Part shown: piece after piece, positions 1 to 41,141 of the stretch
How the letters are laid out: each line of letters starts with the position of its first letter
How positions within the stretch are numbered: position 1 is the first letter of the stretch
The notes under the pieces: model-generated
Database searches by the model: none
Told to the model about the DNA's origin: nothing
The model's input: only the letters and a program-made list of their open reading frames with translations
Position numbers and translations under genes: made by a program
Assembly: GCA_964402495.1 (NCBI GenBank)
Contig: CAYODB010000006.1
Coordinates: 1-41,141 of the forward strand
Direction of reading: 5' to 3'
DNA length: 41,141 nt
From: an uncultured Bordetella sp.
GTDB taxonomy: Bacteria > Pseudomonadota > Gammaproteobacteria > Burkholderiales > JACQAP01

Positions 1-2120
1 AACGGGGCGCAGGCTTCGTCGGTCAACTGCTTGCTGGCGGACGCCATGGCGTCCGGAGCGACTTCGGCAGGCAATGCGCCGGACTTGCCGGTGGCGCGTT
101 CGGCGATGGCGTCGGGATCGATGGCCCGGAGCAGCGTGCCGGAGAGTTCGGACAACGATTTTCCGCCGGCGAGTGCGGCGAGCCGCTTCGCTTCGTCGCG
201 GGAGATTTCGCGGTCGAGCCGGGCGAGGCGTCCGGCCAGGGTTGTGAGGGTGTCTTCGTCACGCTTGCCCAGAGCCACGCCGAGCAGCAGTTTGTCGAAG
301 GCGACAGTGCGCTGGCGTTCAAGCGGGCGGGAGTCGGTCTTGTCGCTCTCGCACACGCCCACGGCATCGACGATGACGAAGTGGGTCTTGGCGCGGGCGT
401 CCGCACCGCTCACGGCTTGCAAGTCGGTGGGCGTGAGTGTCCGTGTGCCCCTGCCTTTCATCTGCTCGAAGTAGGTGCGGCTGCGGGTATCGCGCAGGAA
501 CAGCAGGCATTCGAGCGGCTTGATATCCGTGCCGGTGGCGATCATGTCCACGGTGACGGCGATGCGAAGCTGGGGCGAGGTGCGGAACTCCTGGATGAGC
601 GTCTCGGATTTCTCGTAGCGCCTGGTCTCGGGGTTGTAGGTCTTGTAGGTGATTTTCTTGGCGAAGTCGTTGCCCTTGCCGAACACCTCGCGGACGAGAT
701 GCACGGTATCCTCGGCGTGGGAGTCGTCCTTGCAGAAGATGAGGGTCTTGGGGACGAGCGTGCGGCCGGGAAACAGTTCGGTGAACAGCGCGTCCTTGAA
801 TGCCTGGAGCACGGTGCGGATCTGGGACTTCACCACCACCGAGCGGTCGAGGTCTTTTGCGGCATAGGCGAGGTCTTCGTCGAGACGCTGCCAGCGCACG
901 GCGCGGGTCTCCTTGCTGCGCCGGTCCACGTAGAAACCTTTCTCGACTTTTCCGCCCTGCTCCGTGACCTCGGTGCGGATGCGATAGACCTCGTAGCCGA
1001 CGTTGACGCCATCGGCGACGGCGCGTTCGTGGTTGTATTCCATCACCAGGTTCTGGTTGAAGAAGCCGATGGTCTGCTTCGATGGCGTGGCGGTGAGGCC
1101 GATGAGGAAGGCATCGAAGTATTCCAGCACCTGCCGCCAGAGGCCGTAGATGGACCGGTGGCATTCGTCCGTGACGATGAAGTCGAAGGCTTCGATGGGA
1201 ACGCGGGAGTTGTAGGCCACGTCCTTCGGGCGGTCGTCCGCCGTTGCCAGTTCGTAGCCGGATTTCTCTTCGAGGTCTTCGTCGAGTTCCTCGCTGCGCA
1301 GCATCGAGTAAAGGCGCTGGATGGTGCAGATGGTGACGCGGCACACGTCGTCCAGGTTGTTGGAGGTCAGATGCTGGACGTTGTAAACCTCGGTGAACTT
1401 GCGGCCGGTATCCGGTGCCACGAACTGCTGGAACTCGGCCATGGCCTGGCGGCCGAGATTGGCGCGATCCACCAGGAACAGCACGCGCTTTGCCCCGGCA
1501 TGCTTGATCAGCCGGTAGGTGAAGCTGCACGCGGTATAGGTCTTTCCCGCGCCGGTGGCCATCTGGATGAGCGCACGCGGGTGGGCGGCAGCGAAGGATG
1601 CTTCGAGATGGGTGATGCCCTCGATTTGGCAGTTGCGGAGGTTTTGCGCCGTCAGCGGATGCGCGGTCGGCAGTGCCGCAAGGCGGGCACGCAGGGTCTC
1701 GGGTTCAGTCAACCAGGCAGCGAGCGTTTCAGGCCGATGGAACGAGAACACCCGGCGGGAACGAGCCGCGGGATCGCGTTCGTCCCGGAAGAAGGTCTCG
1801 ACGCCGGTGGATTCATAGAGAAACGGCAGCGTGCCAGCCAGAACGGACTGAATGAAATCCGGCAGGTTCACCGCGTAATGGGCGGATTGCTCGGCGACAC
1901 CCGACAGGAGCGTGCCTTCCTTCTTGGCCTCGATGACGCCCGCGGCTTTGCGATCCACGAGCAGTAGATAGTCGCAGGTGCCGGATTTCAGCGGCGCTTC
2001 GCGCAGCGCGATGCCGCGCCCGGCGGAAGGGTTGAATTGCTTGTAATCCTGAACGATCCAGCCGCACGCAGCGAGCTGCGCGTCGATCTGACGGCGGGCA
2101 AGTTTTTCGGGCTCGGCCAA
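1..2120 (-). CDS. hsdR: Type I restriction-modification restriction subunit (SF2 helicase/nuclease); 3' end runs off the window
   Basis: Absent from the ORF track, presumably because there is no stop in the window. Manual translation from TTG 2120 (GGGGAG upstream): MAEPEKLARRQIDAQL...CDYLLLVDRKAAGVIEAKKEG (PD-(D/E)xK-type nuclease), ALIQMATGAGKT (Walker A, ~1560), FIVTDECHRSIY (~1165), GLTATP, VDMIATGTD, FEQMKGRGTR. Frame checked at several of these motifs. Confidence 0.93.
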   Translation of the reverse strand, partial: MAEPEKLARRQIDAQLAACGWIVQDYKQFNPSAGRGIALREAPLKSGTCDYLLLVDRKAAGVIEAKKEGTLLSGVAEQSAHYAVNLPDFIQSVLAGTLPFLYESTGVETFFRDERDPAARSRRVFSFHRPETLAAWLTEPETLRARLAALPTAHPLTAQNLRNCQIEGITHLEASFAAAHPRALIQMATGAGKTYTACSFTYRLIKHAGAKRVLFLVDRANLGRQAMAEFQQFVAPDTGRKFTEVYNVQHLTSNNLDDVCRVTICTIQRLYSMLRSEELDEDLEEKSGYELATADDRPKDVAYNSRVPIEAFDFIVTDECHRSIYGLWRQVLEYFDAFLIGLTATPSKQTIGFFNQNLVMEYNHERAVADGVNVGYEVYRIRTEVTEQGGKVEKGFYVDRRSKETRAVRWQRLDEDLAYAAKDLDRSVVVKSQIRTVLQAFKDALFTELFPGRTLVPKTLIFCKDDSHAEDTVHLVREVFGKGNDFAKKITYKTYNPETRRYEKSETLIQEFRTSPQLRIAVTVDMIATGTDIKPLECLLFLRDTRSRTYFEQMKGRGTRTLTPTDLQAVSGADARAKTHFVIVDAVGVCESDKTDSRPLERQRTVAFDKLLLGVALGKRDEDTLTTLAGRLARLDREISRDEAKRLAALAGGKSLSELSGTLLRAIDPDAIAERATGKSGALPAEVAPDAMASASKQLTDEACAP

Positions 2121-2256
2121 CGCTGCACTCCCCTGTGCGTATGCCACACTGAATCCGGCTGGAAAAGTCTGTTTTTCTACCGCATCTGCACGTCAGTCCG
2201 GCCACGCCCCCGCCGGCCGCTGCGCACCGATACTCCCTCATTCGTCGTCGGGAGCA

Positions 2257-2670
2257 TCATTTTTTCCCGGGGCGATGCAGCTTGATGCCGAGAGTCCCGC
2301 TGTAAGCGTCGAAATCCTTGTCGGCGGTAAAGATCGGCATCCCCCGCAAATGGCCGACAGCACACAACAGGAAATCCGTGTTCGAACCCTGCACGCCCCG
2401 GGCGCGGCACTCATTGAAGAAGCGGGCGGCCGTCTCGAAATCCGCGGATTCCAGGCGCAGGTCGGGAAAGGCCCGCAGCTTTTCCCTCAGGGCGAGATAC
2501 TGCCCTTCCTCGCGAATGCCGGAAAGCAGTTCCTGCCGGATCGGACCGATCATGGCCACCTCGAAGCCGGCAATCAATCGGGCGAGTTCCCCGACGACAG
2601 CCGCTTCCCGTTCCGGCTGGCGCCGCCGCAGCGCCAGCGACCAGACGGAAGTATCGATCAGTACCTTCAC
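2257..2670 (-). CDS. vapC: PIN-domain VapC toxin (type II TA)
   Basis: 137 aa, MKVLIDTSVW start, acidic PIN residues (QELLSG, TDFLLC, TADKDF); overlaps the upstream antitoxin by 4 nt. Confidence 0.92.
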   Translation of the reverse strand: MKVLIDTSVWSLALRRRQPEREAAVVGELARLIAGFEVAMIGPIRQELLSGIREEGQYLALREKLRAFPDLRLESADFETAARFFNECRARGVQGSNTDFLLCAVGHLRGMPIFTADKDFDAYSGTLGIKLHRPGKK

Positions 2671-2867
2671 GCAACCTTGCGCTGCTTCTTGTAGTCGTAC
2701 CTGGGGTCGTAATCTATCCTGCCGAATTCAGAAACGATCGCCTGCTGCCTGAGCCACTGGACATACTCTTCCAGCGCGCGGCTGACAGCCTCGCGTTTGG
2801 TCTTGTGTCCGCCCAGCTTGCGCGCCGTCTCGATGAGCTTGTCATCCAGGTCCAGGTTGGTAGCCAT
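2667..2867 (-). CDS. vapB: VapB-type antitoxin (ribbon-helix-helix-like)
   Basis: 66 aa MATNLDLDDKLIETARKLGGHKTKREAVSRALEEY, typical antitoxin directly upstream of the PIN toxin; AGGAG RBS. Confidence 0.9.
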   Translation of the reverse strand: MATNLDLDDKLIETARKLGGHKTKREAVSRALEEYVQWLRQQAIVSEFGRIDYDPRYDYKKQRKVA

Positions 2868-2898
2868 CTGCCCGTCTCCTTTTGCACTTACGCGACTA

Positions 2899-2922
2899 TT
2901 CTACACAGGCTTCTGTGTAGAA
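2899..2922. promoter_or_regulatory. Palindromic operator, probably for VapBC autorepression
   Basis: Perfect 10-bp inverted repeat TTCTACACAG-gctt-CTGTGTAGAA about 30 bp upstream of vapB. Confidence 0.65.
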
Positions 2923-3060
2923 AAATGACGGGGCGGCGCTTTTTTCTAGGCTTCGCTTCGATTGCGCGATCTACCGTTGCGACCAGGTAGCGGCCTGAGG
3001 CGTCCGCGTTTCTTCACAGTACGCAGCACTGCTTCCACCCATCACGACCTTTCGCCTTGC

Positions 3061-3165
3061 CTCCGCGCAATTCTCCGCGTCCTAAAAGGGCACTCCGACG
3101 TGCTGCGCACGTAGGGTATCTGCGCCCCCCTCAAGGGGGTCTTGTGAGGAATCCTCTGCGGTGAG
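3061..3165. repeat. Orphan right arm of the CRCRRAG inverted-repeat family, carrying two micro-insertions
   Basis: Removing 3083-3118 and 3125-3151 restores ctccgcgtcctctgcgtcctctgcggtgag, which matches the arms at 29581-29722. Confidence 0.7.
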
Positions 3166-3193
3166 TGCGTCTTTGTTCTTGAGATCCCCCCCC

Positions 3194-3217
3194 AAAAAAA
3201 ACGCCCGCAAGCGGGCG
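3194..3217 (-). terminator. Intrinsic terminator of the ABC-amidohydrolase operon
   Basis: On the minus strand, CGCCCGC-TT-GCGGGCG followed by T8. Confidence 0.8.
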
Positions 3218-3266
3218 CCCATCCTCCCTGAGAAGAAGGTTTGTTGTTTTTTCTTTTTGTTATCTC

Positions 3267-4541
3267 TTACGCGATCTGCCGCTGCGACTGGCTGGCGACC
3301 TGCGGTTCCTTGTGGAACTGGCCGTCCTTCATGATCATCAACAACTTGCTGGCGTCCTGCAGCAGCTTGACGTTGGCGACCGGGTTGCCGTCGACCAGGA
3401 TCATGTCGGCGAGGAAGCCCGGCTTGACCTGGCCCAGTTCGTTGCCCATCTTCATGATTTCGCCGCCGAGCCTGGTAGCCGACAGGATGGCATCCATCGG
3501 CGAAAAGCCCAGCAGGTTCACGAAGTGCTCGATGTCGCGCGCATTGGTGCCGATCGGGTTCCAGGCAAAGCCGTAGTCGCCGCCCGGCAGGATGCGCACG
3601 CCGCGCTTCTTCAGTTCCTTCATGTTTTTGATGCCGATGTCGAGCTCGATGCGCATACCCATGCTCTCGGCCACTTGCGTGGTAATGCCCCACTTCGCCG
3701 CTTCGTTAAGCGTGGTGTAGTTGATGCCGAGTGTCGGCGCCACGAAACACCAGTCCTTCGCCGCTTCCAGCGCATCACAGGCCTCTTCGTCCACCAGCGT
3801 GGCGTGATAGATCACTGCGACGCCATGCTTCAGGCAGAGCTTCACCGATTCCGCGCTGCGGGCATGCGCCGCCATGCGCCTGCCGTGCGCGTGGCCGACA
3901 TCGCAGACCGCGGCGATCTCGGCTTCGGTCATCACGGTCTGGTGCGCGCGCGCATGCGGAATGAATTCGTCGCCCGACGGATTGATCTTCAGCGTATCCA
4001 CGCCCTCGCGCACCATCAGGCGCGACATCTTGCGGAACTCTTCAGGACCGTCGCAAATGACCGCAAAGGTTTCGCGGTGCATATGCATCATGCGCACGTC
4101 GCCCAAACCCGAGGTCACCGTCATCTCCGGGCTGGCCGCCAGGGTGCGCGGTCCGGGGAAGTCGCCGGCATTGATCGCGTTTCGCAGCACCACATCGAGC
4201 CGGGGCTTGGCGGAGGCTGCGCTGTTGCAGGCCGTGAAGCCCTGGTCGAGCATTTTCTTCGCGTTCAGCACCGTGCGCAGCATGTGTTCCTCGGGCGGCA
4301 CGAAGCCGAGACCCTCGAGATCCGGCGTATCCAGAAAGGTAATGTGCGAATGCGATTCGACCAGGCCGGGCATCAGCGTCGCCCCGCCGCCATCGACCAC
4401 CTTGGCACCCTCGGTCGGGATCGCCGAGCCTTGCGGCGCAACGGCCTTGATGCGGTTGCCTTCCACCAGCACCTGCCCCGCAAACGGCGGAGCGCCCGTG
4501 CAGTCCAGCACATTGACGTTCTTGAACAGAATCTTAGCCAT
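3267..4541 (-). CDS. Metal-dependent amidohydrolase (COG1228, prolidase/imidazolonepropionase-like), paralog 1
   Basis: MPGLVESHSH (HxH), LKIN, AAHAR, IYHAT, GGDYG, G+VKPGFLADMILVDGNP; overlaps the upstream ATPase gene by 8 nt. Confidence 0.9.
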   Translation of the reverse strand: MAKILFKNVNVLDCTGAPPFAGQVLVEGNRIKAVAPQGSAIPTEGAKVVDGGGATLMPGLVESHSHITFLDTPDLEGLGFVPPEEHMLRTVLNAKKMLDQGFTACNSAASAKPRLDVVLRNAINAGDFPGPRTLAASPEMTVTSGLGDVRMMHMHRETFAVICDGPEEFRKMSRLMVREGVDTLKINPSGDEFIPHARAHQTVMTEAEIAAVCDVGHAHGRRMAAHARSAESVKLCLKHGVAVIYHATLVDEEACDALEAAKDWCFVAPTLGINYTTLNEAAKWGITTQVAESMGMRIELDIGIKNMKELKKRGVRILPGGDYGFAWNPIGTNARDIEHFVNLLGFSPMDAILSATRLGGEIMKMGNELGQVKPGFLADMILVDGNPVANVKLLQDASKLLMIMKDGQFHKEPQVASQSQRQIA

Positions 4542-5634
4542 TTCCTTCCTCCTCGCCGTAATACAAGTTTGCGCCGCTTGCCGAATTGAAAAAATGCAGC
4601 TTTTCCTGCTTGAATGAAAACCGAACCACCGTATCGATGCCCAGTTCGAGCCGGGCTGGCACGGTAGCTTTGATCAGGCACTCCCCTGCCCGAAGGGTGA
4701 CCACCTTCTCCACGCCCTGATTCTCCACCCCATGAACCCGGGCTTCAATAGCTTCGTTCGCTCCGACCGCGATATCCTCCGAGCGGATCCCCAGGGTCGC
4801 CGGTCCCGAGAGCCTGGCGGCCTTGCCGCCCGCGGCCCGGTCCACAGGTACTTCGAAAACGCCCGGGACGATGATCGCCCGACCGCCACTGACATTGGCC
4901 GGCAGCAGGTTCATGGCGGGCGAGCCCACGAAGGTCGCCACAAACGTATCGTGCGGCTGGTTGTAGATCTGCTGTGGGGTGCCCACCTGGATGATATGGC
5001 CCTGGTTGAGAACGCCGACCTTGTCGCCCATGGACATGGCTTCGACCTGATCGTGGGTGACATACAGAAAAGTCGCCCCGAGCTTCATCTGCAGGTCCTT
5101 GAGCTCCGAACGCAGGAGTTCGCGCAGCTTGGCGTCCAGGTTGGACAGGGGTTCATCCATCAGGAATACGCGCGGTTCCCGGACAATGGCGCGACCGATG
5201 GAAACACGCTGCATCTCGCCGCCGGACAAGCGGTCGGTCTTGCGTTCCATCAGGTGTTCGATGCGCAGGGTCTTCGCCGCTTTCGCCACGCGCTGGTCCA
5301 TCTCCTGCTGCGACATCCGCCTCACTTTGGACTTGAGGGGAAACTCCAGGTTCTGTTTCACCGTGTAATGCGGATACAGCGAGTAATACTGGAACACCAG
5401 CGCCACGTCGCGTTCGGCGGCGCTCCAGTCCTTCACGTCCTGTTCGGCAATCGAAATGCTGCCGCTGTTCGGGCTGTCCAGGCCCGCGATCAGTCGCAGG
5501 GTGGTGGTCTTGCCCGCGCCGGTCGGGCCGAGCAGCACGAAGAACTCGCCGTTGGCGATGTCGAGGTCGAGGTTGTTCAGCGCCGCATGGCTGCCGTACT
5601 TTTTGGTGACGTTATCGAGTCTGACGCTGGCCAT
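4534..5634 (-). CDS. CUT1 (MalK-like) ABC transporter ATP-binding protein
   Basis: GPTGAGKTT, LSGGEMQR, LMDEPLSNLD, YVTHDQVEA, C-terminal TOBE-like region. Confidence 0.95.
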   Translation of the reverse strand: MASVRLDNVTKKYGSHAALNNLDLDIANGEFFVLLGPTGAGKTTTLRLIAGLDSPNSGSISIAEQDVKDWSAAERDVALVFQYYSLYPHYTVKQNLEFPLKSKVRRMSQQEMDQRVAKAAKTLRIEHLMERKTDRLSGGEMQRVSIGRAIVREPRVFLMDEPLSNLDAKLRELLRSELKDLQMKLGATFLYVTHDQVEAMSMGDKVGVLNQGHIIQVGTPQQIYNQPHDTFVATFVGSPAMNLLPANVSGGRAIIVPGVFEVPVDRAAGGKAARLSGPATLGIRSEDIAVGANEAIEARVHGVENQGVEKVVTLRAGECLIKATVPARLELGIDTVVRFSFKQEKLHFFNSASGANLYYGEEEGNG

Positions 5635-5639
5635 GGCCT

Positions 5640-5745
5640 AGCCCGCATTTCTCGCAGGGGCGCGAGATGATGGCGTGTGCAGCGACACTCCTGATTCAGT
5701 CGGATGCGGTTGCATAGGGGGGAGGTCCTGTGAGAAATGCGGGCT
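5640..5745. mobile_element. 106-bp MITE-like element or internally deleted IS remnant
   Basis: 19-bp terminal inverted repeats AGCCCGCATTTCTC(G/A)CAGG (18/19 match) span essentially the whole gap between the two ATPase genes; no transposase. Confidence 0.6.
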
Positions 5746-6854
5746 CATAGCCTGATGTGCAGCGACTCGCCGGTACGGGTGCTGAAGAAATGGGTTTGGG
5801 TTTCGTCCAGCCGGGCCCACACCACGTCCCCGGCGTTCGCCACGTAGCCGGACGGCGTGCGCGCGCGCAGCATCTGCCTGCCGAACTTGAGGTCCACGAT
5901 GTCGTAAGGCCCCAGGGGTTCGATAATGTGTGCCTCGACGGGGACATAACCGCTGGTCTGGGAGCGAGCGACGAGAATACCCTCCGGACGGATGCCCACG
6001 GCCAGTTCGTCCTCCGAATGTTTTTTGCCGACGATCATGGCGTGCAACTTCTGCGGAAACGGCAGGGTCGCGTCGTTGTCGCCGAGCACTACCTGGGTGC
6101 CGTTGTCCGCCGGCCGCACCACCCCGCTGACCACGTTCATGATCGGGCTGCCAATGAACTGGGCGACGAACAGGTTGGCCGGATGCTGGTAGACCTCGGT
6201 AGGCGTTCCCACCTGCTGCAGGATGCCTTCGTTCATGATCGCGATCCTGTCGGCCATGGACATGGCCTCCACCTGGTCGTGGGTCACGTACACGGTCGTC
6301 GCCTCGTTCTCGATGTGCAGGCGCTTGAGTTCCGTGCGCATTTCCTCGCGCAGCTTGGCATCCAGCGCACCGATCGGCTCGTCCATCAACAGCGCCTTGG
6401 GCCGGCGCACCAGCGCCCGCCCAATTGCGACCCGCTGCAGGTCGCCGCCGGACAGCGCGCCGGGGCGTTTGTTGAGCAGGTGCTCAATCTTCAGCGCCTT
6501 CGCCGCTTCGCGAACACGCCGGTCAATGGTCTCCTTCGACTCGTTGGTGGCGCGCAACGGAAAAGCGATGTTCTCGTAAGAGGTCAGGTGCGGATACAGC
6601 GCATAGAGCTGGAATACGAATGCGATGTCGCGGTCCGCGGCTTGCAGGGCCTGAACCGGCTTGCCGTCGATCAGTATGTCACCCGTATCGATATCTTCCA
6701 GGCCGGCAATGGCGCGTAACGTCGTGGTCTTGCCGCAGCCGGACGGCCCCAGCAGCACCACGAACTCGCGATGCCTGATCTCCAGGTTGAGCTTCCTGAT
6801 GATGTAGTTGTCGCCGAAGTATTTTTCGACGTCTTTGAGGACGATGTCGGCCAT
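5745..6854 (-). CDS. CUT1 (MalK-like) ABC transporter ATP-binding protein
   Basis: GPSGCGKTT, LSGGDLQR, LMDEPIGALD, YVTHDQVEA. Confidence 0.95.
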   Translation of the reverse strand: MADIVLKDVEKYFGDNYIIRKLNLEIRHREFVVLLGPSGCGKTTTLRAIAGLEDIDTGDILIDGKPVQALQAADRDIAFVFQLYALYPHLTSYENIAFPLRATNESKETIDRRVREAAKALKIEHLLNKRPGALSGGDLQRVAIGRALVRRPKALLMDEPIGALDAKLREEMRTELKRLHIENEATTVYVTHDQVEAMSMADRIAIMNEGILQQVGTPTEVYQHPANLFVAQFIGSPIMNVVSGVVRPADNGTQVVLGDNDATLPFPQKLHAMIVGKKHSEDELAVGIRPEGILVARSQTSGYVPVEAHIIEPLGPYDIVDLKFGRQMLRARTPSGYVANAGDVVWARLDETQTHFFSTRTGESLHIRL

Positions 6855-6861
6855 GTGAGGC

Positions 6862-6917
6862 GGTGATTGGTGAACAGTGAACAGTGAACGGCGATTAGTG
6901 ATTGGTGATTGGTGACT
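6862..6917. repeat. Tandem array of eight degenerate heptamers (RGYGAHY)
   Basis: ggtgatt ggtgaac agtgaac agtgaac ggcgatt agtgatt ggtgatt ggtgact. Confidence 0.8.
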
Positions 6918-7113
6918 GGGGCTCGCGGTCTTCCTTCGGAAGCGGCTTGATCTTGGAGAACACCGAGAATCCGATCAGGCCCGCGAGGGTGATAGTCACG
7001 CCATAGCGGTGCAGCACCTCGATCCAGGGCTGGCACAGCGCCACGATGCCGAAAACCATGGTGTACATGGACAGCGGTTCCAGAATCTTTGCGCTCAGCT
7101 CTCTGAATGTCAT
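6895..7113 (-). CDS. Small two-helix membrane protein within the ABC operon
   Basis: MTFRELSAKILEPLSMYTMVFGIVALCQPW...GVTITLAGLIGFSVFSKI; two hydrophobic segments, co-oriented between permease and ATPase; start uncertain (7113 or 7140). Confidence 0.65.
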   Translation of the reverse strand: MTFRELSAKILEPLSMYTMVFGIVALCQPWIEVLHRYGVTITLAGLIGFSVFSKIKPLPKEDREPQSPITNH

Positions 7114-7180
7114 CGTTAGTGTCCCGGTTTTGCTTTCCAATTCAGGGCCGAGCTACGAGGCCGCGGTTCGAGTCTCCGTT

Positions 7181-7215
7181 CCCCTCGCCCCTCGTCCCTC
7201 GTCCCTCGCCCCTAC
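7181..7215. repeat. Tandem heptamer array (YCCCTCG x4-5)
   Basis: cccctcg cccctcg tccctcg tccctcg cccctac, abutting the permease stop codon. Confidence 0.75.
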
Positions 7216-8171
7216 TTTCTGATCGCCCCAAAGGTGACGCCCCTCAGCAAATGCTTACGCAGCAGGAAGGTAAACACCGCCACCGGCACCAAAAACAGGA
7301 AGGTGCCCGCCGCGATTACGGTCCAGTCGGTCACGCCGGACCCCAGTTGCGACGGAATGTACGGCGGCGCGGTCTGCGCGCGGGAGTTGGTCATCATCAG
7401 CGCGAAGGCGTATTCGTTCCAGGCCGTGATGAAGCAGAACACCGCGGTCGCCGCGATGCCGGTTGCCGCCTGCGGCAGGACGATCTTGAAGAAGGCCTGC
7501 ATGCGGGTGTAGCCATCCACCAGCGCCGCTTCCTCGTACTCGATCGGGATTTCGTCGATGAAGCCCTTCATCAACCACACCGAGAACGACAGGTTGAATG
7601 CCGTGTAGAGAATGATCAGCCCGATGTGCGTGTCGACCAGCCCGACGGTGCGGTACATCAGGAACATCGGGATGGCGACCACCACCGGCGGCAGCATGCG
7701 CGTGGAAAGGATGAAGAACAGCCAGTCCTGCTCGCCAGGCATTTTGAAACGCGAGAATCCATAAGCCGTGAGCGTGCCCATGGCCACGGCGAGGAACGTG
7801 CTGGTGACCGCGATGATGATGCTGTTGAGGAAACGGCTCAGGTAGCCGGAGCTTTCGAGCTTTCCATCGGCATCCTTGATGATGCGCTCGCCGGCATCGT
7901 AGACGCGCTTTTCGTACCAGGGTGCCTTCTCGTAGACTTCCGGTTCGACCTCGCCGCGCATCTGCACGCGTGCCGTAAACAACTTCACGAATGCGGTAAG
8001 TTCCGGTTCGAAGAGGACGGTTGGCGGAACGGTGGTGGCAAGGCTCCTCGGCTTGAATGCGGTCGAGCTGATCCAGTACAGCGGCAGCAGATAGATGATC
8101 AATACCAGGAATACCAACGCGACCAGCATCCGGTTCCAGAGGCGATTTCCTTTCGACGTGACGGTTGCCAT
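7212..8171 (-). CDS. Carbohydrate ABC transporter permease (MalG-like)
   Basis: Start MATVTSKG at 8171, 2 nt after the upstream stop; EAA loop EYEEAALVDG, FITAWNEY. Confidence 0.93.
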   Translation of the reverse strand: MATVTSKGNRLWNRMLVALVFLVLIIYLLPLYWISSTAFKPRSLATTVPPTVLFEPELTAFVKLFTARVQMRGEVEPEVYEKAPWYEKRVYDAGERIIKDADGKLESSGYLSRFLNSIIIAVTSTFLAVAMGTLTAYGFSRFKMPGEQDWLFFILSTRMLPPVVVAIPMFLMYRTVGLVDTHIGLIILYTAFNLSFSVWLMKGFIDEIPIEYEEAALVDGYTRMQAFFKIVLPQAATGIAATAVFCFITAWNEYAFALMMTNSRAQTAPPYIPSQLGSGVTDWTVIAAGTFLFLVPVAVFTFLLRKHLLRGVTFGAIRK

Positions 8172-8173
8172 TG

Positions 8174-9067
8174 CTAACGCGCTTTCGCCTGGTTCAGGTA
8201 CTTCACATATATGTTCGTAATGGCCAGCACCATGATCAGCACGATATAAGCCATGGCGCAGGACTTGCCCGTCTGCCATTCCTGGAACGCCATCTTGTAC
8301 AACCGGATCGCGATCAGTTCGGTCGAATCCATGCTGGTCATGATGAAGGCCAAATCAAAAGTCTTGAACGCCTCCATGGTGCGGAAAATGATCGCGATCA
8401 GCAGCAGTGGCGTGACCAGCGGCAGCGTGATCCGGGTAAAGGTGTACCAGCGCGACGCGCGGTCGATGGCCGCCGCTTCATAGAGGTGCTGCGGAATTGC
8501 CGACAACCCGGCGAGCGAGAGCAGCATGACGAAGGGCGACCACATCCAGATGTCGGTCAGCGCCACGGCGTAGAGCGCGACTTCCGCGTCGGACAGCCAC
8601 TCGAAGTCTTCGAGGCCGAGGGCGTAATTAATGATGCCCCACGAAGGGCTGTACAGCAGTTGCCAGAACAGGCCGACCACGGCCATGGACATCATCATCG
8701 GCAACAGCAGCAGCGTGGTGACCAGACCCTTGGCCGGCACCTTGCGGTTGAGCAGCAGGGCCACGCCGAAACCCACCAGCACCTGACCGCCGACGGAAAC
8801 GAGCACGTACTTGGCGGTGATGGTGAAGTTGTTCCAGACATACGGGTCGGAAAGCAATTCCCGGTAGTTCTGCAATCCGACAAAATTGGCCGCGTCGTTG
8901 GACGACGCGCGGAAATCGGTGAACGAATAGCCGAGCGAATAGATCAGCGGAAAAATATTGAAAACGATCAGGAAAATGATCGTCGGCACAATGAACACGT
9001 TGCGGATGGCGATGTCGCTCAAGCCCCGCCTCGCCGCGGCGGAGCCAGGATCCAGCCTGGCCAACAT
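8174..9067 (-). CDS. Carbohydrate ABC transporter permease (MalF-like)
   Basis: FVGLQNY, LYEAAAIDRAS (EAA loop), ITLPL, multiple TM segments. Confidence 0.95.
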   Translation of the reverse strand: MLARLDPGSAAARRGLSDIAIRNVFIVPTIIFLIVFNIFPLIYSLGYSFTDFRASSNDAANFVGLQNYRELLSDPYVWNNFTITAKYVLVSVGGQVLVGFGVALLLNRKVPAKGLVTTLLLLPMMMSMAVVGLFWQLLYSPSWGIINYALGLEDFEWLSDAEVALYAVALTDIWMWSPFVMLLSLAGLSAIPQHLYEAAAIDRASRWYTFTRITLPLVTPLLLIAIIFRTMEAFKTFDLAFIMTSMDSTELIAIRLYKMAFQEWQTGKSCAMAYIVLIMVLAITNIYVKYLNQAKAR

Positions 9068-9136
9068 GGTCTTTCGTCTCCTCCTGCGCGGCCGCGTCTG
9101 TCGCGCGTCTTGCGCAGAACAGGTAAATGAGTGAAT

Positions 9137-9230
9137 GCGCGAAGGGGGAAGGCGTGAAGAGGGAAGGGTGTAATGCTTTCAAGCGTCTTTACCCTTCACG
9201 CCTTCCCCCTTCACCCTTCCCCCTTCACGC
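9137..9230. repeat. Short inverted-repeat element with purine-rich heptamer-like arms
   Basis: gaagggggaaggcgtgaag (9141-9159) is the perfect reverse complement of 9194-9212; more degenerate units lie either side. Confidence 0.8.
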
Positions 9231-9243
9231 CGTCCTCGCAACA

Positions 9244-9271
9244 AGCGGGGAGGACCGTAGCCCTCCCCGCT
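9244..9271 (-). terminator. Stem-loop after the binding-protein gene (mRNA-stabilising hairpin or weak terminator)
   Basis: AGCGGGGAGG / CCTCCCCGCT 10-bp stem, no clear U-tract. Confidence 0.5.
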
Positions 9272-9284
9272 GCGCGCAAACAAC

Positions 9285-10601
9285 TTACTTGAGGTGTCCG
9301 TACTTCCTGAAAGTCTTGTCCCAGTCGTTGGCGATTCCGGCCATGGCTTCCTCAGCCGTGCCCTTGTTGCCGACCACGAACGGATGCAGGCGCTTGTTCA
9401 TCGAGTCCAGCAATTCCGCATACTCCGGAACCGCCCAGAAATCCTTCACCATGAACATGGTCTGGTAGAAGGCTTCGTTGTAGGGCGTGGCCTTGCGGAA
9501 CTCGTCGGACTTGAGCACGTTGGCGTTGCAGGTATAGCCGCCAAGCGCGGCCCACTTCTTCTGCACGTCTTCCTTGATGAACCACTCCAGGAACTTCATG
9601 GACTCCGCCTGCTTCTTCGAGTACTTGATCACCGACACGCCCTGGCCGCCGAGCGCCGCGAAGCGCTTGCCGGTGGGGCCTTCCGGATTGGCGAAGTAGC
9701 CAGTCACCTTGGCGTGCTTGTTGGTCGCTGGATTGGTCAGCGCCGGGAAGAAAGCGAAGAAGTTCATGCTCATCGCCGCCAGGCCTTCCGTGATCGCCTG
9801 GTTGTTTTCCATGAAGAACACCTTGCCCCAGCCTGGCGGGGTGTATTTGTACAGCTCCTTGTAGAACTTGAGCGCGTCGACCGCGACCTTGTTGTCGATG
9901 ACACCCTTGACCTTATAGGTCTTGTAGTCGCCGAGTTCGCCGCCGAATCCGAACAGCACGTTCTCGTAGCCCATCACCAGCGCGTCATAGCTGTTGTCGG
10001 TATAGATGGCGATGCCGTAACGCTTCTGGTCCGGACGATGGAAGAACTCGGCGATGTCGCGCATCTGCGCCCAGGTCTTGGGCACCGCGAGGTCATAACC
10101 GAATTTCTTCTTGAACGCGGTCTTTTCCTTCGGATCCTCGAACCAGTCCTTGCGGTAGGACCAGCCGGTGGCGTCGCCTTCGAGCGGCACGGCCCAGTAC
10201 TTGCCGCTGCCCTTCGGGTATTCCGCGTAGCCGGCAACGGTCGCGGGCGCCATGCTCTTGTCCACGCCGTGCTTCTTGAAGAAATCGGTCAGGTCAACGT
10301 AATGGCCGTTGGTCGAGCCCGCGCCCAGCCACTGGGAATCGCCGACCACCATGTCGTAGGCGTCGCCGCGTGCCGCAAACTCGCGGAATGCCTTGGTCTG
10401 GAAGTCCGGCCACGGCGTGGTTTCCACCGTCACCTTCACCCCGGTCTGTTTTTCGTAGTCCTTGACCAGCTCCTGCAGGTAGTTCGCAGGATCCCACTGC
10501 GCCCACAGGATCTTCAGCGTTTCCGCGGCGGACGCCGAATTGCCGGCGAGCGCGAAAACCGCACCGGCCAGCAGGCCGGCCCATTTTTGCTTGTTCATCA
10601 C
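9285..10601 (-). CDS. Sugar/polyol ABC transporter extracellular solute-binding protein (family 1)
   Basis: Signal peptide ending ASA-AE, YEKQTGVKVTVETTPW, YDMVVGDSQW, YRKDWFED, PKTW. Confidence 0.93.
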   Translation of the reverse strand: MMNKQKWAGLLAGAVFALAGNSASAAETLKILWAQWDPANYLQELVKDYEKQTGVKVTVETTPWPDFQTKAFREFAARGDAYDMVVGDSQWLGAGSTNGHYVDLTDFFKKHGVDKSMAPATVAGYAEYPKGSGKYWAVPLEGDATGWSYRKDWFEDPKEKTAFKKKFGYDLAVPKTWAQMRDIAEFFHRPDQKRYGIAIYTDNSYDALVMGYENVLFGFGGELGDYKTYKVKGVIDNKVAVDALKFYKELYKYTPPGWGKVFFMENNQAITEGLAAMSMNFFAFFPALTNPATNKHAKVTGYFANPEGPTGKRFAALGGQGVSVIKYSKKQAESMKFLEWFIKEDVQKKWAALGGYTCNANVLKSDEFRKATPYNEAFYQTMFMVKDFWAVPEYAELLDSMNKRLHPFVVGNKGTAEEAMAGIANDWDKTFRKYGHLK

Positions 10602-10723
10602 TTCCTCCTCCTCGTTGCGTTGGTCTTGTATGTGCCCCCGCTCCGCTCCTGAACCGCAAGCCGGCCGGTTGCCCCCACAACTAAAATCGCGGTCTTACCG
10701 CCGCGTTCCACAATCAAAGCTGC

Positions 10724-11467
10724 TTACTTTGCTTTTGCACGACTCCTTTTGGCCGCCAGCGTACTCCTGCTGCGGACTCCATTGCCGCGGACTACTTTGC
10801 TGCGCGCCGGGCTTGCAGCCGCCAGCCGCCGGCCATGGGATTCTTCCTTCAACGCCGCCTGGATCAGCGCGTGGCAGGTCCACAGCGCCACTTCCTCCGC
10901 GCGCTTGCCGTCCAGGCCCCAGATGTCCTTGAGCACAACGAAGGCTTCGGTGCCGAAAATCAGGCTCATTGCCTGCGTCAGGCGTTTGAACCCGTCCTGC
11001 GTAATCCTGGCCTTCAAGGGCTGCAACGCCGAATTGAGCAAACCGATGCGATGCCCGCGTACCATGGGCGCCTCGTCACCCAGCAAACCCGCATGGCGGC
11101 GCGCCCACTGGTCCAGCGCCAGCCGCAGCGCCGCCTTCAGCGTCGCCTCGTAGTTCTCCATCCGCGGGTAGGCGAAGGTCACCAGCTCGGTGACCCGCTC
11201 CTCCGGATCGGTCGAATCCGAGGTCCAGGCCAGGATGGGGCCGAGCGCCTCGTCCACCGCGGCTTGTATGAGCGCAGCCTGGGTCGGGAAATAACGGTAC
11301 GCGGTCGCCCTCGACACCTGCGCCGCCTCGGCCACGTCGCTGACCGACGGAATCAGTCCGGCCTGCATCAAACGCATCGCGGCATCCAGCATGATCTTGC
11401 GCATGCGGGCGCGCGGACCCTTGTCGGCGGATTCTGTGAGACGCCGTTCTTGACCTGAGACTAGCAT
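10724..11467 (-). CDS. TetR/AcrR family transcriptional regulator
   Basis: C-terminal 247 aa of the 936-aa track ORF; HTH SVSDVAEAAQVSRATAYRYFPT; start taken as ATG 11467. Confidence 0.88.
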   Translation of the reverse strand: MLVSGQERRLTESADKGPRARMRKIMLDAAMRLMQAGLIPSVSDVAEAAQVSRATAYRYFPTQAALIQAAVDEALGPILAWTSDSTDPEERVTELVTFAYPRMENYEATLKAALRLALDQWARRHAGLLGDEAPMVRGHRIGLLNSALQPLKARITQDGFKRLTQAMSLIFGTEAFVVLKDIWGLDGKRAEEVALWTCHALIQAALKEESHGRRLAAASPARSKVVRGNGVRSRSTLAAKRSRAKAK

Positions 11468-11490
11468 CTCAATACGATACCAGCGTCTAA
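11437..11490. promoter_or_regulatory. Three tandem imperfect palindromes, putative TetR operators
   Basis: TGAGACgccgTTCTTG (11437), TGAGACtagcATCTCA (11456), CGATACcagcGTCTAA (11475); 19-nt period, overlapping the tetR start. Confidence 0.55.
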
Positions 11491-11686
11491 CAAAAAAACA
11501 ACGATCCTCCGTGAATTTCAACGTTGCGTCGCAGCAGCGAACGGAAGCGGGCTTGAGGTTTTGCTTTCGCGGGAAATCCGGACGGCATCTCTGTTCTCCG
11601 GTTGGTTGCGCGCGCGATGACGGCGCAACCGCTTCCCTCCTTCGCCGCAGACACTTACGGGACCAATCAGGCAAAGAGCGACGCGG

Positions 11687-12880
11687 ATGAAGCGCGTATA
11701 CGTGGTCGGCACCGCCGACACCAAAGGTCCGGAGCTTCTTTACATGAAGTCGCTGATCGAAGCGGCCGGCAGTCCCGCGACCCTGGTCAACGTCGGCATC
11801 CGGGAGCCCCAGGTCGAAGCCGACGTGGCGGCCGCGGAAGTTGCCGCGCTGCATCCGCGCGGCGCACGGTACATACTGGACGCCACCGATCGCGGAATCG
11901 CCGTTGAAGCCATGGGCGAAGCGTTCGCTGCATATATAGCCGCACGCAAGGACATGGCCGGAATCGTCGGCATCGGCGGTAGCGGCGGCACTTCCATCGT
12001 TACCGCGGGTATGCGCCGGCTGCCGGTCGGACTGCCCAAGCTTATGGTTTCGACGCTCGCTGCGGGTGATGTCGCCCAGTTTGTCGGCGCGAGCGACATT
12101 GCGATGATGTATTCGGTCACCGACGTCGCCGGACTCAACCGCATCAGCAGATTGGTGCTCGGCAACGCAGCGCACGCCATTGCCGGAATGGCCAGCCGCA
12201 CCGCTCCGGTCGCAGGCGCGAAGCCGGCAATCGGCCTGACGATGTTCGGCGTAACCACCCCCTGCGTCACCCAGGTCGCCCAGGCGCTCGATCACGACTA
12301 CGACTGCCTCGTGTTTCATGCGACAGGGACAGGCGGCCAGTCGATGGAGCGGCTGGCGGACAGCGGCATGCTCGTAGGCGTCATCGACGTCACCACGACG
12401 GAAGTCTGCGATCACCTTGTCGGCGGCGTATTGTCCGCCGGGCCGGACCGCCTGGGCGCCATCGCCCGCAGCGGCGTGCCCTATGTCGGATCGGCCGGCG
12501 CGCTCGACATGGTGAACTTCTGGGCAATGGATACCGTGCCCGAGCGCTTTCGTAACCGGAAACTCTACAAGCACAACCCAAACGTCACGCTGATGCGCAC
12601 TACTGCGGATGAATGCCGCGACATCGGCACCTGGATCGCGCAGAAATTGAACGCCTGCGAAGGCCCCGTCCGCTTCCTGATCCCTGAGAAAGGCGTATCG
12701 GCCCTCGACGCTCCGGGCCAGGCCTTCCACGATCCCGAAGCCGACCAGGCCCTGTTCGACGCCCTGGAAACGACGCTCAGGCAAACAGCGGCAAGGCGCC
12801 TCTTGCGCCTGCCCTTCCATATCAACGACCCGCAGTTCTCCGCCGCACTGGTGGAGAACTTCCGGGCCATCATCCCTTAG
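11687..12880 (+). CDS. Tm-1-like ATP-binding domain protein (UPF0261)
   Basis: [74 protein letters not shown]. Confidence 0.9.
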
Positions 12881-12898
12881 CACAAGGAAACCCGTTTC

Positions 12899-13729
12899 AT
12901 GGCCGCAATCGAAAGAAAGGCAATCCTCGATAAATTCCGCGACATGGTGAAGCGCCGCGTGCCCATCGTCGGCGGCGGCGCGGGAACCGGCCTGTCCGCA
13001 AAATGCGAAGAAGCCGGCGGCATCGACCTCATCATCATCTACAACTCCGGCCGCTACCGGATGGCGGGCCGCGGCTCGGCCGCGGGTTTGCTGGCGTATG
13101 GAAATGCCAATCAGATCGTCAAGGAAATGGCCGTGGAAGTCCTTCCGGTCGTGAAAAAAACCCCGGTTCTGGCGGGCGTGAATGGTACCGATCCATTCGT
13201 GCTGATGCCGCAGTTCCTGGCCGAGCTCAAGGTTCTGGGATTTTCCGGCGTGCAGAACTTCCCCACCATCGGCCTGTTCGACGGCGTGATGCGCGCCAGC
13301 TTCGAGGAAACTGGCATGGGCTATGGGCTCGAAGTGGACATGATCAAACTGGCCCATGAGCAGGACCTGCTGACCACGCCCTATGTCTTCAACGCCGCGG
13401 AAGCGGAAGCCATGACGGCCGCCGGTGCCGACATCGTCGTCGCGCACATGGGCGTCACGGTTGGCGGCACCATCGGCGCCTCCTCGGCGAAAAGCCTGGA
13501 CACCTGCGTCAAGGAAATCGACGCCATCGCGCAAGCCGCGATGCGCATCCGCAAGGACGTGATCGTGCTATGCCACGGCGGCCCCATCGCCTCACCGCAG
13601 GATGCCGACTACATCCTCAAGTGCACGCAAAACTGCCACGGCTTCTATGGTGCGAGCAGCATGGAGCGCCTGCCAACCGAAGTCGCTTTGACCGAACAGA
13701 CCCGCAAGTTCAAGGCTATTCAATTCTAG
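12899..13729 (+). CDS. TIM-barrel phosphoenolpyruvate-hydrolase-like / TIM-barrel signal transduction family protein
   Basis: [62 protein letters not shown]. Confidence 0.9.
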
Positions 13730-13730
13730 A

Positions 13731-13890
13731 TCTTGAACCACGGAGGACACGGAGGAGAACAAGAAAGATTTCCCCAAAAGGGTGATGTGGTATATGACCC
13801 TTTGCAGACACGGCAAACAATCTGCAGATATTTTTCCCGGCATGTTTTCCTGATTTTCTCCGTGCTCTCCGTGTCCTCCGTGGTTCAAGA
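13731..13890. repeat. CRCRRAG-family inverted-repeat element, complete copy
   Basis: Perfect 24-bp arms tcttgaaccacggaggacacggag (13731-13754) and its reverse complement (13867-13890). Confidence 0.9.
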
Positions 13891-13912
13891 ACTAACAAAG
13901 GGAGAGATAGAA

Positions 13913-14353
13913 ATGATCAAGGTCTATCGAAGCGCCATCATCCATGCGGCGGCGGACAAGGTCTGGAAGCTGATCCGCGACTTCAACGGCCTGCCGAAAT
14001 GGCATCCGGCCATCGCCACCAGCGAGATCGAAGGCGGCCTTCCCGCCGACCAGGTCGGCTGTGTGCGCCGCTTCACGCGCAGGAGCGACGGCGGCCTGTT
14101 GCGCGAGCAGTTGCTCTCGCTCGCGGATGACACCCGCACCCTGACCTACAACATCCTGATATCACCGATGCCGGTGGCGAACTACATGGCCGGCATGCGT
14201 TTCACCCCCATCACCATGGGCGGCGGCACCTTTGCCGAATGGTGGGCAGTGTTCGACGTGACTTCCGGGCCGCCGCAAGTCACCGCTGATGACATCGGCG
14301 ACAACGTATTCGTCGTCGGCTTCGCTTCGATCAATAAGCTGCTCGGACGCTGA
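13913..14353 (+). CDS. SRPBCC / polyketide-cyclase-like ligand-binding protein
   Basis: Start MIKVYRS after GGAGAG; DKVWKLIRDFNGLPKWHP, GCVRRF. Confidence 0.88.
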   Translation: MIKVYRSAIIHAAADKVWKLIRDFNGLPKWHPAIATSEIEGGLPADQVGCVRRFTRRSDGGLLREQLLSLADDTRTLTYNILISPMPVANYMAGMRFTPITMGGGTFAEWWAVFDVTSGPPQVTADDIGDNVFVVGFASINKLLGR

Positions 14354-14363
14354 GGAGCCCACC

Positions 14364-14807
14364 ATGACAAAAATCTTCGTCAGCGCCGTCATCGATGCCC
14401 CCGTCGAAAAGGTGTGGGCCCAGGTGCGCGACTTCAACAACATGCCGGACTGGCATCCGAAATTTTCTCGCAGCCACATCGAAGGCGGGCTGCCCAGCGA
14501 CCAGGTCGGCTGCATCCGCAATTTCGACATTGCCGGGGGTGGCGGCACCATCCGCGAACGCCTGCTTGAACTTTCCGATCTCGAGCACAGTTTCCGCTAT
14601 TGCATCCTGACCTCGCCGCTCCCGGTCGAAGGCTATGTCGCGCAACTGACGCTCTATCCCGTTACGGTCGGCAACAAGACCGTGGGCATCTGGACCGCCG
14701 AGTTCGAAGTCACCAATGGCGACGAGGCCGGCGTCGTGGATGCAGTGGGCAATGGCACCTTCGGCAAGGCTTTCGAGGTTCTGAACGACAGGCTCGCGAA
14801 GCGCTGA
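14364..14807 (+). CDS. SRPBCC / polyketide-cyclase-like ligand-binding protein (tandem paralog)
   Basis: Start MTKIFVS after GAGGAG; EKVWAQVRDFNNMPDWHP; IEGGLP.DQVGC.R.F shared with the previous gene. Confidence 0.88.
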   Translation: MTKIFVSAVIDAPVEKVWAQVRDFNNMPDWHPKFSRSHIEGGLPSDQVGCIRNFDIAGGGGTIRERLLELSDLEHSFRYCILTSPLPVEGYVAQLTLYPVTVGNKTVGIWTAEFEVTNGDEAGVVDAVGNGTFGKAFEVLNDRLAKR

Positions 14808-15058
14808 ACCGTCCGGGTGCCGGCTGGTCGAACATCCATCCGCCTGAATGGGGATGGCACCGCTTATGCAAACGGAGGTTTTAATGAGTCGGGTATTCCT
14901 CAGCGTCCTAATGCTGCCGGGCATGGTCTGAGCTGAGGCGGGTGCCCTTGGCATTTTGAACTGTTTTATGAGGCTCCAGTCTACCCGGAACCATGCAGCT
15001 TCGCGATGGCGACGCGCATGCCATATAACCCGAGAACAACCGGCACAAGGAGCTCACC

Positions 15059-15619
15059 ATGAACTTTCGCAAGCTTGTATGTACGGCCGCAGTAAGCCTG
15101 GCGGCCATTCTCCCGACCCTTCCTGCCCAGGCCGACAGCGGGGTCTATGTCGGTGGCGGCATTGGCAGCGCCAAGCTCGATGACAGCACTGGCAATTCCG
15201 GTGGCGTCGATTTCGATGAGTCGGATACGGCGTGGAAAGGTTTCATCGGTTACAACTTCGATGTCCTGCCGCTGGTCAAGTTCGCGGCCGAAGTCGGGTA
15301 TCGCGACCTCGGCAACCCCAGCGGAACATTCGGCGGTGTCCCTGTGGAATACAGCGCCAAGGGCCTGGACTATGGGGTTCTGGCGGGAGTCGGTCTCGGT
15401 CCGGTTGACCTGTTCGCGCGCCTCGGCGGCATGCAATACGACCTGGAAAAAAACATCGGCGGAATCAGGCAGGACTTCGATGGCACGGCGCCCGTCTACG
15501 GCGTCAGCGCGTGGTTTACCCTGTTCGGCGTTGGCGTGCGCGCCGAATACGAGAAAATCGACATCGACGAGCTCGACAATGCGCAGATGCTATCTGTGAG
15601 CGCGTTTTACAAATTCTGA
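15059..15619 (+). CDS. Outer-membrane beta-barrel protein (OmpA transmembrane-like)
   Basis: Signal peptide AQA-D, YVGGGIG, GYNF, EVGYRDLG, RAEYE, C-terminal YKF. Confidence 0.85.
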   Translation: MNFRKLVCTAAVSLAAILPTLPAQADSGVYVGGGIGSAKLDDSTGNSGGVDFDESDTAWKGFIGYNFDVLPLVKFAAEVGYRDLGNPSGTFGGVPVEYSAKGLDYGVLAGVGLGPVDLFARLGGMQYDLEKNIGGIRQDFDGTAPVYGVSAWFTLFGVGVRAEYEKIDIDELDNAQMLSVSAFYKF

Positions 15620-15749
15620 TTCGTCCGGCAAGCGGGCGGCAGACGGAGAACCGATCGTCTATAGGAACAGGTTCGACCGCAGAAATTTGTGCCAGCAATA
15701 GCACTCCTTCCAGTGGGTGCGGTCATGATCGTCCGCCGGTTGCGCCCTC

Positions 15750-16685
15750 CTACACCCTGGTCACCAGCGGCTTTCCGGCGAAGAACAAGGCAAGGTTGTC
15801 GACGACCAGTTGACCCATCGCCGCACGCGTCTGGTGCGTGCCGCTGGAAACATGCGGCTGCAGCACGACGTTATCGAGCTTGAGCAAGGCTTCAGGCACC
15901 TTTGGTTCGGCCACGAACACATCGAGGCCCGCGCCCGCCAGCCTGCCGTTGACCAGCGCATCCACGAGGGCCGGTTCATCCACCGTCGAGCCACGCGACA
16001 CGTTGATCAGATAACCGGCCTTGCCCAGGGCATCGATCACATCGCGGCTGGCGATCCGTTCCGTGCCCTTGCCGCCGGGGCAGGCCAGCACCAGGACGTC
16101 GATGTTGCGCGCCATTTCGACGGGATTCGGATAAAAGTCGTAGGAAACGTCGGCTTGCTGCTGGCGTCCGTGATAGGACACCTTCATGCCGAATGCCTCG
16201 GCGCGCTTCGCGATCGCCTTGCCGATGCGTCCGAGCCCGATGATGCCGAGGCGACTGCCCGATACCTTGTCCGCCAGGGGCGCTCCGCCCTTGAGCCACT
16301 TGCCAGCGCGCACAAAGCTGTCGTTGAACACGGTACGCCGCATCGTTGCGAGCAGGAGCACCAGCGCATTGTCGGCCACGCATTCGGTCAGCACATCGGG
16401 CGTATTGGTAACCGCAATGCCCAACTCTCGCGCGGCCGGCACGTCGATGCCGTCCACGCCCACGCCGAAGCAGGAAATGATCTTCAGCTTCGGGAAGCGT
16501 TTCATCAACGCAACCGTCATGCCTTCATGCCCCGCGGTGGCGACCGCGGTAATGCGATCTGCGGTGCTCTTGATGAAGGCTTCTTTGTCGGCAGCTTCGT
16601 AGTAACGATGCACCGTATAGGCCGCATCGAGCTGTTTCATGGTTGCAGGGAAAAGCGGACAGATCAGCAGCAAATCGGGTTTCAT
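15750..16685 (-). CDS. D-isomer-specific 2-hydroxyacid dehydrogenase
   Basis: GVGVDGID, TNTPDVLT, GIIGLGRIG, INVSRG, LDVFVAEP, LQPHVSS. Confidence 0.93.
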   Translation of the reverse strand: MKPDLLLICPLFPATMKQLDAAYTVHRYYEAADKEAFIKSTADRITAVATAGHEGMTVALMKRFPKLKIISCFGVGVDGIDVPAARELGIAVTNTPDVLTECVADNALVLLLATMRRTVFNDSFVRAGKWLKGGAPLADKVSGSRLGIIGLGRIGKAIAKRAEAFGMKVSYHGRQQQADVSYDFYPNPVEMARNIDVLVLACPGGKGTERIASRDVIDALGKAGYLINVSRGSTVDEPALVDALVNGRLAGAGLDVFVAEPKVPEALLKLDNVVLQPHVSSGTHQTRAAMGQLVVDNLALFFAGKPLVTRV

Positions 16686-16744
16686 CGGAAAGTCGCCTCT
16701 TGTTGGCAGAGTGAATTCTACCGGCTACGGCCCGAACCTGGCTT

Positions 16745-17068
16745 TTATGGGGCCCTCACCCATTGCCTCAGATCCCAGGGCTCGTAGAGGGTCCATATGT
16801 AATCCGTCGTCGAGTTTTCGCGCAGATGATGGATGTTCTGGTTTTCGGCCTGGTCGATGAACTGCTCGAATATCGCCAGGCTGGGGAACTCGACCACGAT
16901 CATCTGCCGGCGCGTCGTATCGCCGTGCATTTCGCGCAGCGGTCCGGCACCGGCGCTCACCACCTTGCCGCCCAGGCCGAAGATGATGCGGCCCGCCTTG
17001 ACCGAATAGTCGCGGTACTCGTTTTCCCGGCCTGGAATGAGATTGAAGACGTTCAATGCATAAATCAT
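16745..17068 (-). CDS. DUF1330-like dimeric alpha/beta barrel protein
   Basis: MIYALNVFNLIPGRENEYRDY...GGKVV...IVVEFPS; true start inferred at 17068 within the longer track ORF. Confidence 0.72.
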   Translation of the reverse strand: MIYALNVFNLIPGRENEYRDYSVKAGRIIFGLGGKVVSAGAGPLREMHGDTTRRQMIVVEFPSLAIFEQFIDQAENQNIHHLRENSTTDYIWTLYEPWDLRQWVRAP

Positions 17069-17146
17069 CGCAAACTCCGCAACAAGGGAAGGAGGGACAT
17101 TCCGGTAGAATGTTACGCGACAATCAAAATCTAATGGGAGGACAGT

Positions 17147-18145
17147 ATGGCCAAGAATATCCAGGTGCAACTCGCAAGCCGTCCCACCGGCCCGGTCGAG
17201 GAATCGAATTTCAAAGTCGTCGAAACCGACATGCCGAAACCGGGCAGCGGCGAGATTCTGGTCCGCAACCTGTGGCTGTCGCTCGACCCGTACATGCGTG
17301 GCCGCATGAACGCCGTGAAGTCCTACAGCAAGTACGTGGACATCGGCGAGGTCATGGTGGGCGGCACAGTCGGCGAGGTCATCGAATCGAACAATCCGAA
17401 GTTCAAGCCCGGCGATCACGTCGTGGGTTCACTGGGCTGGCAGTTGTACGCGAATTCCAACGGCGACGGCCTGACGGTGATCGATCCGAAGCTGGTCCCG
17501 TTGTCCGCCTGGCTCGGAGTCTGCGGAATGCCCGGGGCGACAGCATGGATCGGATTGCTGGAGTATTGCGCACCCAAGGCCGGCGAAACCGTTCTGGTGT
17601 CGGCAGCCAGCGGCGCAGTCGGCGGCGTGGTTGGCCAGCTCGCTAAACTGCAGGGCTGCCGCGCAGTCGGCATCGCCGGCGGTGCGAAGAAATGCGAATA
17701 CGCCGTGAAAGAACTCGGCTTCGATGCCTGTGTGGACTACAAGGCGGGCAAGCTGATCGATGACCTGAAGGCGGCGTGTCCGAACGGCGTCGACAATTAT
17801 TTCGAGAATGTCGGCGGCGAAGTCATGGACGCCGCCTTTCGCGTGCTGAATCCTTTTTCGCGCGTCGCGCTGTGCGGCATGATCTCCGACTACAACGCGA
17901 CCGAGGCTTACGGCACGAAAATGATGCGTTCCCTGTTGGTAAACCGGGTAAAGCTGCAGGGCTTCATCGTCTTCGACCGGCCGGATCTCTATGTCCGGGC
18001 CGTCGCGCAGCTCGCGAAGTATGTGGCCCAGGGCAAGCTCAAATACCACGAGACTGTTGCCGAAGGCATTCACAATGCGCCAAAGGCGTTCATGGGTTTG
18101 CTCAAAGGCGCCAACCTCGGCAAGCAGCTCGTCAAGCTTGCCTGA
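17147..18145 (+). CDS. NADP-dependent oxidoreductase (MDR, prostaglandin reductase/CurA-like)
   Basis: LASRPTG, LSLDPYMRGRM, GMPGATAW, SAASGAVG, YFENVGG, GANLGKQLV. Confidence 0.93.
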   Translation: MAKNIQVQLASRPTGPVEESNFKVVETDMPKPGSGEILVRNLWLSLDPYMRGRMNAVKSYSKYVDIGEVMVGGTVGEVIESNNPKFKPGDHVVGSLGWQLYANSNGDGLTVIDPKLVPLSAWLGVCGMPGATAWIGLLEYCAPKAGETVLVSAASGAVGGVVGQLAKLQGCRAVGIAGGAKKCEYAVKELGFDACVDYKAGKLIDDLKAACPNGVDNYFENVGGEVMDAAFRVLNPFSRVALCGMISDYNATEAYGTKMMRSLLVNRVKLQGFIVFDRPDLYVRAVAQLAKYVAQGKLKYHETVAEGIHNAPKAFMGLLKGANLGKQLVKLA

Positions 18146-18161
18146 CTGCCGATCCAATATC

Positions 18162-18220
18162 TTTACCGCAGCAGCTTCGGCCGTAAGTGTTGCATCTTAA
18201 GGCGCGGAGGACACGCGGAA
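18162..18220. repeat. Degenerate orphan left arm of the CRCRRAG family, with a possible 28-bp insertion
   Basis: tttaccgca [18171-18198] aaggcgcggaggacacgcgg reconstitutes an arm like tcaccgcaaaggcgc. Confidence 0.45.
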
Positions 18221-18358
18221 CAAAGCACGTCGACAAAATATAAGGTACATGCAAAGGCGCGAGTACTGTTTTATAAAACCCATATTGGGCAGGTTCAGTA
18301 CGTCACCCGGTTGAAGGCAGTCCTTCATTGGGGGGGGCGCCTTGGCACCCGACCAATG

Positions 18359-19081
18359 CTAGCGGGTAAAGACCCAGAGCAATAGCGGAAACAGGATCGA
18401 CGAACCGAGGGCCATCAGCGCCATCGCCACGCCGGCGAAAGCACCGGCCTCCTCGCTCACCTGGAATGCGCGGGCAATCCCCATCCCATGCGCAGCCACC
18501 CCGATCGAGAACCCACGCACGGCGTGATCGGTGATCCTTAAGAAATTGAGGACGTACTTCGCGCTGATCACACCCAGGACGCCGGTCACCATCACCAGTA
18601 CTGCAGTCAGGGACGGCAGGCCGCCGATTTTCTCCGAGATACCCATTGCGATCGGCGCCGTCACGGATTTCGGCGCAATGGAAAGCAGCGTCGTATCGCT
18701 GGCGCCGAGCAACCAGGCGATTCCCACCGCGGAGCCCGCCGCTACCACCCCGCCCGCAAGCAGCCCACCGATCACCGGAACGACAGCGCGGCTCAGCTTG
18801 CCGAGCTGGGGATAGAGCGGGACGGCGAGCGCCACCGTCGCCGGCCCAAGAAGAAAATGCACGAACTGGGCACCGTCGAAATAGGTCTGGTAAGGCGTGT
18901 TAGTGACCGTCAGGATGACGACCAGCGTAGCCACGGACCAGGGCACCGGATTCAGCAGCGGATTGAAATCTGCGCGCTTGTAGATCCAGAACGCGCCCTG
19001 GTACACGAGCAGGGTCACGGTCAAGCCCAACAGCGGAGTCGTCGACAGGTAGACCCAAATGTCGGTGATCCGGGGCGTCAC
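18359..19081 (-). CDS. lrgB: LrgB/CidB family membrane protein
   Basis: FLLGPATVALAVPLY, SIAPKSVTAPIAMGI, AHGMGIARA; GTG start overlaps the lrgA stop (GTGA). Confidence 0.92.
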   Translation of the reverse strand: MTPRITDIWVYLSTTPLLGLTVTLLVYQGAFWIYKRADFNPLLNPVPWSVATLVVILTVTNTPYQTYFDGAQFVHFLLGPATVALAVPLYPQLGKLSRAVVPVIGGLLAGGVVAAGSAVGIAWLLGASDTTLLSIAPKSVTAPIAMGISEKIGGLPSLTAVLVMVTGVLGVISAKYVLNFLRITDHAVRGFSIGVAAHGMGIARAFQVSEEAGAFAGVAMALMALGSSILFPLLLWVFTR

Positions 19082-19434
19082 GCCTCCTCCTTGCCGGCAA
19101 AGCGGCGCATCATCCAGTTCATCACCAGCGCCGTGCAGGCGATCGTCAGGAGCGTGCTCAGGATCAGCGCGACGGTAATCGGCAGCCATTCGTCCCGCAG
19201 CCGCGAGAGATGCACCATGACTCCGACCCCTGCGGGGACGAACATCAGGGAAAAATGCTGCAGTAACCCGGTTGCCGTGGTGCGCAGCTCAGCGGGAACG
19301 CCACGCCGGACGGCAAGCGCCAGTAGCAACAGCGCGAACCCGATCACGGGCCCGGGAATCGGCAAACCCAAGCCGTGGGAGATGACCTCCCCTACGAGCT
19401 GGAAGACCAGCAATACTGTCAGTGCTCCCAGCAT
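19078..19434 (-). CDS. lrgA: CidA/LrgA family membrane protein
   Basis: FQLVGE, PIPGPVIG, MFVPAGVG; paired with lrgB. Confidence 0.92.
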   Translation of the reverse strand: MLGALTVLLVFQLVGEVISHGLGLPIPGPVIGFALLLLALAVRRGVPAELRTTATGLLQHFSLMFVPAGVGVMVHLSRLRDEWLPITVALILSTLLTIACTALVMNWMMRRFAGKEEA

Positions 19435-19461
19435 TCCCTATCTCCACATTTACTTACTGTC

Positions 19462-19670
19462 TTCATCGCAAAGACGCAAAGGAAGGCGAAATGATAGATG
19501 AATGTTCGAGGTACTGGACATATCGGAGGGTGGCGGACAGTCATCGTCTTGCCAGCGATCCTTTTCGGGGAATCTCCATTACCCCGACCCGCACCTTCGC
19601 AGCATTCCGCCCTTTTATATCCCTGTTTTGATCGGTTTCCTTTGCGTAACCTTTGCGCCTTTGCGGTAAA
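19462..19670. repeat. CRCRRAG-family inverted-repeat element, complete copy
   Basis: ttcatcgcaaagacgcaaagg ... cctttgcgcctttgcggtaaa. Confidence 0.8.
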
Positions 19671-19802
19671 GGGCTAAGGTACGACGGCGAAAAACAGAAA
19701 TGCCGCGAAAATCGCCAGGTGCACCACGCCTTGCAGCAACCCGGCGAAGGGAACGATCCAGCTCCAGGCCGGGTTGGTGCGGTTGGCTGCCACGTTGCTG
19801 CC

Positions 19803-20324
19803 TCAGTTCGCCGGGCGCACCAGGTTCAATGCGAGGCGGAACGGCAGCAGAGCAAACAAGGCAATGGCCAGCTTGACGCCGAAGTCGCCCACAGCCAGCG
19901 TCACCCAAGGCACGCCGGTTCCCGCGAATGCGAGCGAGAAGAATATTGCGGTGTCCAATACGGAGGCCGCCAAAGTGGATACCAGCGGAGGTTGCCACCA
20001 GATGCGGCGGCGCAGCCGGTTGAATACCGTCACGTCGAGGAGTTCGGCGCACAGGAAGGCGGTGCCGGAGGCCACCGCGATCCGCGGCGTGGCGAGCCAG
20101 GCCGAAAGCACCACGGCGAAAATGAACCCCACGTAAACGATTCGCCGGGCGGCTTGCGGCCCGTGGTAGCGGTTTGCCAGGTCCACCACGAGAAACGAGA
20201 AGGGATAGGTGATCGCGCCCCAGGTCAACCAGTCGCCCAGCGGATACTGCACGAGGATGTTCGAACTCACGATGATGATCACCATGGCGAGCGCGAAGGC
20301 GGCGGTGATATGCAGGGATCTCAT
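19803..20324 (-). CDS. VUT family (putative queuosine-precursor) transporter
   Basis: SNILVQYP, TWGAITYPFSFLVVDL, YHGPQAARR, LDTAIFFSLAF. Confidence 0.85.
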   Translation of the reverse strand: MRSLHITAAFALAMVIIIVSSNILVQYPLGDWLTWGAITYPFSFLVVDLANRYHGPQAARRIVYVGFIFAVVLSAWLATPRIAVASGTAFLCAELLDVTVFNRLRRRIWWQPPLVSTLAASVLDTAIFFSLAFAGTGVPWVTLAVGDFGVKLAIALFALLPFRLALNLVRPAN

Positions 20325-20434
20325 GGGCAGGCTCTTGATGGGCGAAGTGCGTGATTATGCGGGCTCGGGGCTACGGTTGCCAGCGCAGCCAGCGCCGGGT
20401 GCTTCATCAGTCAGTCACTTAATCCTGAAGCTTC

Positions 20435-20589
20435 TCACCGCGAAGGCGCAAAGGACGCAAAGAACAGCAGTACGGCAAACAACATCAGGTGACACGCGAT
20501 TCTACGAGCACGCATGGTCAATTTCTTCAGCCTGGGTTCTTCCGATTCTTTTTTTGATCTCCTTTGCGTTCTTTGCGCCTTTGCGGTGA
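20435..20589. repeat. CRCRRAG-family inverted-repeat element, complete copy
   Basis: 28-bp arms 20435-20462 and 20562-20589, 26/28 complementary. Confidence 0.88.
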
Positions 20590-20687
20590 AAGGATTCCGG
20601 TTCGAATCAGGAAACTGATGCGCTGCCCGGCGCCGCGGCTTTGTGCTCTAATTCCGTCGTAACCGCAGTGAAACCCACCAAGAGGAA

Positions 20688-21995
20688 ATGCCCATGCGCC
20701 CCCTGCAGCCTGCCCTCGCCTTTACCCTGATCGTCCTCGCCGGTAGCGCCGGGGCACAGGACCTCGCCGCCACGGTCGACCAGCGGGTCCGCGCCCTGGA
20801 AGGCAAGGTCATCGAGTGGCGGCGCCATGTACACCAGAATCCAGAGCTCTCGAACCGCGAAACCAATACCGCGCAACTGGTGGCGGACCACCTGCGCAAG
20901 CTCGGCATGGAGGTGAAGACCGGCGTGGCGAAGACCGGCGTGATCGGCCTGCTCAAGGGCGGCAAACCTGGCCCGGTGGTCGCCTTGCGCGCCGACATGG
21001 ACGCACTGCCCGTGATCGAGGAATCCGACCTGCCCTTCAAGTCCACGGTCAAGACGGAATACCTGGGCCAGCAGGTCGGTGTCATGCATGCCTGCGGACA
21101 TGACGCGCACATTGCGATCCTGATGGGCGTGGCCGAAGTGCTGGCCGGCGTGAAGGACCAGTTGCCGGGCACCGTGAAGTTCATCTTCCAGCCCGCGGAA
21201 GAAGGCCCCCCGCCCGGTGAAACCGGCGGCGCGCCGCTGATGGTCGAAGAAGGCGCGCTGGAGAATCCGAGGCCCGACGCAATCTTCGGCTTGCACGTCA
21301 TTTCCGGCCTGCCGGCCGGCATGATCACTTATCGTGAAGGTCCGCTGATGGCAAGCGCCGACTGGCTATACATCACGGTGAAGGGCAAGCAGACCCACGG
21401 CGCCTGGCCGTGGTCGGGCATCGACCCGGTCGTCACCTCGGCGCAGATCATTGGCGGCCTGCAGAACATCGTGGCACGCCAGATCGACGTCTCGAAGGAA
21501 CCCGCCGTCGTCACCGTGGCCACCATCCACGGCGGCGCACGCAAGAACATCATCCCCGACCAGGTCGAGATGACGGGCACCATCCGCAGCTTCGACGAGG
21601 AAATGCGCCAGGATATCCATGCCCGCATCAAACACATCGCGCAATCCATCGCCGAAGCCAATCACGCGCAGGCGGAAGTCAGGATCGAGAAAGCGGTGCC
21701 GGTGACCGTGAACGACCCTGCGCTGACCGAGAGGATGATTCCGACGCTGAAGCGGATCGGCGGCGAAGGCGGCGCCGCGGTGTCGAAGCGCGTGATGGTG
21801 GCGGAGGACTTTTCCTACTTCCAGCAGGAAGTGCCGGGCCTGTTCTATTTCGTCGGCATCACGCCGAAAGACCAGGACCTGTTGCAGGCGGCGCCGAACC
21901 ACTCGCCGCGCTTTTACATCGACGAATCAGGACTGCTTCAGGGCACGCGTTCGCTGGCTGCTCTGGCGGTCGATTTCCTGGGTGGCGCACGCTGA
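20688..21995 (+). CDS. Exported M20D family amidohydrolase (N-acyl-amino acid amidohydrolase-like)
   Basis: Signal peptide; HQNPELS, RADMDALP, MHACGHD, FQPAEE, AEDFS, NHSP. Confidence 0.93.
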   Translation: MPMRPLQPALAFTLIVLAGSAGAQDLAATVDQRVRALEGKVIEWRRHVHQNPELSNRETNTAQLVADHLRKLGMEVKTGVAKTGVIGLLKGGKPGPVVALRADMDALPVIEESDLPFKSTVKTEYLGQQVGVMHACGHDAHIAILMGVAEVLAGVKDQLPGTVKFIFQPAEEGPPPGETGGAPLMVEEGALENPRPDAIFGLHVISGLPAGMITYREGPLMASADWLYITVKGKQTHGAWPWSGIDPVVTSAQIIGGLQNIVARQIDVSKEPAVVTVATIHGGARKNIIPDQVEMTGTIRSFDEEMRQDIHARIKHIAQSIAEANHAQAEVRIEKAVPVTVNDPALTERMIPTLKRIGGEGGAAVSKRVMVAEDFSYFQQEVPGLFYFVGITPKDQDLLQAAPNHSPRFYIDESGLLQGTRSLAALAVDFLGGAR

Positions 21996-22148
21996 CACGA
22001 AAGTCTCGGGGAACGCCATATCTGACGCACGCGGGAATCCATCGGCCCACCACTCGGGCGGAGCAGGAAACAGGCAATGCCCAATACTTCGACGCACTGG
22101 ACTTCCACGCACTTGCGATTGCACCGGACCTCAAATCAGGGAGCGTAC

Positions 22149-22943
22149 ATGCGTAAAGCACTCATCGTTGCAACAATTCTCGTTGCTATTTCCCCCGTCG
22201 CAGCGGCACAAAAAAGCGTAACGGCCGATCCCCTCGTGACCCGGCGCGGCTGGGAGATCGGGGCGCAACTGTCGGACTACCGCTATGAGGAGCCGGGTAT
22301 CGGGGCAAAGATCTGGGGAAACAGAGCGGGCGTCACCGGCGGCTATACCCTGACCAGCGCCAGTCGGTGGTTTTTCAAGGTTGACGGGCGATACGCGTAC
22401 GGGTCGCTCAAATACGAGGGATCCGGCACGACGGATTCAGTTCCGGATTCGATCGTCGAAACTCGAGTGGTCATCGGCAGGGATTTTTTGCCGCGCAGCG
22501 GGTTTTCCCTTTCGCCTTTTGCGGGGATCGGCTCCCGCTATCTTTACAATGACCTGAGAGGCACGACTTCCACAGGCGCGGTCGGCTATCAGCGCTATTC
22601 CCATTATTTGTACGCCCCTCTGGGGTTGACCTCACGCATCGATGTCAACGCTAAATGGGTGATCGCCACCACCGTTGAATACGATTACTTCATCAGAGGA
22701 AGACAGATAACGCAGTTCACCGATGTCGGTATCGGTTATAACGATGCGATCAATTCGCAAAACAAGGGCTACGGGTATCGCTTTTCGGTAATGGCAGAGA
22801 ACGGTTCATGGGCATTCGGTCCCTGGATGCATTACTGGAGTATTGAGGATTCGGATATCGTGCCTATCGGTTTTGGTATTCGCGGATTCGAACCAGAAAA
22901 CGAGACACGGGAATACGGGTTGGAAGTGAAATACAGGTTCTAA
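22149..22943 (+). CDS. Outer-membrane beta-barrel protein, function unknown
   Basis: MRKALIVATILVAISPVAAA signal after GGGAG; Tyr/Gly-rich alternating strands; C-terminal GLEVKYRF. Confidence 0.8.
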   Translation: MRKALIVATILVAISPVAAAQKSVTADPLVTRRGWEIGAQLSDYRYEEPGIGAKIWGNRAGVTGGYTLTSASRWFFKVDGRYAYGSLKYEGSGTTDSVPDSIVETRVVIGRDFLPRSGFSLSPFAGIGSRYLYNDLRGTTSTGAVGYQRYSHYLYAPLGLTSRIDVNAKWVIATTVEYDYFIRGRQITQFTDVGIGYNDAINSQNKGYGYRFSVMAENGSWAFGPWMHYWSIEDSDIVPIGFGIRGFEPENETREYGLEVKYRF

Positions 22944-22959
22944 GGCACAAGCGTTCATG

Positions 22960-23096
22960 CAATGTGCGGCTGACTACCAGCCGCGTTCACGGCGCGACGA
23001 AAGATCGCGCGTAAGACAACCATGACGGTTGCAGTCAGTCGGCCACAAGCGCAGGAAGGACCAACAAGGAAAAGGATCCGCGAGGGTCCTTTTTTT
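22960..23096 (+). ncRNA. Candidate structured RNA ending in an intrinsic terminator
   Basis: Consecutive hairpins gcggctg/cagccgc, gcgcga..GAAA..tcgcgc and caacc/ggttg, an alternative ggctgact/agtcagtc pairing, then a terminator. Confidence 0.4.
23070..23096 (+). terminator. Intrinsic terminator (possibly bidirectional)
   Basis: aaaaGGATCC-gcga-GGGTCCttttttt. Confidence 0.8.
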
Positions 23097-23226
23097 AGCC
23101 CTTCAGTTTTTGGCCCTTCAGACTGGTCTGTGGGCGGCAGCCTTCAGGGGGACTTGCAAGGCGCGATCCGCGAGGCGGGCGTTTTGACGAGGGAGCCCCG
23201 GGCCGGAAGCGACACTTGCACGCCTA

Positions 23227-23316
23227 TGTACGGTAGCGAACATAGCATCGTCGTCGCAGGCGGATATGTCATCAACGCGAGGCCGGCTTTTTTTGGGTTA
23301 CGTGCGCTATCGTACA
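23227..23316. promoter_or_regulatory. Two TGTNCG-N4-CGNACA boxes, putative Crp/Fnr-family sites
   Basis: TGTACGgtagCGAACA (23227-23242) and CGTGCGctatCGTACA (23301-23316) upstream of the ice-binding gene. Confidence 0.5.
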
Positions 23317-23461
23317 GAACGTTTTCCGGCGGAGGGGGAAATTGGCCAATGCCCGGGGCCAAAACCCTGGCAGAACCTGCGGTGCCGGGGGCAGGGAGCG
23401 CGGCCGTAATGAATCAGCCGCACACCGATCCCTGTCGGCATCCAGCGATCAGGAGAAACAC

Positions 23462-24619
23462 ATGATCAGATTCGGAAGTTTATTTAAACCACTTATGTGG
23501 TTCATGGCATTGCTGCTGGCTGCTTTTGTGGCCGGTTGCGGGGATCAGAGCCCGGACCAAGTCAGCGCCTCTTCGGCCGCGGCCGCGGCCGCGACCCTGC
23601 CGCCACTGGGCACGGAGCAGAGCTTTGCGGTACTCGGCGGCTCGACGGTGACCAATACCGGTTCCAGCGTCGTCACCGGAAACCTGGGTGTCAGCCCGGG
23701 CTCGGCGATCACCGGCTTCCCTCCCGGGATCCTGACCGGAGTGATGCATGCGGCCGATGCGGAGGCGCTTCAGGCTCAGAATGACACCACTACGGCGTAT
23801 ATTGATCTGGCAAGCCAGGCGTGCGATTCCGACTTGACTGGACAGGATCTCGGCGGCAAGACGCTCGTGCCGGGCGTCTATTGTTTTTCGTCCTCAGCTC
23901 AGTTGACGGGTGCGCTCACGCTGGACGCGGGGGGCGACCCCGGTGCGGTCTGGGTGTTCAAGACAGGGAGCACCCTCACCACGGCGAGCAACGCGTCCGT
24001 GCTGCCGACCAATGGCGGACAAGCCTGTAACGTTTATTGGCAGGTTGGCAGTTCCGCGACTCTCGGTACAGGCACTTCGTTCGTCGGCAATATTCTCGCA
24101 CTCACGAGCATTACCCTCACTACCGGCGCAAACGTGTCCGGTAGAACCCTGGCGCGAAACGGTGCAGTGACGATGGATTCCAACACCGTCACCGTCCCCG
24201 TATGCAACATACCGGTCACTTCCTCCCGCCCCACTCTCGGCAAGACCTTCAGCCCGGGCACCATCAATGCTGGCGGGGTATCGACGCTTACCATTACCTT
24301 CAGCAACAGCAACGACACACCCGCCAACCTGACCGGGCCGTTCATCGACAACTTGCCCAGCGGCCTGGTGGTGGTCGGCGGCAGCGTCAGCACCACCTGC
24401 ATCGAGACCCCGCTGTTGTTGGGGTGGTTCATTGTCGATACGGGGAAGGTGGGCCTGACGGCGGAAGGCCTGATCCCGGCCAATGGTTCTTGCACGGTGA
24501 CGGCGAACGTAACCGCGCCGGTCGCAGGCAGCTACATCAATACGCTGCCTGCCGGCGTCTTACAAACCAACCACGGCAACAACGCGGCCCCGGCCGTCGC
24601 GACCCTGACCGTCATTTAG
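23462..24619 (+). CDS. Lipoprotein with DUF3494 (ice-binding-like) domain and C-terminal Ig-like (DUF11-like) domain
   Basis: AGGAG RBS; lipobox FVAG-C; FAVLGGSTVTNTG, GNLGVSPG, TLVPGVY, LTLDAGGD, NVYWQVGSSATLG, FVGNILA; then KTFSPGTINAGGVSTLTITFSN...DNLPSGL. Confidence 0.9.
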   Translation: MIRFGSLFKPLMWFMALLLAAFVAGCGDQSPDQVSASSAAAAAATLPPLGTEQSFAVLGGSTVTNTGSSVVTGNLGVSPGSAITGFPPGILTGVMHAADAEALQAQNDTTTAYIDLASQACDSDLTGQDLGGKTLVPGVYCFSSSAQLTGALTLDAGGDPGAVWVFKTGSTLTTASNASVLPTNGGQACNVYWQVGSSATLGTGTSFVGNILALTSITLTTGANVSGRTLARNGAVTMDSNTVTVPVCNIPVTSSRPTLGKTFSPGTINAGGVSTLTITFSNSNDTPANLTGPFIDNLPSGLVVVGGSVSTTCIETPLLLGWFIVDTGKVGLTAEGLIPANGSCTVTANVTAPVAGSYINTLPAGVLQTNHGNNAAPAVATLTVI

Positions 24620-24641
24620 CCGTTCCCATTAAGACTTTAGT

Positions 24642-24681
24642 GTCACCCCTCCGGAAGGGCGAAACTTTCTGAAGGGGTGAC
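24642..24681 (+). terminator. Stem-loop after the ice-binding gene
   Basis: gtcacccct...aggggtgac extended hairpin followed by gtgcctttt. Confidence 0.55.
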
Positions 24682-24710
24682 GTGCCTTTTCCAGACGGCT
24701 CACGCCGCGA

Positions 24711-24770
24711 GTCAGAACGGCAGTGAACAGGCTCACGCCGACCACCTGGCTGCTGCAGGAAACGGTAATC
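24711..24770 (-). pseudogene. Frameshifted remnant of the 3' end of a homolog of the 25682-26542 barrel gene
   Basis: 39/45 nt identical to 25681-25730 with a 5-nt deletion; reads SSQVVGVSLFT vs SSEVFGVGLFTSLPF. Confidence 0.65.
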
Positions 24771-24823
24771 GCCGGGTTTTCGGGCGGCCGGTTGCTGCCC
24801 GATCAGGCTCCGACTATTGCATC

Positions 24824-25615
24824 TCAGGAGCCGCAGGAGGACGGTCGTGCCGCGGCGCCGAGAACTTCGCCGGTGGCCGAATCTTCCGCAAAGACGGCAA
24901 TGCCGACGCGGTCGAGGTTCCAGTCCGGCCCGACTTTCACCAGATGGTCGAAATTGACGCGGCCCGCGGCGCCGAGACCGAAGGGTCCAGCAAGGTCACG
25001 CACCACGAAGTCGTGATTCAGCCGTTCCCCCGAGTTTTCTCCGGCCCGCACCTGGGACGACAGGCCGTTCTCGTAAACGGCCACCCAGACCTGCGCCCTT
25101 GAACCCTGGGTCGAATTCGTCAGGGTGGCGCTACCGCGGACCTGCAGTTCCTTGTCCGAACGCCGGATGTCGGCGCGGATATCCGCCTTCTGCGGCTGGC
25201 GGTTGATCTCCGCCAGGCGGGCACGCAGCTTTTCCGTGCTCCTGCCCACCCGAAAGTCGCGGCCATCGAGCGTGAATTGCGGCGTATAGACGAAACCGGC
25301 GCCGGATCGCGCCGCCAGCGCGCGCTGCCGTTCGCTGTACTGCGGCCGGGAGAATCGGTCCGGCCAGCCCAACTGGTTCCAGTAGTCGACGTGATAGGCG
25401 AGCAGGATCGCGTTGTCGGGCAGCACACCCTGCCCCGGCAGGGTGCTCAGCCAGCGGTCGGCCGGCGGGCAACTGCTGCAGCCTTCCGAGGTGTAGAGCT
25501 CGACCACGGTCACCCGATGCGCCGGGCTCTCGAGCCGGCATTCCTCTGCAAATGCCCCCGTGGCCAGCAAGGCGGCGGCCGCCGCAGCGCCCGCCTTCGC
25601 CATCGACTTGTTCAT
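24824..25615 (-). CDS. Secreted DUF1223 thioredoxin-like protein
   Basis: Signal peptide; VELYTSEGCSSCPPAD, HVDYWNQLGWPDRF, YTPQ, GENSG. Confidence 0.9.
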   Translation of the reverse strand: MNKSMAKAGAAAAAALLATGAFAEECRLESPAHRVTVVELYTSEGCSSCPPADRWLSTLPGQGVLPDNAILLAYHVDYWNQLGWPDRFSRPQYSERQRALAARSGAGFVYTPQFTLDGRDFRVGRSTEKLRARLAEINRQPQKADIRADIRRSDKELQVRGSATLTNSTQGSRAQVWVAVYENGLSSQVRAGENSGERLNHDFVVRDLAGPFGLGAAGRVNFDHLVKVGPDWNLDRVGIAVFAEDSATGEVLGAAARPSSCGS

Positions 25616-25681
25616 GTGAGCTCCTCTCCAGGTTGTCGTTTCGAGATACGGGCGAAAGCGGCTCTTGGATGCTCGCCCGGG

Positions 25682-26542
25682 TCAGAAAGGCAGGGAGGTG
25701 AACAGGCCCACTCCGAACACTTCGCTGCTGGTCCGGATGGCGAGCCCGACGCGATCGACATCGAAATATTTCAGTGACCAGGGCTTGCGGCTCATCACGC
25801 TGATGGCAAGCTCGAACTGCTCGCGCAGGCGGTTGTCCGCGTCGCTGAATTCGGCGAAGCGGATCTGATTGAAAAAATAGTAATAGATCGGGGTGAAGCC
25901 GATGAAGGCATCGCGTCCAAACAGGACCCTATTCGTCGGAATCACCAGGTCCAGTCCGATGGCAAGCACGCCGAAGGGCTGGGCCGGACCTCCGCGCGGG
26001 CGGTAGCCGGCGGCGGTCAGGCTGTTCACCAACGAGAATTCGACGCCTTTGTCCTCGCCCAGCAAGAAGCGGCTCTTGAGGCCGAAATCGTAAATCAGCG
26101 CCGATTCCCGGCCGGACAGCTCCTGTCCGAGTCCCGTCGAGAAATAAGGCTTCACGGTCCAGCGACGCGATAGCGGCATTTCCCATTCCAGGCCGGGCAT
26201 CACGCTCACGGTGCTGACCTGTTGGGGAAACTCGCCACTGAAGGCATCGTCGAAGGCGTAGTCGTAGAAGCCGAACGTGACAGGGATTTTCAGTTGCAAG
26301 CCGTACCGGCCTTCGCCAACCGGGCGCAGCACACGGGAGATCGGCAACTGAACGGCGGCAACCGTGCGGTCGCCGGCGGTATAAACCCCGGTGCCGAACG
26401 TGGCCGAGTAGTACCAGTTGATGAGGTCCTGCCTGTCCTGCACCGCGCGCGTCTGCCCGTGCGCGGGCAGTGCCGCGGCCGCAGCCAGCGAGGCAAGCAG
26501 GATCAGGCGTACAACGACGGGGAAAGAAACGGTAAAGCTCAC
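25682..26542 (-). CDS. Putative outer-membrane beta-barrel protein, function unknown
   Basis: Signal-like LILLASLAAAAALPAHG, aromatic alternating strands, C-terminal Phe; start uncertain. Confidence 0.65.
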   Translation of the reverse strand: MSFTVSFPVVVRLILLASLAAAAALPAHGQTRAVQDRQDLINWYYSATFGTGVYTAGDRTVAAVQLPISRVLRPVGEGRYGLQLKIPVTFGFYDYAFDDAFSGEFPQQVSTVSVMPGLEWEMPLSRRWTVKPYFSTGLGQELSGRESALIYDFGLKSRFLLGEDKGVEFSLVNSLTAAGYRPRGGPAQPFGVLAIGLDLVIPTNRVLFGRDAFIGFTPIYYYFFNQIRFAEFSDADNRLREQFELAISVMSRKPWSLKYFDVDRVGLAIRTSSEVFGVGLFTSLPF

Positions 26543-26549
26543 CGCAAGA

Positions 26550-27797
26550 TTATATTGGCGGGGCCTTCCAGAATTCACCGTTTTTCATGATTGCGCGCAG
26601 TTTTTGGCGATCCTGCAGGATGGCAACACTGGCCAGGGGGTCGCCGTCGACCAAAAGCAAGTCGGCCAGGTAGCCGGCCCTGACCTGGCCGATACGGTCT
26701 CCCATGCCCATGATCTCGCCGCCCAGCCGGGTGGCGGCGATGATCGCCTCCATCGGCGTAAATCCAAGGAGGTTGACGAAGTGCTCGATGTCGCGCGCGT
26801 CGGTGCCCACGGGGTTCCAGGAGAATCCATAGTCCCCGCCTATCAGGATACGCACGCCGCGCCGGTGCAGTTCGCGCATGCTTTCGATTCCGCGATCGAG
26901 TTCATGGGCGACACCCCGCTGCTCGGCGATCTGGCGCGTGATGCCCCAGGGCCCGGCTTCGTAGAGGGTCGTATACAGATGGCCGAGAACGGGTCCGACG
27001 AAAACCTCGTCCTTTGCCTCCTCGAGGGCATCCATCGCTTCCTCGTCCAGCAAGGTGGCGTGGTAGATCACCTGCACGCCGTGGCGCAGGCACATTTTCA
27101 CGGACTCGGCGCTGCGGGCATGGGCAGCGATCCGCTTGCCGTGCGCATGGGCGACGTCGCAGACCGCCGCCACTTCGGCTTCATTCATCACGGTCGTATC
27201 GGCCGGCGAGTGCGGGGTCCCCGCGTCGCCTGACACGTTGATCTTCAGCGTGTCCGCGCCTTCACGCACCATTGTCCGCGAGAACTTGCGAAATTCCGCG
27301 GGTCCGTCGCAGACCACCGCGAAATTCTCCCGGTACATGTGGTACAGGCGCACGTCGCCGAGCCCCGCGGAGACCGTCATTTCCGGGCTTGCCGCCAGGG
27401 TCCTGGGTCCGGGAACGGCGCCGCCGTCGATTGCGTTGCGCAAAACGATGTCCAGCCGCGGCTTGGCCGCGGCCGCGCTGAAACAGGAGGTGAATCCGGC
27501 ATCGAGCATGCGCCGCGCGTTCTGTGCGGTTTTCAGCATGTGTTCTTCCGGCGGAATGAAGCCCAGCTCCACGGAAAGTGCGACATCGGTGAACGTCAGG
27601 TGGGAATGCGCTTCGATCAGGCCGGGCATCAGCGTCGCGCCCCGGCCGTCAACGACCGCTGCATCGCGGACCACGGTTTGCGCGCCTTGCGGCATTACAG
27701 ACTCTATACGCTCGCCGCGCACCAGCACGCTGCCCCGGAATGGCGGCGCGCCGCTGCCGTCGAAGATGTTGACGTTGGTGAACAGCGTCGCGCCCAT
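26550..27797 (-). CDS. Metal-dependent amidohydrolase (COG1228), paralog 2
   Basis: Start MGATLFTNVNIFDG; MPGLIEAHSH, AAHARSAESVK, GGDYGF; closely similar to 3267-4541. Confidence 0.9.
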   Translation of the reverse strand: MGATLFTNVNIFDGSGAPPFRGSVLVRGERIESVMPQGAQTVVRDAAVVDGRGATLMPGLIEAHSHLTFTDVALSVELGFIPPEEHMLKTAQNARRMLDAGFTSCFSAAAAKPRLDIVLRNAIDGGAVPGPRTLAASPEMTVSAGLGDVRLYHMYRENFAVVCDGPAEFRKFSRTMVREGADTLKINVSGDAGTPHSPADTTVMNEAEVAAVCDVAHAHGKRIAAHARSAESVKMCLRHGVQVIYHATLLDEEAMDALEEAKDEVFVGPVLGHLYTTLYEAGPWGITRQIAEQRGVAHELDRGIESMRELHRRGVRILIGGDYGFSWNPVGTDARDIEHFVNLLGFTPMEAIIAATRLGGEIMGMGDRIGQVRAGYLADLLLVDGDPLASVAILQDRQKLRAIMKNGEFWKAPPI

Positions 27798-27811
27798 GGA
27801 AGCTATTGCGG

Positions 27812-28561
27812 CTAGAGGTTGTCGATGTACATCCGGTTCCAGGTCGGACTGATGATCAACTGATTGATGCAGGCGTGGGCGGGCATCTCGGCAATAAAGC
27901 GGATGGTGTTGCCGAGGTCTTCCGGCTGCAGCATGCGCGCCCGGTCCGCGGCGCTGGGCGGAACCGGACGCCGGTCCATGATCGGCGTGGCGACTTCCGC
28001 CGGGCAGATGGCGCAGGCGCGGATGCCGTTGGTGCATTCTTCCATGTTGATGGTTTCGGTCATCGCCGTGACCGCGTGCTTGCTCGCGTTATAGGCCGCG
28101 CCGGTAAGCTTGGGATGGAACACGCCAGCCCAGGACGACACGTTGATGATGAGTCCGTCCTTTTTTGCACGCATCGCCGGGATGACCGCCTGGCAGGTAT
28201 AGAACGACCCGTCGAGGTTGATGCCGATCACGTCGCGCCAGCCTTCGATCGTCTGGTTTTTCCAGTACCGGTTCGGCGTGTTCAACCCCGCGCTGTTGAC
28301 CAGGATATCGATGTGGCCATGGCGGGCCAGGATCGCATCCGCCACTTTTTTCACCGCCTTTGCATCGGACACGTCCAGGGCCTCGGCCTCCGCCGTTCCG
28401 CCCTTGATGCGGATCTTGTCGGCCTCGGGCGCCAGCACTTCCTTGCGCCGCCCGGACATCACCACGATCGCACCCGCATCCGCCAGCGCCTTCGCGCCCG
28501 CCAGGCCGATACCGGTGCCCGCTCCGGTGATCCACGCTACCTTGCCCTTCAGGTTACCCAT
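27812..28561 (-). CDS. SDR family oxidoreductase
   Basis: TGAGTGIG, LVNSAG, YNASK; ATG 28561 after GGGAGG. Confidence 0.92.
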   Translation of the reverse strand: MGNLKGKVAWITGAGTGIGLAGAKALADAGAIVVMSGRRKEVLAPEADKIRIKGGTAEAEALDVSDAKAVKKVADAILARHGHIDILVNSAGLNTPNRYWKNQTIEGWRDVIGINLDGSFYTCQAVIPAMRAKKDGLIINVSSWAGVFHPKLTGAAYNASKHAVTAMTETINMEECTNGIRACAICPAEVATPIMDRRPVPPSAADRARMLQPEDLGNTIRFIAEMPAHACINQLIISPTWNRMYIDNL

Positions 28562-28578
28562 GACTTCCCTCCCGAATA

Positions 28579-29556
28579 TCACGCCGTTGTTGAGATCTTG
28601 CGGTCGATTCCACGAGCGCCATCAAAGGCCGCGAGCATCACCTCGGCGGACTCGGCCACGGCTCGTCTGGCCGCGTCCACCGCGCCGCCCATCAGGTAGA
28701 AGCCGTGGACCATGCCTTCGTAGTTCGACAGCCGCACGCGGTTTCCCGCCTCGATCAGCCTTTTCGCATAGTCGATGCCTTCGTCGCGAAGCGGATCGTA
28801 TCCGGCGACGATGATCAGCGAAGGTGGCAGGCCCGACAGGTCGTCCAGCAGCAAGGGCGCGAAACGGAAGTCGTTCGAATCCTTGCCGCTGCGCAAGTAC
28901 TGCTTGTAGAACCACGTGATCGAATTCCGCGAGAGGATATACCCCTCCTTGAATTTGTGGTGCGACGCCGTTTCCGGCTCGGGAGCCACGCACGGATAGA
29001 TCAGCAACTGGAACACGAGCTTCGGATGCGCGGCATCGCGCGCAAGGATTGCCATCACCGTCGCCAGATTGGCGCCGGCGCTGTCCCCACCGACCGCCAT
29101 GCAACTTGCGTCACCGCCGAATTCGACGGCATGCAGAGCCACCCACTTCATCGCAGCCTGGCTATCTTCCACCGCAGCCGGGAATCGGGATTCGGGCGCC
29201 AGGCGGTAGTCGACCGACACGACGATGCATTCCGCCTTGTTGGCCAGCATGCGGCAGACGGAATCGTGGGTTTCCAGGGAACCGATCACGAATCCGCCGC
29301 CGTGGAACCACATCAGCACCGGCAATTTCTCCGCGGTCTTGAGTTCGCGTGGCGTATAGATTCGGATCGGAATGTCGCTGCCCGGACCGGGAATGCGCCG
29401 ATCCTCGGCGCGAAAGATGGGTTCTCCGAACTTCAGCTTGTTGACGCGCGTCATATACTGCTCACGCCCCTGGTCCGGAGTGAGCTGCCAGACCTCGGGC
29501 AGGTTGGCCTTCTTTGCCAGGCCAAGAAGGATTTCGATTTGCGGGTCAAGCGGCAT
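28579..29556 (-). CDS. Alpha/beta hydrolase, HSL-family esterase
   Basis: HGGGF, DYRLAPE, GDSAGANL, DPLRDEG, HGF. Confidence 0.94.
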   Translation of the reverse strand: MPLDPQIEILLGLAKKANLPEVWQLTPDQGREQYMTRVNKLKFGEPIFRAEDRRIPGPGSDIPIRIYTPRELKTAEKLPVLMWFHGGGFVIGSLETHDSVCRMLANKAECIVVSVDYRLAPESRFPAAVEDSQAAMKWVALHAVEFGGDASCMAVGGDSAGANLATVMAILARDAAHPKLVFQLLIYPCVAPEPETASHHKFKEGYILSRNSITWFYKQYLRSGKDSNDFRFAPLLLDDLSGLPPSLIIVAGYDPLRDEGIDYAKRLIEAGNRVRLSNYEGMVHGFYLMGGAVDAARRAVAESAEVMLAAFDGARGIDRKISTTA

Positions 29557-29580
29557 ACATTCCCTCTCTCAAACTAACTC

Positions 29581-29722
29581 TCACCGCAGAGGACGCGGAG
29601 GAAAGGCAAGAGCAAGAAAGCAAGTTTGGGGGATGCATCTTATTGGCTCACGATCCATTCCAGAGAACGTTGGCCGTTCCTCGCTTTTCTTTTCCTCCGT
29701 GTCCTCTGCGTCCTCCGCGGTT
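29581..29722. repeat. CRCRRAG-family inverted-repeat element, complete copy
   Basis: accgcagaggacgcggagga (29583-29602) vs tcctctgcgtcctccgcggt (29702-29721), 18/20 complementary. Confidence 0.85.
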
Positions 29723-29755
29723 GGCGTTTCGTTTTGTTTACATTCCCGTCCGTCG

Positions 29756-30163
29756 CTATTGAGCTGCGGAAGGGTACAGGAGCTTGAAGGTGCCGGTGGC
29801 CTTGGCGAGCAGCGTGCCGTCCTCGCCGCGCAATTCGCCTTCGGAAAAAATCAGCGAGCGGCCTGCGCGCTGCGCACGCCCTTCTCCGAGAACGGGGCCC
29901 ATCGCGGCCGCGATGAAGTTCACCTTCATTTCCACCGTGAGGGCGCCATTGCAGGTTTCATCCAGTGCCCGCCCCGCGCTGGCCAGCGCCACGTCGAGCA
30001 TGGTCATCAGCACGCCGCCATGCACCGAACCCCAGCTATTCGCCAGTTCCGGACGAGGATCCAGGCGCAGCCTTACCAGGCCGTCGCCCTTTTCCAGGAT
30101 GCGGATTCCAAGATGCTCGACGAAGGGTACATGGATGTTGAACCCTGCTTTCTGCGCGGCCAT
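29756..30163 (-). CDS. PaaI family thioesterase
   Basis: NSWGSVHGGVLMTMLDVA, TVEMKVNF, AKATGTF. Confidence 0.92.
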   Translation of the reverse strand: MAAQKAGFNIHVPFVEHLGIRILEKGDGLVRLRLDPRPELANSWGSVHGGVLMTMLDVALASAGRALDETCNGALTVEMKVNFIAAAMGPVLGEGRAQRAGRSLIFSEGELRGEDGTLLAKATGTFKLLYPSAAQ

Positions 30164-30169
30164 CCGTGC

Positions 30170-30946
30170 CTACATCGAGACCAGGCCGCCATCGACCGCC
30201 ACGATCTGGCCGGTGATGTAGGCGGAGGCATCGGACGCCAGCAGGACTGCCAGTCCTTTCAAATCGAAGTCCGTGCCCAGACGCTTCATTGGCGTCATTT
30301 CCATGATGATCTGCTCGGCCCGGTCGATCATGCCCTGCGACATTTTAGAGGGAAATACACCCGGCGCGATGGCATTCACGGTGATGCCATGGTGCGCCCA
30401 TTCCACCGCCAGCGAGCGGGTGAAGTTGACCACCCCACCCTTGCTGGCGTTGTAGGCGATGGTCGGCATCATGCGCGGATCGGTCCCGACCAGGCCGGCG
30501 ATCGAAGCGAGATTGATGATGCGTCCGTATTTGCGCGGAATCATGCTGAGCTTGCCCACCGTCTGGCTCATCAGGAACACTGCTGTCAGATTCAGATTGA
30601 TGATCTTGTACCAGGCGTCCAGCGGATGGTCCTCTGCCGGCGCACCCCATGCCGCCCCGGCATTGTTGACCAGGATATCGATCTGCCCGTGGCTTTTCAG
30701 GATCTGCTCCACCATCGGCTTCACGGAATCGGTGTCCTGCAGGTCGTTGGTGACCGCGAGCGCATCGATGCTCATGCCGTTCAGGTGCGCCTTCGCCTCC
30801 TCCAGTTCACCGGCCTTGCGTGCGGTGATCACCACTTTGGCGCCCATCTCCCCGAGGGCTTCGGCCATTTGCAATCCCAGACCGCGCGATCCACCTGTAA
30901 TGAGCGCGGTTCTTCCGGACAAGTCGAACAATTTTTTGACGTTCAT
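30170..30946 (-). CDS. SDR family oxidoreductase (gluconate 5-dehydrogenase-like)
   Basis: TGGSRGLG, NNAG, YNASKGG, VNAIAPG, VDGG. Confidence 0.93.
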   Translation of the reverse strand: MNVKKLFDLSGRTALITGGSRGLGLQMAEALGEMGAKVVITARKAGELEEAKAHLNGMSIDALAVTNDLQDTDSVKPMVEQILKSHGQIDILVNNAGAAWGAPAEDHPLDAWYKIINLNLTAVFLMSQTVGKLSMIPRKYGRIINLASIAGLVGTDPRMMPTIAYNASKGGVVNFTRSLAVEWAHHGITVNAIAPGVFPSKMSQGMIDRAEQIIMEMTPMKRLGTDFDLKGLAVLLASDASAYITGQIVAVDGGLVSM

Positions 30947-30967
30947 ATATTCCCCTCAAGAGACGCA

Positions 30968-31001
30968 TTCACCACGAAGGACACGAAGGTACGCAAAGGA
31001 G
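30968..31001. repeat. Left arm of the CRCRRAG family at the left island border
   Basis: ttcaccacgaaggacacgaaggtacgcaaaggag; no convincing partner within the usual ~200 bp. Confidence 0.75.
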
Positions 31002-31303
31002 TTCAAGAACACAACCGGCGCGGAAGCTAAAAAGAAATCGCAGCTATGTACATGAATTAGCGCACGCCAAGACCCGCTTTGGTGTCGACGCGTTGGTATA
31101 AAAAAACACGCGCGCCTACTCCGCGCGATTTGTTGACTTTCCTCTTTGTCTTCGCCTTGCGTGGGGCTGGTGGCACACCGATAGCAACAATGCTCCCAAA
31201 TCAGCGGCACATGTCGATTAGTCAACATGTCTTCCTGTCGTTTACCTGGACCTGGCTGCCGCACCAAGCGCTCGTCTAGCGCTGCGAGAGGCGATGCAAC
31301 CCC

Positions 31304-31888
31304 TTAGTCGCCTTTATTAGGCTTCAATGTGCGCAGCAAGTCCTGCAAGGCCCGAGCATCAGTAGGTTCCTTCGCCAACAGCATGCCCTCAAATTGGAGC
31401 GCATTTTCAGAGAAAAGGATTACTGGGTAGGTGCGCTTGCCTTCCTCTGGCAGATTTGGCTTAGAGGTTCCCTGGATGAATTTTCTAACTACTGTTGTCT
31501 CCATGACGACTGGCTCAGACCCTGCCGGGTACAAGCGTAGCGTGAACGGACCACTGGTTAGACCAGGCGTCGCGACACTCCAGAGACGCCAAAAATAATG
31601 GGTGCCATACGAACCACGCATTTCGGTTAGTGACGCTTCTATGAAGCCGGTTTTTTCTTCCGCGTATAGAAAGATAGTTTCATGCTCTGGCAAAAAGACC
31701 ATCGCTAGGTTGCGACCATCCTTGCCATGTATTGCGTATGTGGTTGGTTCCGGTGGAGGAGACCAAACTGTGACGATGCAGCCCTTAAGGCCAAAAAAAA
31801 CGATAACCACAACAAACGCGGCGATTCCGACTTTAGGAAGGATCGACACTATTTGCAATTGGCCACGCTTGGCGAAACTCAAGTGCAC
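31304..31888 (-). CDS. Hypothetical protein with N-terminal membrane anchor
   Basis: 194-aa ORF with hydrophobic VGIAAFVVVIVFFGL segment; start uncertain. Confidence 0.6.
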   Translation of the reverse strand: MHLSFAKRGQLQIVSILPKVGIAAFVVVIVFFGLKGCIVTVWSPPPEPTTYAIHGKDGRNLAMVFLPEHETIFLYAEEKTGFIEASLTEMRGSYGTHYFWRLWSVATPGLTSGPFTLRLYPAGSEPVVMETTVVRKFIQGTSKPNLPEEGKRTYPVILFSENALQFEGMLLAKEPTDARALQDLLRTLKPNKGD

Positions 31889-31900
31889 TCCTCAACGCGG

Positions 31901-32107
31901 CTACGTCGGATTCACATGGTTCATGTGTGCGAACTCCCCTTGTGCGAGAGCGTCGGGCTTCTTCAACTTATACCGTAGTCGCGCGTTCTCGGAGGAAGTT
32001 AGCATTTCGGAATCCCATGAGGCATTCGGCGAAGGCGAGGGCGAGGGCTGGAAGTACTTTGCGCGATACCTTTCTGCTGTCTCGGTATTGTGATCCCTTA
32101 ACCTCAA
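31901..32107 (-). CDS. Short hypothetical ORF, possibly a gene fragment
   Basis: 68 aa, TTG start overlapping the upstream stop by 4 nt. Confidence 0.3.
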   Translation of the reverse strand: MRLRDHNTETAERYRAKYFQPSPSPSPNASWDSEMLTSSENARLRYKLKKPDALAQGEFAHMNHVNPT

Positions 32108-32655
32108 CTTCCTCCCCTGCGATCATCTGGCCTCCCAGCAAGAACCCATCTGACCATCTCTAATATACACACCATCGTTTGCGATGGCGGAGCCTTTAGC
32201 TTTTCTATGGCGAGCGGATCGTTGTGGATTGACTTGGCAACAAGCTCGGCGTCAACGATGTTCTTGCCGTTAACTTCAATGCCGAACGCCTCCAAGTCTT
32301 CCGGCGTGGTAATCATGTCCATGTATTTCGGGTCGTTGACTCCGAGTGCGTCAGCATAAGCGTTCATTTCGCGCGCGAGCTTTTGTTCCCGTGCCTGCTT
32401 TTCTTTTTCTTCCTCCGTCAACTCCGAATAGGGTTTCCGGTGATTTGAATAATGGTGGCGATTCTGAAATAGACCGTCGTACATTTTCCGTTGAAGCGCC
32501 GTCGCGCCACCATCTTCCGCCATTTCTTCAGCAGTGAGATAGCCATGCTCATGCAGCTTCGCAACCATTTCCCTCAGGCTTAAGCCATCGTCCCTGAGCA
32601 CGAATCCTACACCCGCGATACAGACATTCTTCATTGCCTTCGCCTCCTGACTCAT
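32104..32655 (-). CDS. Hypothetical protein, possibly a fragment of a mobile-element protein
   Basis: 183 aa, charged and helical (EEEKEKQAREQKLAREM); no recognised motif. Confidence 0.5.
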   Translation of the reverse strand: MSQEAKAMKNVCIAGVGFVLRDDGLSLREMVAKLHEHGYLTAEEMAEDGGATALQRKMYDGLFQNRHHYSNHRKPYSELTEEEKEKQAREQKLAREMNAYADALGVNDPKYMDMITTPEDLEAFGIEVNGKNIVDAELVAKSIHNDPLAIEKLKAPPSQTMVCILEMVRWVLAGRPDDRRGGS

Positions 32656-32725
32656 CCAGGTCGTCCAATTCGACCAGGTGACCGTGAGCGCCGCCTCTGA
32701 TGGAGACCGGAGCAGCCCTTAAGGT

Positions 32726-33433
32726 TCACTGACTACCGTCCCGTGACTTTTTCTTCATCAGTAGATGCACCGCTTCGATAACCAATAGGGGATGGCCGCG
32801 AGGGCATATTAGTCGAGCGAAATTCCAGCCTGGGCGACCACGATCGTCCTTTGGAACAAGTGCTCCGGTAGGAAAGGTCTCCCGGCATTGAAGGCACCGG
32901 ACCTTTCCCTCGCCTGCGCGGATGAGGTCGTCTGCAACGTACTTAAACCTCGTCCATGCAGATGGAACCGGGGTAAGGTGGTGTTGTGCCTCGTTTCTGC
33001 TTTGAACCCAATTAAGTAGGGCGCCTTCCTCATCGCGCGCTAAATGCGGGTGCTCTTGAAGCTTCTCAAGGAGAAAGCGTTCAACATTTGATGCGTGAAA
33101 ATGGAATTCACCGAATGTTTCATCGCCTTCTTCGTTCTCCGGCTTGTACGTGACAATGGCTTCGCAAGCAGGTGGCGTCGTCCAAAGCTGATCTCGTGTG
33201 CGCGTACGCGCCGCCAAATCATAATCGTCCTCAAAGAGCGTGCTTGGGCTAAGAAGCGCCTTTGGCCTAAATGCCGTCAGTGGCCATAGGACAGAGAAAA
33301 AGATGAACGTCGTCCAGATTTGAAGTTTATTGAAGTGCCAGTCGTAGCCATCCAGCCGACGAAGCATGTGCCACCCAAGGCGCGACGCGACGAGCAATGC
33401 TCCGGCAAGGTAGGTGTACAAGATGGCAGTCAT
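32726..33433 (-). CDS. Hypothetical membrane protein with C-terminal zinc-ribbon-like motif
   Basis: Two N-terminal hydrophobic segments; CLQC...CPRGH near the C-terminus. Confidence 0.65.
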   Translation of the reverse strand: MTAILYTYLAGALLVASRLGWHMLRRLDGYDWHFNKLQIWTTFIFFSVLWPLTAFRPKALLSPSTLFEDDYDLAARTRTRDQLWTTPPACEAIVTYKPENEEGDETFGEFHFHASNVERFLLEKLQEHPHLARDEEGALLNWVQSRNEAQHHLTPVPSAWTRFKYVADDLIRAGEGKVRCLQCRETFPTGALVPKDDRGRPGWNFARLICPRGHPLLVIEAVHLLMKKKSRDGSQ

Positions 33434-33469
33434 CGCTTCGTCTGTGCCGGCTTCGTTCAATCGGGTGAC

Positions 33470-33907
33470 TTACGTTTGCCCCAAACGCAATAGGTCTCGG
33501 ATTAGCGCATTCATTGACGAAGCGCTGGTCAGTTTGGCACGGTTCATTTTTCCACCCATCACGGCTCTGTTGACGCGATCCTTGAGGACATAGGGCAGCT
33601 TTGCATCTGCTGCAGACAGGCGAAAATGCTCCTCTGCCCGTTGTTCAAGAGTCCAGTAGTAGAAAGGAAACTGTCGTCGCACTTTCTCTGCGGCTTCCTC
33701 TTCGGAAAGACCGTCGTTCTGTATGAACTTCTGAAGCGCGCCCACAAGGAAAACGTTGTCAGTTTTCTCAAAGAGCTTACAGTCAGCGAGCGACAAGCTT
33801 GCCCACCACTCGTCGTCCTCGGTGCGAACGAGCGCCTTGTCTTCTGGGTGAATTTCACAGGTAGGGGCAGGCTGCTTGGGCCCAAATAGCTTAGCAAAGA
33901 ATCCCAT
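33470..33907 (-). CDS. Hypothetical protein
   Basis: MGFFAKLFGPK start after a strong AGGAGAGG RBS. Confidence 0.7.
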   Translation of the reverse strand: MGFFAKLFGPKQPAPTCEIHPEDKALVRTEDDEWWASLSLADCKLFEKTDNVFLVGALQKFIQNDGLSEEEAAEKVRRQFPFYYWTLEQRAEEHFRLSAADAKLPYVLKDRVNRAVMGGKMNRAKLTSASSMNALIRDLLRLGQT

Positions 33908-34012
33908 AGTTTCCTCTCCTTGTTTCCACATGGCGCTGACGGGCTCAGACTAACAACGAGGCGCTCTTCACGAATGAGGTTCGTTAGAGTCTTGCTATCG
34001 AGCAAGCGGCCT

Positions 34013-34354
34013 TCAACTGGTAGATACAACGTCGACGTATGAAGCGCAGCCCACGACTGTTCCTACGACTATCGCGAAGATAGCGCGCTTATGCAAAGGC
34101 AACACTGTTGGAGACTCCTTTGGAGGGAGACCGGCGAGAGTGATGGCGAACCAGACAGCTGTAAAAAACGGCGGGTTAATTGAACTGCCCAATATGCGAT
34201 GCAAGAGCATATTTGCCACAGCGAGCACGCCGACAAAGACTACCCATGGCCAGCCGGAGTGATAGGACCCGAGATTGTTAAGGCTGACCCTGGCAATAGT
34301 AAAGAGGACGAAAGTACCAACGAGCACTTTTGCGACCCCGTAGATGAAGTCCAT
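34013..34354 (-). CDS. Hypothetical small multi-pass membrane protein
   Basis: MDFIYGVAKVLVG start after GGGAG; about four hydrophobic segments. Confidence 0.6.
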   Translation of the reverse strand: MDFIYGVAKVLVGTFVLFTIARVSLNNLGSYHSGWPWVVFVGVLAVANMLLHRILGSSINPPFFTAVWFAITLAGLPPKESPTVLPLHKRAIFAIVVGTVVGCASYVDVVSTS

Positions 34355-34401
34355 GCGCTGCTCCCACAAACTACATTTAAATAGTGCGTCGAAGCAATAC
34401 G

Positions 34402-34659
34402 TCAGTCCTTCCTGCGTTCCACCTTGTTTATGCGGCTTCCTGGCGGGAGAGACTTCAGCCATTCAACGAGGTCATCATAGCTAATTTGGGTCTCCGTGGA
34501 CTCGCACCCAAAAATATGTTCGAAACGAGTCGCCAGACGCAATCGCTTGAGGAGTCTGGTTGTTTCGCCGAGAATCGTCTTGCGCTGCTCAGGTGGAAGT
34601 TTTGCGAGACGGTCTTCGTGTTCCTTGCTGATGCTGTCGGATTCCAATTTATCCCCCAT
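34402..34659 (-). CDS. Hypothetical protein (85 aa)
   Basis: Protein-like ORF, but the ATG sits just after a strong hairpin with no RBS. Confidence 0.4.
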   Translation of the reverse strand: MGDKLESDSISKEHEDRLAKLPPEQRKTILGETTRLLKRLRLATRFEHIFGCESTETQISYDDLVEWLKSLPPGSRINKVERRKD

Positions 34660-34663
34660 TAGG

Positions 34664-34685
34664 CCTGGCGGCTTTCGCCGCCAGG
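34664..34685. terminator. Strong GNRA-capped hairpin after the small peptide ORF
   Basis: CCTGGCGGC-GAAA-GCCGCCAGG (minus strand); no long U-tract. Confidence 0.5.
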
Positions 34686-34692
34686 GTTGTGA

Positions 34693-34776
34693 CTAGCTGA
34701 AGAAGAGCATGAGCAGCGCCAGCATGTACTGGAACTGCCTGTAGCTCAACTTCAACTTGAGCGTAAGCTCAATCAT
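34693..34776 (-). CDS. 27-aa hydrophobic peptide, candidate type I toxin-like small protein
   Basis: MIELTLKLKLSYRQFQYMLALLMLFFS; GGGAG 5 nt upstream of the ATG; structured leader. Confidence 0.5.
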   Translation of the reverse strand: MIELTLKLKLSYRQFQYMLALLMLFFS

Positions 34777-35091
34777 GGTTACTCCCATGAATGAGCGACC
34801 GCCCAGGCCTGGAACGATCGCGGTTTTATCCGTGGCCGTTCTTGGGGTGGCTACGATGGTGACCGGGCGCAGTGCGCACTGCGTGCCGGGCATCTTGGCC
34901 GCGCGTCGCGTAGCGGACCTTCGCTACGAAGGAATATCCCCGTGGGCGCCCAAGAGATCGGGCGTCGGCAGGGATTCCAATCTTTAAGCGTTTATGATTT
35001 TACGCTTGCGTGGAAGAAATTCCCGCGGAAAAAGTCTTATCTCCGGATGCGCGACCTGCCTGTTCTCGCTCTCATTTTGTTCAAGTTGGTT

Positions 35092-35132
35092 CTCCTTCGC
35101 GTACCTTTGCGTCCTTTGCGTTCCCCGCGGTT
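35092..35132. repeat. Right arm of the CRCRRAG family at the right island border
   Basis: ctccttcgcgtacctttgcgtcctttgcgttccccgcggtt; inner 25 nt are 22/25 complementary to 30977-31001. Confidence 0.75.
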
Positions 35133-35134
35133 AT

Positions 35135-36943
35135 TTAGAACCATCCGTCCTGCATCTCCAGCGTCGTGCGATCCAGGCTGGTGAGCAACTCGTGCCATTG
35201 CCTGGTCTTCGGCAGTTCCCAGCGGAAAAACCAGGCACAGGCCTGCAGTTTGCCCTGGTAGAAATCCTTCTCTTCCGCATCTGCGGCGCCGACTTTCTTC
35301 ACGGCAACCAACGCCTGCCGCAGCCAGATCCAGGACAGTATGGTGTGTCCGACGAGATCAAGGTAGACCGATGCATTCGCCAGGCCGAGGTCGACTTCGC
35401 CACGGCCGGTCACGCAGAGCAGGTTGCGCGTAACGTCCATGACCCGATCCAGGGCTTCATTCAGGGCCTCGCCGCTGCGGCGCAACTCCTCCGAATCGCA
35501 GGCCCGGGCTTCACGCACCACGCCATTGATCTCGCGCGCGAGCAACTGGATTCCGGCGCCGTCGGCCATGCCGGCCTTGCGGCCCAGGAGGTCGATGGCC
35601 TGGATGCCGTTGGTGCCCTCGTGGATCGGATTGAGCCGGTTGTCACGATAGAACTGCTCGACGGGATACTCGCGGGTATAGCCATAGCCGCCGTGCACCT
35701 GGATCGCCAGGCTGTTGGCCTCAAGGCAGTAGTGCGAGGGCCAGGCCTTCGCGACCGGCGTCAGGATTTCGAGTAGCAGGCTGGCATTGCGGCGCGCCTT
35801 TTCGTCTTCGGAGGTATGGGCTTCATCCACCAGGCTCGCGCAGTACAGGCAAAGCGCCAGCGCGCCTTCGACATAGGCTTTCTGCGCCAGCAACATGCGC
35901 CTCACGTCGGCATGTTCGATGATCCTCACCGGGGGCAGGCTCGGATCCTTGCCGCCGGGCAAACGGCCTTGGGGCCGCTGGCGGGCGTAGTCGAGCGCAT
36001 GCAGATAGCCGGTATAACCCAGAACGGTCGCACCCATGCCGACACCGATGCGAGCCTCGTTCATCATCTGGAACATATACGCGAGTCCCTTGTCTGGTTC
36101 GCCGATCAGTTCCGCCCAGGCGCCGCCCTGCTCGCCGAAATTCAGCACGCAGTTGGTGGTGCCGCGGAAACCCATCTTGTGGTTGAGCCCGGCCAGCGCC
36201 ACATCGTTGCGCTCCGCGCGCGAGCCGTCGTCGTTGACCCTGAATTTAGGAACGATGAAAAGGGAAATTCCCTTTACGCCGGCCGGCGCACCCTTGATGC
36301 GCGCCAGCACCAGGTGAATGATGTTTTCGGAGAGCTCATGGTCGCCACCGGAGATCCACATCTTGTTGCCCGTGATGCGATAACTGCCGTCGCCCTGCGG
36401 ATGCGCCGTCGTGCGCACATCGCCAAGCGAAGAGCCTGCCTGAGGCTCGGACAGGCACATCGTACCGAAATAGCGTCCGTCCAGCAGGGACGGCAGGTAG
36501 CGCTGCCTCTGCTGCTCCGTCCCAAAGGCACGGATCAGGTTGGCGTTGGCGATGGTAAGAAAGGGATAGGCGGCGGTCGATACATTGGCCGCATTGAACC
36601 AGGCGAAACAGGCCTGCGCGACGGTCCAGGGCAGTTGCATGCCACCGAGTTCGAAGTCCTGCGACGCCGACATGAAACCCGCCTTGCGGAAGGCTTCCAG
36701 CGCTTCGCCCACCTCCGGGATCATTTCGACCTTGCCGCCGACAAAGTGCGGTTCGTTGAGGTCGGCCTTGCGGTTGTGGGGAGCGAATTTTTCTTCGGAG
36801 ATTCTCGCTGCGGTTTCGAGCGCGGCGTCGAACGTTTCTCGCGAATGATCCGCGAACCGCGGCCGCTGCGTCAGCGACTCGATGTCGAGGAATTCGTAGA
36901 GAACGAACTCCATGTCCCGGCGGTTCAGCAATTTCGACTGCAT
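35135..36943 (-). CDS. Acyl-CoA dehydrogenase (long ~600 aa type)
   Basis: GTMCLSEPQAGS, GNKMWISGG, HKMG, MMNEARI, QVHGGYGY, IHEGTNGIQ. Confidence 0.95.
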   Translation of the reverse strand: MQSKLLNRRDMEFVLYEFLDIESLTQRPRFADHSRETFDAALETAARISEEKFAPHNRKADLNEPHFVGGKVEMIPEVGEALEAFRKAGFMSASQDFELGGMQLPWTVAQACFAWFNAANVSTAAYPFLTIANANLIRAFGTEQQRQRYLPSLLDGRYFGTMCLSEPQAGSSLGDVRTTAHPQGDGSYRITGNKMWISGGDHELSENIIHLVLARIKGAPAGVKGISLFIVPKFRVNDDGSRAERNDVALAGLNHKMGFRGTTNCVLNFGEQGGAWAELIGEPDKGLAYMFQMMNEARIGVGMGATVLGYTGYLHALDYARQRPQGRLPGGKDPSLPPVRIIEHADVRRMLLAQKAYVEGALALCLYCASLVDEAHTSEDEKARRNASLLLEILTPVAKAWPSHYCLEANSLAIQVHGGYGYTREYPVEQFYRDNRLNPIHEGTNGIQAIDLLGRKAGMADGAGIQLLAREINGVVREARACDSEELRRSGEALNEALDRVMDVTRNLLCVTGRGEVDLGLANASVYLDLVGHTILSWIWLRQALVAVKKVGAADAEEKDFYQGKLQACAWFFRWELPKTRQWHELLTSLDRTTLEMQDGWF

Positions 36944-36980
36944 TTCGGTTTTCCTTCAGCCGCCGGAACAAGCAACCCCT

Positions 36981-37176
36981 TCACCGCAAAGGCGCAAAGG
37001 GAAGAGAAAGGTACGCAAAGGAGAGCCTGACATAACAGCAAGTAACGTCCCGAATTGTCGAAACCCAGCAAACAGGGGCACGTTCGACACAGTTCATATC
37101 CGCTATCGTGCGTACTTACGCCCTGCCTTTCTTTGCGTTCCTTTGCGTCCTTTGCGCCTTTGCGCCTTTGCGGTGA
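36981..37176. repeat. CRCRRAG-family inverted-repeat element, complete copy
   Basis: Perfect 20-bp arms tcaccgcaaaggcgcaaagg / cctttgcgcctttgcggtga, with extra ctttgcg units on the right. Confidence 0.9.
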
Positions 37177-37186
37177 GGTATAGGTC

Positions 37187-38365
37187 TTAGACGACTTCGA
37201 ACAGGCCGGCGGCACCCATGCCACCGCCAACGCACATGGTGACGACGACGTACTTGACACCGCGGCGCTTGCCTTCGATCAGGGCATGACCGACCAGCCT
37301 GCTGCCGGTGACGCCATAGGGATGGCCGACGGCGATGGAACCGCCATTGACGTTGAGGCGATCGTTGGGAATGCCAAGCTTGTCGCGGCAGTAGATCACC
37401 TGCACGGCAAAAGCCTCGTTCAGTTCCCACAAGCCGATGTCCTCGATTTTCTTGCCAGCTTGCTTCAGCAGCTTGGGGATGGCGAACACCGGGCCGATGC
37501 CCATTTCATCGGGTTCGCACCCGGCGACGGCGAAACCGCGGAAGATACCCATCGGCTTCAATCCCTTCTTCGAGGCCATGCGGTCGCTCATGAGGACCTG
37601 CACCGAAGCCCCGTCGGAAAACTGGCTGGCATTGCCGGCGGCGATCACGCCGCCTTCGACTGCGGGCTTGATCTGCGAGATGCCCTCGTACGTCGTGTCC
37701 GGGCGAATGCCCTCGTCCTCGCTCGCCGTGGTCTGTTTGGTAGATTCCTGACCGGTGTTCTTGTCGACCACTTTCATGGTGGTCGGAATCGGAACGATCT
37801 CGTCCTTGAACTTGCCTTCCGCCCGCGCCTTCGCCGCCTTCAACTGGCTGTCCACGCCGTAACGGTCCTGGACCTCGCGGCCGATCTTGTAGCGCTTCGC
37901 CACATTCTCGGCGGTAGCCAGCATGGGCCAGTAGATTTCGGGCTTGTTCTCCTTCAGCCAGGAATCCGTGATCATGTGCTTGTTCATCTCGTTCTGTACG
38001 CAGGAGATGGACTCGACGCCGCCGGCCAGGAAAATCTCCGCTTCGCCGGCCAGGATGCGCTGCGCCGCCAGCGCCACGGTCTGCAGGCCGGATGAACAAA
38101 AGCGATTGACGGTCATGCCGGACACCGTCACGGGCATGCCTGCGCGCAATGCAATCTGGCGCGCGATGTTCTGGCCTGTCGCCCCTTCGGGCGTCGCACA
38201 GCCCATGATCACGTCCTCGACCTCGGCTGGATCGAGTTTCGCCCGCTCGAGTGCCGCCTTGACGACGTGTCCACCCATGGTCGCGCCGTGGGTCATGTTG
38301 AGCGCGCCTTTCCAGCTCTTGCAGAGCGGCGTGCGCGCGGTCGAAACAATCACTGCATCAGTCAT
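37187..38365 (-). CDS. Acetyl-CoA C-acyltransferase (3-ketoacyl-CoA thiolase)
   Basis: [30 protein letters not shown]. Confidence 0.95.
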
Positions 38366-38385
38366 TTCAAGCCTCCAATAAAATC

Positions 38386-38564
38386 TGAACCACGGAGGAC
38401 ACGGATACCCTCGCGCAGCGTGGAGTACCCTTTTAGATCACGGAGGAAAATGAGGCATGACAGCACCGGACACTTGCCGGAAATCGCCCAGTGGATGCAG
38501 CGATATCGTTCACGTCTGTTTCGTCCTTTCCCTTCTCCGTGCCCTCCGTGTCCTCCGTGGTTCA
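38386..38564. repeat. CRCRRAG-family inverted-repeat element with a micro-insertion in the left arm
   Basis: Perfect 20-bp arms tgaaccacggaggacacgga / tccgtgtcctccgtggttca; 30-bp insert at 38406-38435. Confidence 0.88.
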
Positions 38565-38568
38565 AGAA

Positions 38569-40668
38569 CTAGCTGTTAAATTTCTTGCCTTCGGCTGCAA
38601 GCCTCTCGAGCAGCGGCGCCGGCTTCCAGAATTCGCCATGCTTCTCGTGAAAGCGCTTCACCGAAGCCAGCACTTTGTCCAGGCCGACGGTATCGGCATG
38701 GAACATCGGCCCGCCGCGGAAACGCGGAAAGCCGTAGCCGTAGATGTAGACGATGTCGATGTCGCTGGCGCGCAGCGCGATGCCTTCCTCGAGGATCTCC
38801 GCGCCTTCATTGACCAGCGCGTAAATGCAACGCTCGAGGATTTCCTGGTCGCTGATCTGGCGGCGCTGGAGACCGGCTTCCTTCGAAGCCTTCACGATCA
38901 GTTCCTCGACCACCGGATCGGGAATCGGGTTGCGGTTGCCGGCTTCGTAACGGTACCAGCCGGCGCCGGTCTTCTGGCCGAAACGGCCGAGCTCGCAGAC
39001 CTGGTCCGCCACTTTCGAGTAACGCAGGTGCGCCGGCCGCGTTGCTGCCTGGCGCTTGCGGATGTACCAGCCGACGTCTAGCCCGGCCAGGTCGCCGACC
39101 CGGAATGGGCCCATGGCGAAGCCGAAATCCTCGATGACCTTGTCCACCTGTTGCGGCAGTGCGCCTTCCTCGAGCAGGAACCCTGCTTCGCGGAAATAGC
39201 CGTGCAGCATGCGGTTGCCGATGAAACCGTCGCACACGCCGGCGACGACGCCGACTTTCTTGATGGCCTTCGACAGCTTCAACGCCGTGGCGAGCACGTC
39301 CTTGCCGGTCTTGTCGGCCCGCACGACTTCCAGTAGCTTCATTACGTTCGCCGGACTGAAGAAATGCAACCCGAGTACGTCCTGCGGACGCGAGGTCGCG
39401 GCGGCAATCTCGTTCACGTCGAGCGTGGAAGTGTTGGTGGCGAGGATGGCTCCCCGCTTGGCCACCTTGTCGAGTTTTTCGAACACCTGCTTCTTGACGG
39501 CCATGTCCTCGAATACGGCCTCGATGATGATGTCCGCATCCTTGATATCCTCGTAGCTGGTGACACCGGTGAACAGGGCCATGCGCTTGTCCATGGCTTC
39601 CTGGCTCAGGCGGCCCTTGGCGACCGTGGCGGCGTAATTTTTGCGAACGATGCCCAGCCCCTTGTCCAGTGCCTCCTGGTTCACTTCGAGCATTTTCACG
39701 GGAATGCCGGCGTTGACGAAGTTCATCGCAATGCCGCCGCCCATGGTGCCCGCGCCGATCAATGCCGCGGATTTTATTTCGCGTACCGGCGTATCGTCGG
39801 CTACGTCCGGAATCTTGCTGACCTGGCGTTCGGCGAAGAACAGGTGCCGCAGCGCGCGGGATTCATCGGTTTTCACCAGCTTCTCGAACTGCTGGCGCTC
39901 GAACGCGACGCCTTTGGCAAAGGGCAGGCTGGTCACCGCTTCTACGCAGGAAGTAATCGCCAGGGGCGCCGGGAAACCCCGCCACGCCTTGGCGATGCGC
40001 TCGCGTGCCGCCGCGAAGAAAGCCTCCGCCGGCTGGTCCGGCACGGCATCCATCTGACTGGCACGGCGCACGCCCTTGCCTTCCTTGATGAGCCGGTTGG
40101 CATAGGAGATCGCCGCGGCACGCAGGTCGCCTGTGACAACCTCATCCACGAGACCGGACTCTTTCGCCTTTTCGCTGGAAATCGGATCGCCGGTCACCAT
40201 GAAATCCAGCGCCTTCTCCACTCCCATCAGTCGCGGCGCGCGCTGGGTTCCGCCGGCACCCGGAAGGATGCCTAGCTTCACTTCGGGCAGGGCGATCTGG
40301 GCGCCGGTCAGCGCGATCCGGTAGTGGCAGCCCAGGGCCAGTTCCAGTCCCCCGCCCATGGTGGGGCCGGATATCGCCGCGACAATCGGCTTGGTGACCG
40401 TGTCCATGTAGGCCAGCGCGTCGGGCAGGGTCGCCTTGCCGGGCTCGTAAGGCTTGCCGAATTCGCTGATGTCGGCGCCGCCGCTGAAATTGCGCCCGCC
40501 GCCGATGATCACGAGCGCGCGGATGTGGTGGTCGTGGTCGCCTTCCTTGAGGGCATCGAGGATGCCCTGAACCACGCCCTTGTTCACCGACAGCGCGTTG
40601 ACCGGCGGATTGTTGAGCGTGATGACGCCTATGCTGCCCTGCTTCTGGTACTCGACGAGACTGGTCAT
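38569..40668 (-). CDS. Bifunctional enoyl-CoA hydratase / 3-hydroxyacyl-CoA dehydrogenase
   Basis: NPPVNAL, GGGLELAL, PEVKLGILPGAGGTQR, IGAGTMGGGIA, EAVFE, NTSTL, HFFSPAN; ATG 40668 after GGAGG. Confidence 0.95.
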   Translation of the reverse strand: MTSLVEYQKQGSIGVITLNNPPVNALSVNKGVVQGILDALKEGDHDHHIRALVIIGGGRNFSGGADISEFGKPYEPGKATLPDALAYMDTVTKPIVAAISGPTMGGGLELALGCHYRIALTGAQIALPEVKLGILPGAGGTQRAPRLMGVEKALDFMVTGDPISSEKAKESGLVDEVVTGDLRAAAISYANRLIKEGKGVRRASQMDAVPDQPAEAFFAAARERIAKAWRGFPAPLAITSCVEAVTSLPFAKGVAFERQQFEKLVKTDESRALRHLFFAERQVSKIPDVADDTPVREIKSAALIGAGTMGGGIAMNFVNAGIPVKMLEVNQEALDKGLGIVRKNYAATVAKGRLSQEAMDKRMALFTGVTSYEDIKDADIIIEAVFEDMAVKKQVFEKLDKVAKRGAILATNTSTLDVNEIAAATSRPQDVLGLHFFSPANVMKLLEVVRADKTGKDVLATALKLSKAIKKVGVVAGVCDGFIGNRMLHGYFREAGFLLEEGALPQQVDKVIEDFGFAMGPFRVGDLAGLDVGWYIRKRQAATRPAHLRYSKVADQVCELGRFGQKTGAGWYRYEAGNRNPIPDPVVEELIVKASKEAGLQRRQISDQEILERCIYALVNEGAEILEEGIALRASDIDIVYIYGYGFPRFRGGPMFHADTVGLDKVLASVKRFHEKHGEFWKPAPLLERLAAEGKKFNS

Positions 40669-40693
40669 TGAACCTCCAAAATCGGAAAACCCG

Positions 40694-40877
40694 GAACCAC
40701 GGAGGGCGCGGAGGGGCACGGAGGAAAAGCGAGGAGAAAAATGGGAATGGATTGCGATATGAGCGCCATTCAGGATCTGGGTGTCCGGATAGCATGGATC
40801 GTACAGCCGACAGCACTCTTACTTCGTTCGTATCTCTCTCTTGTCGTTCTCCGTGCTCTCCGTGCCCTCCGTGGTTC
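40694..40877. repeat. CRCRRAG-family inverted-repeat element, complete copy
   Basis: gaaccacggagggcgcggaggggcacggag ... ctccgtgctctccgtgccctccgtggttc. Confidence 0.87.
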
Positions 40878-40922
40878 AATGTTTGTTCAAGCGTGCTGCG
40901 CGACAGGCATGTCGCGCCAATC

Positions 40923-41141
40923 CTAGACTTCCAGCCATTCCTTGCGAACGGCCTCGTTGTTCCGCAAGCCTTCGGGCGAGCCTTCGAACACGATCTGGCC
41001 GTGGCCCATCACGTACAGGCGTTGCGAGATTTTCAGCGCGATGGTGAGCTTCTGTTCGACCAACAGGATGGACACGCCCCGGTTCTTGATTTCCTCGAAC
41101 AGGCGCGCCACCTGCTCGACGATCTTGGGCGCCAGGCCCTC
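40923..41141 (-). CDS. livF: Branched-chain amino acid-type ABC transporter ATP-binding protein (LivF-like), 3' part only
   Basis: EGLAPKIV...SILLVEQK...YVMGHGQIVFEG...EWLEV. Confidence 0.85.
   Translation of the reverse strand, partial: EGLAPKIVEQVARLFEEIKNRGVSILLVEQKLTIALKISQRLYVMGHGQIVFEGSPEGLRNNEAVRKEWLEV

Follow-up and report, generated by a model that had tools for sequence, protein, structure and literature searches.

A TetR-associated divergent locus that places a carbohydrate-class importer beside separate homologs of the two Tm-1 domains

Described relatives and layout of the locus

Within the UPF0261 family, MarK (Saro_1862) of Novosphingobium aromaticivorans (PDB 9MPY) is an ATP-dependent kinase that yields phospho-aromatics and ADP and requires K16 (PMC12624787). 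Its acceptor hydroxyl is held by G195 and H219, H304 stacks, and phosphate is transferred even though the ATP and acceptor sites lie about 25 Å apart (PMC12624787). Tomato Tm-1 (PDB 3WRV/3WRW/3WRY), the closest solved relative of the UPF0261 protein analyzed here (326 bits versus 202 for MarK), has virus-helicase inhibition as its known role, and plant Tm-1-like fusions hold two domains equivalent to UPF0261 and a TIM barrel (PMC5028733). The barrel is also represented by Mll9387 of Mesorhizobium loti (2P10); since its label, "putative phosphonopyruvate hydrolase," is annotation only, we rejected that activity as a basis for assigning function. Further points of comparison are proteobacterial CUT1 importers linked to DhaKLM or DAK genes and the non-hydrolytic 3-keto-glycoside pathway (OGE/HYD/Gfo of Agrobacterium, PMC10628242; levoglucosan Lgd).

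We analyzed a 41,141-nucleotide stretch of DNA from an uncultured Bordetella sp. (the window), in which UPF0261 and the barrel are separate genes of a catabolic locus, unlike the plant fusion. ORF calls and a profile search of the window recovered all 12 ORFs intact, confirming the gene order and strands first described from the sequence alone. The minus arm begins with a TetR-family regulator (10724..11467; 247 aa, PF00440) and continues with a CUT1 carbohydrate-binding protein (9285..10598; PF01547), a MalF/UgpA-type permease (8174..9067), a MalG-type permease (7212..8171, start at 8171), a 72-aa hydrophobic protein without a Pfam or NCBIfam match (6895..7113), and two MalK/UgpC-type ATPases (5745..6854 and 4534..5634), the permeases and ATPases being assigned by profile matches. 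The last gene of this arm encodes a metal-dependent amidohydrolase of the prolidase/carboxypeptidase-like subgroup (3267..4541; 424 aa, PF01979) and overlaps the second ATPase gene by 8 bases. On the plus strand lie the UPF0261 gene (11687..12880; 397 aa), the PF09370 barrel gene (12899..13729; 276 aa), each present once in the genome, and two genes with SRPBCC (Polyketide_cyc2) profile matches (13913..14353 and 14364..14807), whose products are 44% identical. An intrinsic-terminator-like hairpin with a 9-pair stem and a T run (3199..3220, minus strand), 3' of the amidohydrolase gene, is the likely end of the minus arm, with position as its sole support, terminator-like sites in the region numbering 13 against 11.4 expected, which is near chance.

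The grouping of these genes is not due to chance, given that the 16 same-genus stretches fetched are collinear up to their contig ends (7 carry all 12 genes) and that UPF0261 and the barrel lie upstream of the binding-protein gene in 44 of the 54 loci with enough flank. The tetR-ABC-UPF0261-TIM-barrel core is kept across Beta- and Alphaproteobacteria, and all eight other binding-protein orthologs of at least 69% identity, which come from one family only, have a barrel gene at most about 4 kb away. These counts support the earlier proposal of a conserved uptake-and-catabolism locus. The linkage that it predicted is borne out for the transporter and the Tm-1-like pair and is weak for the amidohydrolase, as discussed below.

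Kinase site, acceptor pocket, and partner barrel

The UPF0261 protein matches PF06792 (202 bits), PF23189 (326 bits), and PRK02399 (PRK02399.1-3, 664.5 against a cut-off of 648), and it aligns with MarK over the full length of the fold (E 2e-58). All residues of the MarK mechanism are present, namely, D11-T12-K13 at the ATP site, G188 and H211 at the acceptor site, and H296 at the stacking position, and they are kept in 89 to 90 of 90 aligned homologs. Like MarK, the protein heads a catabolic operon, and it is predicted to be an ATP-dependent small-molecule kinase. Given the reaction of MarK (PMC12624787), the statement in the sequence-only reading that no bacterial reaction had been assigned is out of date, although MarK belongs to another pocket subfamily. 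In the pocket, F283, I285, and H348 of MarK are replaced by M275, N277, and L340 (F283M, I285N, H348L), which are the residues of tomato Tm-1; none of the 90 aligned sequences has His at position 340. Because these three MarK residues differ, kinase chemistry is extrapolated here over a similarity of about 200 bits. The partners differ as well: MarK works with the AcvCDEF carboxylase and a phosphatase, and the MarK paper makes no mention of a barrel (PMC12624787), whereas the window's protein is paired with a TIM barrel and a carbohydrate-class importer. No acvCDEF/hpeCBAD genes (biotin carboxylase, phosphatase) were found among the window's ORFs and, together with the altered pocket, this led us to reject orthology with MarK.

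A pocket survey of 401 genomes returned 62 full UPF0261 matches, 38 of them high-tier and 24 low-tier. High-tier genes adjoin a PF09370 gene in 36 of 38 cases; no low-tier gene has a barrel within 6 kb, and none of the 24 encodes Asn at 277. As judged by these alignments, the Tm-1 pocket signature is a mark of the barrel-linked UPF0261 subfamily, and Asn277 offers a one-residue marker that separates it from MarK and other UPF0261 groups. The single MarK-type member of the survey (locus L175) has biotin carboxylase subunits and an HAD phosphatase alongside, like MarK, and a further subfamily (three loci) sits directly behind a CUT1 importer, with a class II aldolase next in the locus scanned; by sequence, pocket signatures track pathways. 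Since the acceptor pocket is the same as that of tomato Tm-1, the substrate of this locus is probably informative for the whole Tm-1-like subfamily. A literature search on UPF0261, Tm-1, and PF09370, with a coverage that leaves out most subscription papers and supplements (MarK Datasets S2/S3), found no assignment for the Tm-1-pocket subfamily. Co-folding of UPF0261 with the barrel scored 0.00, a value that carries no weight either way.

The barrel matches PF09370 at 428 bits, and its alignment-based model (pLDDT 91.8, compared with 39 for a single-sequence model) is a (beta/alpha)8 fold that superposes on the ortholog Mll9387 with a TM score of 0.94 and a Z score of 41.8 at about 65% identity. 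The best match outside the family is 4ML9, an uncharacterized barrel whose description names a "conserved phosphate binding site" (233 residues aligned at Z 21.4 and rmsd 2.9). In an alignment of 70 sequences with 54 invariant columns, H226-G227-G228 and G251-A-S-S are invariant and form candidate glycine-rich phosphate loops after strands 7 and 8; a phospho-substrate enzyme is predicted. The ICL/PEP-mutase superfamily (phosphonopyruvate hydrolase 2DUA, PrpB) shares the barrel with a long C-terminal helix 8 (14% identity; Z 17 to 19 to 2DUA, 1ZLP, 3FA3, and 1O5Q), and its members, about 2 Z below 4ML9 but top by Foldseek E-value, count against the phosphate-barrel reading. Enzymes of that superfamily bind Mg through Asp or Glu where strands 3 and 4 end. 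In the window's barrel, by contrast, model strands 90-94 and 117-120 end in G-V-N-G and Q-N-F-P; the Mg-binding acids appear to be absent there, as judged from the general motif of the superfamily and the strand positions of the model. Atlas matches of the barrel are HisA/ThiE/TrpA-like and serve as leads only, their scores (0.75 to 0.81) lying below the tool's reliable range.

Importer and shared promoter region

The transport genes have the features of a CUT1 system in the profile search (an SBP_bac_1 binding protein, MalF/MalG permeases, and MalK ATPases with the OB domain), which upholds the sugar-class importer first proposed. PDB matches of the binding protein are weak (best E 1.6e-18), and searches with the binding protein, TetR, and SRPBCC gave no match naming a ligand. 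The gene for the 72-aa protein is found in all 62 loci with enough downstream flank, and its product probably belongs to this importer clade as a constant accessory subunit. A sister clade of importers that shares this six-gene arrangement, small gene included, is linked to dihydroxyacetone kinase: DhaK/L or DAK comes next in 5 of 5 loci scanned. The binding proteins of the two clades are 41 to 46% identical and have many motifs in common, yet they show 31 fixed differences, so the ligand may differ. A DAK-family kinase follows the importer there, whereas UPF0261 and the barrel accompany it here; by analogy, UPF0261 likely takes the role of the sister clade's dihydroxyacetone kinase. A literature search on the dihydroxyacetone-kinase-linked importer found no papers.

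Sequence comparison places overlapping divergent promoters and two operators at 11450..11490. The predicted plus-arm promoter has its -35 element at 11450-11455 and its -10 element at 11473-11478. Tandem 16-bp inverted repeats with a consensus of about YGAKAC-N4-RTMTCA occupy 11456-11471 and 11475-11490, and a third, weaker operator-like site lies at 11437-11452. An inverted-repeat operator covers the shared promoter region in all 49 TetR-UPF0261 loci that passed the script filter, and a matrix built from alphaproteobacterial loci only, with the window held out, scores the operator pair at 26.4; away from this pair, the highest-scoring site in the genome reaches 5.9. The search of the window's genome revealed no further tandem operator, and no wider regulon was detected. 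We infer that TetR binds the tandem operators. The tetR gene most likely starts at the ATG at 11467 and is likely leaderless: an ATG inside the operator is in frame with tetR in 47 of the 49 loci, and the window has no Shine-Dalgarno-like run before it. The gap separating tetR from the binding-protein gene contains a GC-rich hairpin (10688..10705, minus strand) that is seen in several close relatives.

Candidate pathway and competing explanations

We give about even odds (roughly 0.5) to a TetR-repressed pathway in which a small sugar-derived compound would be imported by the ABC system, phosphorylated by UPF0261, and converted by the barrel. TetR on the tandem operators would keep the two overlapping promoters closed as long as neither the substrate nor its phosphate is present, and the importer would bring in the compound. 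UPF0261 would then phosphorylate a substrate hydroxyl as MarK does, with K13 at ATP and G188 and H211 holding the acceptor hydroxyl. The barrel may use H226-G-G and G251-A-S-S as a phosphate cradle to rearrange or cleave the phosphorylated product; SRPBCC (a cupin in other species) might adjust the ring or tautomer form, and the amidohydrolase could be an added step in which a precursor amide or lactone releases the core substrate. Counting against this pathway, 6 of the 54 transporter loci have neither UPF0261 nor the barrel at the identity cut-offs used.

As to the substrate, our lead guess, a tentative one with a modest chance overall, is an oxidized sugar with a planar ring, for example a 2-hydroxy-3-keto-glycal or 3-hydroxy-4-pyranone; a simple small ketose or polyol has about equal odds. 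Keto-glucal and hydroxypyranones are decay products of 3-keto-glycosides. Orthologs of the 2-hydroxy-3-keto-glucal hydratase (8RO4, 587 bits) flank the importer in 13 of 54 loci, and hydratase orthologs with a related Gfo do so in Rhizobacter-type loci, as in the 3-keto-glycoside pathway; of the 12 same-genus loci showing the relevant junction, 7 have a Gfo/Idh/MocA gene within the operon. However, the Gfo of the window's genus is only 42 to 48% identical to the one beside the hydratase, and tblastn searches of the window's genome (a 406-contig assembly) found neither the hydratase nor the operon Gfo ortholog, XylA, or the rhizobial M24 peptidase. Neither a glycoside 3-dehydrogenase, an eliminase, a keto-glycal hydratase, nor a reductase is present at the window's locus, and the parts of PMC10628242 consulted describe no kinase step for the pathway. 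The hydratase-XylA/B block is likewise found beside the sister importer (L136, L153) and may therefore go with the transporter family rather than with UPF0261. The Tm-1-type pocket is also found with branched-chain-type and nucleoside-type importers and Mo-hydroxylase genes, which a plain sugar substrate fits less well. A literature search on pyranone catabolism gave nothing relevant among the matches listed.

An unlikely alternative is that the tetR-UPF0261-barrel triad works on its own to detoxify or salvage a by-product that is intracellular or diffuses freely, the importer being a neighboring sugar system with its own pathway. Some loci from Vibrio and other gammaproteobacteria (L087, L091, L093, L096) do carry the triad, with a related TetR and operators, but no transporter, and the pair is found with several unrelated importers. 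In rhizobia and Rhizobacter-type loci, moreover, the importer is accompanied by genes for GntR, an enolase-family dehydratase, an epimerase, and a hydroxyacid dehydrogenase; since a long upstream region of its own precedes the rhizobial importer, which directly adjoins the GntR/dehydratase/epimerase block, TetR may not control it there. Against this separation, the importer adjoins UPF0261 or the barrel in 48 of the 54 loci, a quick tree ties it to two separate UPF0261 lineages, and in the window's genus tetR lies only about 125 bases before the binding-protein gene. Somewhat less probable still is the sequence-only reading, in which UPF0261 and the barrel form one complex whose substrate is an imported conjugate of a sugar or polyol that has a hydrolyzable C-N bond, the amidohydrolase being a core enzyme and SRPBCC carrying a hydrophobic part. 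The amidohydrolase has amide hydrolases and the Cc2672 carboxypeptidase as its best PDB matches, and its H-x-H, Lys, His, His, and Asp motifs, which have a metal role, are conserved in the alignment. For this reading, its gene overlaps the last ATPase gene and is kept in the genus. In 4 of 6 other genomes, homologs about 50% identical cluster with UPF0261 and SRPBCC genes and a different importer, an M24 peptidase stands instead in rhizobial loci (25 of 54, mostly one genus), and the UPF0261 and barrel domains are fused in plants and co-evolve. Yet the enzyme occurs at only 9 of the 54 transporter loci and is absent from the triads, which have neither transporter nor hydrolase; we reject it as a core step, regard it from this distribution as peripheral, and find the C-N bond idea weak. 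SRPBCC alternates with a cupin (30 cupin-only loci, 8 SRPBCC-only, none with both; n=44), which suggests a small accessory enzyme; the binding of a hydrophobic moiety has no support. What stands of that earlier interpretation is thus the locus, the importer class, and the linkage.

The remaining alternatives bear on the chemistry, and both are decidedly improbable. In one, the pathway would resemble that of MarK and handle phenolic or heteroaromatic compounds, with UPF0261 phosphorylating an aromatic hydroxyl. Lipophilic rings are frequent ligands of TetR regulators, G188, H211, and H296 correspond to the residues with which MarK binds phenols, and Mo-hydroxylase, FAA hydrolase, and dikinase-like genes accompany some Tm-1-type loci; however, the locus lacks biotin carboxylase and HAD phosphatase genes, the pocket has Asn277 and Leu340 rather than Ile and His, loci of the true MarK type group apart and have no barrel, and the importer is of the carbohydrate class. 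In the other, to which we give the same small chance, there is no kinase/phospho-enzyme pair: ATP would be a cofactor or signal at UPF0261 (compare virus binding by Tm-1), the barrel's phosphate site would hold a flavin, or the barrel would be a sensor. The 25-Å separation in MarK, barrel paralogs fused to Fis-type HTH regulators, and weak profile matches to FMN barrels that align H226GG with AAGG (E 0.02 to 0.15) all speak for it, but MarK transfers phosphate despite that distance, and the strongly conserved stand-alone barrel is found in catabolic operons.

The pair is widespread. A broader version of the preferred pathway, which we hold to be rather unlikely, is a universal two-step route of bacteria, haloarchaea, and land plants, in which the enol hydroxyl of sugar-derived ring enolones (2-hydroxy-3-keto-glycals and maltol- or kojic-type 3-hydroxy-4-pyranones) would be phosphorylated before ring opening or rearrangement in the barrel. 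If true, by-products of 3-keto-sugar chemistry would have a fate not described so far, and tomato Tm-1 would gain an ancestral metabolic function. Sinorhizobium meliloti SMa1334 mutants nodulate normally, and fusion expression is seen neither in nodules nor on rich medium, which argues against a role in symbiosis. With this locus, the ordinary function of Tm-1-type proteins becomes testable: its defined operator is a basis for a ligand-screening reporter, and syntenic loci are found in culturable, non-pathogenic rhizobia, on pRL12 of R. johnstonii 3841 and on pSymA of S. meliloti, for which an insertion mutant exists.

Composition, conservation and regulation of the locus

The twelve genes that the sequence-only reading placed between positions 3267 and 14807 were all found, intact and in the layout it described. 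Profile searches assigned a TetR regulator (10724–11467), a CUT1 carbohydrate importer with two MalK-type ATPases, an amidohydrolase (3267–4541), UPF0261 (11687–12880), a PF09370 TIM barrel (12899–13729) and two SRPBCC proteins; the 72-aa gene (6895–7113) had no family match in these searches. The amidohydrolase ORF overlaps that of the last ATPase by 8 bases. The window's genome carries one copy each of UPF0261 and PF09370; of 36 further genomes in the genus, 23 gave a UPF0261 match. The 16 same-genus stretches fetched, several from the same genomes as loci of the binding-protein search, were all collinear to the contig limits, with all twelve genes present in seven. Of the 12 same-genus loci that cover the junction of the small gene with ATPase 1, 7 have a Gfo/Idh/MocA oxidoreductase gene in between; the window has none there.

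From 500 relatives of the binding protein we retained the best 80, a set with many Mesorhizobium loci, which are hence not independent. Among these best 80 of 500, 54 loci had at least 5.5 kb upstream: UPF0261 and the barrel were both present in 44, one or both in 48, and TetR in 38. In a phylum sample of 401 genomes, the genes of all eight other binding proteins of at least 69% identity, all from one family, have a barrel gene at most some 4 kb away. In a quick tree, the window UPF0261 groups with a rhizobial TetR-linked clade (support of 99), and a second UPF0261 lineage also adjoins the same importer. The locus is real and conserved.

Syntenic loci occur on pRL12 of R. johnstonii 3841 (RL_RS35855-35905) and on S. 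meliloti pSymA. We take SMa1334 to be the S. meliloti UPF0261 ortholog; its 398 aa and three downstream genes agree. According to the available portion of PMC3462710, SMa1334 mutants nodulate normally and a fusion was silent in nodules and on rich medium, which fits a catabolic operon that stays repressed until its substrate induces it.

Sequence prediction places a sigma-70-like promoter in the gap between tetR and UPF0261 (−35 at 11450, −10 at 11473), with two inverted repeats, each of 16 bp, interleaved at 11456 and 11475. All 49 loci passing our filter (42 distinct sequences) keep this combination of promoter and tandem repeats. A held-out operator matrix, built from 33 alphaproteobacterial loci only, scored the window pair at 26.4, a shifted pair with a third site at 23.2 and the best site elsewhere in the genome at 5.9. 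In a separate scan of the loci, a tandem site was also present in a Vibrio triad of tetR, UPF0261 and barrel, scoring 28.3, and ten checked loci without this TetR reached at most 2.9. A reverse-strand ATG within the first repeat is in the TetR frame in 47 of 49 loci. In the window no ribosome-binding run precedes it; on both counts tetR is likely leaderless.

In rhizobia, the gap between tetR and the binding-protein gene is long and has conserved sites of its own. Mesorhizobium loci, including the fetched stretches L046 and L049, have conserved inverted repeats in this gap, upstream of the importer, which we take to resemble GntR/FadR boxes; downstream, the same loci carry a block of a GntR gene, an enolase-family dehydratase and an epimerase.

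UPF0261 and the TIM barrel

The sequence-only reading knew of no assigned bacterial reaction for UPF0261, but one had already been published: in the available text of PMC12624787, MarK, a Novosphingobium member, phosphorylates aromatic hydroxyls with ATP and releases ADP. There, MarK requires K16; the phenolic oxygen is bound by G195 and H219, H304 provides stacking, and the shape of the pocket is set by F283, I285 and H348 (PMC12624787). The window protein shares D11-T12-K13, G188, H211 and H296 (window numbering) with MarK, whereas M275, N277 and L340 replace MarK's three pocket-shaping residues. Tomato Tm-1, a virus-resistance protein in which both domains are fused, has the same M275/N277/L340 signature, and the window protein scores 326 bits to Tm-1 versus 202 to MarK. 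Among 90 aligned homologs from fetched loci, M275 is found in 89, N277 in all and His at position 340 in none. This alignment was chosen by neighbourhood; the marker was therefore checked on the unselected 401-genome sample, which yielded 62 full-length UPF0261 matches, two fragment rows being left out. A high tier (at least 262 bits) comprises 38 of the 62, and a PF09370 gene adjoins 36 of these 38. In the lower tier, all 24 of which were fetched, no barrel lies within about 6 kb and N277 is absent throughout; one member, with the MarK pocket and with biotin carboxylase subunits and a HAD phosphatase as neighbours, serves as a positive control.

Because of its pocket signature and the barrel adjacency in the 401-genome sample, the window UPF0261 is placed by sequence in a distinct subfamily of Tm-1 type that is linked to the barrel and probably has a single acceptor. 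Orthology to MarK was rejected given the Tm-1 pocket residues and the barrel-linked tier. Co-occurrence and co-evolution of UPF0261 and barrel domains have been published previously (PMC5028733, portion available).

An alignment-based model of the barrel reached a pLDDT of 91.8 and a TM of 0.94 on M. loti Mll9387. Its top match outside the barrel family is 4ML9 (Z 21.4, rmsd 2.9, 233 aligned), whose title names a conserved phosphate-binding site, followed by phosphonopyruvate hydrolase (Z 19.2, rmsd 3.6, 235 aligned) and, lower by Z, other ICL/PEP-mutase members, archaeal TIM and NanE; Foldseek E-values order these differently, with the ICL family above 4ML9. ICL/PEP-mutase enzymes have Mg-binding acids on particular barrel strands. 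In the window barrel those strands end in G-V-N-G and Q-N-F-P, and an ICL/PEP-mutase assignment is not established. H226-G-G and G251-A-S-S are invariant in the alignment, and weak profile matches align the former with the AAGG of FMN barrels. We infer that these motifs form a predicted phosphate cradle, and the barrel would therefore use the product of the kinase as its substrate; it may also carry a bound flavin.

Taken together, the core genes likely form a pathway of import, phosphorylation and conversion: the importer would bring a compound in, UPF0261 would phosphorylate it, apparently resembling MarK at this first step, and the barrel would convert the product. The literature covered, including the available main text of the MarK paper, yielded no published assignment for the barrel-linked subfamily. 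The available portions of PMC3333776, PMC6882159, PMC2364660, PMC6867892 and bioRxiv 2023.01.28.526070 give no function for UPF0261/barrel proteins; PMC6867892 lists a fungal UPF0261 among genes raised late in brown-rot decay.

Other UPF0261 and barrel contexts were observed. Three lower-tier proteins (fetched stretches L177-L179) are encoded directly behind a CUT1 importer, with a class II aldolase next in the one scanned, L177; this subfamily is a good candidate sugar kinase. A large barrel-less subfamily (L156-L173, L176) has pocket motifs H-x-H-N-R-L and E/Q-W-D and neighbours encoding aldehyde dehydrogenases, class III aminotransferases, HAD hydrolases and TTT or amino-acid transporters, and would belong to a separate pathway. 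UPF0261 is fused to a branched-chain-type ABC ATPase in L092, L095, L099-L102, L106, L116, L117 and L181, and also in L088, L098, L108, L138 and L139. Downstream of these fusions lie a barrel (absent from L138 and L139), a flotillin and a pair of SRPBCC genes; in some loci one of the pair is fused to a Zn alcohol dehydrogenase, and a split Mo-hydroxylase with MoxR/VWA genes is frequent. Barrel paralogs fused to Fis-type HTH regulators, as well as short divergent copies of the barrel, stand beside the stand-alone barrel in L089, L108, L111 and L180. Many Klebsiella and E. coli plasmids carry the barrel gene as a 48-residue N-terminal fragment only, which suggests a shortened copy carried by a mobile element.

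Importer, accessory genes and candidate substrates

Against solved structures, the binding protein (9285–10598) had no relative with a named ligand. A sister importer clade (24 matches) has binding proteins 41–46% identical and the same six-gene layout; 12 of the 24 were fetched, and in all five whose downstream genes were scanned we found DhaK/DhaL or a fused dihydroxyacetone kinase. By analogy, UPF0261 would take the place of this kinase at the window locus. Since window-type and sister binding proteins have many motifs in common but 31 fixed differences, their ligands are probably related, not identical. In the fetched stretch L010:1-5317, the sister importer lies directly downstream of the two SRPBCC genes, so that UPF0261 and the barrel are flanked by importers of both types.

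The small genes beside the core vary. Among the 44 transporter loci with both core genes (from the best 80 of 500), a cupin occurs alone in 30 and SRPBCC alone in eight, while six have neither and none has both; in 30 barrel loci of the phylum sample, counted by hand, SRPBCC alone occurs in 14, cupin alone in 10, both in one and neither in five. We read SRPBCC and cupin as a putatively interchangeable small accessory enzyme. Of the 54 transporter loci with enough downstream flank (among the best 80 of 500), nine carry the amidohydrolase. Close homologs occur in six other genomes among the 401: four sit in UPF0261 clusters that also encode flotillin and an importer of branched-chain type, one comes after a sister importer and DhaK, and one is in an unrelated setting. 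These occurrences make it a recurrent yet optional member. Four gammaproteobacterial loci consist of tetR, UPF0261 and the barrel alone. A second amidohydrolase in the window (26550–27797, minus strand), is 68% identical to the locus enzyme; its operon also encodes an SDR, an alpha/beta hydrolase and a protein of 286 aa without a Pfam match (25682–26542), and no tandem operator was found near it.

A 2-hydroxy-3-keto-glucal hydratase ortholog (8RO4, which we take to be AtHYD) flanks the importer in 13 of 54 transporter loci among the best 80 of 500; a Gfo gene comes next, often together with XylB/XylA. DUF1080 and ThuA genes were seen in a further barrel locus. In the portions available, PMC10628242 covers the Agrobacterium pathway, and PMC11116085 the breakdown of 3-keto-levoglucosan to keto-glucal and 3-hydroxy-4-pyranones. 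Such compounds are the lead candidate substrate class, at a fairly low probability. Their planar shape and acidic enol hydroxyl would, by analogy, fit a pocket derived from that of MarK but carrying a polar Asn, and they would reconcile sugar-type with heteroaromatic-type neighbourhoods. Three findings speak against them: the window's genome yielded no hydratase match, the genus Gfo is only 42–48% identical to the hydratase-adjacent Gfo, and the hydratase block flanks the sister importer as well.

Other features of the window

A type III restriction/helicase-like gene (1–2120) is truncated where the window begins; a VapBC-type antitoxin/PIN pair (2257–2867) lies directly downstream of the amidohydrolase; the genes of 1–2867 are not kept in relatives' loci. 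On the plus strand, 23495–24619 encodes an ice-binding-like (PF11999) and DUF7933 protein behind an outer-membrane-barrel-like gene. Positions 31000–35000 have a GC content of 52–54%, versus about 61%, with short ORFs lacking a Pfam match, and are possibly recently acquired DNA.

Follow-up and report, generated by a model that had tools for sequence, protein, structure and literature searches.

Gene-less hairpin elements with tandem CRCRRAG-unit arms in a Bordetella sp. genome, probable members of a selfish family with a GxxExxY gene-bearing form

The window, i.e. the whole 41,141-nt stretch of DNA from an uncultured Bordetella sp. that was analysed, contains seven complete CRCRRAG-armed elements (Table 1). 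They had been predicted from the letters of the DNA; all seven were re-read at their positions and their arms were recovered by a repeat finder. The recovered arm pairs are 13727-13754 / 13867-13894 (28 nt, 96% complementary), 20424-20469 / 20555-20600, 36981-37000 / 37157-37176 and 38386-38405 / 38545-38564 (both 100% complementary), and the pairs starting at 19474 / 19632, 29585 / 29686 and 40687 / 40858. As predicted, the arms start with ACC in six elements and with ATC in the 19462 element, and the 28 letters of 13867-13894 are identical to those of 38544-38571. The unit variants, too, vary among the elements and agree, in register, inside each of them.

The 13727-13894 element is flanked by the stop codon of the 12899-13729 ORF and a same-strand downstream gene, and has a predicted RNA fold energy of -74.4 kcal/mol. 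The 36981-37176 element lies between the stop codon of a thiolase gene and the start of an acyl-CoA dehydrogenase gene. Six of the seven window elements are positioned between co-oriented genes, as had been claimed for most copies. This is not a special preference, however, because the genome-wide share (98 of 132, or 74%) is close to the 69% baseline of neighbouring gene pairs. The claim that elements often abut stop codons agrees with the genome-wide data: an element starts a median of 12 nt past the upstream stop codon, and within 30 nt of it in 81 of 98 cases, these distances and the co-orientation figures resting on crude gene calls made for this analysis. The left arm of the 38386 element harbors a nested insert, the ends of which are uncertain by 1-2 nt. 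The insert is missing from the orthologous element of the relative G020, the core of which is alignable. The units of the 9137-9235 hairpin resemble the arms around a four-helix-bundle gene on contig C221.

Table 1. Features of the window that belong to, or resemble, the tandem-unit elements.
Feature	Position	Strand	Evidence
Solo two-unit pyrimidine arm	3061..3079		arm scan
Hairpin, different unit family (GTGAAGG/GGGGAAGG units), short loop	9137..9235		repeat finder
Gene-less element, CACGGAG subtype, TTGAAC ends	13727..13894		sequence, repeat finder
Gene-less element, CGCAAAG subtype, sole ATC-starting arm	19461..19671		sequence, repeat finder, fold
Gene-less element, CGCGAAG/CGCAAAG subtype, between divergent genes	20424..20600		sequence, repeat finder, G048 comparison
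Gene-less element, CGCAGAG/CGCGGAG subtype; its core, truncated, belongs to core family A	29581..29722		sequence, repeat finder, relatives
Purine-rich arm (TCAC CACGAAG GA CACGAAG GTA CGCAAAG G), partner of 35090-35127	30968..30998		sequence, arm pairing
4.1-kb low-GC interior, about six orphan ORFs	30999..35089	-	sequence, depth, relatives
Pyrimidine-rich arm, partner of 30968-30998	35090..35127		arm pairing, G011 comparison
Gene-less element, CGCAAAG subtype	36981..37176		sequence, repeat finder, relatives
Gene-less element, CACGGAG subtype	38386..38564		sequence, repeat finder, relatives
32-nt nested insert (ATACCCT...GGAGTACCCTTTTAG) splitting one arm unit	38405..38436	+	sequence, G020 comparison
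Gene-less element, CACGGAG/CGCGGAG subtype	40694..40877		sequence, repeat finder, relatives

Arms that had been described as unpaired, 30968-30998 and 35090-35127, turned out to be partners around a 4.1-kb interior. Both have the same GA/GTA spacer pattern, and they mismatch at R positions only. This is the only long-range arm pair in the assembly. The interior has a GC content of 0.50-0.54 and is strain-variable, the read depth being 0 over 31006-35007 in runs X10 and X14. Its ORFs are without a Pfam or PADLOC match, and neither a recombinase nor an integrase was found within the brackets or next to them. At either end of the interior, the outermost 60-70 nt are what is left of an older short core, in which the island is centred. 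The relative G011 retains that core in a short element, one arm of which is orthologous to 35090-35127, and G048 has a 180-nt short element at the site. The arms thus did not bring the 4.1-kb interior in, because it sits mid-way in an older core. Loops do accept further DNA, as is seen from this island and from nested elements in brackets on contigs C292 and C94.

A genome scan with the arm pattern yielded 378 arms of at least two units, whereas a mononucleotide shuffle gave 20. The three-unit pattern has 281 occurrences in this genome, compared to 4 for the pattern read backwards. An arm consists of an ACC start followed by 2-5 units C-R-C-R-R-A-G(G), spaced 8-9 nt apart, and the termini are subtype-specific (TTGAAC-CACGGAG and TYTCAC-CGCARAG). 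The purine-rich arm is always 5', whichever strand is read; of the 141 pairs of neighbouring arms on opposite strands, 140 have it first. The stems are ~35 bp long, with complementarity and purine skew fading gradually inward, and 67% of the stem mismatches are transitions. The short form keeps ~40 nt at each end, which enclose a decaying A-rich/T-rich inner arm and a ~70-nt core. No target-site duplication was found beyond the control.

No ORF at all is present in 136 of 140 elements. The interiors are mutually unrelated, as predicted: blastn leaves 124 of 140 as singletons and nhmmer 115, 123 have no second copy in the genome, and the families found have 11, 4, 4, 2, 2 and 2 members. Their predicted AT-richness is partly correct. 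The mean GC content is 0.507 compared to 0.616 for the genome, but the AT-rich part is the decayed inner arm, and the central core is at ~0.54. Interior lengths are narrow (mostly 90-150 nt), and their predicted folding is not better than that of shuffled sequences (mean z -0.15). The ends, rather than the whole length, are conserved, as had been proposed; among the 40 element pairs whose ends are most alike, only one has similar cores. Between pairs of loci, 72-77 of 84 end positions are identical, and these include letters that are not part of a unit. Core family A (~90 nt) recurs at different sites, in either orientation, and is bracketed by CACGGAG, CGCAGAG or CACAGAG arms.

Gene-bearing versions with a GxxExxY (PD-(D/E)xK) gene had also been proposed, and all four GxxExxY matches of this genome are inside paired CRCRRAG arms. 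Two are intact, one is frameshifted and one is cut to 42 codons. The full-length cassette is about 440-490 bp long and holds a 125-residue GxxExxY protein (TIGR04256, 2.3e-40; PF13366, 4.9e-39) tightly between inverted arms. Each of the three commonest arm subtypes of the genome has a gene-bearing copy: CACGGAG on contig C5, CGCRGAG on C61 and C264, and CGCAAAG on C294. Inverted arms above the best shuffled control surround 66 of 79 testable GxxExxY loci from many phyla. At least two exact CRCRRAG units are present in 53 of these 66, and in 52 the arms are at most 60 nt from the gene on both sides. The unit consensus is conserved across phyla. No literature tying GxxExxY to such arms was found.

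The residues E27, Y30, E31, D67, E77 and K79 are invariant among 48 GxxExxY sequences. Judged by its structure model (pLDDT 96.3), which has the PD-(D/E)xK fold, the protein is predicted to be a minimal nuclease of this fold with intact catalytic residues. Cas4 is among its nearest folds (Z 8.1), these matches being generic for the superfamily. The nuclease cannot be the general engine, however, because brackets of this kind also surround PF05635 genes, which encode four-helix-bundle proteins rather than nucleases (27 of 29 loci in the genus). The arm count and the GxxExxY count per genome correlate with a rho of 0.41. No GxxExxY gene is seen in three of 29 arm-rich genomes (G012, G042 and G047), all of them draft assemblies. 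Neither of the two GxxExxY genes of G048 lies in a copy of that genome's commonest subtype, CACAGAG, which accounts for 37 of the first 100 arms listed. None of the six Y1_Tnp genes of the present genome has CRCRRAG arms within 1.2 kb.

Across 37 genomes of the genus, between 5 and 453 three-unit arms were counted per genome; the backwards-pattern control gave 0-8. Empty and swapped orthologous sites, which the original prediction had proposed to look for in relatives, were both found. The elements are thus not a static set, because such sites exist in addition to the gene-bearing copies. In four fad-operon spacers, some species have no element and others have different subtypes; the 36981-37176 site is empty in G003, G007 and G014 and has other subtypes in other species, and G001, G022 and G034 are empty at the 40694-40877 site, with 0-4 nt. 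In G048, the closest relative, one window site is empty (20424-20600, with 10 nt compared to 249 nt here), four have the CACAGAG type instead, and at one the element is conserved. Empty, filled and swapped sites are seen even in a relative with genes 85-95% identical. The site of the C5 cassette contains the gene in four genomes and is empty in six; it has a short element of another subtype in G048 and at least five further unit families in other genomes. The G048 orthologue of the 29581 element is longer by one arm unit (9 nt) and by 37 nt of core, and retains the core with 2 substitutions in about 140 aligned positions. The same element is missing from a ~98% identical strain contig (run X14), which has 13 other letters instead. 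The spacer sequence outside the arms also differs between the present genome, G000, and G048. Recombination with other strains (allelic replacement) could explain some of the swaps without transposition.

With a probability of about 0.6, the seven elements are gene-less members of a selfish 'tandem-unit hairpin cassette' family, the full form of which carries the GxxExxY gene. They are best read as intervening-sequence-like, foldback-like selfish DNA, and the cassette is apparently mobile. Of the predicted mobile unit with conserved arms and a cargo interior, the first part is supported by the gene-bearing copies, the empty or swapped sites and the conserved ends. The reading of the interior as exchangeable cargo is less likely, as the 29581 core is kept in G048 and the 4.1-kb interior lies inside an older core. 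The elements would spread and be replaced as DNA, and their arms may act in cis, as sites whose sequence is recognized by a host factor or by the nuclease of the element itself. New copies would preferentially land in short spacers already holding a hairpin. The loop would be the fragile point, with a sequence that turns over through breakage, deletion and insertion, which may be why only the ends remain recognizable. In operon transcripts the ~35-bp stems are, by analogy to rRNA intervening sequences, probably RNase III substrates, which would be a side effect and not the cause of the elements' persistence. Cores shared between copies would be expected from a copy-and-paste mechanism, but 115-124 of 140 are unique, and neutral decay alone does not predict the narrow 90-150 nt interiors. 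Transposition, an excision product and cleavage were not seen.

It is unlikely that the host keeps the hairpins for an RNA job, in which RNase III cutting or an exonuclease block sets the levels of neighbouring genes and the gene-bearing forms are a side branch. Most copies are indeed in operon-like co-oriented runs just past stop codons, and the whole-element folds are stable (median -84 kcal/mol). According to the portions of the literature cited here, RNase III cuts similarly built rRNA intervening sequences in the middle of their stem (PMC4990558), and comparably placed Xanthomonas heptamer repeats are mostly transcribed (PMC4692102). However, G:U-type and A:C-type mismatches, relative to transcription, are balanced (106 versus 93 genome-wide and 35 versus 49 on the sense strand of the gene), so there is no RNA-wobble bias. 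Such a job also sits poorly with a spacer that is empty in some species and contains unrelated subtypes in others, with the range of arm counts inside one genus, and with a co-oriented share close to the baseline. Static intrinsic terminators, or other fixed regulatory hairpins, would account for stable stems at gene ends but are hardly conceivable here: the terminator scan flagged no element, no T run follows the right arms of the window elements, the elements lie inside operons, and the empty and swapped orthologous sites contradict fixed hairpins.

The near-identical ends around unrelated cores, the mixed arms of core family A and the variably present 4.1-kb island would suit a portable capture bracket, in which a nuclease or recombinase acting at the arms or loop swaps true cargo and the arms are landing pads for foreign DNA; the Cas4 match fits as well. 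This is quite improbable, however, because inverted sites would give inversion of the segment rather than excision, the lack of second copies for 123 of 140 cores leaves no donors in sight, and the fold match is a generic one. The single long-range pair, the central position of the island in its older core, its ORFs without matches and the missing recombinase argue in the same direction. It is very doubtful that the arms arise locally as simple-sequence repeats (by slippage and hairpin-templated copying at fragile spacers), rather than through movement of a defined element, and are alike by convergence on a favoured unit. Unit number does vary among orthologues (the 9-nt unit at 29581), long one-sided arrays exist (e.g. 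eight units on C264), the arms decay gradually inward, and the published heptamer repeats are read, in the part of PMC4692102 cited, as structural and G-quadruplex-forming. Nevertheless, the unit consensus, the ACC start and the 5-6-nt subtype termini recur at hundreds of loci, across phyla and beside one gene family, and CRCRRAG units have no G runs needed for a quadruplex. The end-identity data, which include non-unit letters, suggest within-genome bursts of near-identical copies.

MITEs (Correia/NEMIS, ERIC and RUP) are short, non-autonomous, intergenic elements with terminal inverted repeats that arise in lineage-specific bursts. Their copies share the whole length and make target duplications, whereas the elements described here share only ~40 nt per end and make none. 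REP and REPIN sequences, mobilized by RAYT transposases, are short palindromes present by the hundreds in intergenic DNA, in many cases as inverted doublets. They make no target duplications and are linked to a single small gene that has the repeats on its own flanks. The elements are similarly numerous, intergenic, inverted and free of duplications, with one small associated gene. This gene is not an HUH tyrosine transposase, however, the arms are tandem units and not a single palindrome, and the cores are unrelated. Drosophila foldback (FB) transposons have long inverted arms of tandem short repeats, better conserved at their outer ends, and heterogeneous central loops that sometimes carry genes. 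In arms, outer ends and loops the elements would resemble FB transposons, which, however, occur in eukaryotes and are much longer; homology is not implied.

The GGGNATC heptamers of Xanthomonas and Nostoc are described, in the portion of Rehm et al. 2015 (PMC4692102) cited here, as tandem 7-nt units of variable number in non-coding DNA, frequently as inverted pairs that converge (70-75 cases). They occur where ORFs are aligned and no more than 50 bp from stop codons; few are found where ORFs diverge. They are interpreted as G-quadruplex formers generally unlinked to mobile elements. Tandem units, inverted pairs, proximity to stop codons and variable unit number are common to both systems. However, CRCRRAG units lack G-tracts, and the cited portion of PMC4692102 mentions no S23p or GxxExxY gene.

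Intervening sequences of 23S rRNA in Coxiella and Leptospira have, according to the cited part of PMC4990558, a small promoter-less S23p (four-helix-bundle) ORF and terminal inverted repeats that form a ~28 bp stem. The Coxiella arm is made of tandem short repeats (GACAGAT heptamers); the ORF is decaying, and a mobile element is suspected as the so far unexplained origin of the intervening sequences. The elements described here lie between protein-coding genes instead of in rRNA, their unit is CRCRRAG with 8-9 nt spacing, their ORF is PD-(D/E)xK nuclease-like and missing from 136 of 140 copies, and they are known from sequence, whereas RNase III cutting is known for the intervening sequences. 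Nevertheless, both are built as a small ORF between inverted arms of tandem short repeats, and 27 of the 29 PF05635 genes in the genus are armed likewise.

The seven gene-less hairpins of the window were each read where they had been predicted to lie, and a repeat finder gave an arm pair for every one of them. As had been claimed, the arms start with ACC in six elements and with ATC in one, and segments 13867-13894 and 38544-38571 are identical over 28 nt. All seven elements sit between protein-coding ORFs. The genome to which the window belongs, as contig C6 (G000), is a draft of 4.09 Mb with a GC content of 0.616 and 6.3% contamination, and its genes were called crudely within this analysis. 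Hairpin repeats probably fragment draft assemblies, and this one is in 406 contigs. It contains 378 arms with at least two CRCRRAG units at a spacing of 7-11 nt, compared with 20 in a mononucleotide shuffle. This set yields 141 neighbouring pairs, catalogued as a purine arm followed by a pyrimidine arm; the purine-rich arm comes first in 140 of them and second in one, an order that is true on both strands because the repeat is inverted. Interior lengths bunch at 90-150 nt. In 140 refined pairs the medians are 35 nt for the stem, 103 nt for the interior and 177 nt for the whole element, and an arm has two to five units. Mismatches occupy 473 of the 4,934 stem positions, two-thirds of them being transitions, as in ordinary mutation. 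The CRCRRAG-arm family is real, abundant and quick to turn over.

The termini outside the first unit differ between subtypes, which are named by their units: TTGAAC precedes CACGGAG, and TYTCAC precedes CGCARAG. Arm complementarity is 0.92 at the tips and drops gradually to background about 45-50 nt inward, and the purine content falls from 0.8 to 0.5 across the same span. The AT-rich zone is a decayed inner arm, and the central core has a GC content of about 0.54. Whole elements fold with a median energy of -84 kcal/mol. One-sided arrays of units also occur, with eight CGCAGAGGG units at C264:4570-4640 of G000 and at least seven CGCAAAGGC units at G019:C52:7492-7552, a genus relative. The arms are therefore able to grow like simple-sequence repeats.

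A GxxExxY protein is encoded within three of the paired-arm elements, in interiors 391-423 nt long. It scores 137.6 bits against TIGR04256 (cut-off 35; E-value 2.3e-40) and 133.8 bits against PF13366 (PDDEXK_3; cut-off 22; E-value 4.9e-39). All four matches to the GxxExxY profile in G000 lie inside catalogued arm pairs, and their arms belong to the three commonest subtypes of the genome. Outside this genome, 80 GxxExxY loci with a protein identity of 44-55% were fetched from Betaproteobacteria, Chloroflexota, Planctomycetota, Acidobacteriota, Bacteroidota, Cyanobacteria, Methanothrix and others, and 79 were testable. Inverted arms above the best shuffled control were found at 66 of the 79; 53 of these 66 contain at least two exact CRCRRAG units, and in 52 each flank of the gene has an arm at a distance of at most 60 nt. 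The original prediction had suggested that similar arms flank small GxxExxY genes, and this link was right. Across phyla the C, C, A and G of the unit are fixed and the three purine positions are free. Since distant loci share it, the unit is far more deeply conserved than the DNA sequence of the protein. The CRCRRAG hairpins are best interpreted as GxxExxY hairpin cassettes that lack the gene.

Residues E27, Y30, E31, D67, E77 and K79 are invariant in all 48 aligned GxxExxY sequences, and the PD-(D/E)xK catalytic set (helix Glu, Asp, Glu-x-Lys) is present as E27, D67, E77 and K79. The structure model has a pLDDT of 96.3. Its top VIA-align matches are the nuclease domains of BpuSI (Z 8.3), Cas4 (Z 8.1) and Hjc (Z 6.4), which are generic for PD-(D/E)xK. 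The sequence of the protein matched nothing in the Protein Data Bank, and a Foldseek search with the model gave nothing at E <= 0.001. At least 7,994 homologues exist at E <= 1e-5, the closest named ones among the matches listed being from Burkholderiales MAGs. The function of PF13366 is given as unknown (PMC3424549). The literature on GxxExxY, PF13366, intervening sequences and heptamer repeats, searched outside supplementary files, gave no link of these genes to such arms. In a cassette of the relative G007 (locus L216, G007:C35:2170-3170) the left end, comprising the arm and the first ~40 codons, and the right end are tandemly duplicated, so that the cassette has the appearance of one copy nested in another or of slippage.

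A second gene family is found in the same setting. Three PF05635 genes of G000 (four-helix-bundle, '23S rRNA IVS protein') are bracketed likewise, by other units, and the family is present in 32 of 37 genus genomes. Tandem-unit inverted arms above control accompany 27 of the 29 PF05635 loci analysed, one locus from the unpublished genome G049 having been left out of the count beforehand. Their units include GGGGATT, CGTGAATGY, GAGGGRC and TAGGGAA. The GTGAAGG, GGGRCTAG and GACGAGA hairpins bracket PF05635 genes and are also found gene-less. Genes for GxxExxY proteins and for the four-helix-bundle (23S rRNA intervening-sequence) proteins rank among the most frequent small genes of bacteria that lack an explanation. 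A tie of both families to hairpin brackets would account for the nature of these genes, for the source of rRNA intervening sequences, and for the long hairpins that fill the operon spacers of some genomes.

Locations of the elements, cassettes, inserts and empty sites. G000 is the present genome, other G numbers are genus relatives, C numbers are contigs, and letter pairs are spacers between genes of the fad operon.
Feature	Location	Detail
Gene-less hairpin	window, start 13731	
Gene-less hairpin	window, start 19462	
Gene-less hairpin	window, start 20435	
Gene-less hairpin	window, start 29581	
Gene-less hairpin	window, start 36981	B/A spacer
Gene-less hairpin	window, start 38386	
Gene-less hairpin	window, start 40694	D/C spacer
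fad operon	window 30170-41141	minus strand
Island, left arm	window 30968-30998	
Island, interior	window 30999-35089	A/Z spacer
Island, right arm	window 35090-35127	
GxxExxY copy	G000 C5	intact
GxxExxY copy	G000 C61	intact
GxxExxY copy	G000 C294	frameshifted
GxxExxY copy	G000 C264	short element, first 42 codons left
Core family A	G005 and G020	D/C spacer
Core family A	G012	C5 site
Core family A	G002	B/A spacer
Core family A	G000 C95	
Core family A	window 29628-29676	
Arm-splitting insert	window 38405-38436	
Arm-splitting insert	G000 C2, C5, C13, C35, C44, C51, C55, C56, C61 etc.	
Arm-splitting insert	G000 C77, C90, C94, C113, C114, others	further contigs
Empty B/A spacer	G003, G007, G014	34-40 nt
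Empty D/C spacer	G001, G022, G034	0-4 nt
Empty A/Z spacer	G010, G024, G003, G007	15-56 nt
PF05635-side hairpin	window 9137-9235	
PF05635-side hairpin	G000 C221:730-1110	
PF05635-side hairpin	G000 C324:2900-3364	
PF05635-side hairpin	G000 C27:1780-2240	

The structural insight of the original prediction, that the pairing arms are conserved around unrelated interiors, was right. Interiors are singletons in 124 of 140 elements by blastn and in 115 of 140 by nhmmer, and the families that do exist have 11, 4 (the gene), 4, 2, 2 and 2 members. The 40 pairs of elements with the most alike 42-nt ends share 72-77 of 84 end positions, and the cores of one of these 40 exceed the 99th percentile of a shuffled null, a frequency equal to that in random pairs (2%). 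Shared ends with unrelated cores set the elements apart from REP or MITE copies. The further idea that the interior is exchangeable cargo was borne out only in part: core family A, about 90 nt long, occurs within varied arm subtypes, at varied sites and in both orientations, and 123 of the 140 interiors are without another copy in G000. A source of cores elsewhere in this genome was rejected because 17 of 140 have any non-self match, mostly to other elements. Short cores could also be leftovers of the gene, as the truncated C264 copy is, but recognisable remnants are confined to 4 of the 140 elements, a six-frame hmmsearch with the GxxExxY profile having given no trace in the other 136, and this origin was likewise rejected. 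Rates were compared between arms, cores and four-fold sites of the thiolase gene. In the closest pairs this gene has a four-fold identity of 0.73-0.75, compared with 0.37 at saturation, and the cores of the same pairs are at shuffle level and the arms at 0.77-0.83; a single gene is a weak clock, too weak to say that cores evolve faster than neutral sequence. Hypermutation is unlikely, because the core of the 29581 element is conserved in G048, the closest relative. The evidence favours changes within the loop instead, examples being the loss of 37 nt at 29581, elements nested on contigs C292 and C94, and the island described below. One of the few near-identical pairs of whole elements, C5:22292-22516 and C303:2287-2429 of G000 (93.75% over 144 nt), reflects either recent copying or redundant strain sequence within the draft.

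A role in RNA was considered in several forms. If pairing were kept in RNA, G:U pairs would be expected to exceed A:C pairs on the transcribed strand. No such excess was found, the counts being 106 versus 93 in elements between co-oriented genes and 35 versus 49 for the sense strand of the GxxExxY gene at 42 armed loci. The other 24 of the 66 armed loci were left out, since their best arm either begins with the pyrimidine side or lies over 60 nt away from the gene. With both tests of wobble asymmetry null, selection on pairing at the RNA level was rejected. The cores were rejected as structured RNA as well: interiors fold no better than their shuffles (mean z -0.15, with 5% below -2), an Rfam scan of the window gave no family at gathering score, the only matches around 29581 being plant miRNA precursors at chance level, and core family A has no covariation in an alignment of just three sequences. 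Intrinsic terminators have a short GC-rich stem, a small loop and a T run. What comes after the right arms is GGTTCAAG or GGTGA and not a T run, and none of the elements was called in a terminator scan, so this class was set aside too. At the DNA level, the distribution of flanking direct repeats equals that of the control and gives no sign of target-site duplication.

Insertions into existing elements were found. The arms of the island pair with each other, having GA and GTA spacers in common and mismatches confined to R positions. The 4.1-kb interior between them has a GC content of 0.50-0.54 and about six orphan ORFs (194, 183, 244, 153, 149 and 85 aa), none of which is an integrase or matches Pfam or PADLOC families with a useful score. 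Sequencing runs X10 and X14 cover the flanks and have zero depth over 31006-35007, and G048 has a 180-nt short element at the site in place of the island. In the relative G011 the arm and core of a short element correspond to the outermost 60-70 nt on either side of the G000 interior, from which it follows that the island was inserted mid-core into an element already present. Another insert is only 32-38 nt long, with the sequence ATACCCT ... GGAGTACCCTTTTAG in three variants. It splits units at CRCRR^AG, and with respect to the purine strand it always points the same way. Of the 58 matches to GGAGTACCC, about 47 carry the insert, and nearly all of those 47 are inside arms. The genus genomes have 0-45 occurrences of its 15-mer each, 28 of the 37 having at least one, and the control gives 0; some arm-rich genomes, for example G043, lack the insert, as does the orthologous element of G020. 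The insert resembles a minute parasite living on the arms.

Among the 37 genus genomes, three-unit arms number from 5, 6, 12 and 16 up to 415, 432 and 453 per genome, compared with 0-8 for a backwards-pattern control. GxxExxY genes are present in 29 of the 37, and arm counts correlate with gene counts (rho 0.41) at p = 0.011, a value calculated ignoring kinship and too favourable because the genomes are kin. A GxxExxY search in three arm-rich draft genomes found no gene. The genus tallies take in the unpublished G049, and no claim depends on that genome alone. Every spacer of the fad operon is empty in some species, and in others the spacers are occupied by CACGGAG, CGCAAAG, CGCAGAG, CACGAAG, CACAGAG or GTGAAKG types. 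The site of the C5 cassette has the gene in four genomes, short elements of another subtype in G048 and G023, hairpins of at least five other unit families in further genomes, and nothing in six. Decayed arms at orthologous sites, for example the right arm in G017 and the D/C spacers of G002 and G018, show that resident copies erode. In G016 and G011 (loci L003 and L004) the spacer between fad genes A and Z contains a second copy of a 5' piece from the downstream gene (atgaacgtcaagaaactgttcgat...), either next to an element or replacing one, which suggests imprecise repair there. The B/A spacer of G022 (locus L024) has another palindromic repeat, ccctctccac...gtggagaggg with ggggcggggtgagg words, at a place where other species have CRCRRAG elements.

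Turnover is also evident at closer range. Genes of G048 are 85-95% identical to those of G000. Its 20435 site is empty, and its 29581 element is kept with two substitutions in ~140 aligned positions, one more arm unit and 37 nt of extra core. All four of its fad spacers have CACAGAG-type elements with unrelated cores, and the outer spacer sequence is also different. The CACAGAG subtype makes up 37 of the first 100 arms listed for G048 versus 30 of 651 in G000, and CACGGAG makes up 3 of the first 100 versus 136 of 651. In a strain contig from run X14 that is about 98% identical, differing at 14 of 636 letters, window positions 29557-29771 are replaced by 13 other letters. The genes flanking the 29581 site are 13 nt apart in that strain, with the stop codon overlapping the ribosome-binding site. 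In G000 the element-bearing stretch of 215 nt provides a new tail for the upstream gene and, for the downstream gene, a new ribosome-binding region. Of the contig joints, the one from 29556 to 29772 was used, together with the depth gap over the island; most joints have only 21-30 letters on one side and were disregarded because they come from other copies sharing the arms. A metagenome scan with the thiolase found relatives of at most 90% protein identity, not closer than the genus genomes, and these were left aside. The elements alter the spacing and the ribosome-binding regions between operon genes, and they flag sites of fast turnover between close relatives.

It is conceivable, though improbable (we would put it at roughly 15%), that the bracket is a working device instead of mere debris. 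The arms, with their fixed C, C, A and G and three free purine positions, would be an address read by the small GxxExxY nuclease, the loop between them would be a programmed break point, and the brackets would serve as scattered landing pads at which DNA could be captured, exchanged or lost. Such a device would explain near-identical ends with unique cores, whole elements replaced in place, and a 4.1-kb foreign island exactly in a loop. It would be a prokaryotic foldback-type element and a new kind of nuclease-guided turnover, and would account for rRNA intervening sequences too. Should its specificity be confirmed, a 125-residue predicted nuclease whose repeat address can be read would make an interesting tool.

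The 23S rRNA intervening sequence is the nearest described system. The Coxiella example has a 28-bp stem, tandem GACAGAT heptamers and an RNase III cut in mid-stem, and its origin is described there as unknown (PMC4990558). Terminal inverted repeats, a long stem and tandem short repeats in the arm are common to both. Unlike the intervening sequence, the window elements are between protein-coding ORFs and not in a 23S helix. They carry GxxExxY or nothing, not S23p (PF05635), the arms of which are made of other units. The nearest described gene-less repeats are the GGGNATC heptamers of Xanthomonas, which often form inverted pairs near stop codons, are read as G-quadruplex formers and are not linked by the authors to mobile elements or to any gene (PMC4692102). 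The CRCRRAG units differ from them in lacking GGG tracts and in having a period of 8-9 nt instead of a 7-nt spacing. Unlike REP/REPIN-RAYT systems, the arms are not beside HUH (Y1) transposase genes, none of the six PF01797 (Y1 transposase) matches in G000 having CRCRRAG arms within 1.2 kb. The elements resemble MITEs in their terminal inverted repeats, but have neither target-site duplication nor whole-length similarity between copies. Where a MITE has an autonomous partner, a gene-bearing form exists here, although its protein is not a known transposase. The CRCRRAG elements also resemble the foldback elements of eukaryotes.

Follow-up and report, generated by a model that had tools for sequence, protein, structure and literature searches.

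REP sequences and REPINs are short extragenic palindromic repeats which occur in hundreds of copies between operon genes, form hairpins and have RAYT transposases; insertion sequences are known to target REPs. Among MITEs and their autonomous parents, which have terminal inverted repeats, there are short ORF-less and long ORF-bearing forms. An integron array has an attI site and an IntI integrase, and its ORFs, co-oriented and mostly orphan, lack mobility genes of their own; an attC follows each cassette. In the account of the Coxiella burnetii 23S rRNA intervening sequence (IVS), the terminal inverted repeats pair to give a stem of about 28 bp, and the loop closed by it may carry one small S23p / four-helix-bundle ORF, the IVS with an ORF being about 0.4 kb long; its GC content is below that of the host genome, its distribution is sporadic and it is regarded as selfish (PMC4990558).

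The window (the whole 41,141-nt stretch of DNA that was analysed) is contig C6 of the genome G000. In its spacer between the genes for a FadE-type acyl-CoA dehydrogenase (ACAD) and an SDR, a block of accessory genes is flanked by two inverted arms (Table 1). The original prediction was that a 4.1 kb island sits inside one pair of arms, and that the element acts as a capture site or carrier for foreign genes. The comparisons presented here suggest that, probably in a single event, foreign DNA entered the dispensable loop of a hairpin spacer element that was already there.

Table 1. Features of the ACAD/SDR junction and of the island
Feature	Position	Strand	Description
SDR gene	30170..30946	-	258 aa, intact; downstream of the island in operon direction; Pfam adh_short 3.5e-55
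Left arm	30973..31001	+	three tandem 8-9-mers (CACGAAGG A CACGAAGG TA CGCAAAGG AG)
Left core remnant	31002..31038		37 nt; alignable until 31038 with the G022 (L021) and G011 (L009) cores
Direct repeat, copy 1	31032-31038		AAGAAAT; closes the left core remnant
Island proper	31039..35013	-	3,975 nt; eight co-oriented ORFs
Terminator-like hairpin	31109..31127	-	predicted by consensus scan; 6 G-C pairs, then T-run; inside the island, downstream of the last ORF
i194	31304..31888	-	predicted N-terminal membrane helix and eight-stranded lipocalin-like beta-barrel (VtrC/ToxS-like fold)
i68	31901..32107	-	68-aa ORF; openness its sole support; no family match
i183	32104..32655	-	soluble orphan protein; 176-aa form used by gene callers elsewhere
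i244	32726..33460	-	N-terminal hydrophobic segments (by eye) and C-terminal Cys/His cluster
i153	33470..33931	-	orphan helical protein; 145 aa as called elsewhere
i149	34013..34462	-	about four hydrophobic segments (by eye)
i85	34402..34659	-	small ORF; no family match
i66	34693..34893	-	small putative ORF, coding uncertain; no family match
Direct repeat, copy 2	35014..35020		AAGAAAT
Right core remnant	35021..35091		71 nt; alignable from 35021 onward with the G022 and G011 cores
Right arm	35092..35120	-	three tandem units (CCTTCGCG TA CCTTTGCG T CCTTTGCG)
ACAD gene	35135..36943	-	602 aa; upstream of the island in operon direction; Pfam Acyl-CoA_dh_N, _M, _1, _C
Adjoining intact element	36974..37176		same family; between ACAD and thiolase genes; contains the second exact AAGGTACGCAAAGGAG

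The island and its genes

About eight co-oriented, compositionally foreign ORFs had been expected between the arms, without integrase, transposase or tRNA, and this was confirmed. Eight ORFs, all on the - strand, were found. Between 31001 and 35000 the GC content, determined in eight bins of 500 nt, was 0.514-0.564, compared with 0.58-0.67 in most of the window, and the island as a whole (about 52% vs. about 61%) is about 9 points under the genome. A low GC content does not by itself mark DNA as foreign in this genome: the normal cores and the cargo of the element family described below also have values of 0.45-0.52. No transposase domain was detected in the island, no tRNA, rRNA or other Rfam family in the window, and no tyrosine integrase (PF00589) on contig C6, all 15 matches in G000 being on other contigs. 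The island is presumably foreign DNA and, by gene content, does not look like an integrase-mediated genomic island: there was no tyrosine or serine recombinase among the nine island ORFs scanned. No terminal inverted repeats were found on the island. Typical att cores are longer than 7 nt, the length of the direct repeat flanking the island.

None of the nine ORFs scanned exceeded the threshold of any Pfam, PHROGs, PADLOC or NCBIfam family; several of the proteins are predicted to be membrane or periplasmic. For i194, which has 129 relatives (representatives at E<=0.001), the AlphaFold2 model had a mean pLDDT of 94.2 and its top match in VIA-align was 5kev_B (Z 8.3, rmsd 2.5, 96 aligned), while a Foldseek search gave no match at E<=0.001. 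Relatives of i183 form 11 clusters in 5.8 billion proteins and are, its own cluster excepted, 54-70% identical to it; a DUF7179 match was below threshold, and the Atlas search gave no usable match. The six clusters of i244 (its own included) have invariant C189, C192, C219 and H223 in the alignment, and a zinc-ribbon match was below threshold. A profile scan of 185,579 species genomes detected no relative of i244, and six relatives of i153, none of them in the genus of the window's host. Among protein clusters, 23 belong to i153; its AlphaFold2 model was poor (pLDDT 62). Homologues of i153 were located in variable regions of 6 genomes of Proteobacteria and Desulfobacterota, next to Vsr, HTH, resolvase, STAND, TIR, NucS-like and HNH genes and never next to other island genes; these contexts fit accessory genes transferred sporadically. 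The i149 ORF, with a single far sub-threshold NCBIfam match (19.4 bits vs. a cut-off of 295), overlaps i85 by 61 nt, therefore its true start is probably further downstream.

Among 37 genomes only G000 contained island DNA, the 36 other genomes of the genus giving no match, and neither a second island copy nor paralogues of the island genes were found in G000. Since the window makes up one entire contig of a MAG (406 contigs, estimated contamination 6.28%), and repeats of the arm family often lie at contig ends, it was considered whether metagenome assembly could have joined a foreign contig in between two copies of the repeat. Contigs from four runs were compared, those of X1 and X9 having been assembled independently by another pipeline (of the 21 rows for runs with the stretch, none was recorded as RNA). 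The X1 contigs (29994-31633 and 31635-35535) and the X9 contigs (29994-31239 and 34982-35311) cross both junctions with 0 differences, and the depth at the junctions is similar to that of the flanks (X1: 12.9 vs. 10.7-15.2). Pieces of island and flank also occur together, with 0-2 differences, in X10 and likewise in X12, a run of a different study and habitat. Because in two runs both junctions are spanned by independent contigs, the island is not an assembly chimera; as, moreover, the two core remnants are the halves of one orthologous element (see below), an artefact is largely refuted and very improbable. Joints skipping the island were absent from the contigs of the four runs, a contig-level result that rare empty or excised forms would escape.

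The arms and the interrupted core

As predicted, the left arm lies 21 nt past the SDR start codon, and the right arm, if its end is drawn at 35132 as in the original prediction, 2 nt from the ACAD stop. A repeat search paired 30977-31001 with 35092-35116 (25 nt, 22/25 or 88% complementary), and direct reading showed A/G in all three mismatches, in agreement with the earlier description. Chance does not account for the arm motif: the window contains 7 copies of AAGGTACGCAAAGGAG if up to 3 mismatches are allowed, compared with an expectation of 0.22, and none of 100 shuffles reached 7. The similar variant noticed near 37009 exists as a copy at 37008-37023; it is part of the adjoining intact element, which has its own partner.

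Complementarity of 22/25 says little by itself, because arms of the same type are complementary anywhere in the genome. Each arm could thus be what is left of a separate, decayed element with its own nearby partner, the pairing across 4.1 kb being coincidental, and the segment 31140-31165, pyrimidine-rich and faintly arm-like, had been named as a possible partner of the left arm. Arms were counted as paired if they scored at least 13 (paired arms in the window score 14-26). Within 260 nt the best complement of the left arm, that candidate included, scored 9 and that of the right arm 7, bearing out the earlier statement that neither has a convincing partner nearby. The idea of two decayed elements, barely conceivable on these scores, is refuted by the finding that in G022 and G011 the cores beside both arms form one continuous sequence. 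The left and the right arm are cognate and bound a single element.

In 19 of 19 orthologous loci of the same genus the SDR and ACAD genes are adjacent, with a gap of 19-493 nt, the SDR orthologues beside ACAD being 78-93% identical; none of seven island proteins matched at these loci. In G022 (L021) and G011 (L009) the same junction holds an intact element of about 170 nt with the same arms and core, the left arm being homologous to that of the window; in G022 its fold has a stem of 29 bp (-76.1 kcal/mol, z -3.9). When the island was left out of the sequence, the window spacer (206 nt) aligned end to end with these two at 76% (197 columns) and 80% (187 columns), whereas the other elements at the junction in G002 and G023 aligned with it at 61-62%. 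G022 and G011 still have the same spacer element at this junction, intact and empty. The junctions of G010 and G024 are element-free and too diverged from the filled ones for reading a duplication outside the arms. The prediction for the relatives was thus correct in that the genes are adjacent or separated by a short element, but no different cargo was seen. Similarly, the island does lie between cognate arms, but the foreign block is shorter than the arm-to-arm interval: its boundaries are inside the arms and not beyond them, with core left on both sides, and the AAGAAAT copies stand exactly at both of them. By chance, a 7-mer was shared by 3,579 of 200,000 pairs of random 20-nt windows (1.8%).

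Taking these observations together, the ACAD/SDR spacer would first have held an ORF-less hairpin element of about 170 nt, with arms of tandem 8-9-mers and a core of about 100 nt. A foreign piece of 3,975 nt would then have entered the non-coding, lower-GC core, once, in the lineage of G000; the core would have tolerated this because it was dispensable. The insertion would have duplicated the 7-nt target AAGAAAT, which points to a cut-and-join mechanism with a staggered cut or a microhomology-guided join, carried out by an enzyme probably not encoded in the island. The block would have supplied eight co-oriented accessory genes and its own terminator-like hairpin, in the reading direction of the host operon, and could conceivably affect SDR expression. 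The arms, now 4.1 kb apart, would be passive relics of a broken element, not agents of insertion.

The event was presumably a gain and not a loss, a polarity that rests on parsimony and composition, because a microhomology-mediated deletion leaves a 7-nt repeat too. If the island-bearing element came first, the short forms in G022 and G011 would be deletions between the AAGAAAT repeats. The repeat signature is symmetric in this respect, forms with and without ORFs coexist in the family, and since G022 and G011 are sisters in the locus tree (support 97), a single deletion in their common ancestor would suffice. This order of events would, however, place the island in the ancestor of G000 and the G022/G011 clade, which must be old, because ACAD is only 82-83% identical between G000 and these two; island GC is still about 9 points under the genome, the 36 other genomes of the genus have no DNA trace of the island, and neither i244 nor i153 has a relative in the genus. 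An ancestral cargo is therefore quite improbable.

The element family and the role of the arms

The arm family is genus-wide, with about 170 copies in G000, and consists of inverted tandem-octamer arms around unique cores of about 110 nt. In G000, 282 arms were paired locally, and these were combined into 167 partnered elements; the median inner distance between arms was 111 nt (144 '+' arms). The short forms do not derive from a single deleted parent by copying, because 142 of the 167 cores were unlike any other, the remaining 25 resembling another at E<=1e-4. Repeats of the family are frequent at contig ends.

Such arms do enclose varied contents at other loci. All four GxxExxY genes of G000 lie between arms, and inverted arms scoring at least 20 flanked 23 of 29 GxxExxY loci in other genomes of the genus, against 8 of 600 random windows; the core of the GxxExxY form cannot be aligned with that of the ORF-less form having the same arms. 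An HNH homing-endonuclease gene (224 aa) is between arms in G020, as is a 318-aa ORF, with a weak sub-threshold Cas4 nuclease match, on contig C29 of G000. ORF-bearing elements span 435-630 nt. All this cargo is single-gene, the island being the only multi-gene cargo among about 170 elements of G000. As other family elements hold genes between their arms, the element may have had a role in the uptake of the island.

The arms have alternatively been viewed as generic handles of a carrier or exchange platform, the contents of which are swapped by recombination between near-identical arms of elements or genomes. In a variant, the loop is cut in trans by an element nuclease (GxxExxY, HNH) and then loaded, the island being one load. 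That the same few octamer arm types enclose unrelated contents, nuclease genes among them, is consistent with this view, as is a 29-nt stretch that the window's right arm shares, without a mismatch, with the right arm of an element in G044 (L060) bearing a GxxExxY gene. Lateral exchange would also fit two features of the junction: the element is common to G000, G011 and G022 and missing from the sisters G023 and G002, and it is 76-80% conserved, compared with 59-64% at SDR third codon positions. However, the island lies within a core collinear with that of the empty elements and is bordered by a 7-nt repeat of its own, which argues for insertion into the core and not for an arm-to-arm swap. 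Moreover, there is no alternative cargo at the junction in 19 loci, none of seven loci of island-gene homologues is flanked by arms, the multi-gene load is the sole one, and no skipping joint appeared in the four runs. We consider the swap and the nuclease form, even jointly, unlikely; the proposals that the element captured or carried the island, and that it is an active cassette platform, found no support.

It is doubtful that the bracket elements are a genus-wide IVS-like hairpin class with loops serving as integrase-free loading bays and with arms that are portable recombination handles or enclose a nuclease-cut loop. If they were, they would pick up unrelated DNA and transfer it among loci and species, in most cases as one selfish nuclease gene and here as an eight-gene block; the island would then represent the first load of several genes to be caught there, in a position where the core operon transcribes it.

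Comparison with known systems

With the single insertion into a pre-existing element as the preferred reading, the locus can be set against the systems introduced above. The arm elements, like REPs and REPINs, are many-copy intergenic hairpins; they differ in that their cores are unique, not copied, and their arms are tandem-repeat arrays. A REP/REPIN-RAYT system was rejected, as none of the six Y1_Tnp matches in G000 was flanked by paired arms within 2.5 kb. With MITEs the family shares terminal inverted repeats and the coexistence of short ORF-less and long ORF-bearing forms. The missing transposase domain in the island and the same six Y1_Tnp loci speak against a transposon or MITE with the arms as terminal inverted repeats, and the few similar cores (25/167) and the unalignable GxxExxY and ORF-less cores against whole-element copying.

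The island recalls an integron array in its co-oriented, mostly orphan ORFs without mobility genes and in having imperfect inverted repeats as landmarks, which here surround the whole block and not each gene. No IntI-type integrase is present on the contig, and the gaps of 0-82 nt between the island ORFs have no shared inverted-repeat (attC-like) site; a cassette array was rejected on these grounds, and the gene content (nine recombinase-free ORFs, 0/15 PF00589 matches on C6) speaks against an integrase-mediated island.

In architecture the arm elements resemble the 23S rRNA IVS. Compared with the Coxiella burnetii account (PMC4990558), in which no IVS with a 4-kb multi-gene insert figures, they likewise have a long stem closing a loop (29 bp in G022), a similar span when they bear an ORF, a GC content below that of the genome and a sporadic distribution, and they are located in spacers of protein-coding operons instead of 23S rRNA helices. 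A small ORF in the loop is a further likeness: around each of the three TIGR02436 four-helix-bundle genes of G000 there are inverted arms of tandem repeats, although with other unit types. On the other hand, the arm elements are built of tandem octamers, and their commonest cargo is a GxxExxY PD-(D/E)XK nuclease. The island itself is like an ordinary genomic islet, of the kind acquired by illegitimate insertion or through a transposase in trans, in its low GC, orphan genes, short direct repeat, restriction to one lineage and own terminator; what sets it apart is its position in the loop of a structured repeat element, within a conserved beta-oxidation operon with which it is co-oriented.

The arm pair in the operon and its repeat family

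The window is the complete contig C6 of a metagenome-assembled genome (G000; 406 contigs with 4,089,555 bases; completeness estimated at 100, contamination at 6.28). The island site lies within a minus-strand beta-oxidation operon, which in the window comprises a 716-aa ORF and the genes for a thiolase, a FadE-type acyl-CoA dehydrogenase (ACAD), a short-chain dehydrogenase (SDR) and an alpha/beta hydrolase. It had been proposed that the foreign genes in the ACAD-SDR spacer are enclosed by a single pair of inverted arms. The two 25-nt sequences in question (30977-31001 and 35092-35116) were complementary in 22 positions, all three mismatches being A/G. The distances originally given for the arms, 21 nt to the SDR start and 2 nt to the ACAD stop, were confirmed. 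The arm motif was found seven times in the window with at most 3 mismatches (0.22 expected; 0 of 100 shuffles reached 7). Its second exact copy, at 37008, was confirmed and belongs to a neighbouring element that has its own partner arm. A decayed local partner of the left arm, suspected at 31140-31165, did not hold up: the best local scores were 9 for the left and 7 for the right arm, and pairing needs 13.

The two arms are members of a large repeat family. When at least two CRCRRARG units in tandem were required (strict definition), 252 arms were detected in G000 versus 14 in a reversed-sequence control, and 70 of the 81 neighbouring plus/minus arm pairs were spaced 80-180 nt apart. A looser definition yielded 432 arms versus 131 in the control, and a complementary partner was present within 260 nt for 282 of these 432. 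The inner distance of locally paired arms had a median of 111 nt (5th-95th percentile 83-158 nt). The left and right arms of the island are among the few multi-unit arms in the genome that have no local partner. Because most cores are unique (142 of 167 did not resemble any other G000 core at E<=1e-4), the bracket elements, consisting of two arms and a core, are not copies of one MITE. A 17-nt arm pattern occurred 149, 194, 138, 61 and 5 times in five relatives, compared to 0-3 times for the backward control; the arm family is genus-wide yet uneven.

Six complete bracket elements were noted in the window (see table), with arms drawn from a few octamer types (CACGGAGG, CGCAAAGG). In the downstream half each spacer after or between the ACAD, thiolase and 716-aa genes carries a complete element close to the gene ends, and several other window spacers are also occupied. 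Such a spacer may in its entirety form a structured RNA segment that is possibly processed. The window further includes an ORF-less element whose arms are of the GTGAAGG type. Small repeats of another kind are nested within bracket elements or arms at one place in the window and two elsewhere in G000; one form is ATACCC..GTACCCTTTTAG, another is the palindrome ATACCCTACGTGC..GCACGTAGGGTAT, and the module GTAGTTGCGATTTGACCTGACGG..CTGTCAGATTTAAA is common to the two sites outside the window.

Features of the locus, of the bracket elements and of their cargo in G000 (locations without a contig name refer to the window)
Feature	Location	Strand	Remark
SDR	30170-30946	-	
ACAD	35135-36943	-	FadE-type
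Terminator-like hairpin with T-run	31127-31109	-	in island, after last ORF; scan prediction
Bracket element	13726-13894		complete
Bracket element	20424-20600		complete
Bracket element	29585-29719		complete
Bracket element	36974-37176		complete; includes motif copy at 37008
Bracket element	38377-38572		complete
Bracket element	40687-40887		complete
ORF-less element	9141-9235		GTGAAGG-type arms
Nested small repeat	38405-38440		
Nested small repeat	C94:9664-10178		
Nested small repeat	C292:995-1376		
GxxExxY element	C5:4085-4557		
GxxExxY element	C61:4288-4719		
GxxExxY element	C294:126-574		
GxxExxY element	C264:4571-4753		
TIGR02436 gene	C324:2992-3315		
TIGR02436 gene	C27:1847-2149		
TIGR02436 gene	C221:827-1090		

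The empty site and the island boundaries

ACAD orthologues were collected from 19 relatives (protein identity 62-92%; 17 of the same genus). As predicted, the SDR gene was directly beside the ACAD gene in all 19, with a gap of 19-493 nt, and a search with seven island proteins gave no match at any of these loci. The spacer differs between relatives: in some it is bare (19 nt in G010, 26 nt in G024), in others it carries elements of other arm types (CACGAAGG, CACAGAGA). By regular expression, both arms were recognized in 6, one arm in 3 and no arm in 10 of the 19 spacers. The short element expected between the genes is present in G022 and G011, where it is intact; its CGCAAAGG-type arms and its core are those of the window. 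Homology to it extends up to 31038 on the left side of the island and resumes at 35021 on the right. When the island was removed in silico, the remaining 206-nt spacer could be aligned end to end with those of G022 (76% identity) and G011 (80%), versus only 61-62% with G002 and G023, which have other sequences there. Predicted folding of the G022 element as operon-sense RNA gave a stem of 29 bp around a loop of ~100 nt, with an energy of -76.1 kcal/mol (z -3.9) that none of 200 shuffles equalled. This comparison shows that both arms belong to one element, and that the island interrupts its core.

The sequence AAGAAAT is found at 31032-31038 and again at 35014-35020; at this position the empty elements show just one run of similar sequence. 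The island proper therefore spans 31039-35013 (3,975 nt), between the arms as had been claimed. In 3,579 of 200,000 trials (1.8%) a 7-mer was common to a pair of random 20-nt windows, so the 7-nt direct repeat is suggestive; its location exactly at both homology breakpoints adds weight. A search of the island ends for terminal inverted repeats gave nothing convincing. By eye, the 9-nt sequence CTTGCGTGG was seen as a direct repeat at about 31157 and 35006.

That the island is an assembly artefact could be rejected, as independent contigs obtained with a different pipeline bridge both junctions without differences. In run X1, possibly the source sample, the contigs cover 29994-31633 and 31635-35535, and in run X9, which carries no such flag and possibly stems from the same campaign, 29994-31239 and 34982-35311; sequencing depth on the island was similar to that of the flanks. 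Near-identical island and flank pieces (0-2 differences) co-occur in X10 and in X12, a sediment metagenome from another study and year, with coverage confined to sequences outside the junctions. No joint skipping 31039-35013 was found in the contigs of the four runs, which says nothing on rare variants, because the comparison used contigs only and contigs drop such variants.

The most economical interpretation is that the element was there first, without an ORF, and that the island entered its dispensable loop in a single insertion. The data allow the reverse polarity, in which the island was ancestral cargo deleted in the ancestor of G022 and G011: the 7-nt repeat signature is compatible with such a deletion, and so is the locus tree, in which G022 and G011 are sisters (support 97) and G000 groups with G023 (100). 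This reading, however, requires the island to be old although 36 other genomes of the genus hold no trace of it and its GC is still about 9 points off. An active role of the element could be envisaged, either by recombination between arms or by capture after a nuclease has cut the loop. Such a role would fit the varied contents between similar arms and the patchy distribution of the junction element, which is present in G000, G011 and G022 and absent from the sisters G023 and G002. It would also fit the conservation of the element, 76-80% versus 59-64% at the third positions of codons in the neighbouring SDR gene, by which it is either under constraint or laterally exchanged at the site. No observation made here requires an active role, though. 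Of the proposed carrier or cassette platform, the cognate arms, the island between them and the short element in relatives were borne out, but the platform mechanism was not supported.

In four relatives (L009 in G011, L016 in G007, L020 in G016 and L024 in G015) the opening 29-45 codons of SDR recur as a pseudo-duplicate in the ACAD-SDR spacer, upstream of the true start of the gene. The pseudo-duplicate and the true start are separated by ~65 nt of conserved, internally palindromic sequence (GCCGAAGCCC...GGGGCGCCCTCGGC); in G023 (L006) this segment is present without the pseudo-duplicate. The arrangement resembles a small element of another kind, one that on entering a gene restores its 5' end.

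Genes of the island

The island consists, as described originally, of eight co-oriented ORFs (named here by their length in amino acids) and is compositionally distinct: its GC content is 0.514-0.564 in eight 500-nt bins (31001-35000) versus about 0.58-0.67 for most of the window. The reported lack of an integrase was confirmed, with 15 tyrosine-recombinase matches in G000 and none on the contig. No tRNA gene or Rfam family was detected in the window, and no sigma-70-like promoter was found by scanning the minus strand between 30500 and 35500. Duplicated coding segments diverged to 71-82% identity (3355-3654 and 26611-26910; 4999-5574 and 6225-6794), unrelated to the island, were also observed, so the contig has paralogous genes.

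None of nine island ORFs scored above threshold against Pfam, PHROGs, PADLOC or NCBIfam. On the evidence of sequence searches, i244, i183, i153 and i194 are real, conserved and rare proteins. For i244, with an invariant C..C...C...H cluster, 6 clusters were found among 5.8 billion proteins, its own included; i183 had 11 and i153 23 clusters, and proteins identical to these two are both encoded on one contig of 108,735 nt. For i194, 129 representatives were obtained at E<=0.001 among 1.84 billion. Its AlphaFold2 model is confident (pLDDT 94.2) and shows a helix at the N-terminus and a barrel of eight strands; VIA-align ranked VtrC first among known structures (Z 8.3, rmsd 2.5, 96 residues aligned), ToxS scored Z 6.0, and Foldseek returned nothing at E<=0.001. 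The modelled barrel may be lipocalin-like, as in periplasmic VtrC/ToxS, or this Z level may reflect only a common arrangement. The i153 model was too poor for a structure search (pLDDT 62), and in an Atlas search i244 scored only 0.76 and i183 had no usable match. Hydrophobic segments, judged by eye, appear to be present in i149, i244 and i66. The sole support for i149, i85, i68 and i66 is that they are open reading frames.

Neither a second copy of the island nor paralogues of its genes were found in G000, and island DNA gave no match in 36 other genomes of the genus (the unpublished G049 included) or, by blastn, among 72,556 plasmids and 50,697 phages; tblastn with i153 against the same two collections was also negative. 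A profile of i244 matched nothing in genome and viral contigs, and a single 1.6-kb metagenome contig with no shared neighbours. Homologues of i153 were located in six genomes (Sedimenticola, Gallionellaceae, Desulfobacteraceae, Methylomicrobium and two further proteobacterial MAGs). They sit in variable regions, with Vsr, HTH, resolvase, STAND NTPase, TIR, NucS-like and HNH genes as neighbours. None of these six loci had another island gene or flanking bracket arms. Thus, the island is a mosaic of sporadic accessory genes and not a conserved module.

Other cargo between arms and comparison with known systems

All four genes of the GxxExxY nuclease family (TIGR04256 / PF13366) in G000 are tightly enclosed by cognate arms, one of the four being cut by a contig end. 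Genes of this family occur in 29 of 37 genomes of the genus (28 of 36 without G049). At 29 loci from genus genomes (L038-L066, the G049 locus left out), flanking inverted arms scoring >=20 were present at 23, versus 8 of 600 random 350-nt windows, and arms scoring >=14 at 28, versus 118 of 600. These elements span 435-630 nt. In the one from G044 the core is unrelated, but the arms are almost identical to those around the island and share a 29-nt stretch with them without a difference. A PD-(D/E)XK survey (PMC3424549) lists the function of this nuclease family (PDDEXK_3) as unknown, and among the open-access papers searched none was found to describe elements of this kind that carry GxxExxY genes.

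Other genes were found in the same arrangement. In G020 the CGCAGAGG/CGCGGAGG arms of one element (L073, C20:67180-68057) enclose the gene for an HNH homing endonuclease of 224 aa (PF18780 repeats, 6e-18; PF01844, 1e-10). In G000, CACGGAG arms at C29:24188-25331 enclose a 318-aa ORF with a GC content of 0.48, whose only match was a weak, sub-threshold one to Cas4-like PD-(D/E)XK (20.9 bits versus a cut-off of 65). All three G000 genes for the TIGR02436 four-helix-bundle "23S IVS protein" are enclosed by inverted tandem-repeat arms with units of other types (CTAGGGG, GACGAGA and GTGAAGG). Two long-range arm pairs (C40 3111/6785 and C184 1288/3927) were rejected as arms of separate elements with genes of host GC between them, and the others in G000 proved to be elements with single-gene or nested-repeat cores of 300-1,100 nt, or unrelated neighbouring elements. 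Therefore, the island is the only case of multi-gene cargo in G000, for which the scan for cognate arm pairs over 300 nt apart was complete; in relatives it covered one arm pattern, among the matches listed.

What the island itself teaches is limited: foreign genes can be housed within a conserved operon, in the loops of its spacer elements, without gene breakage, and at the ACAD-SDR junction the empty site is preserved to the base in related genomes. More useful is the wider picture: loops of tandem-octamer hairpin elements hold GxxExxY genes across the genus and an HNH gene in G020, and ORF-less relatives of these gene-bearing elements fill operon spacers. The elements offer a concrete system for asking what role these widespread small proteins have, how elements resembling the 23S rRNA intervening sequence (IVS) spread, and whether the stems process operon mRNAs.

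A REP-RAYT system was rejected, as none of the six Y1-transposase loci in G000 is flanked by paired arms. According to PMC4990558, the Coxiella IVS is 428 nt long, has a 28-bp terminal stem with the S23p ORF in the loop and a GC content below that of the genome, undergoes cleavage by RNase III and is considered selfish. The bracket elements match this architecture of the 23S rRNA IVS, but are located here in operon spacers.
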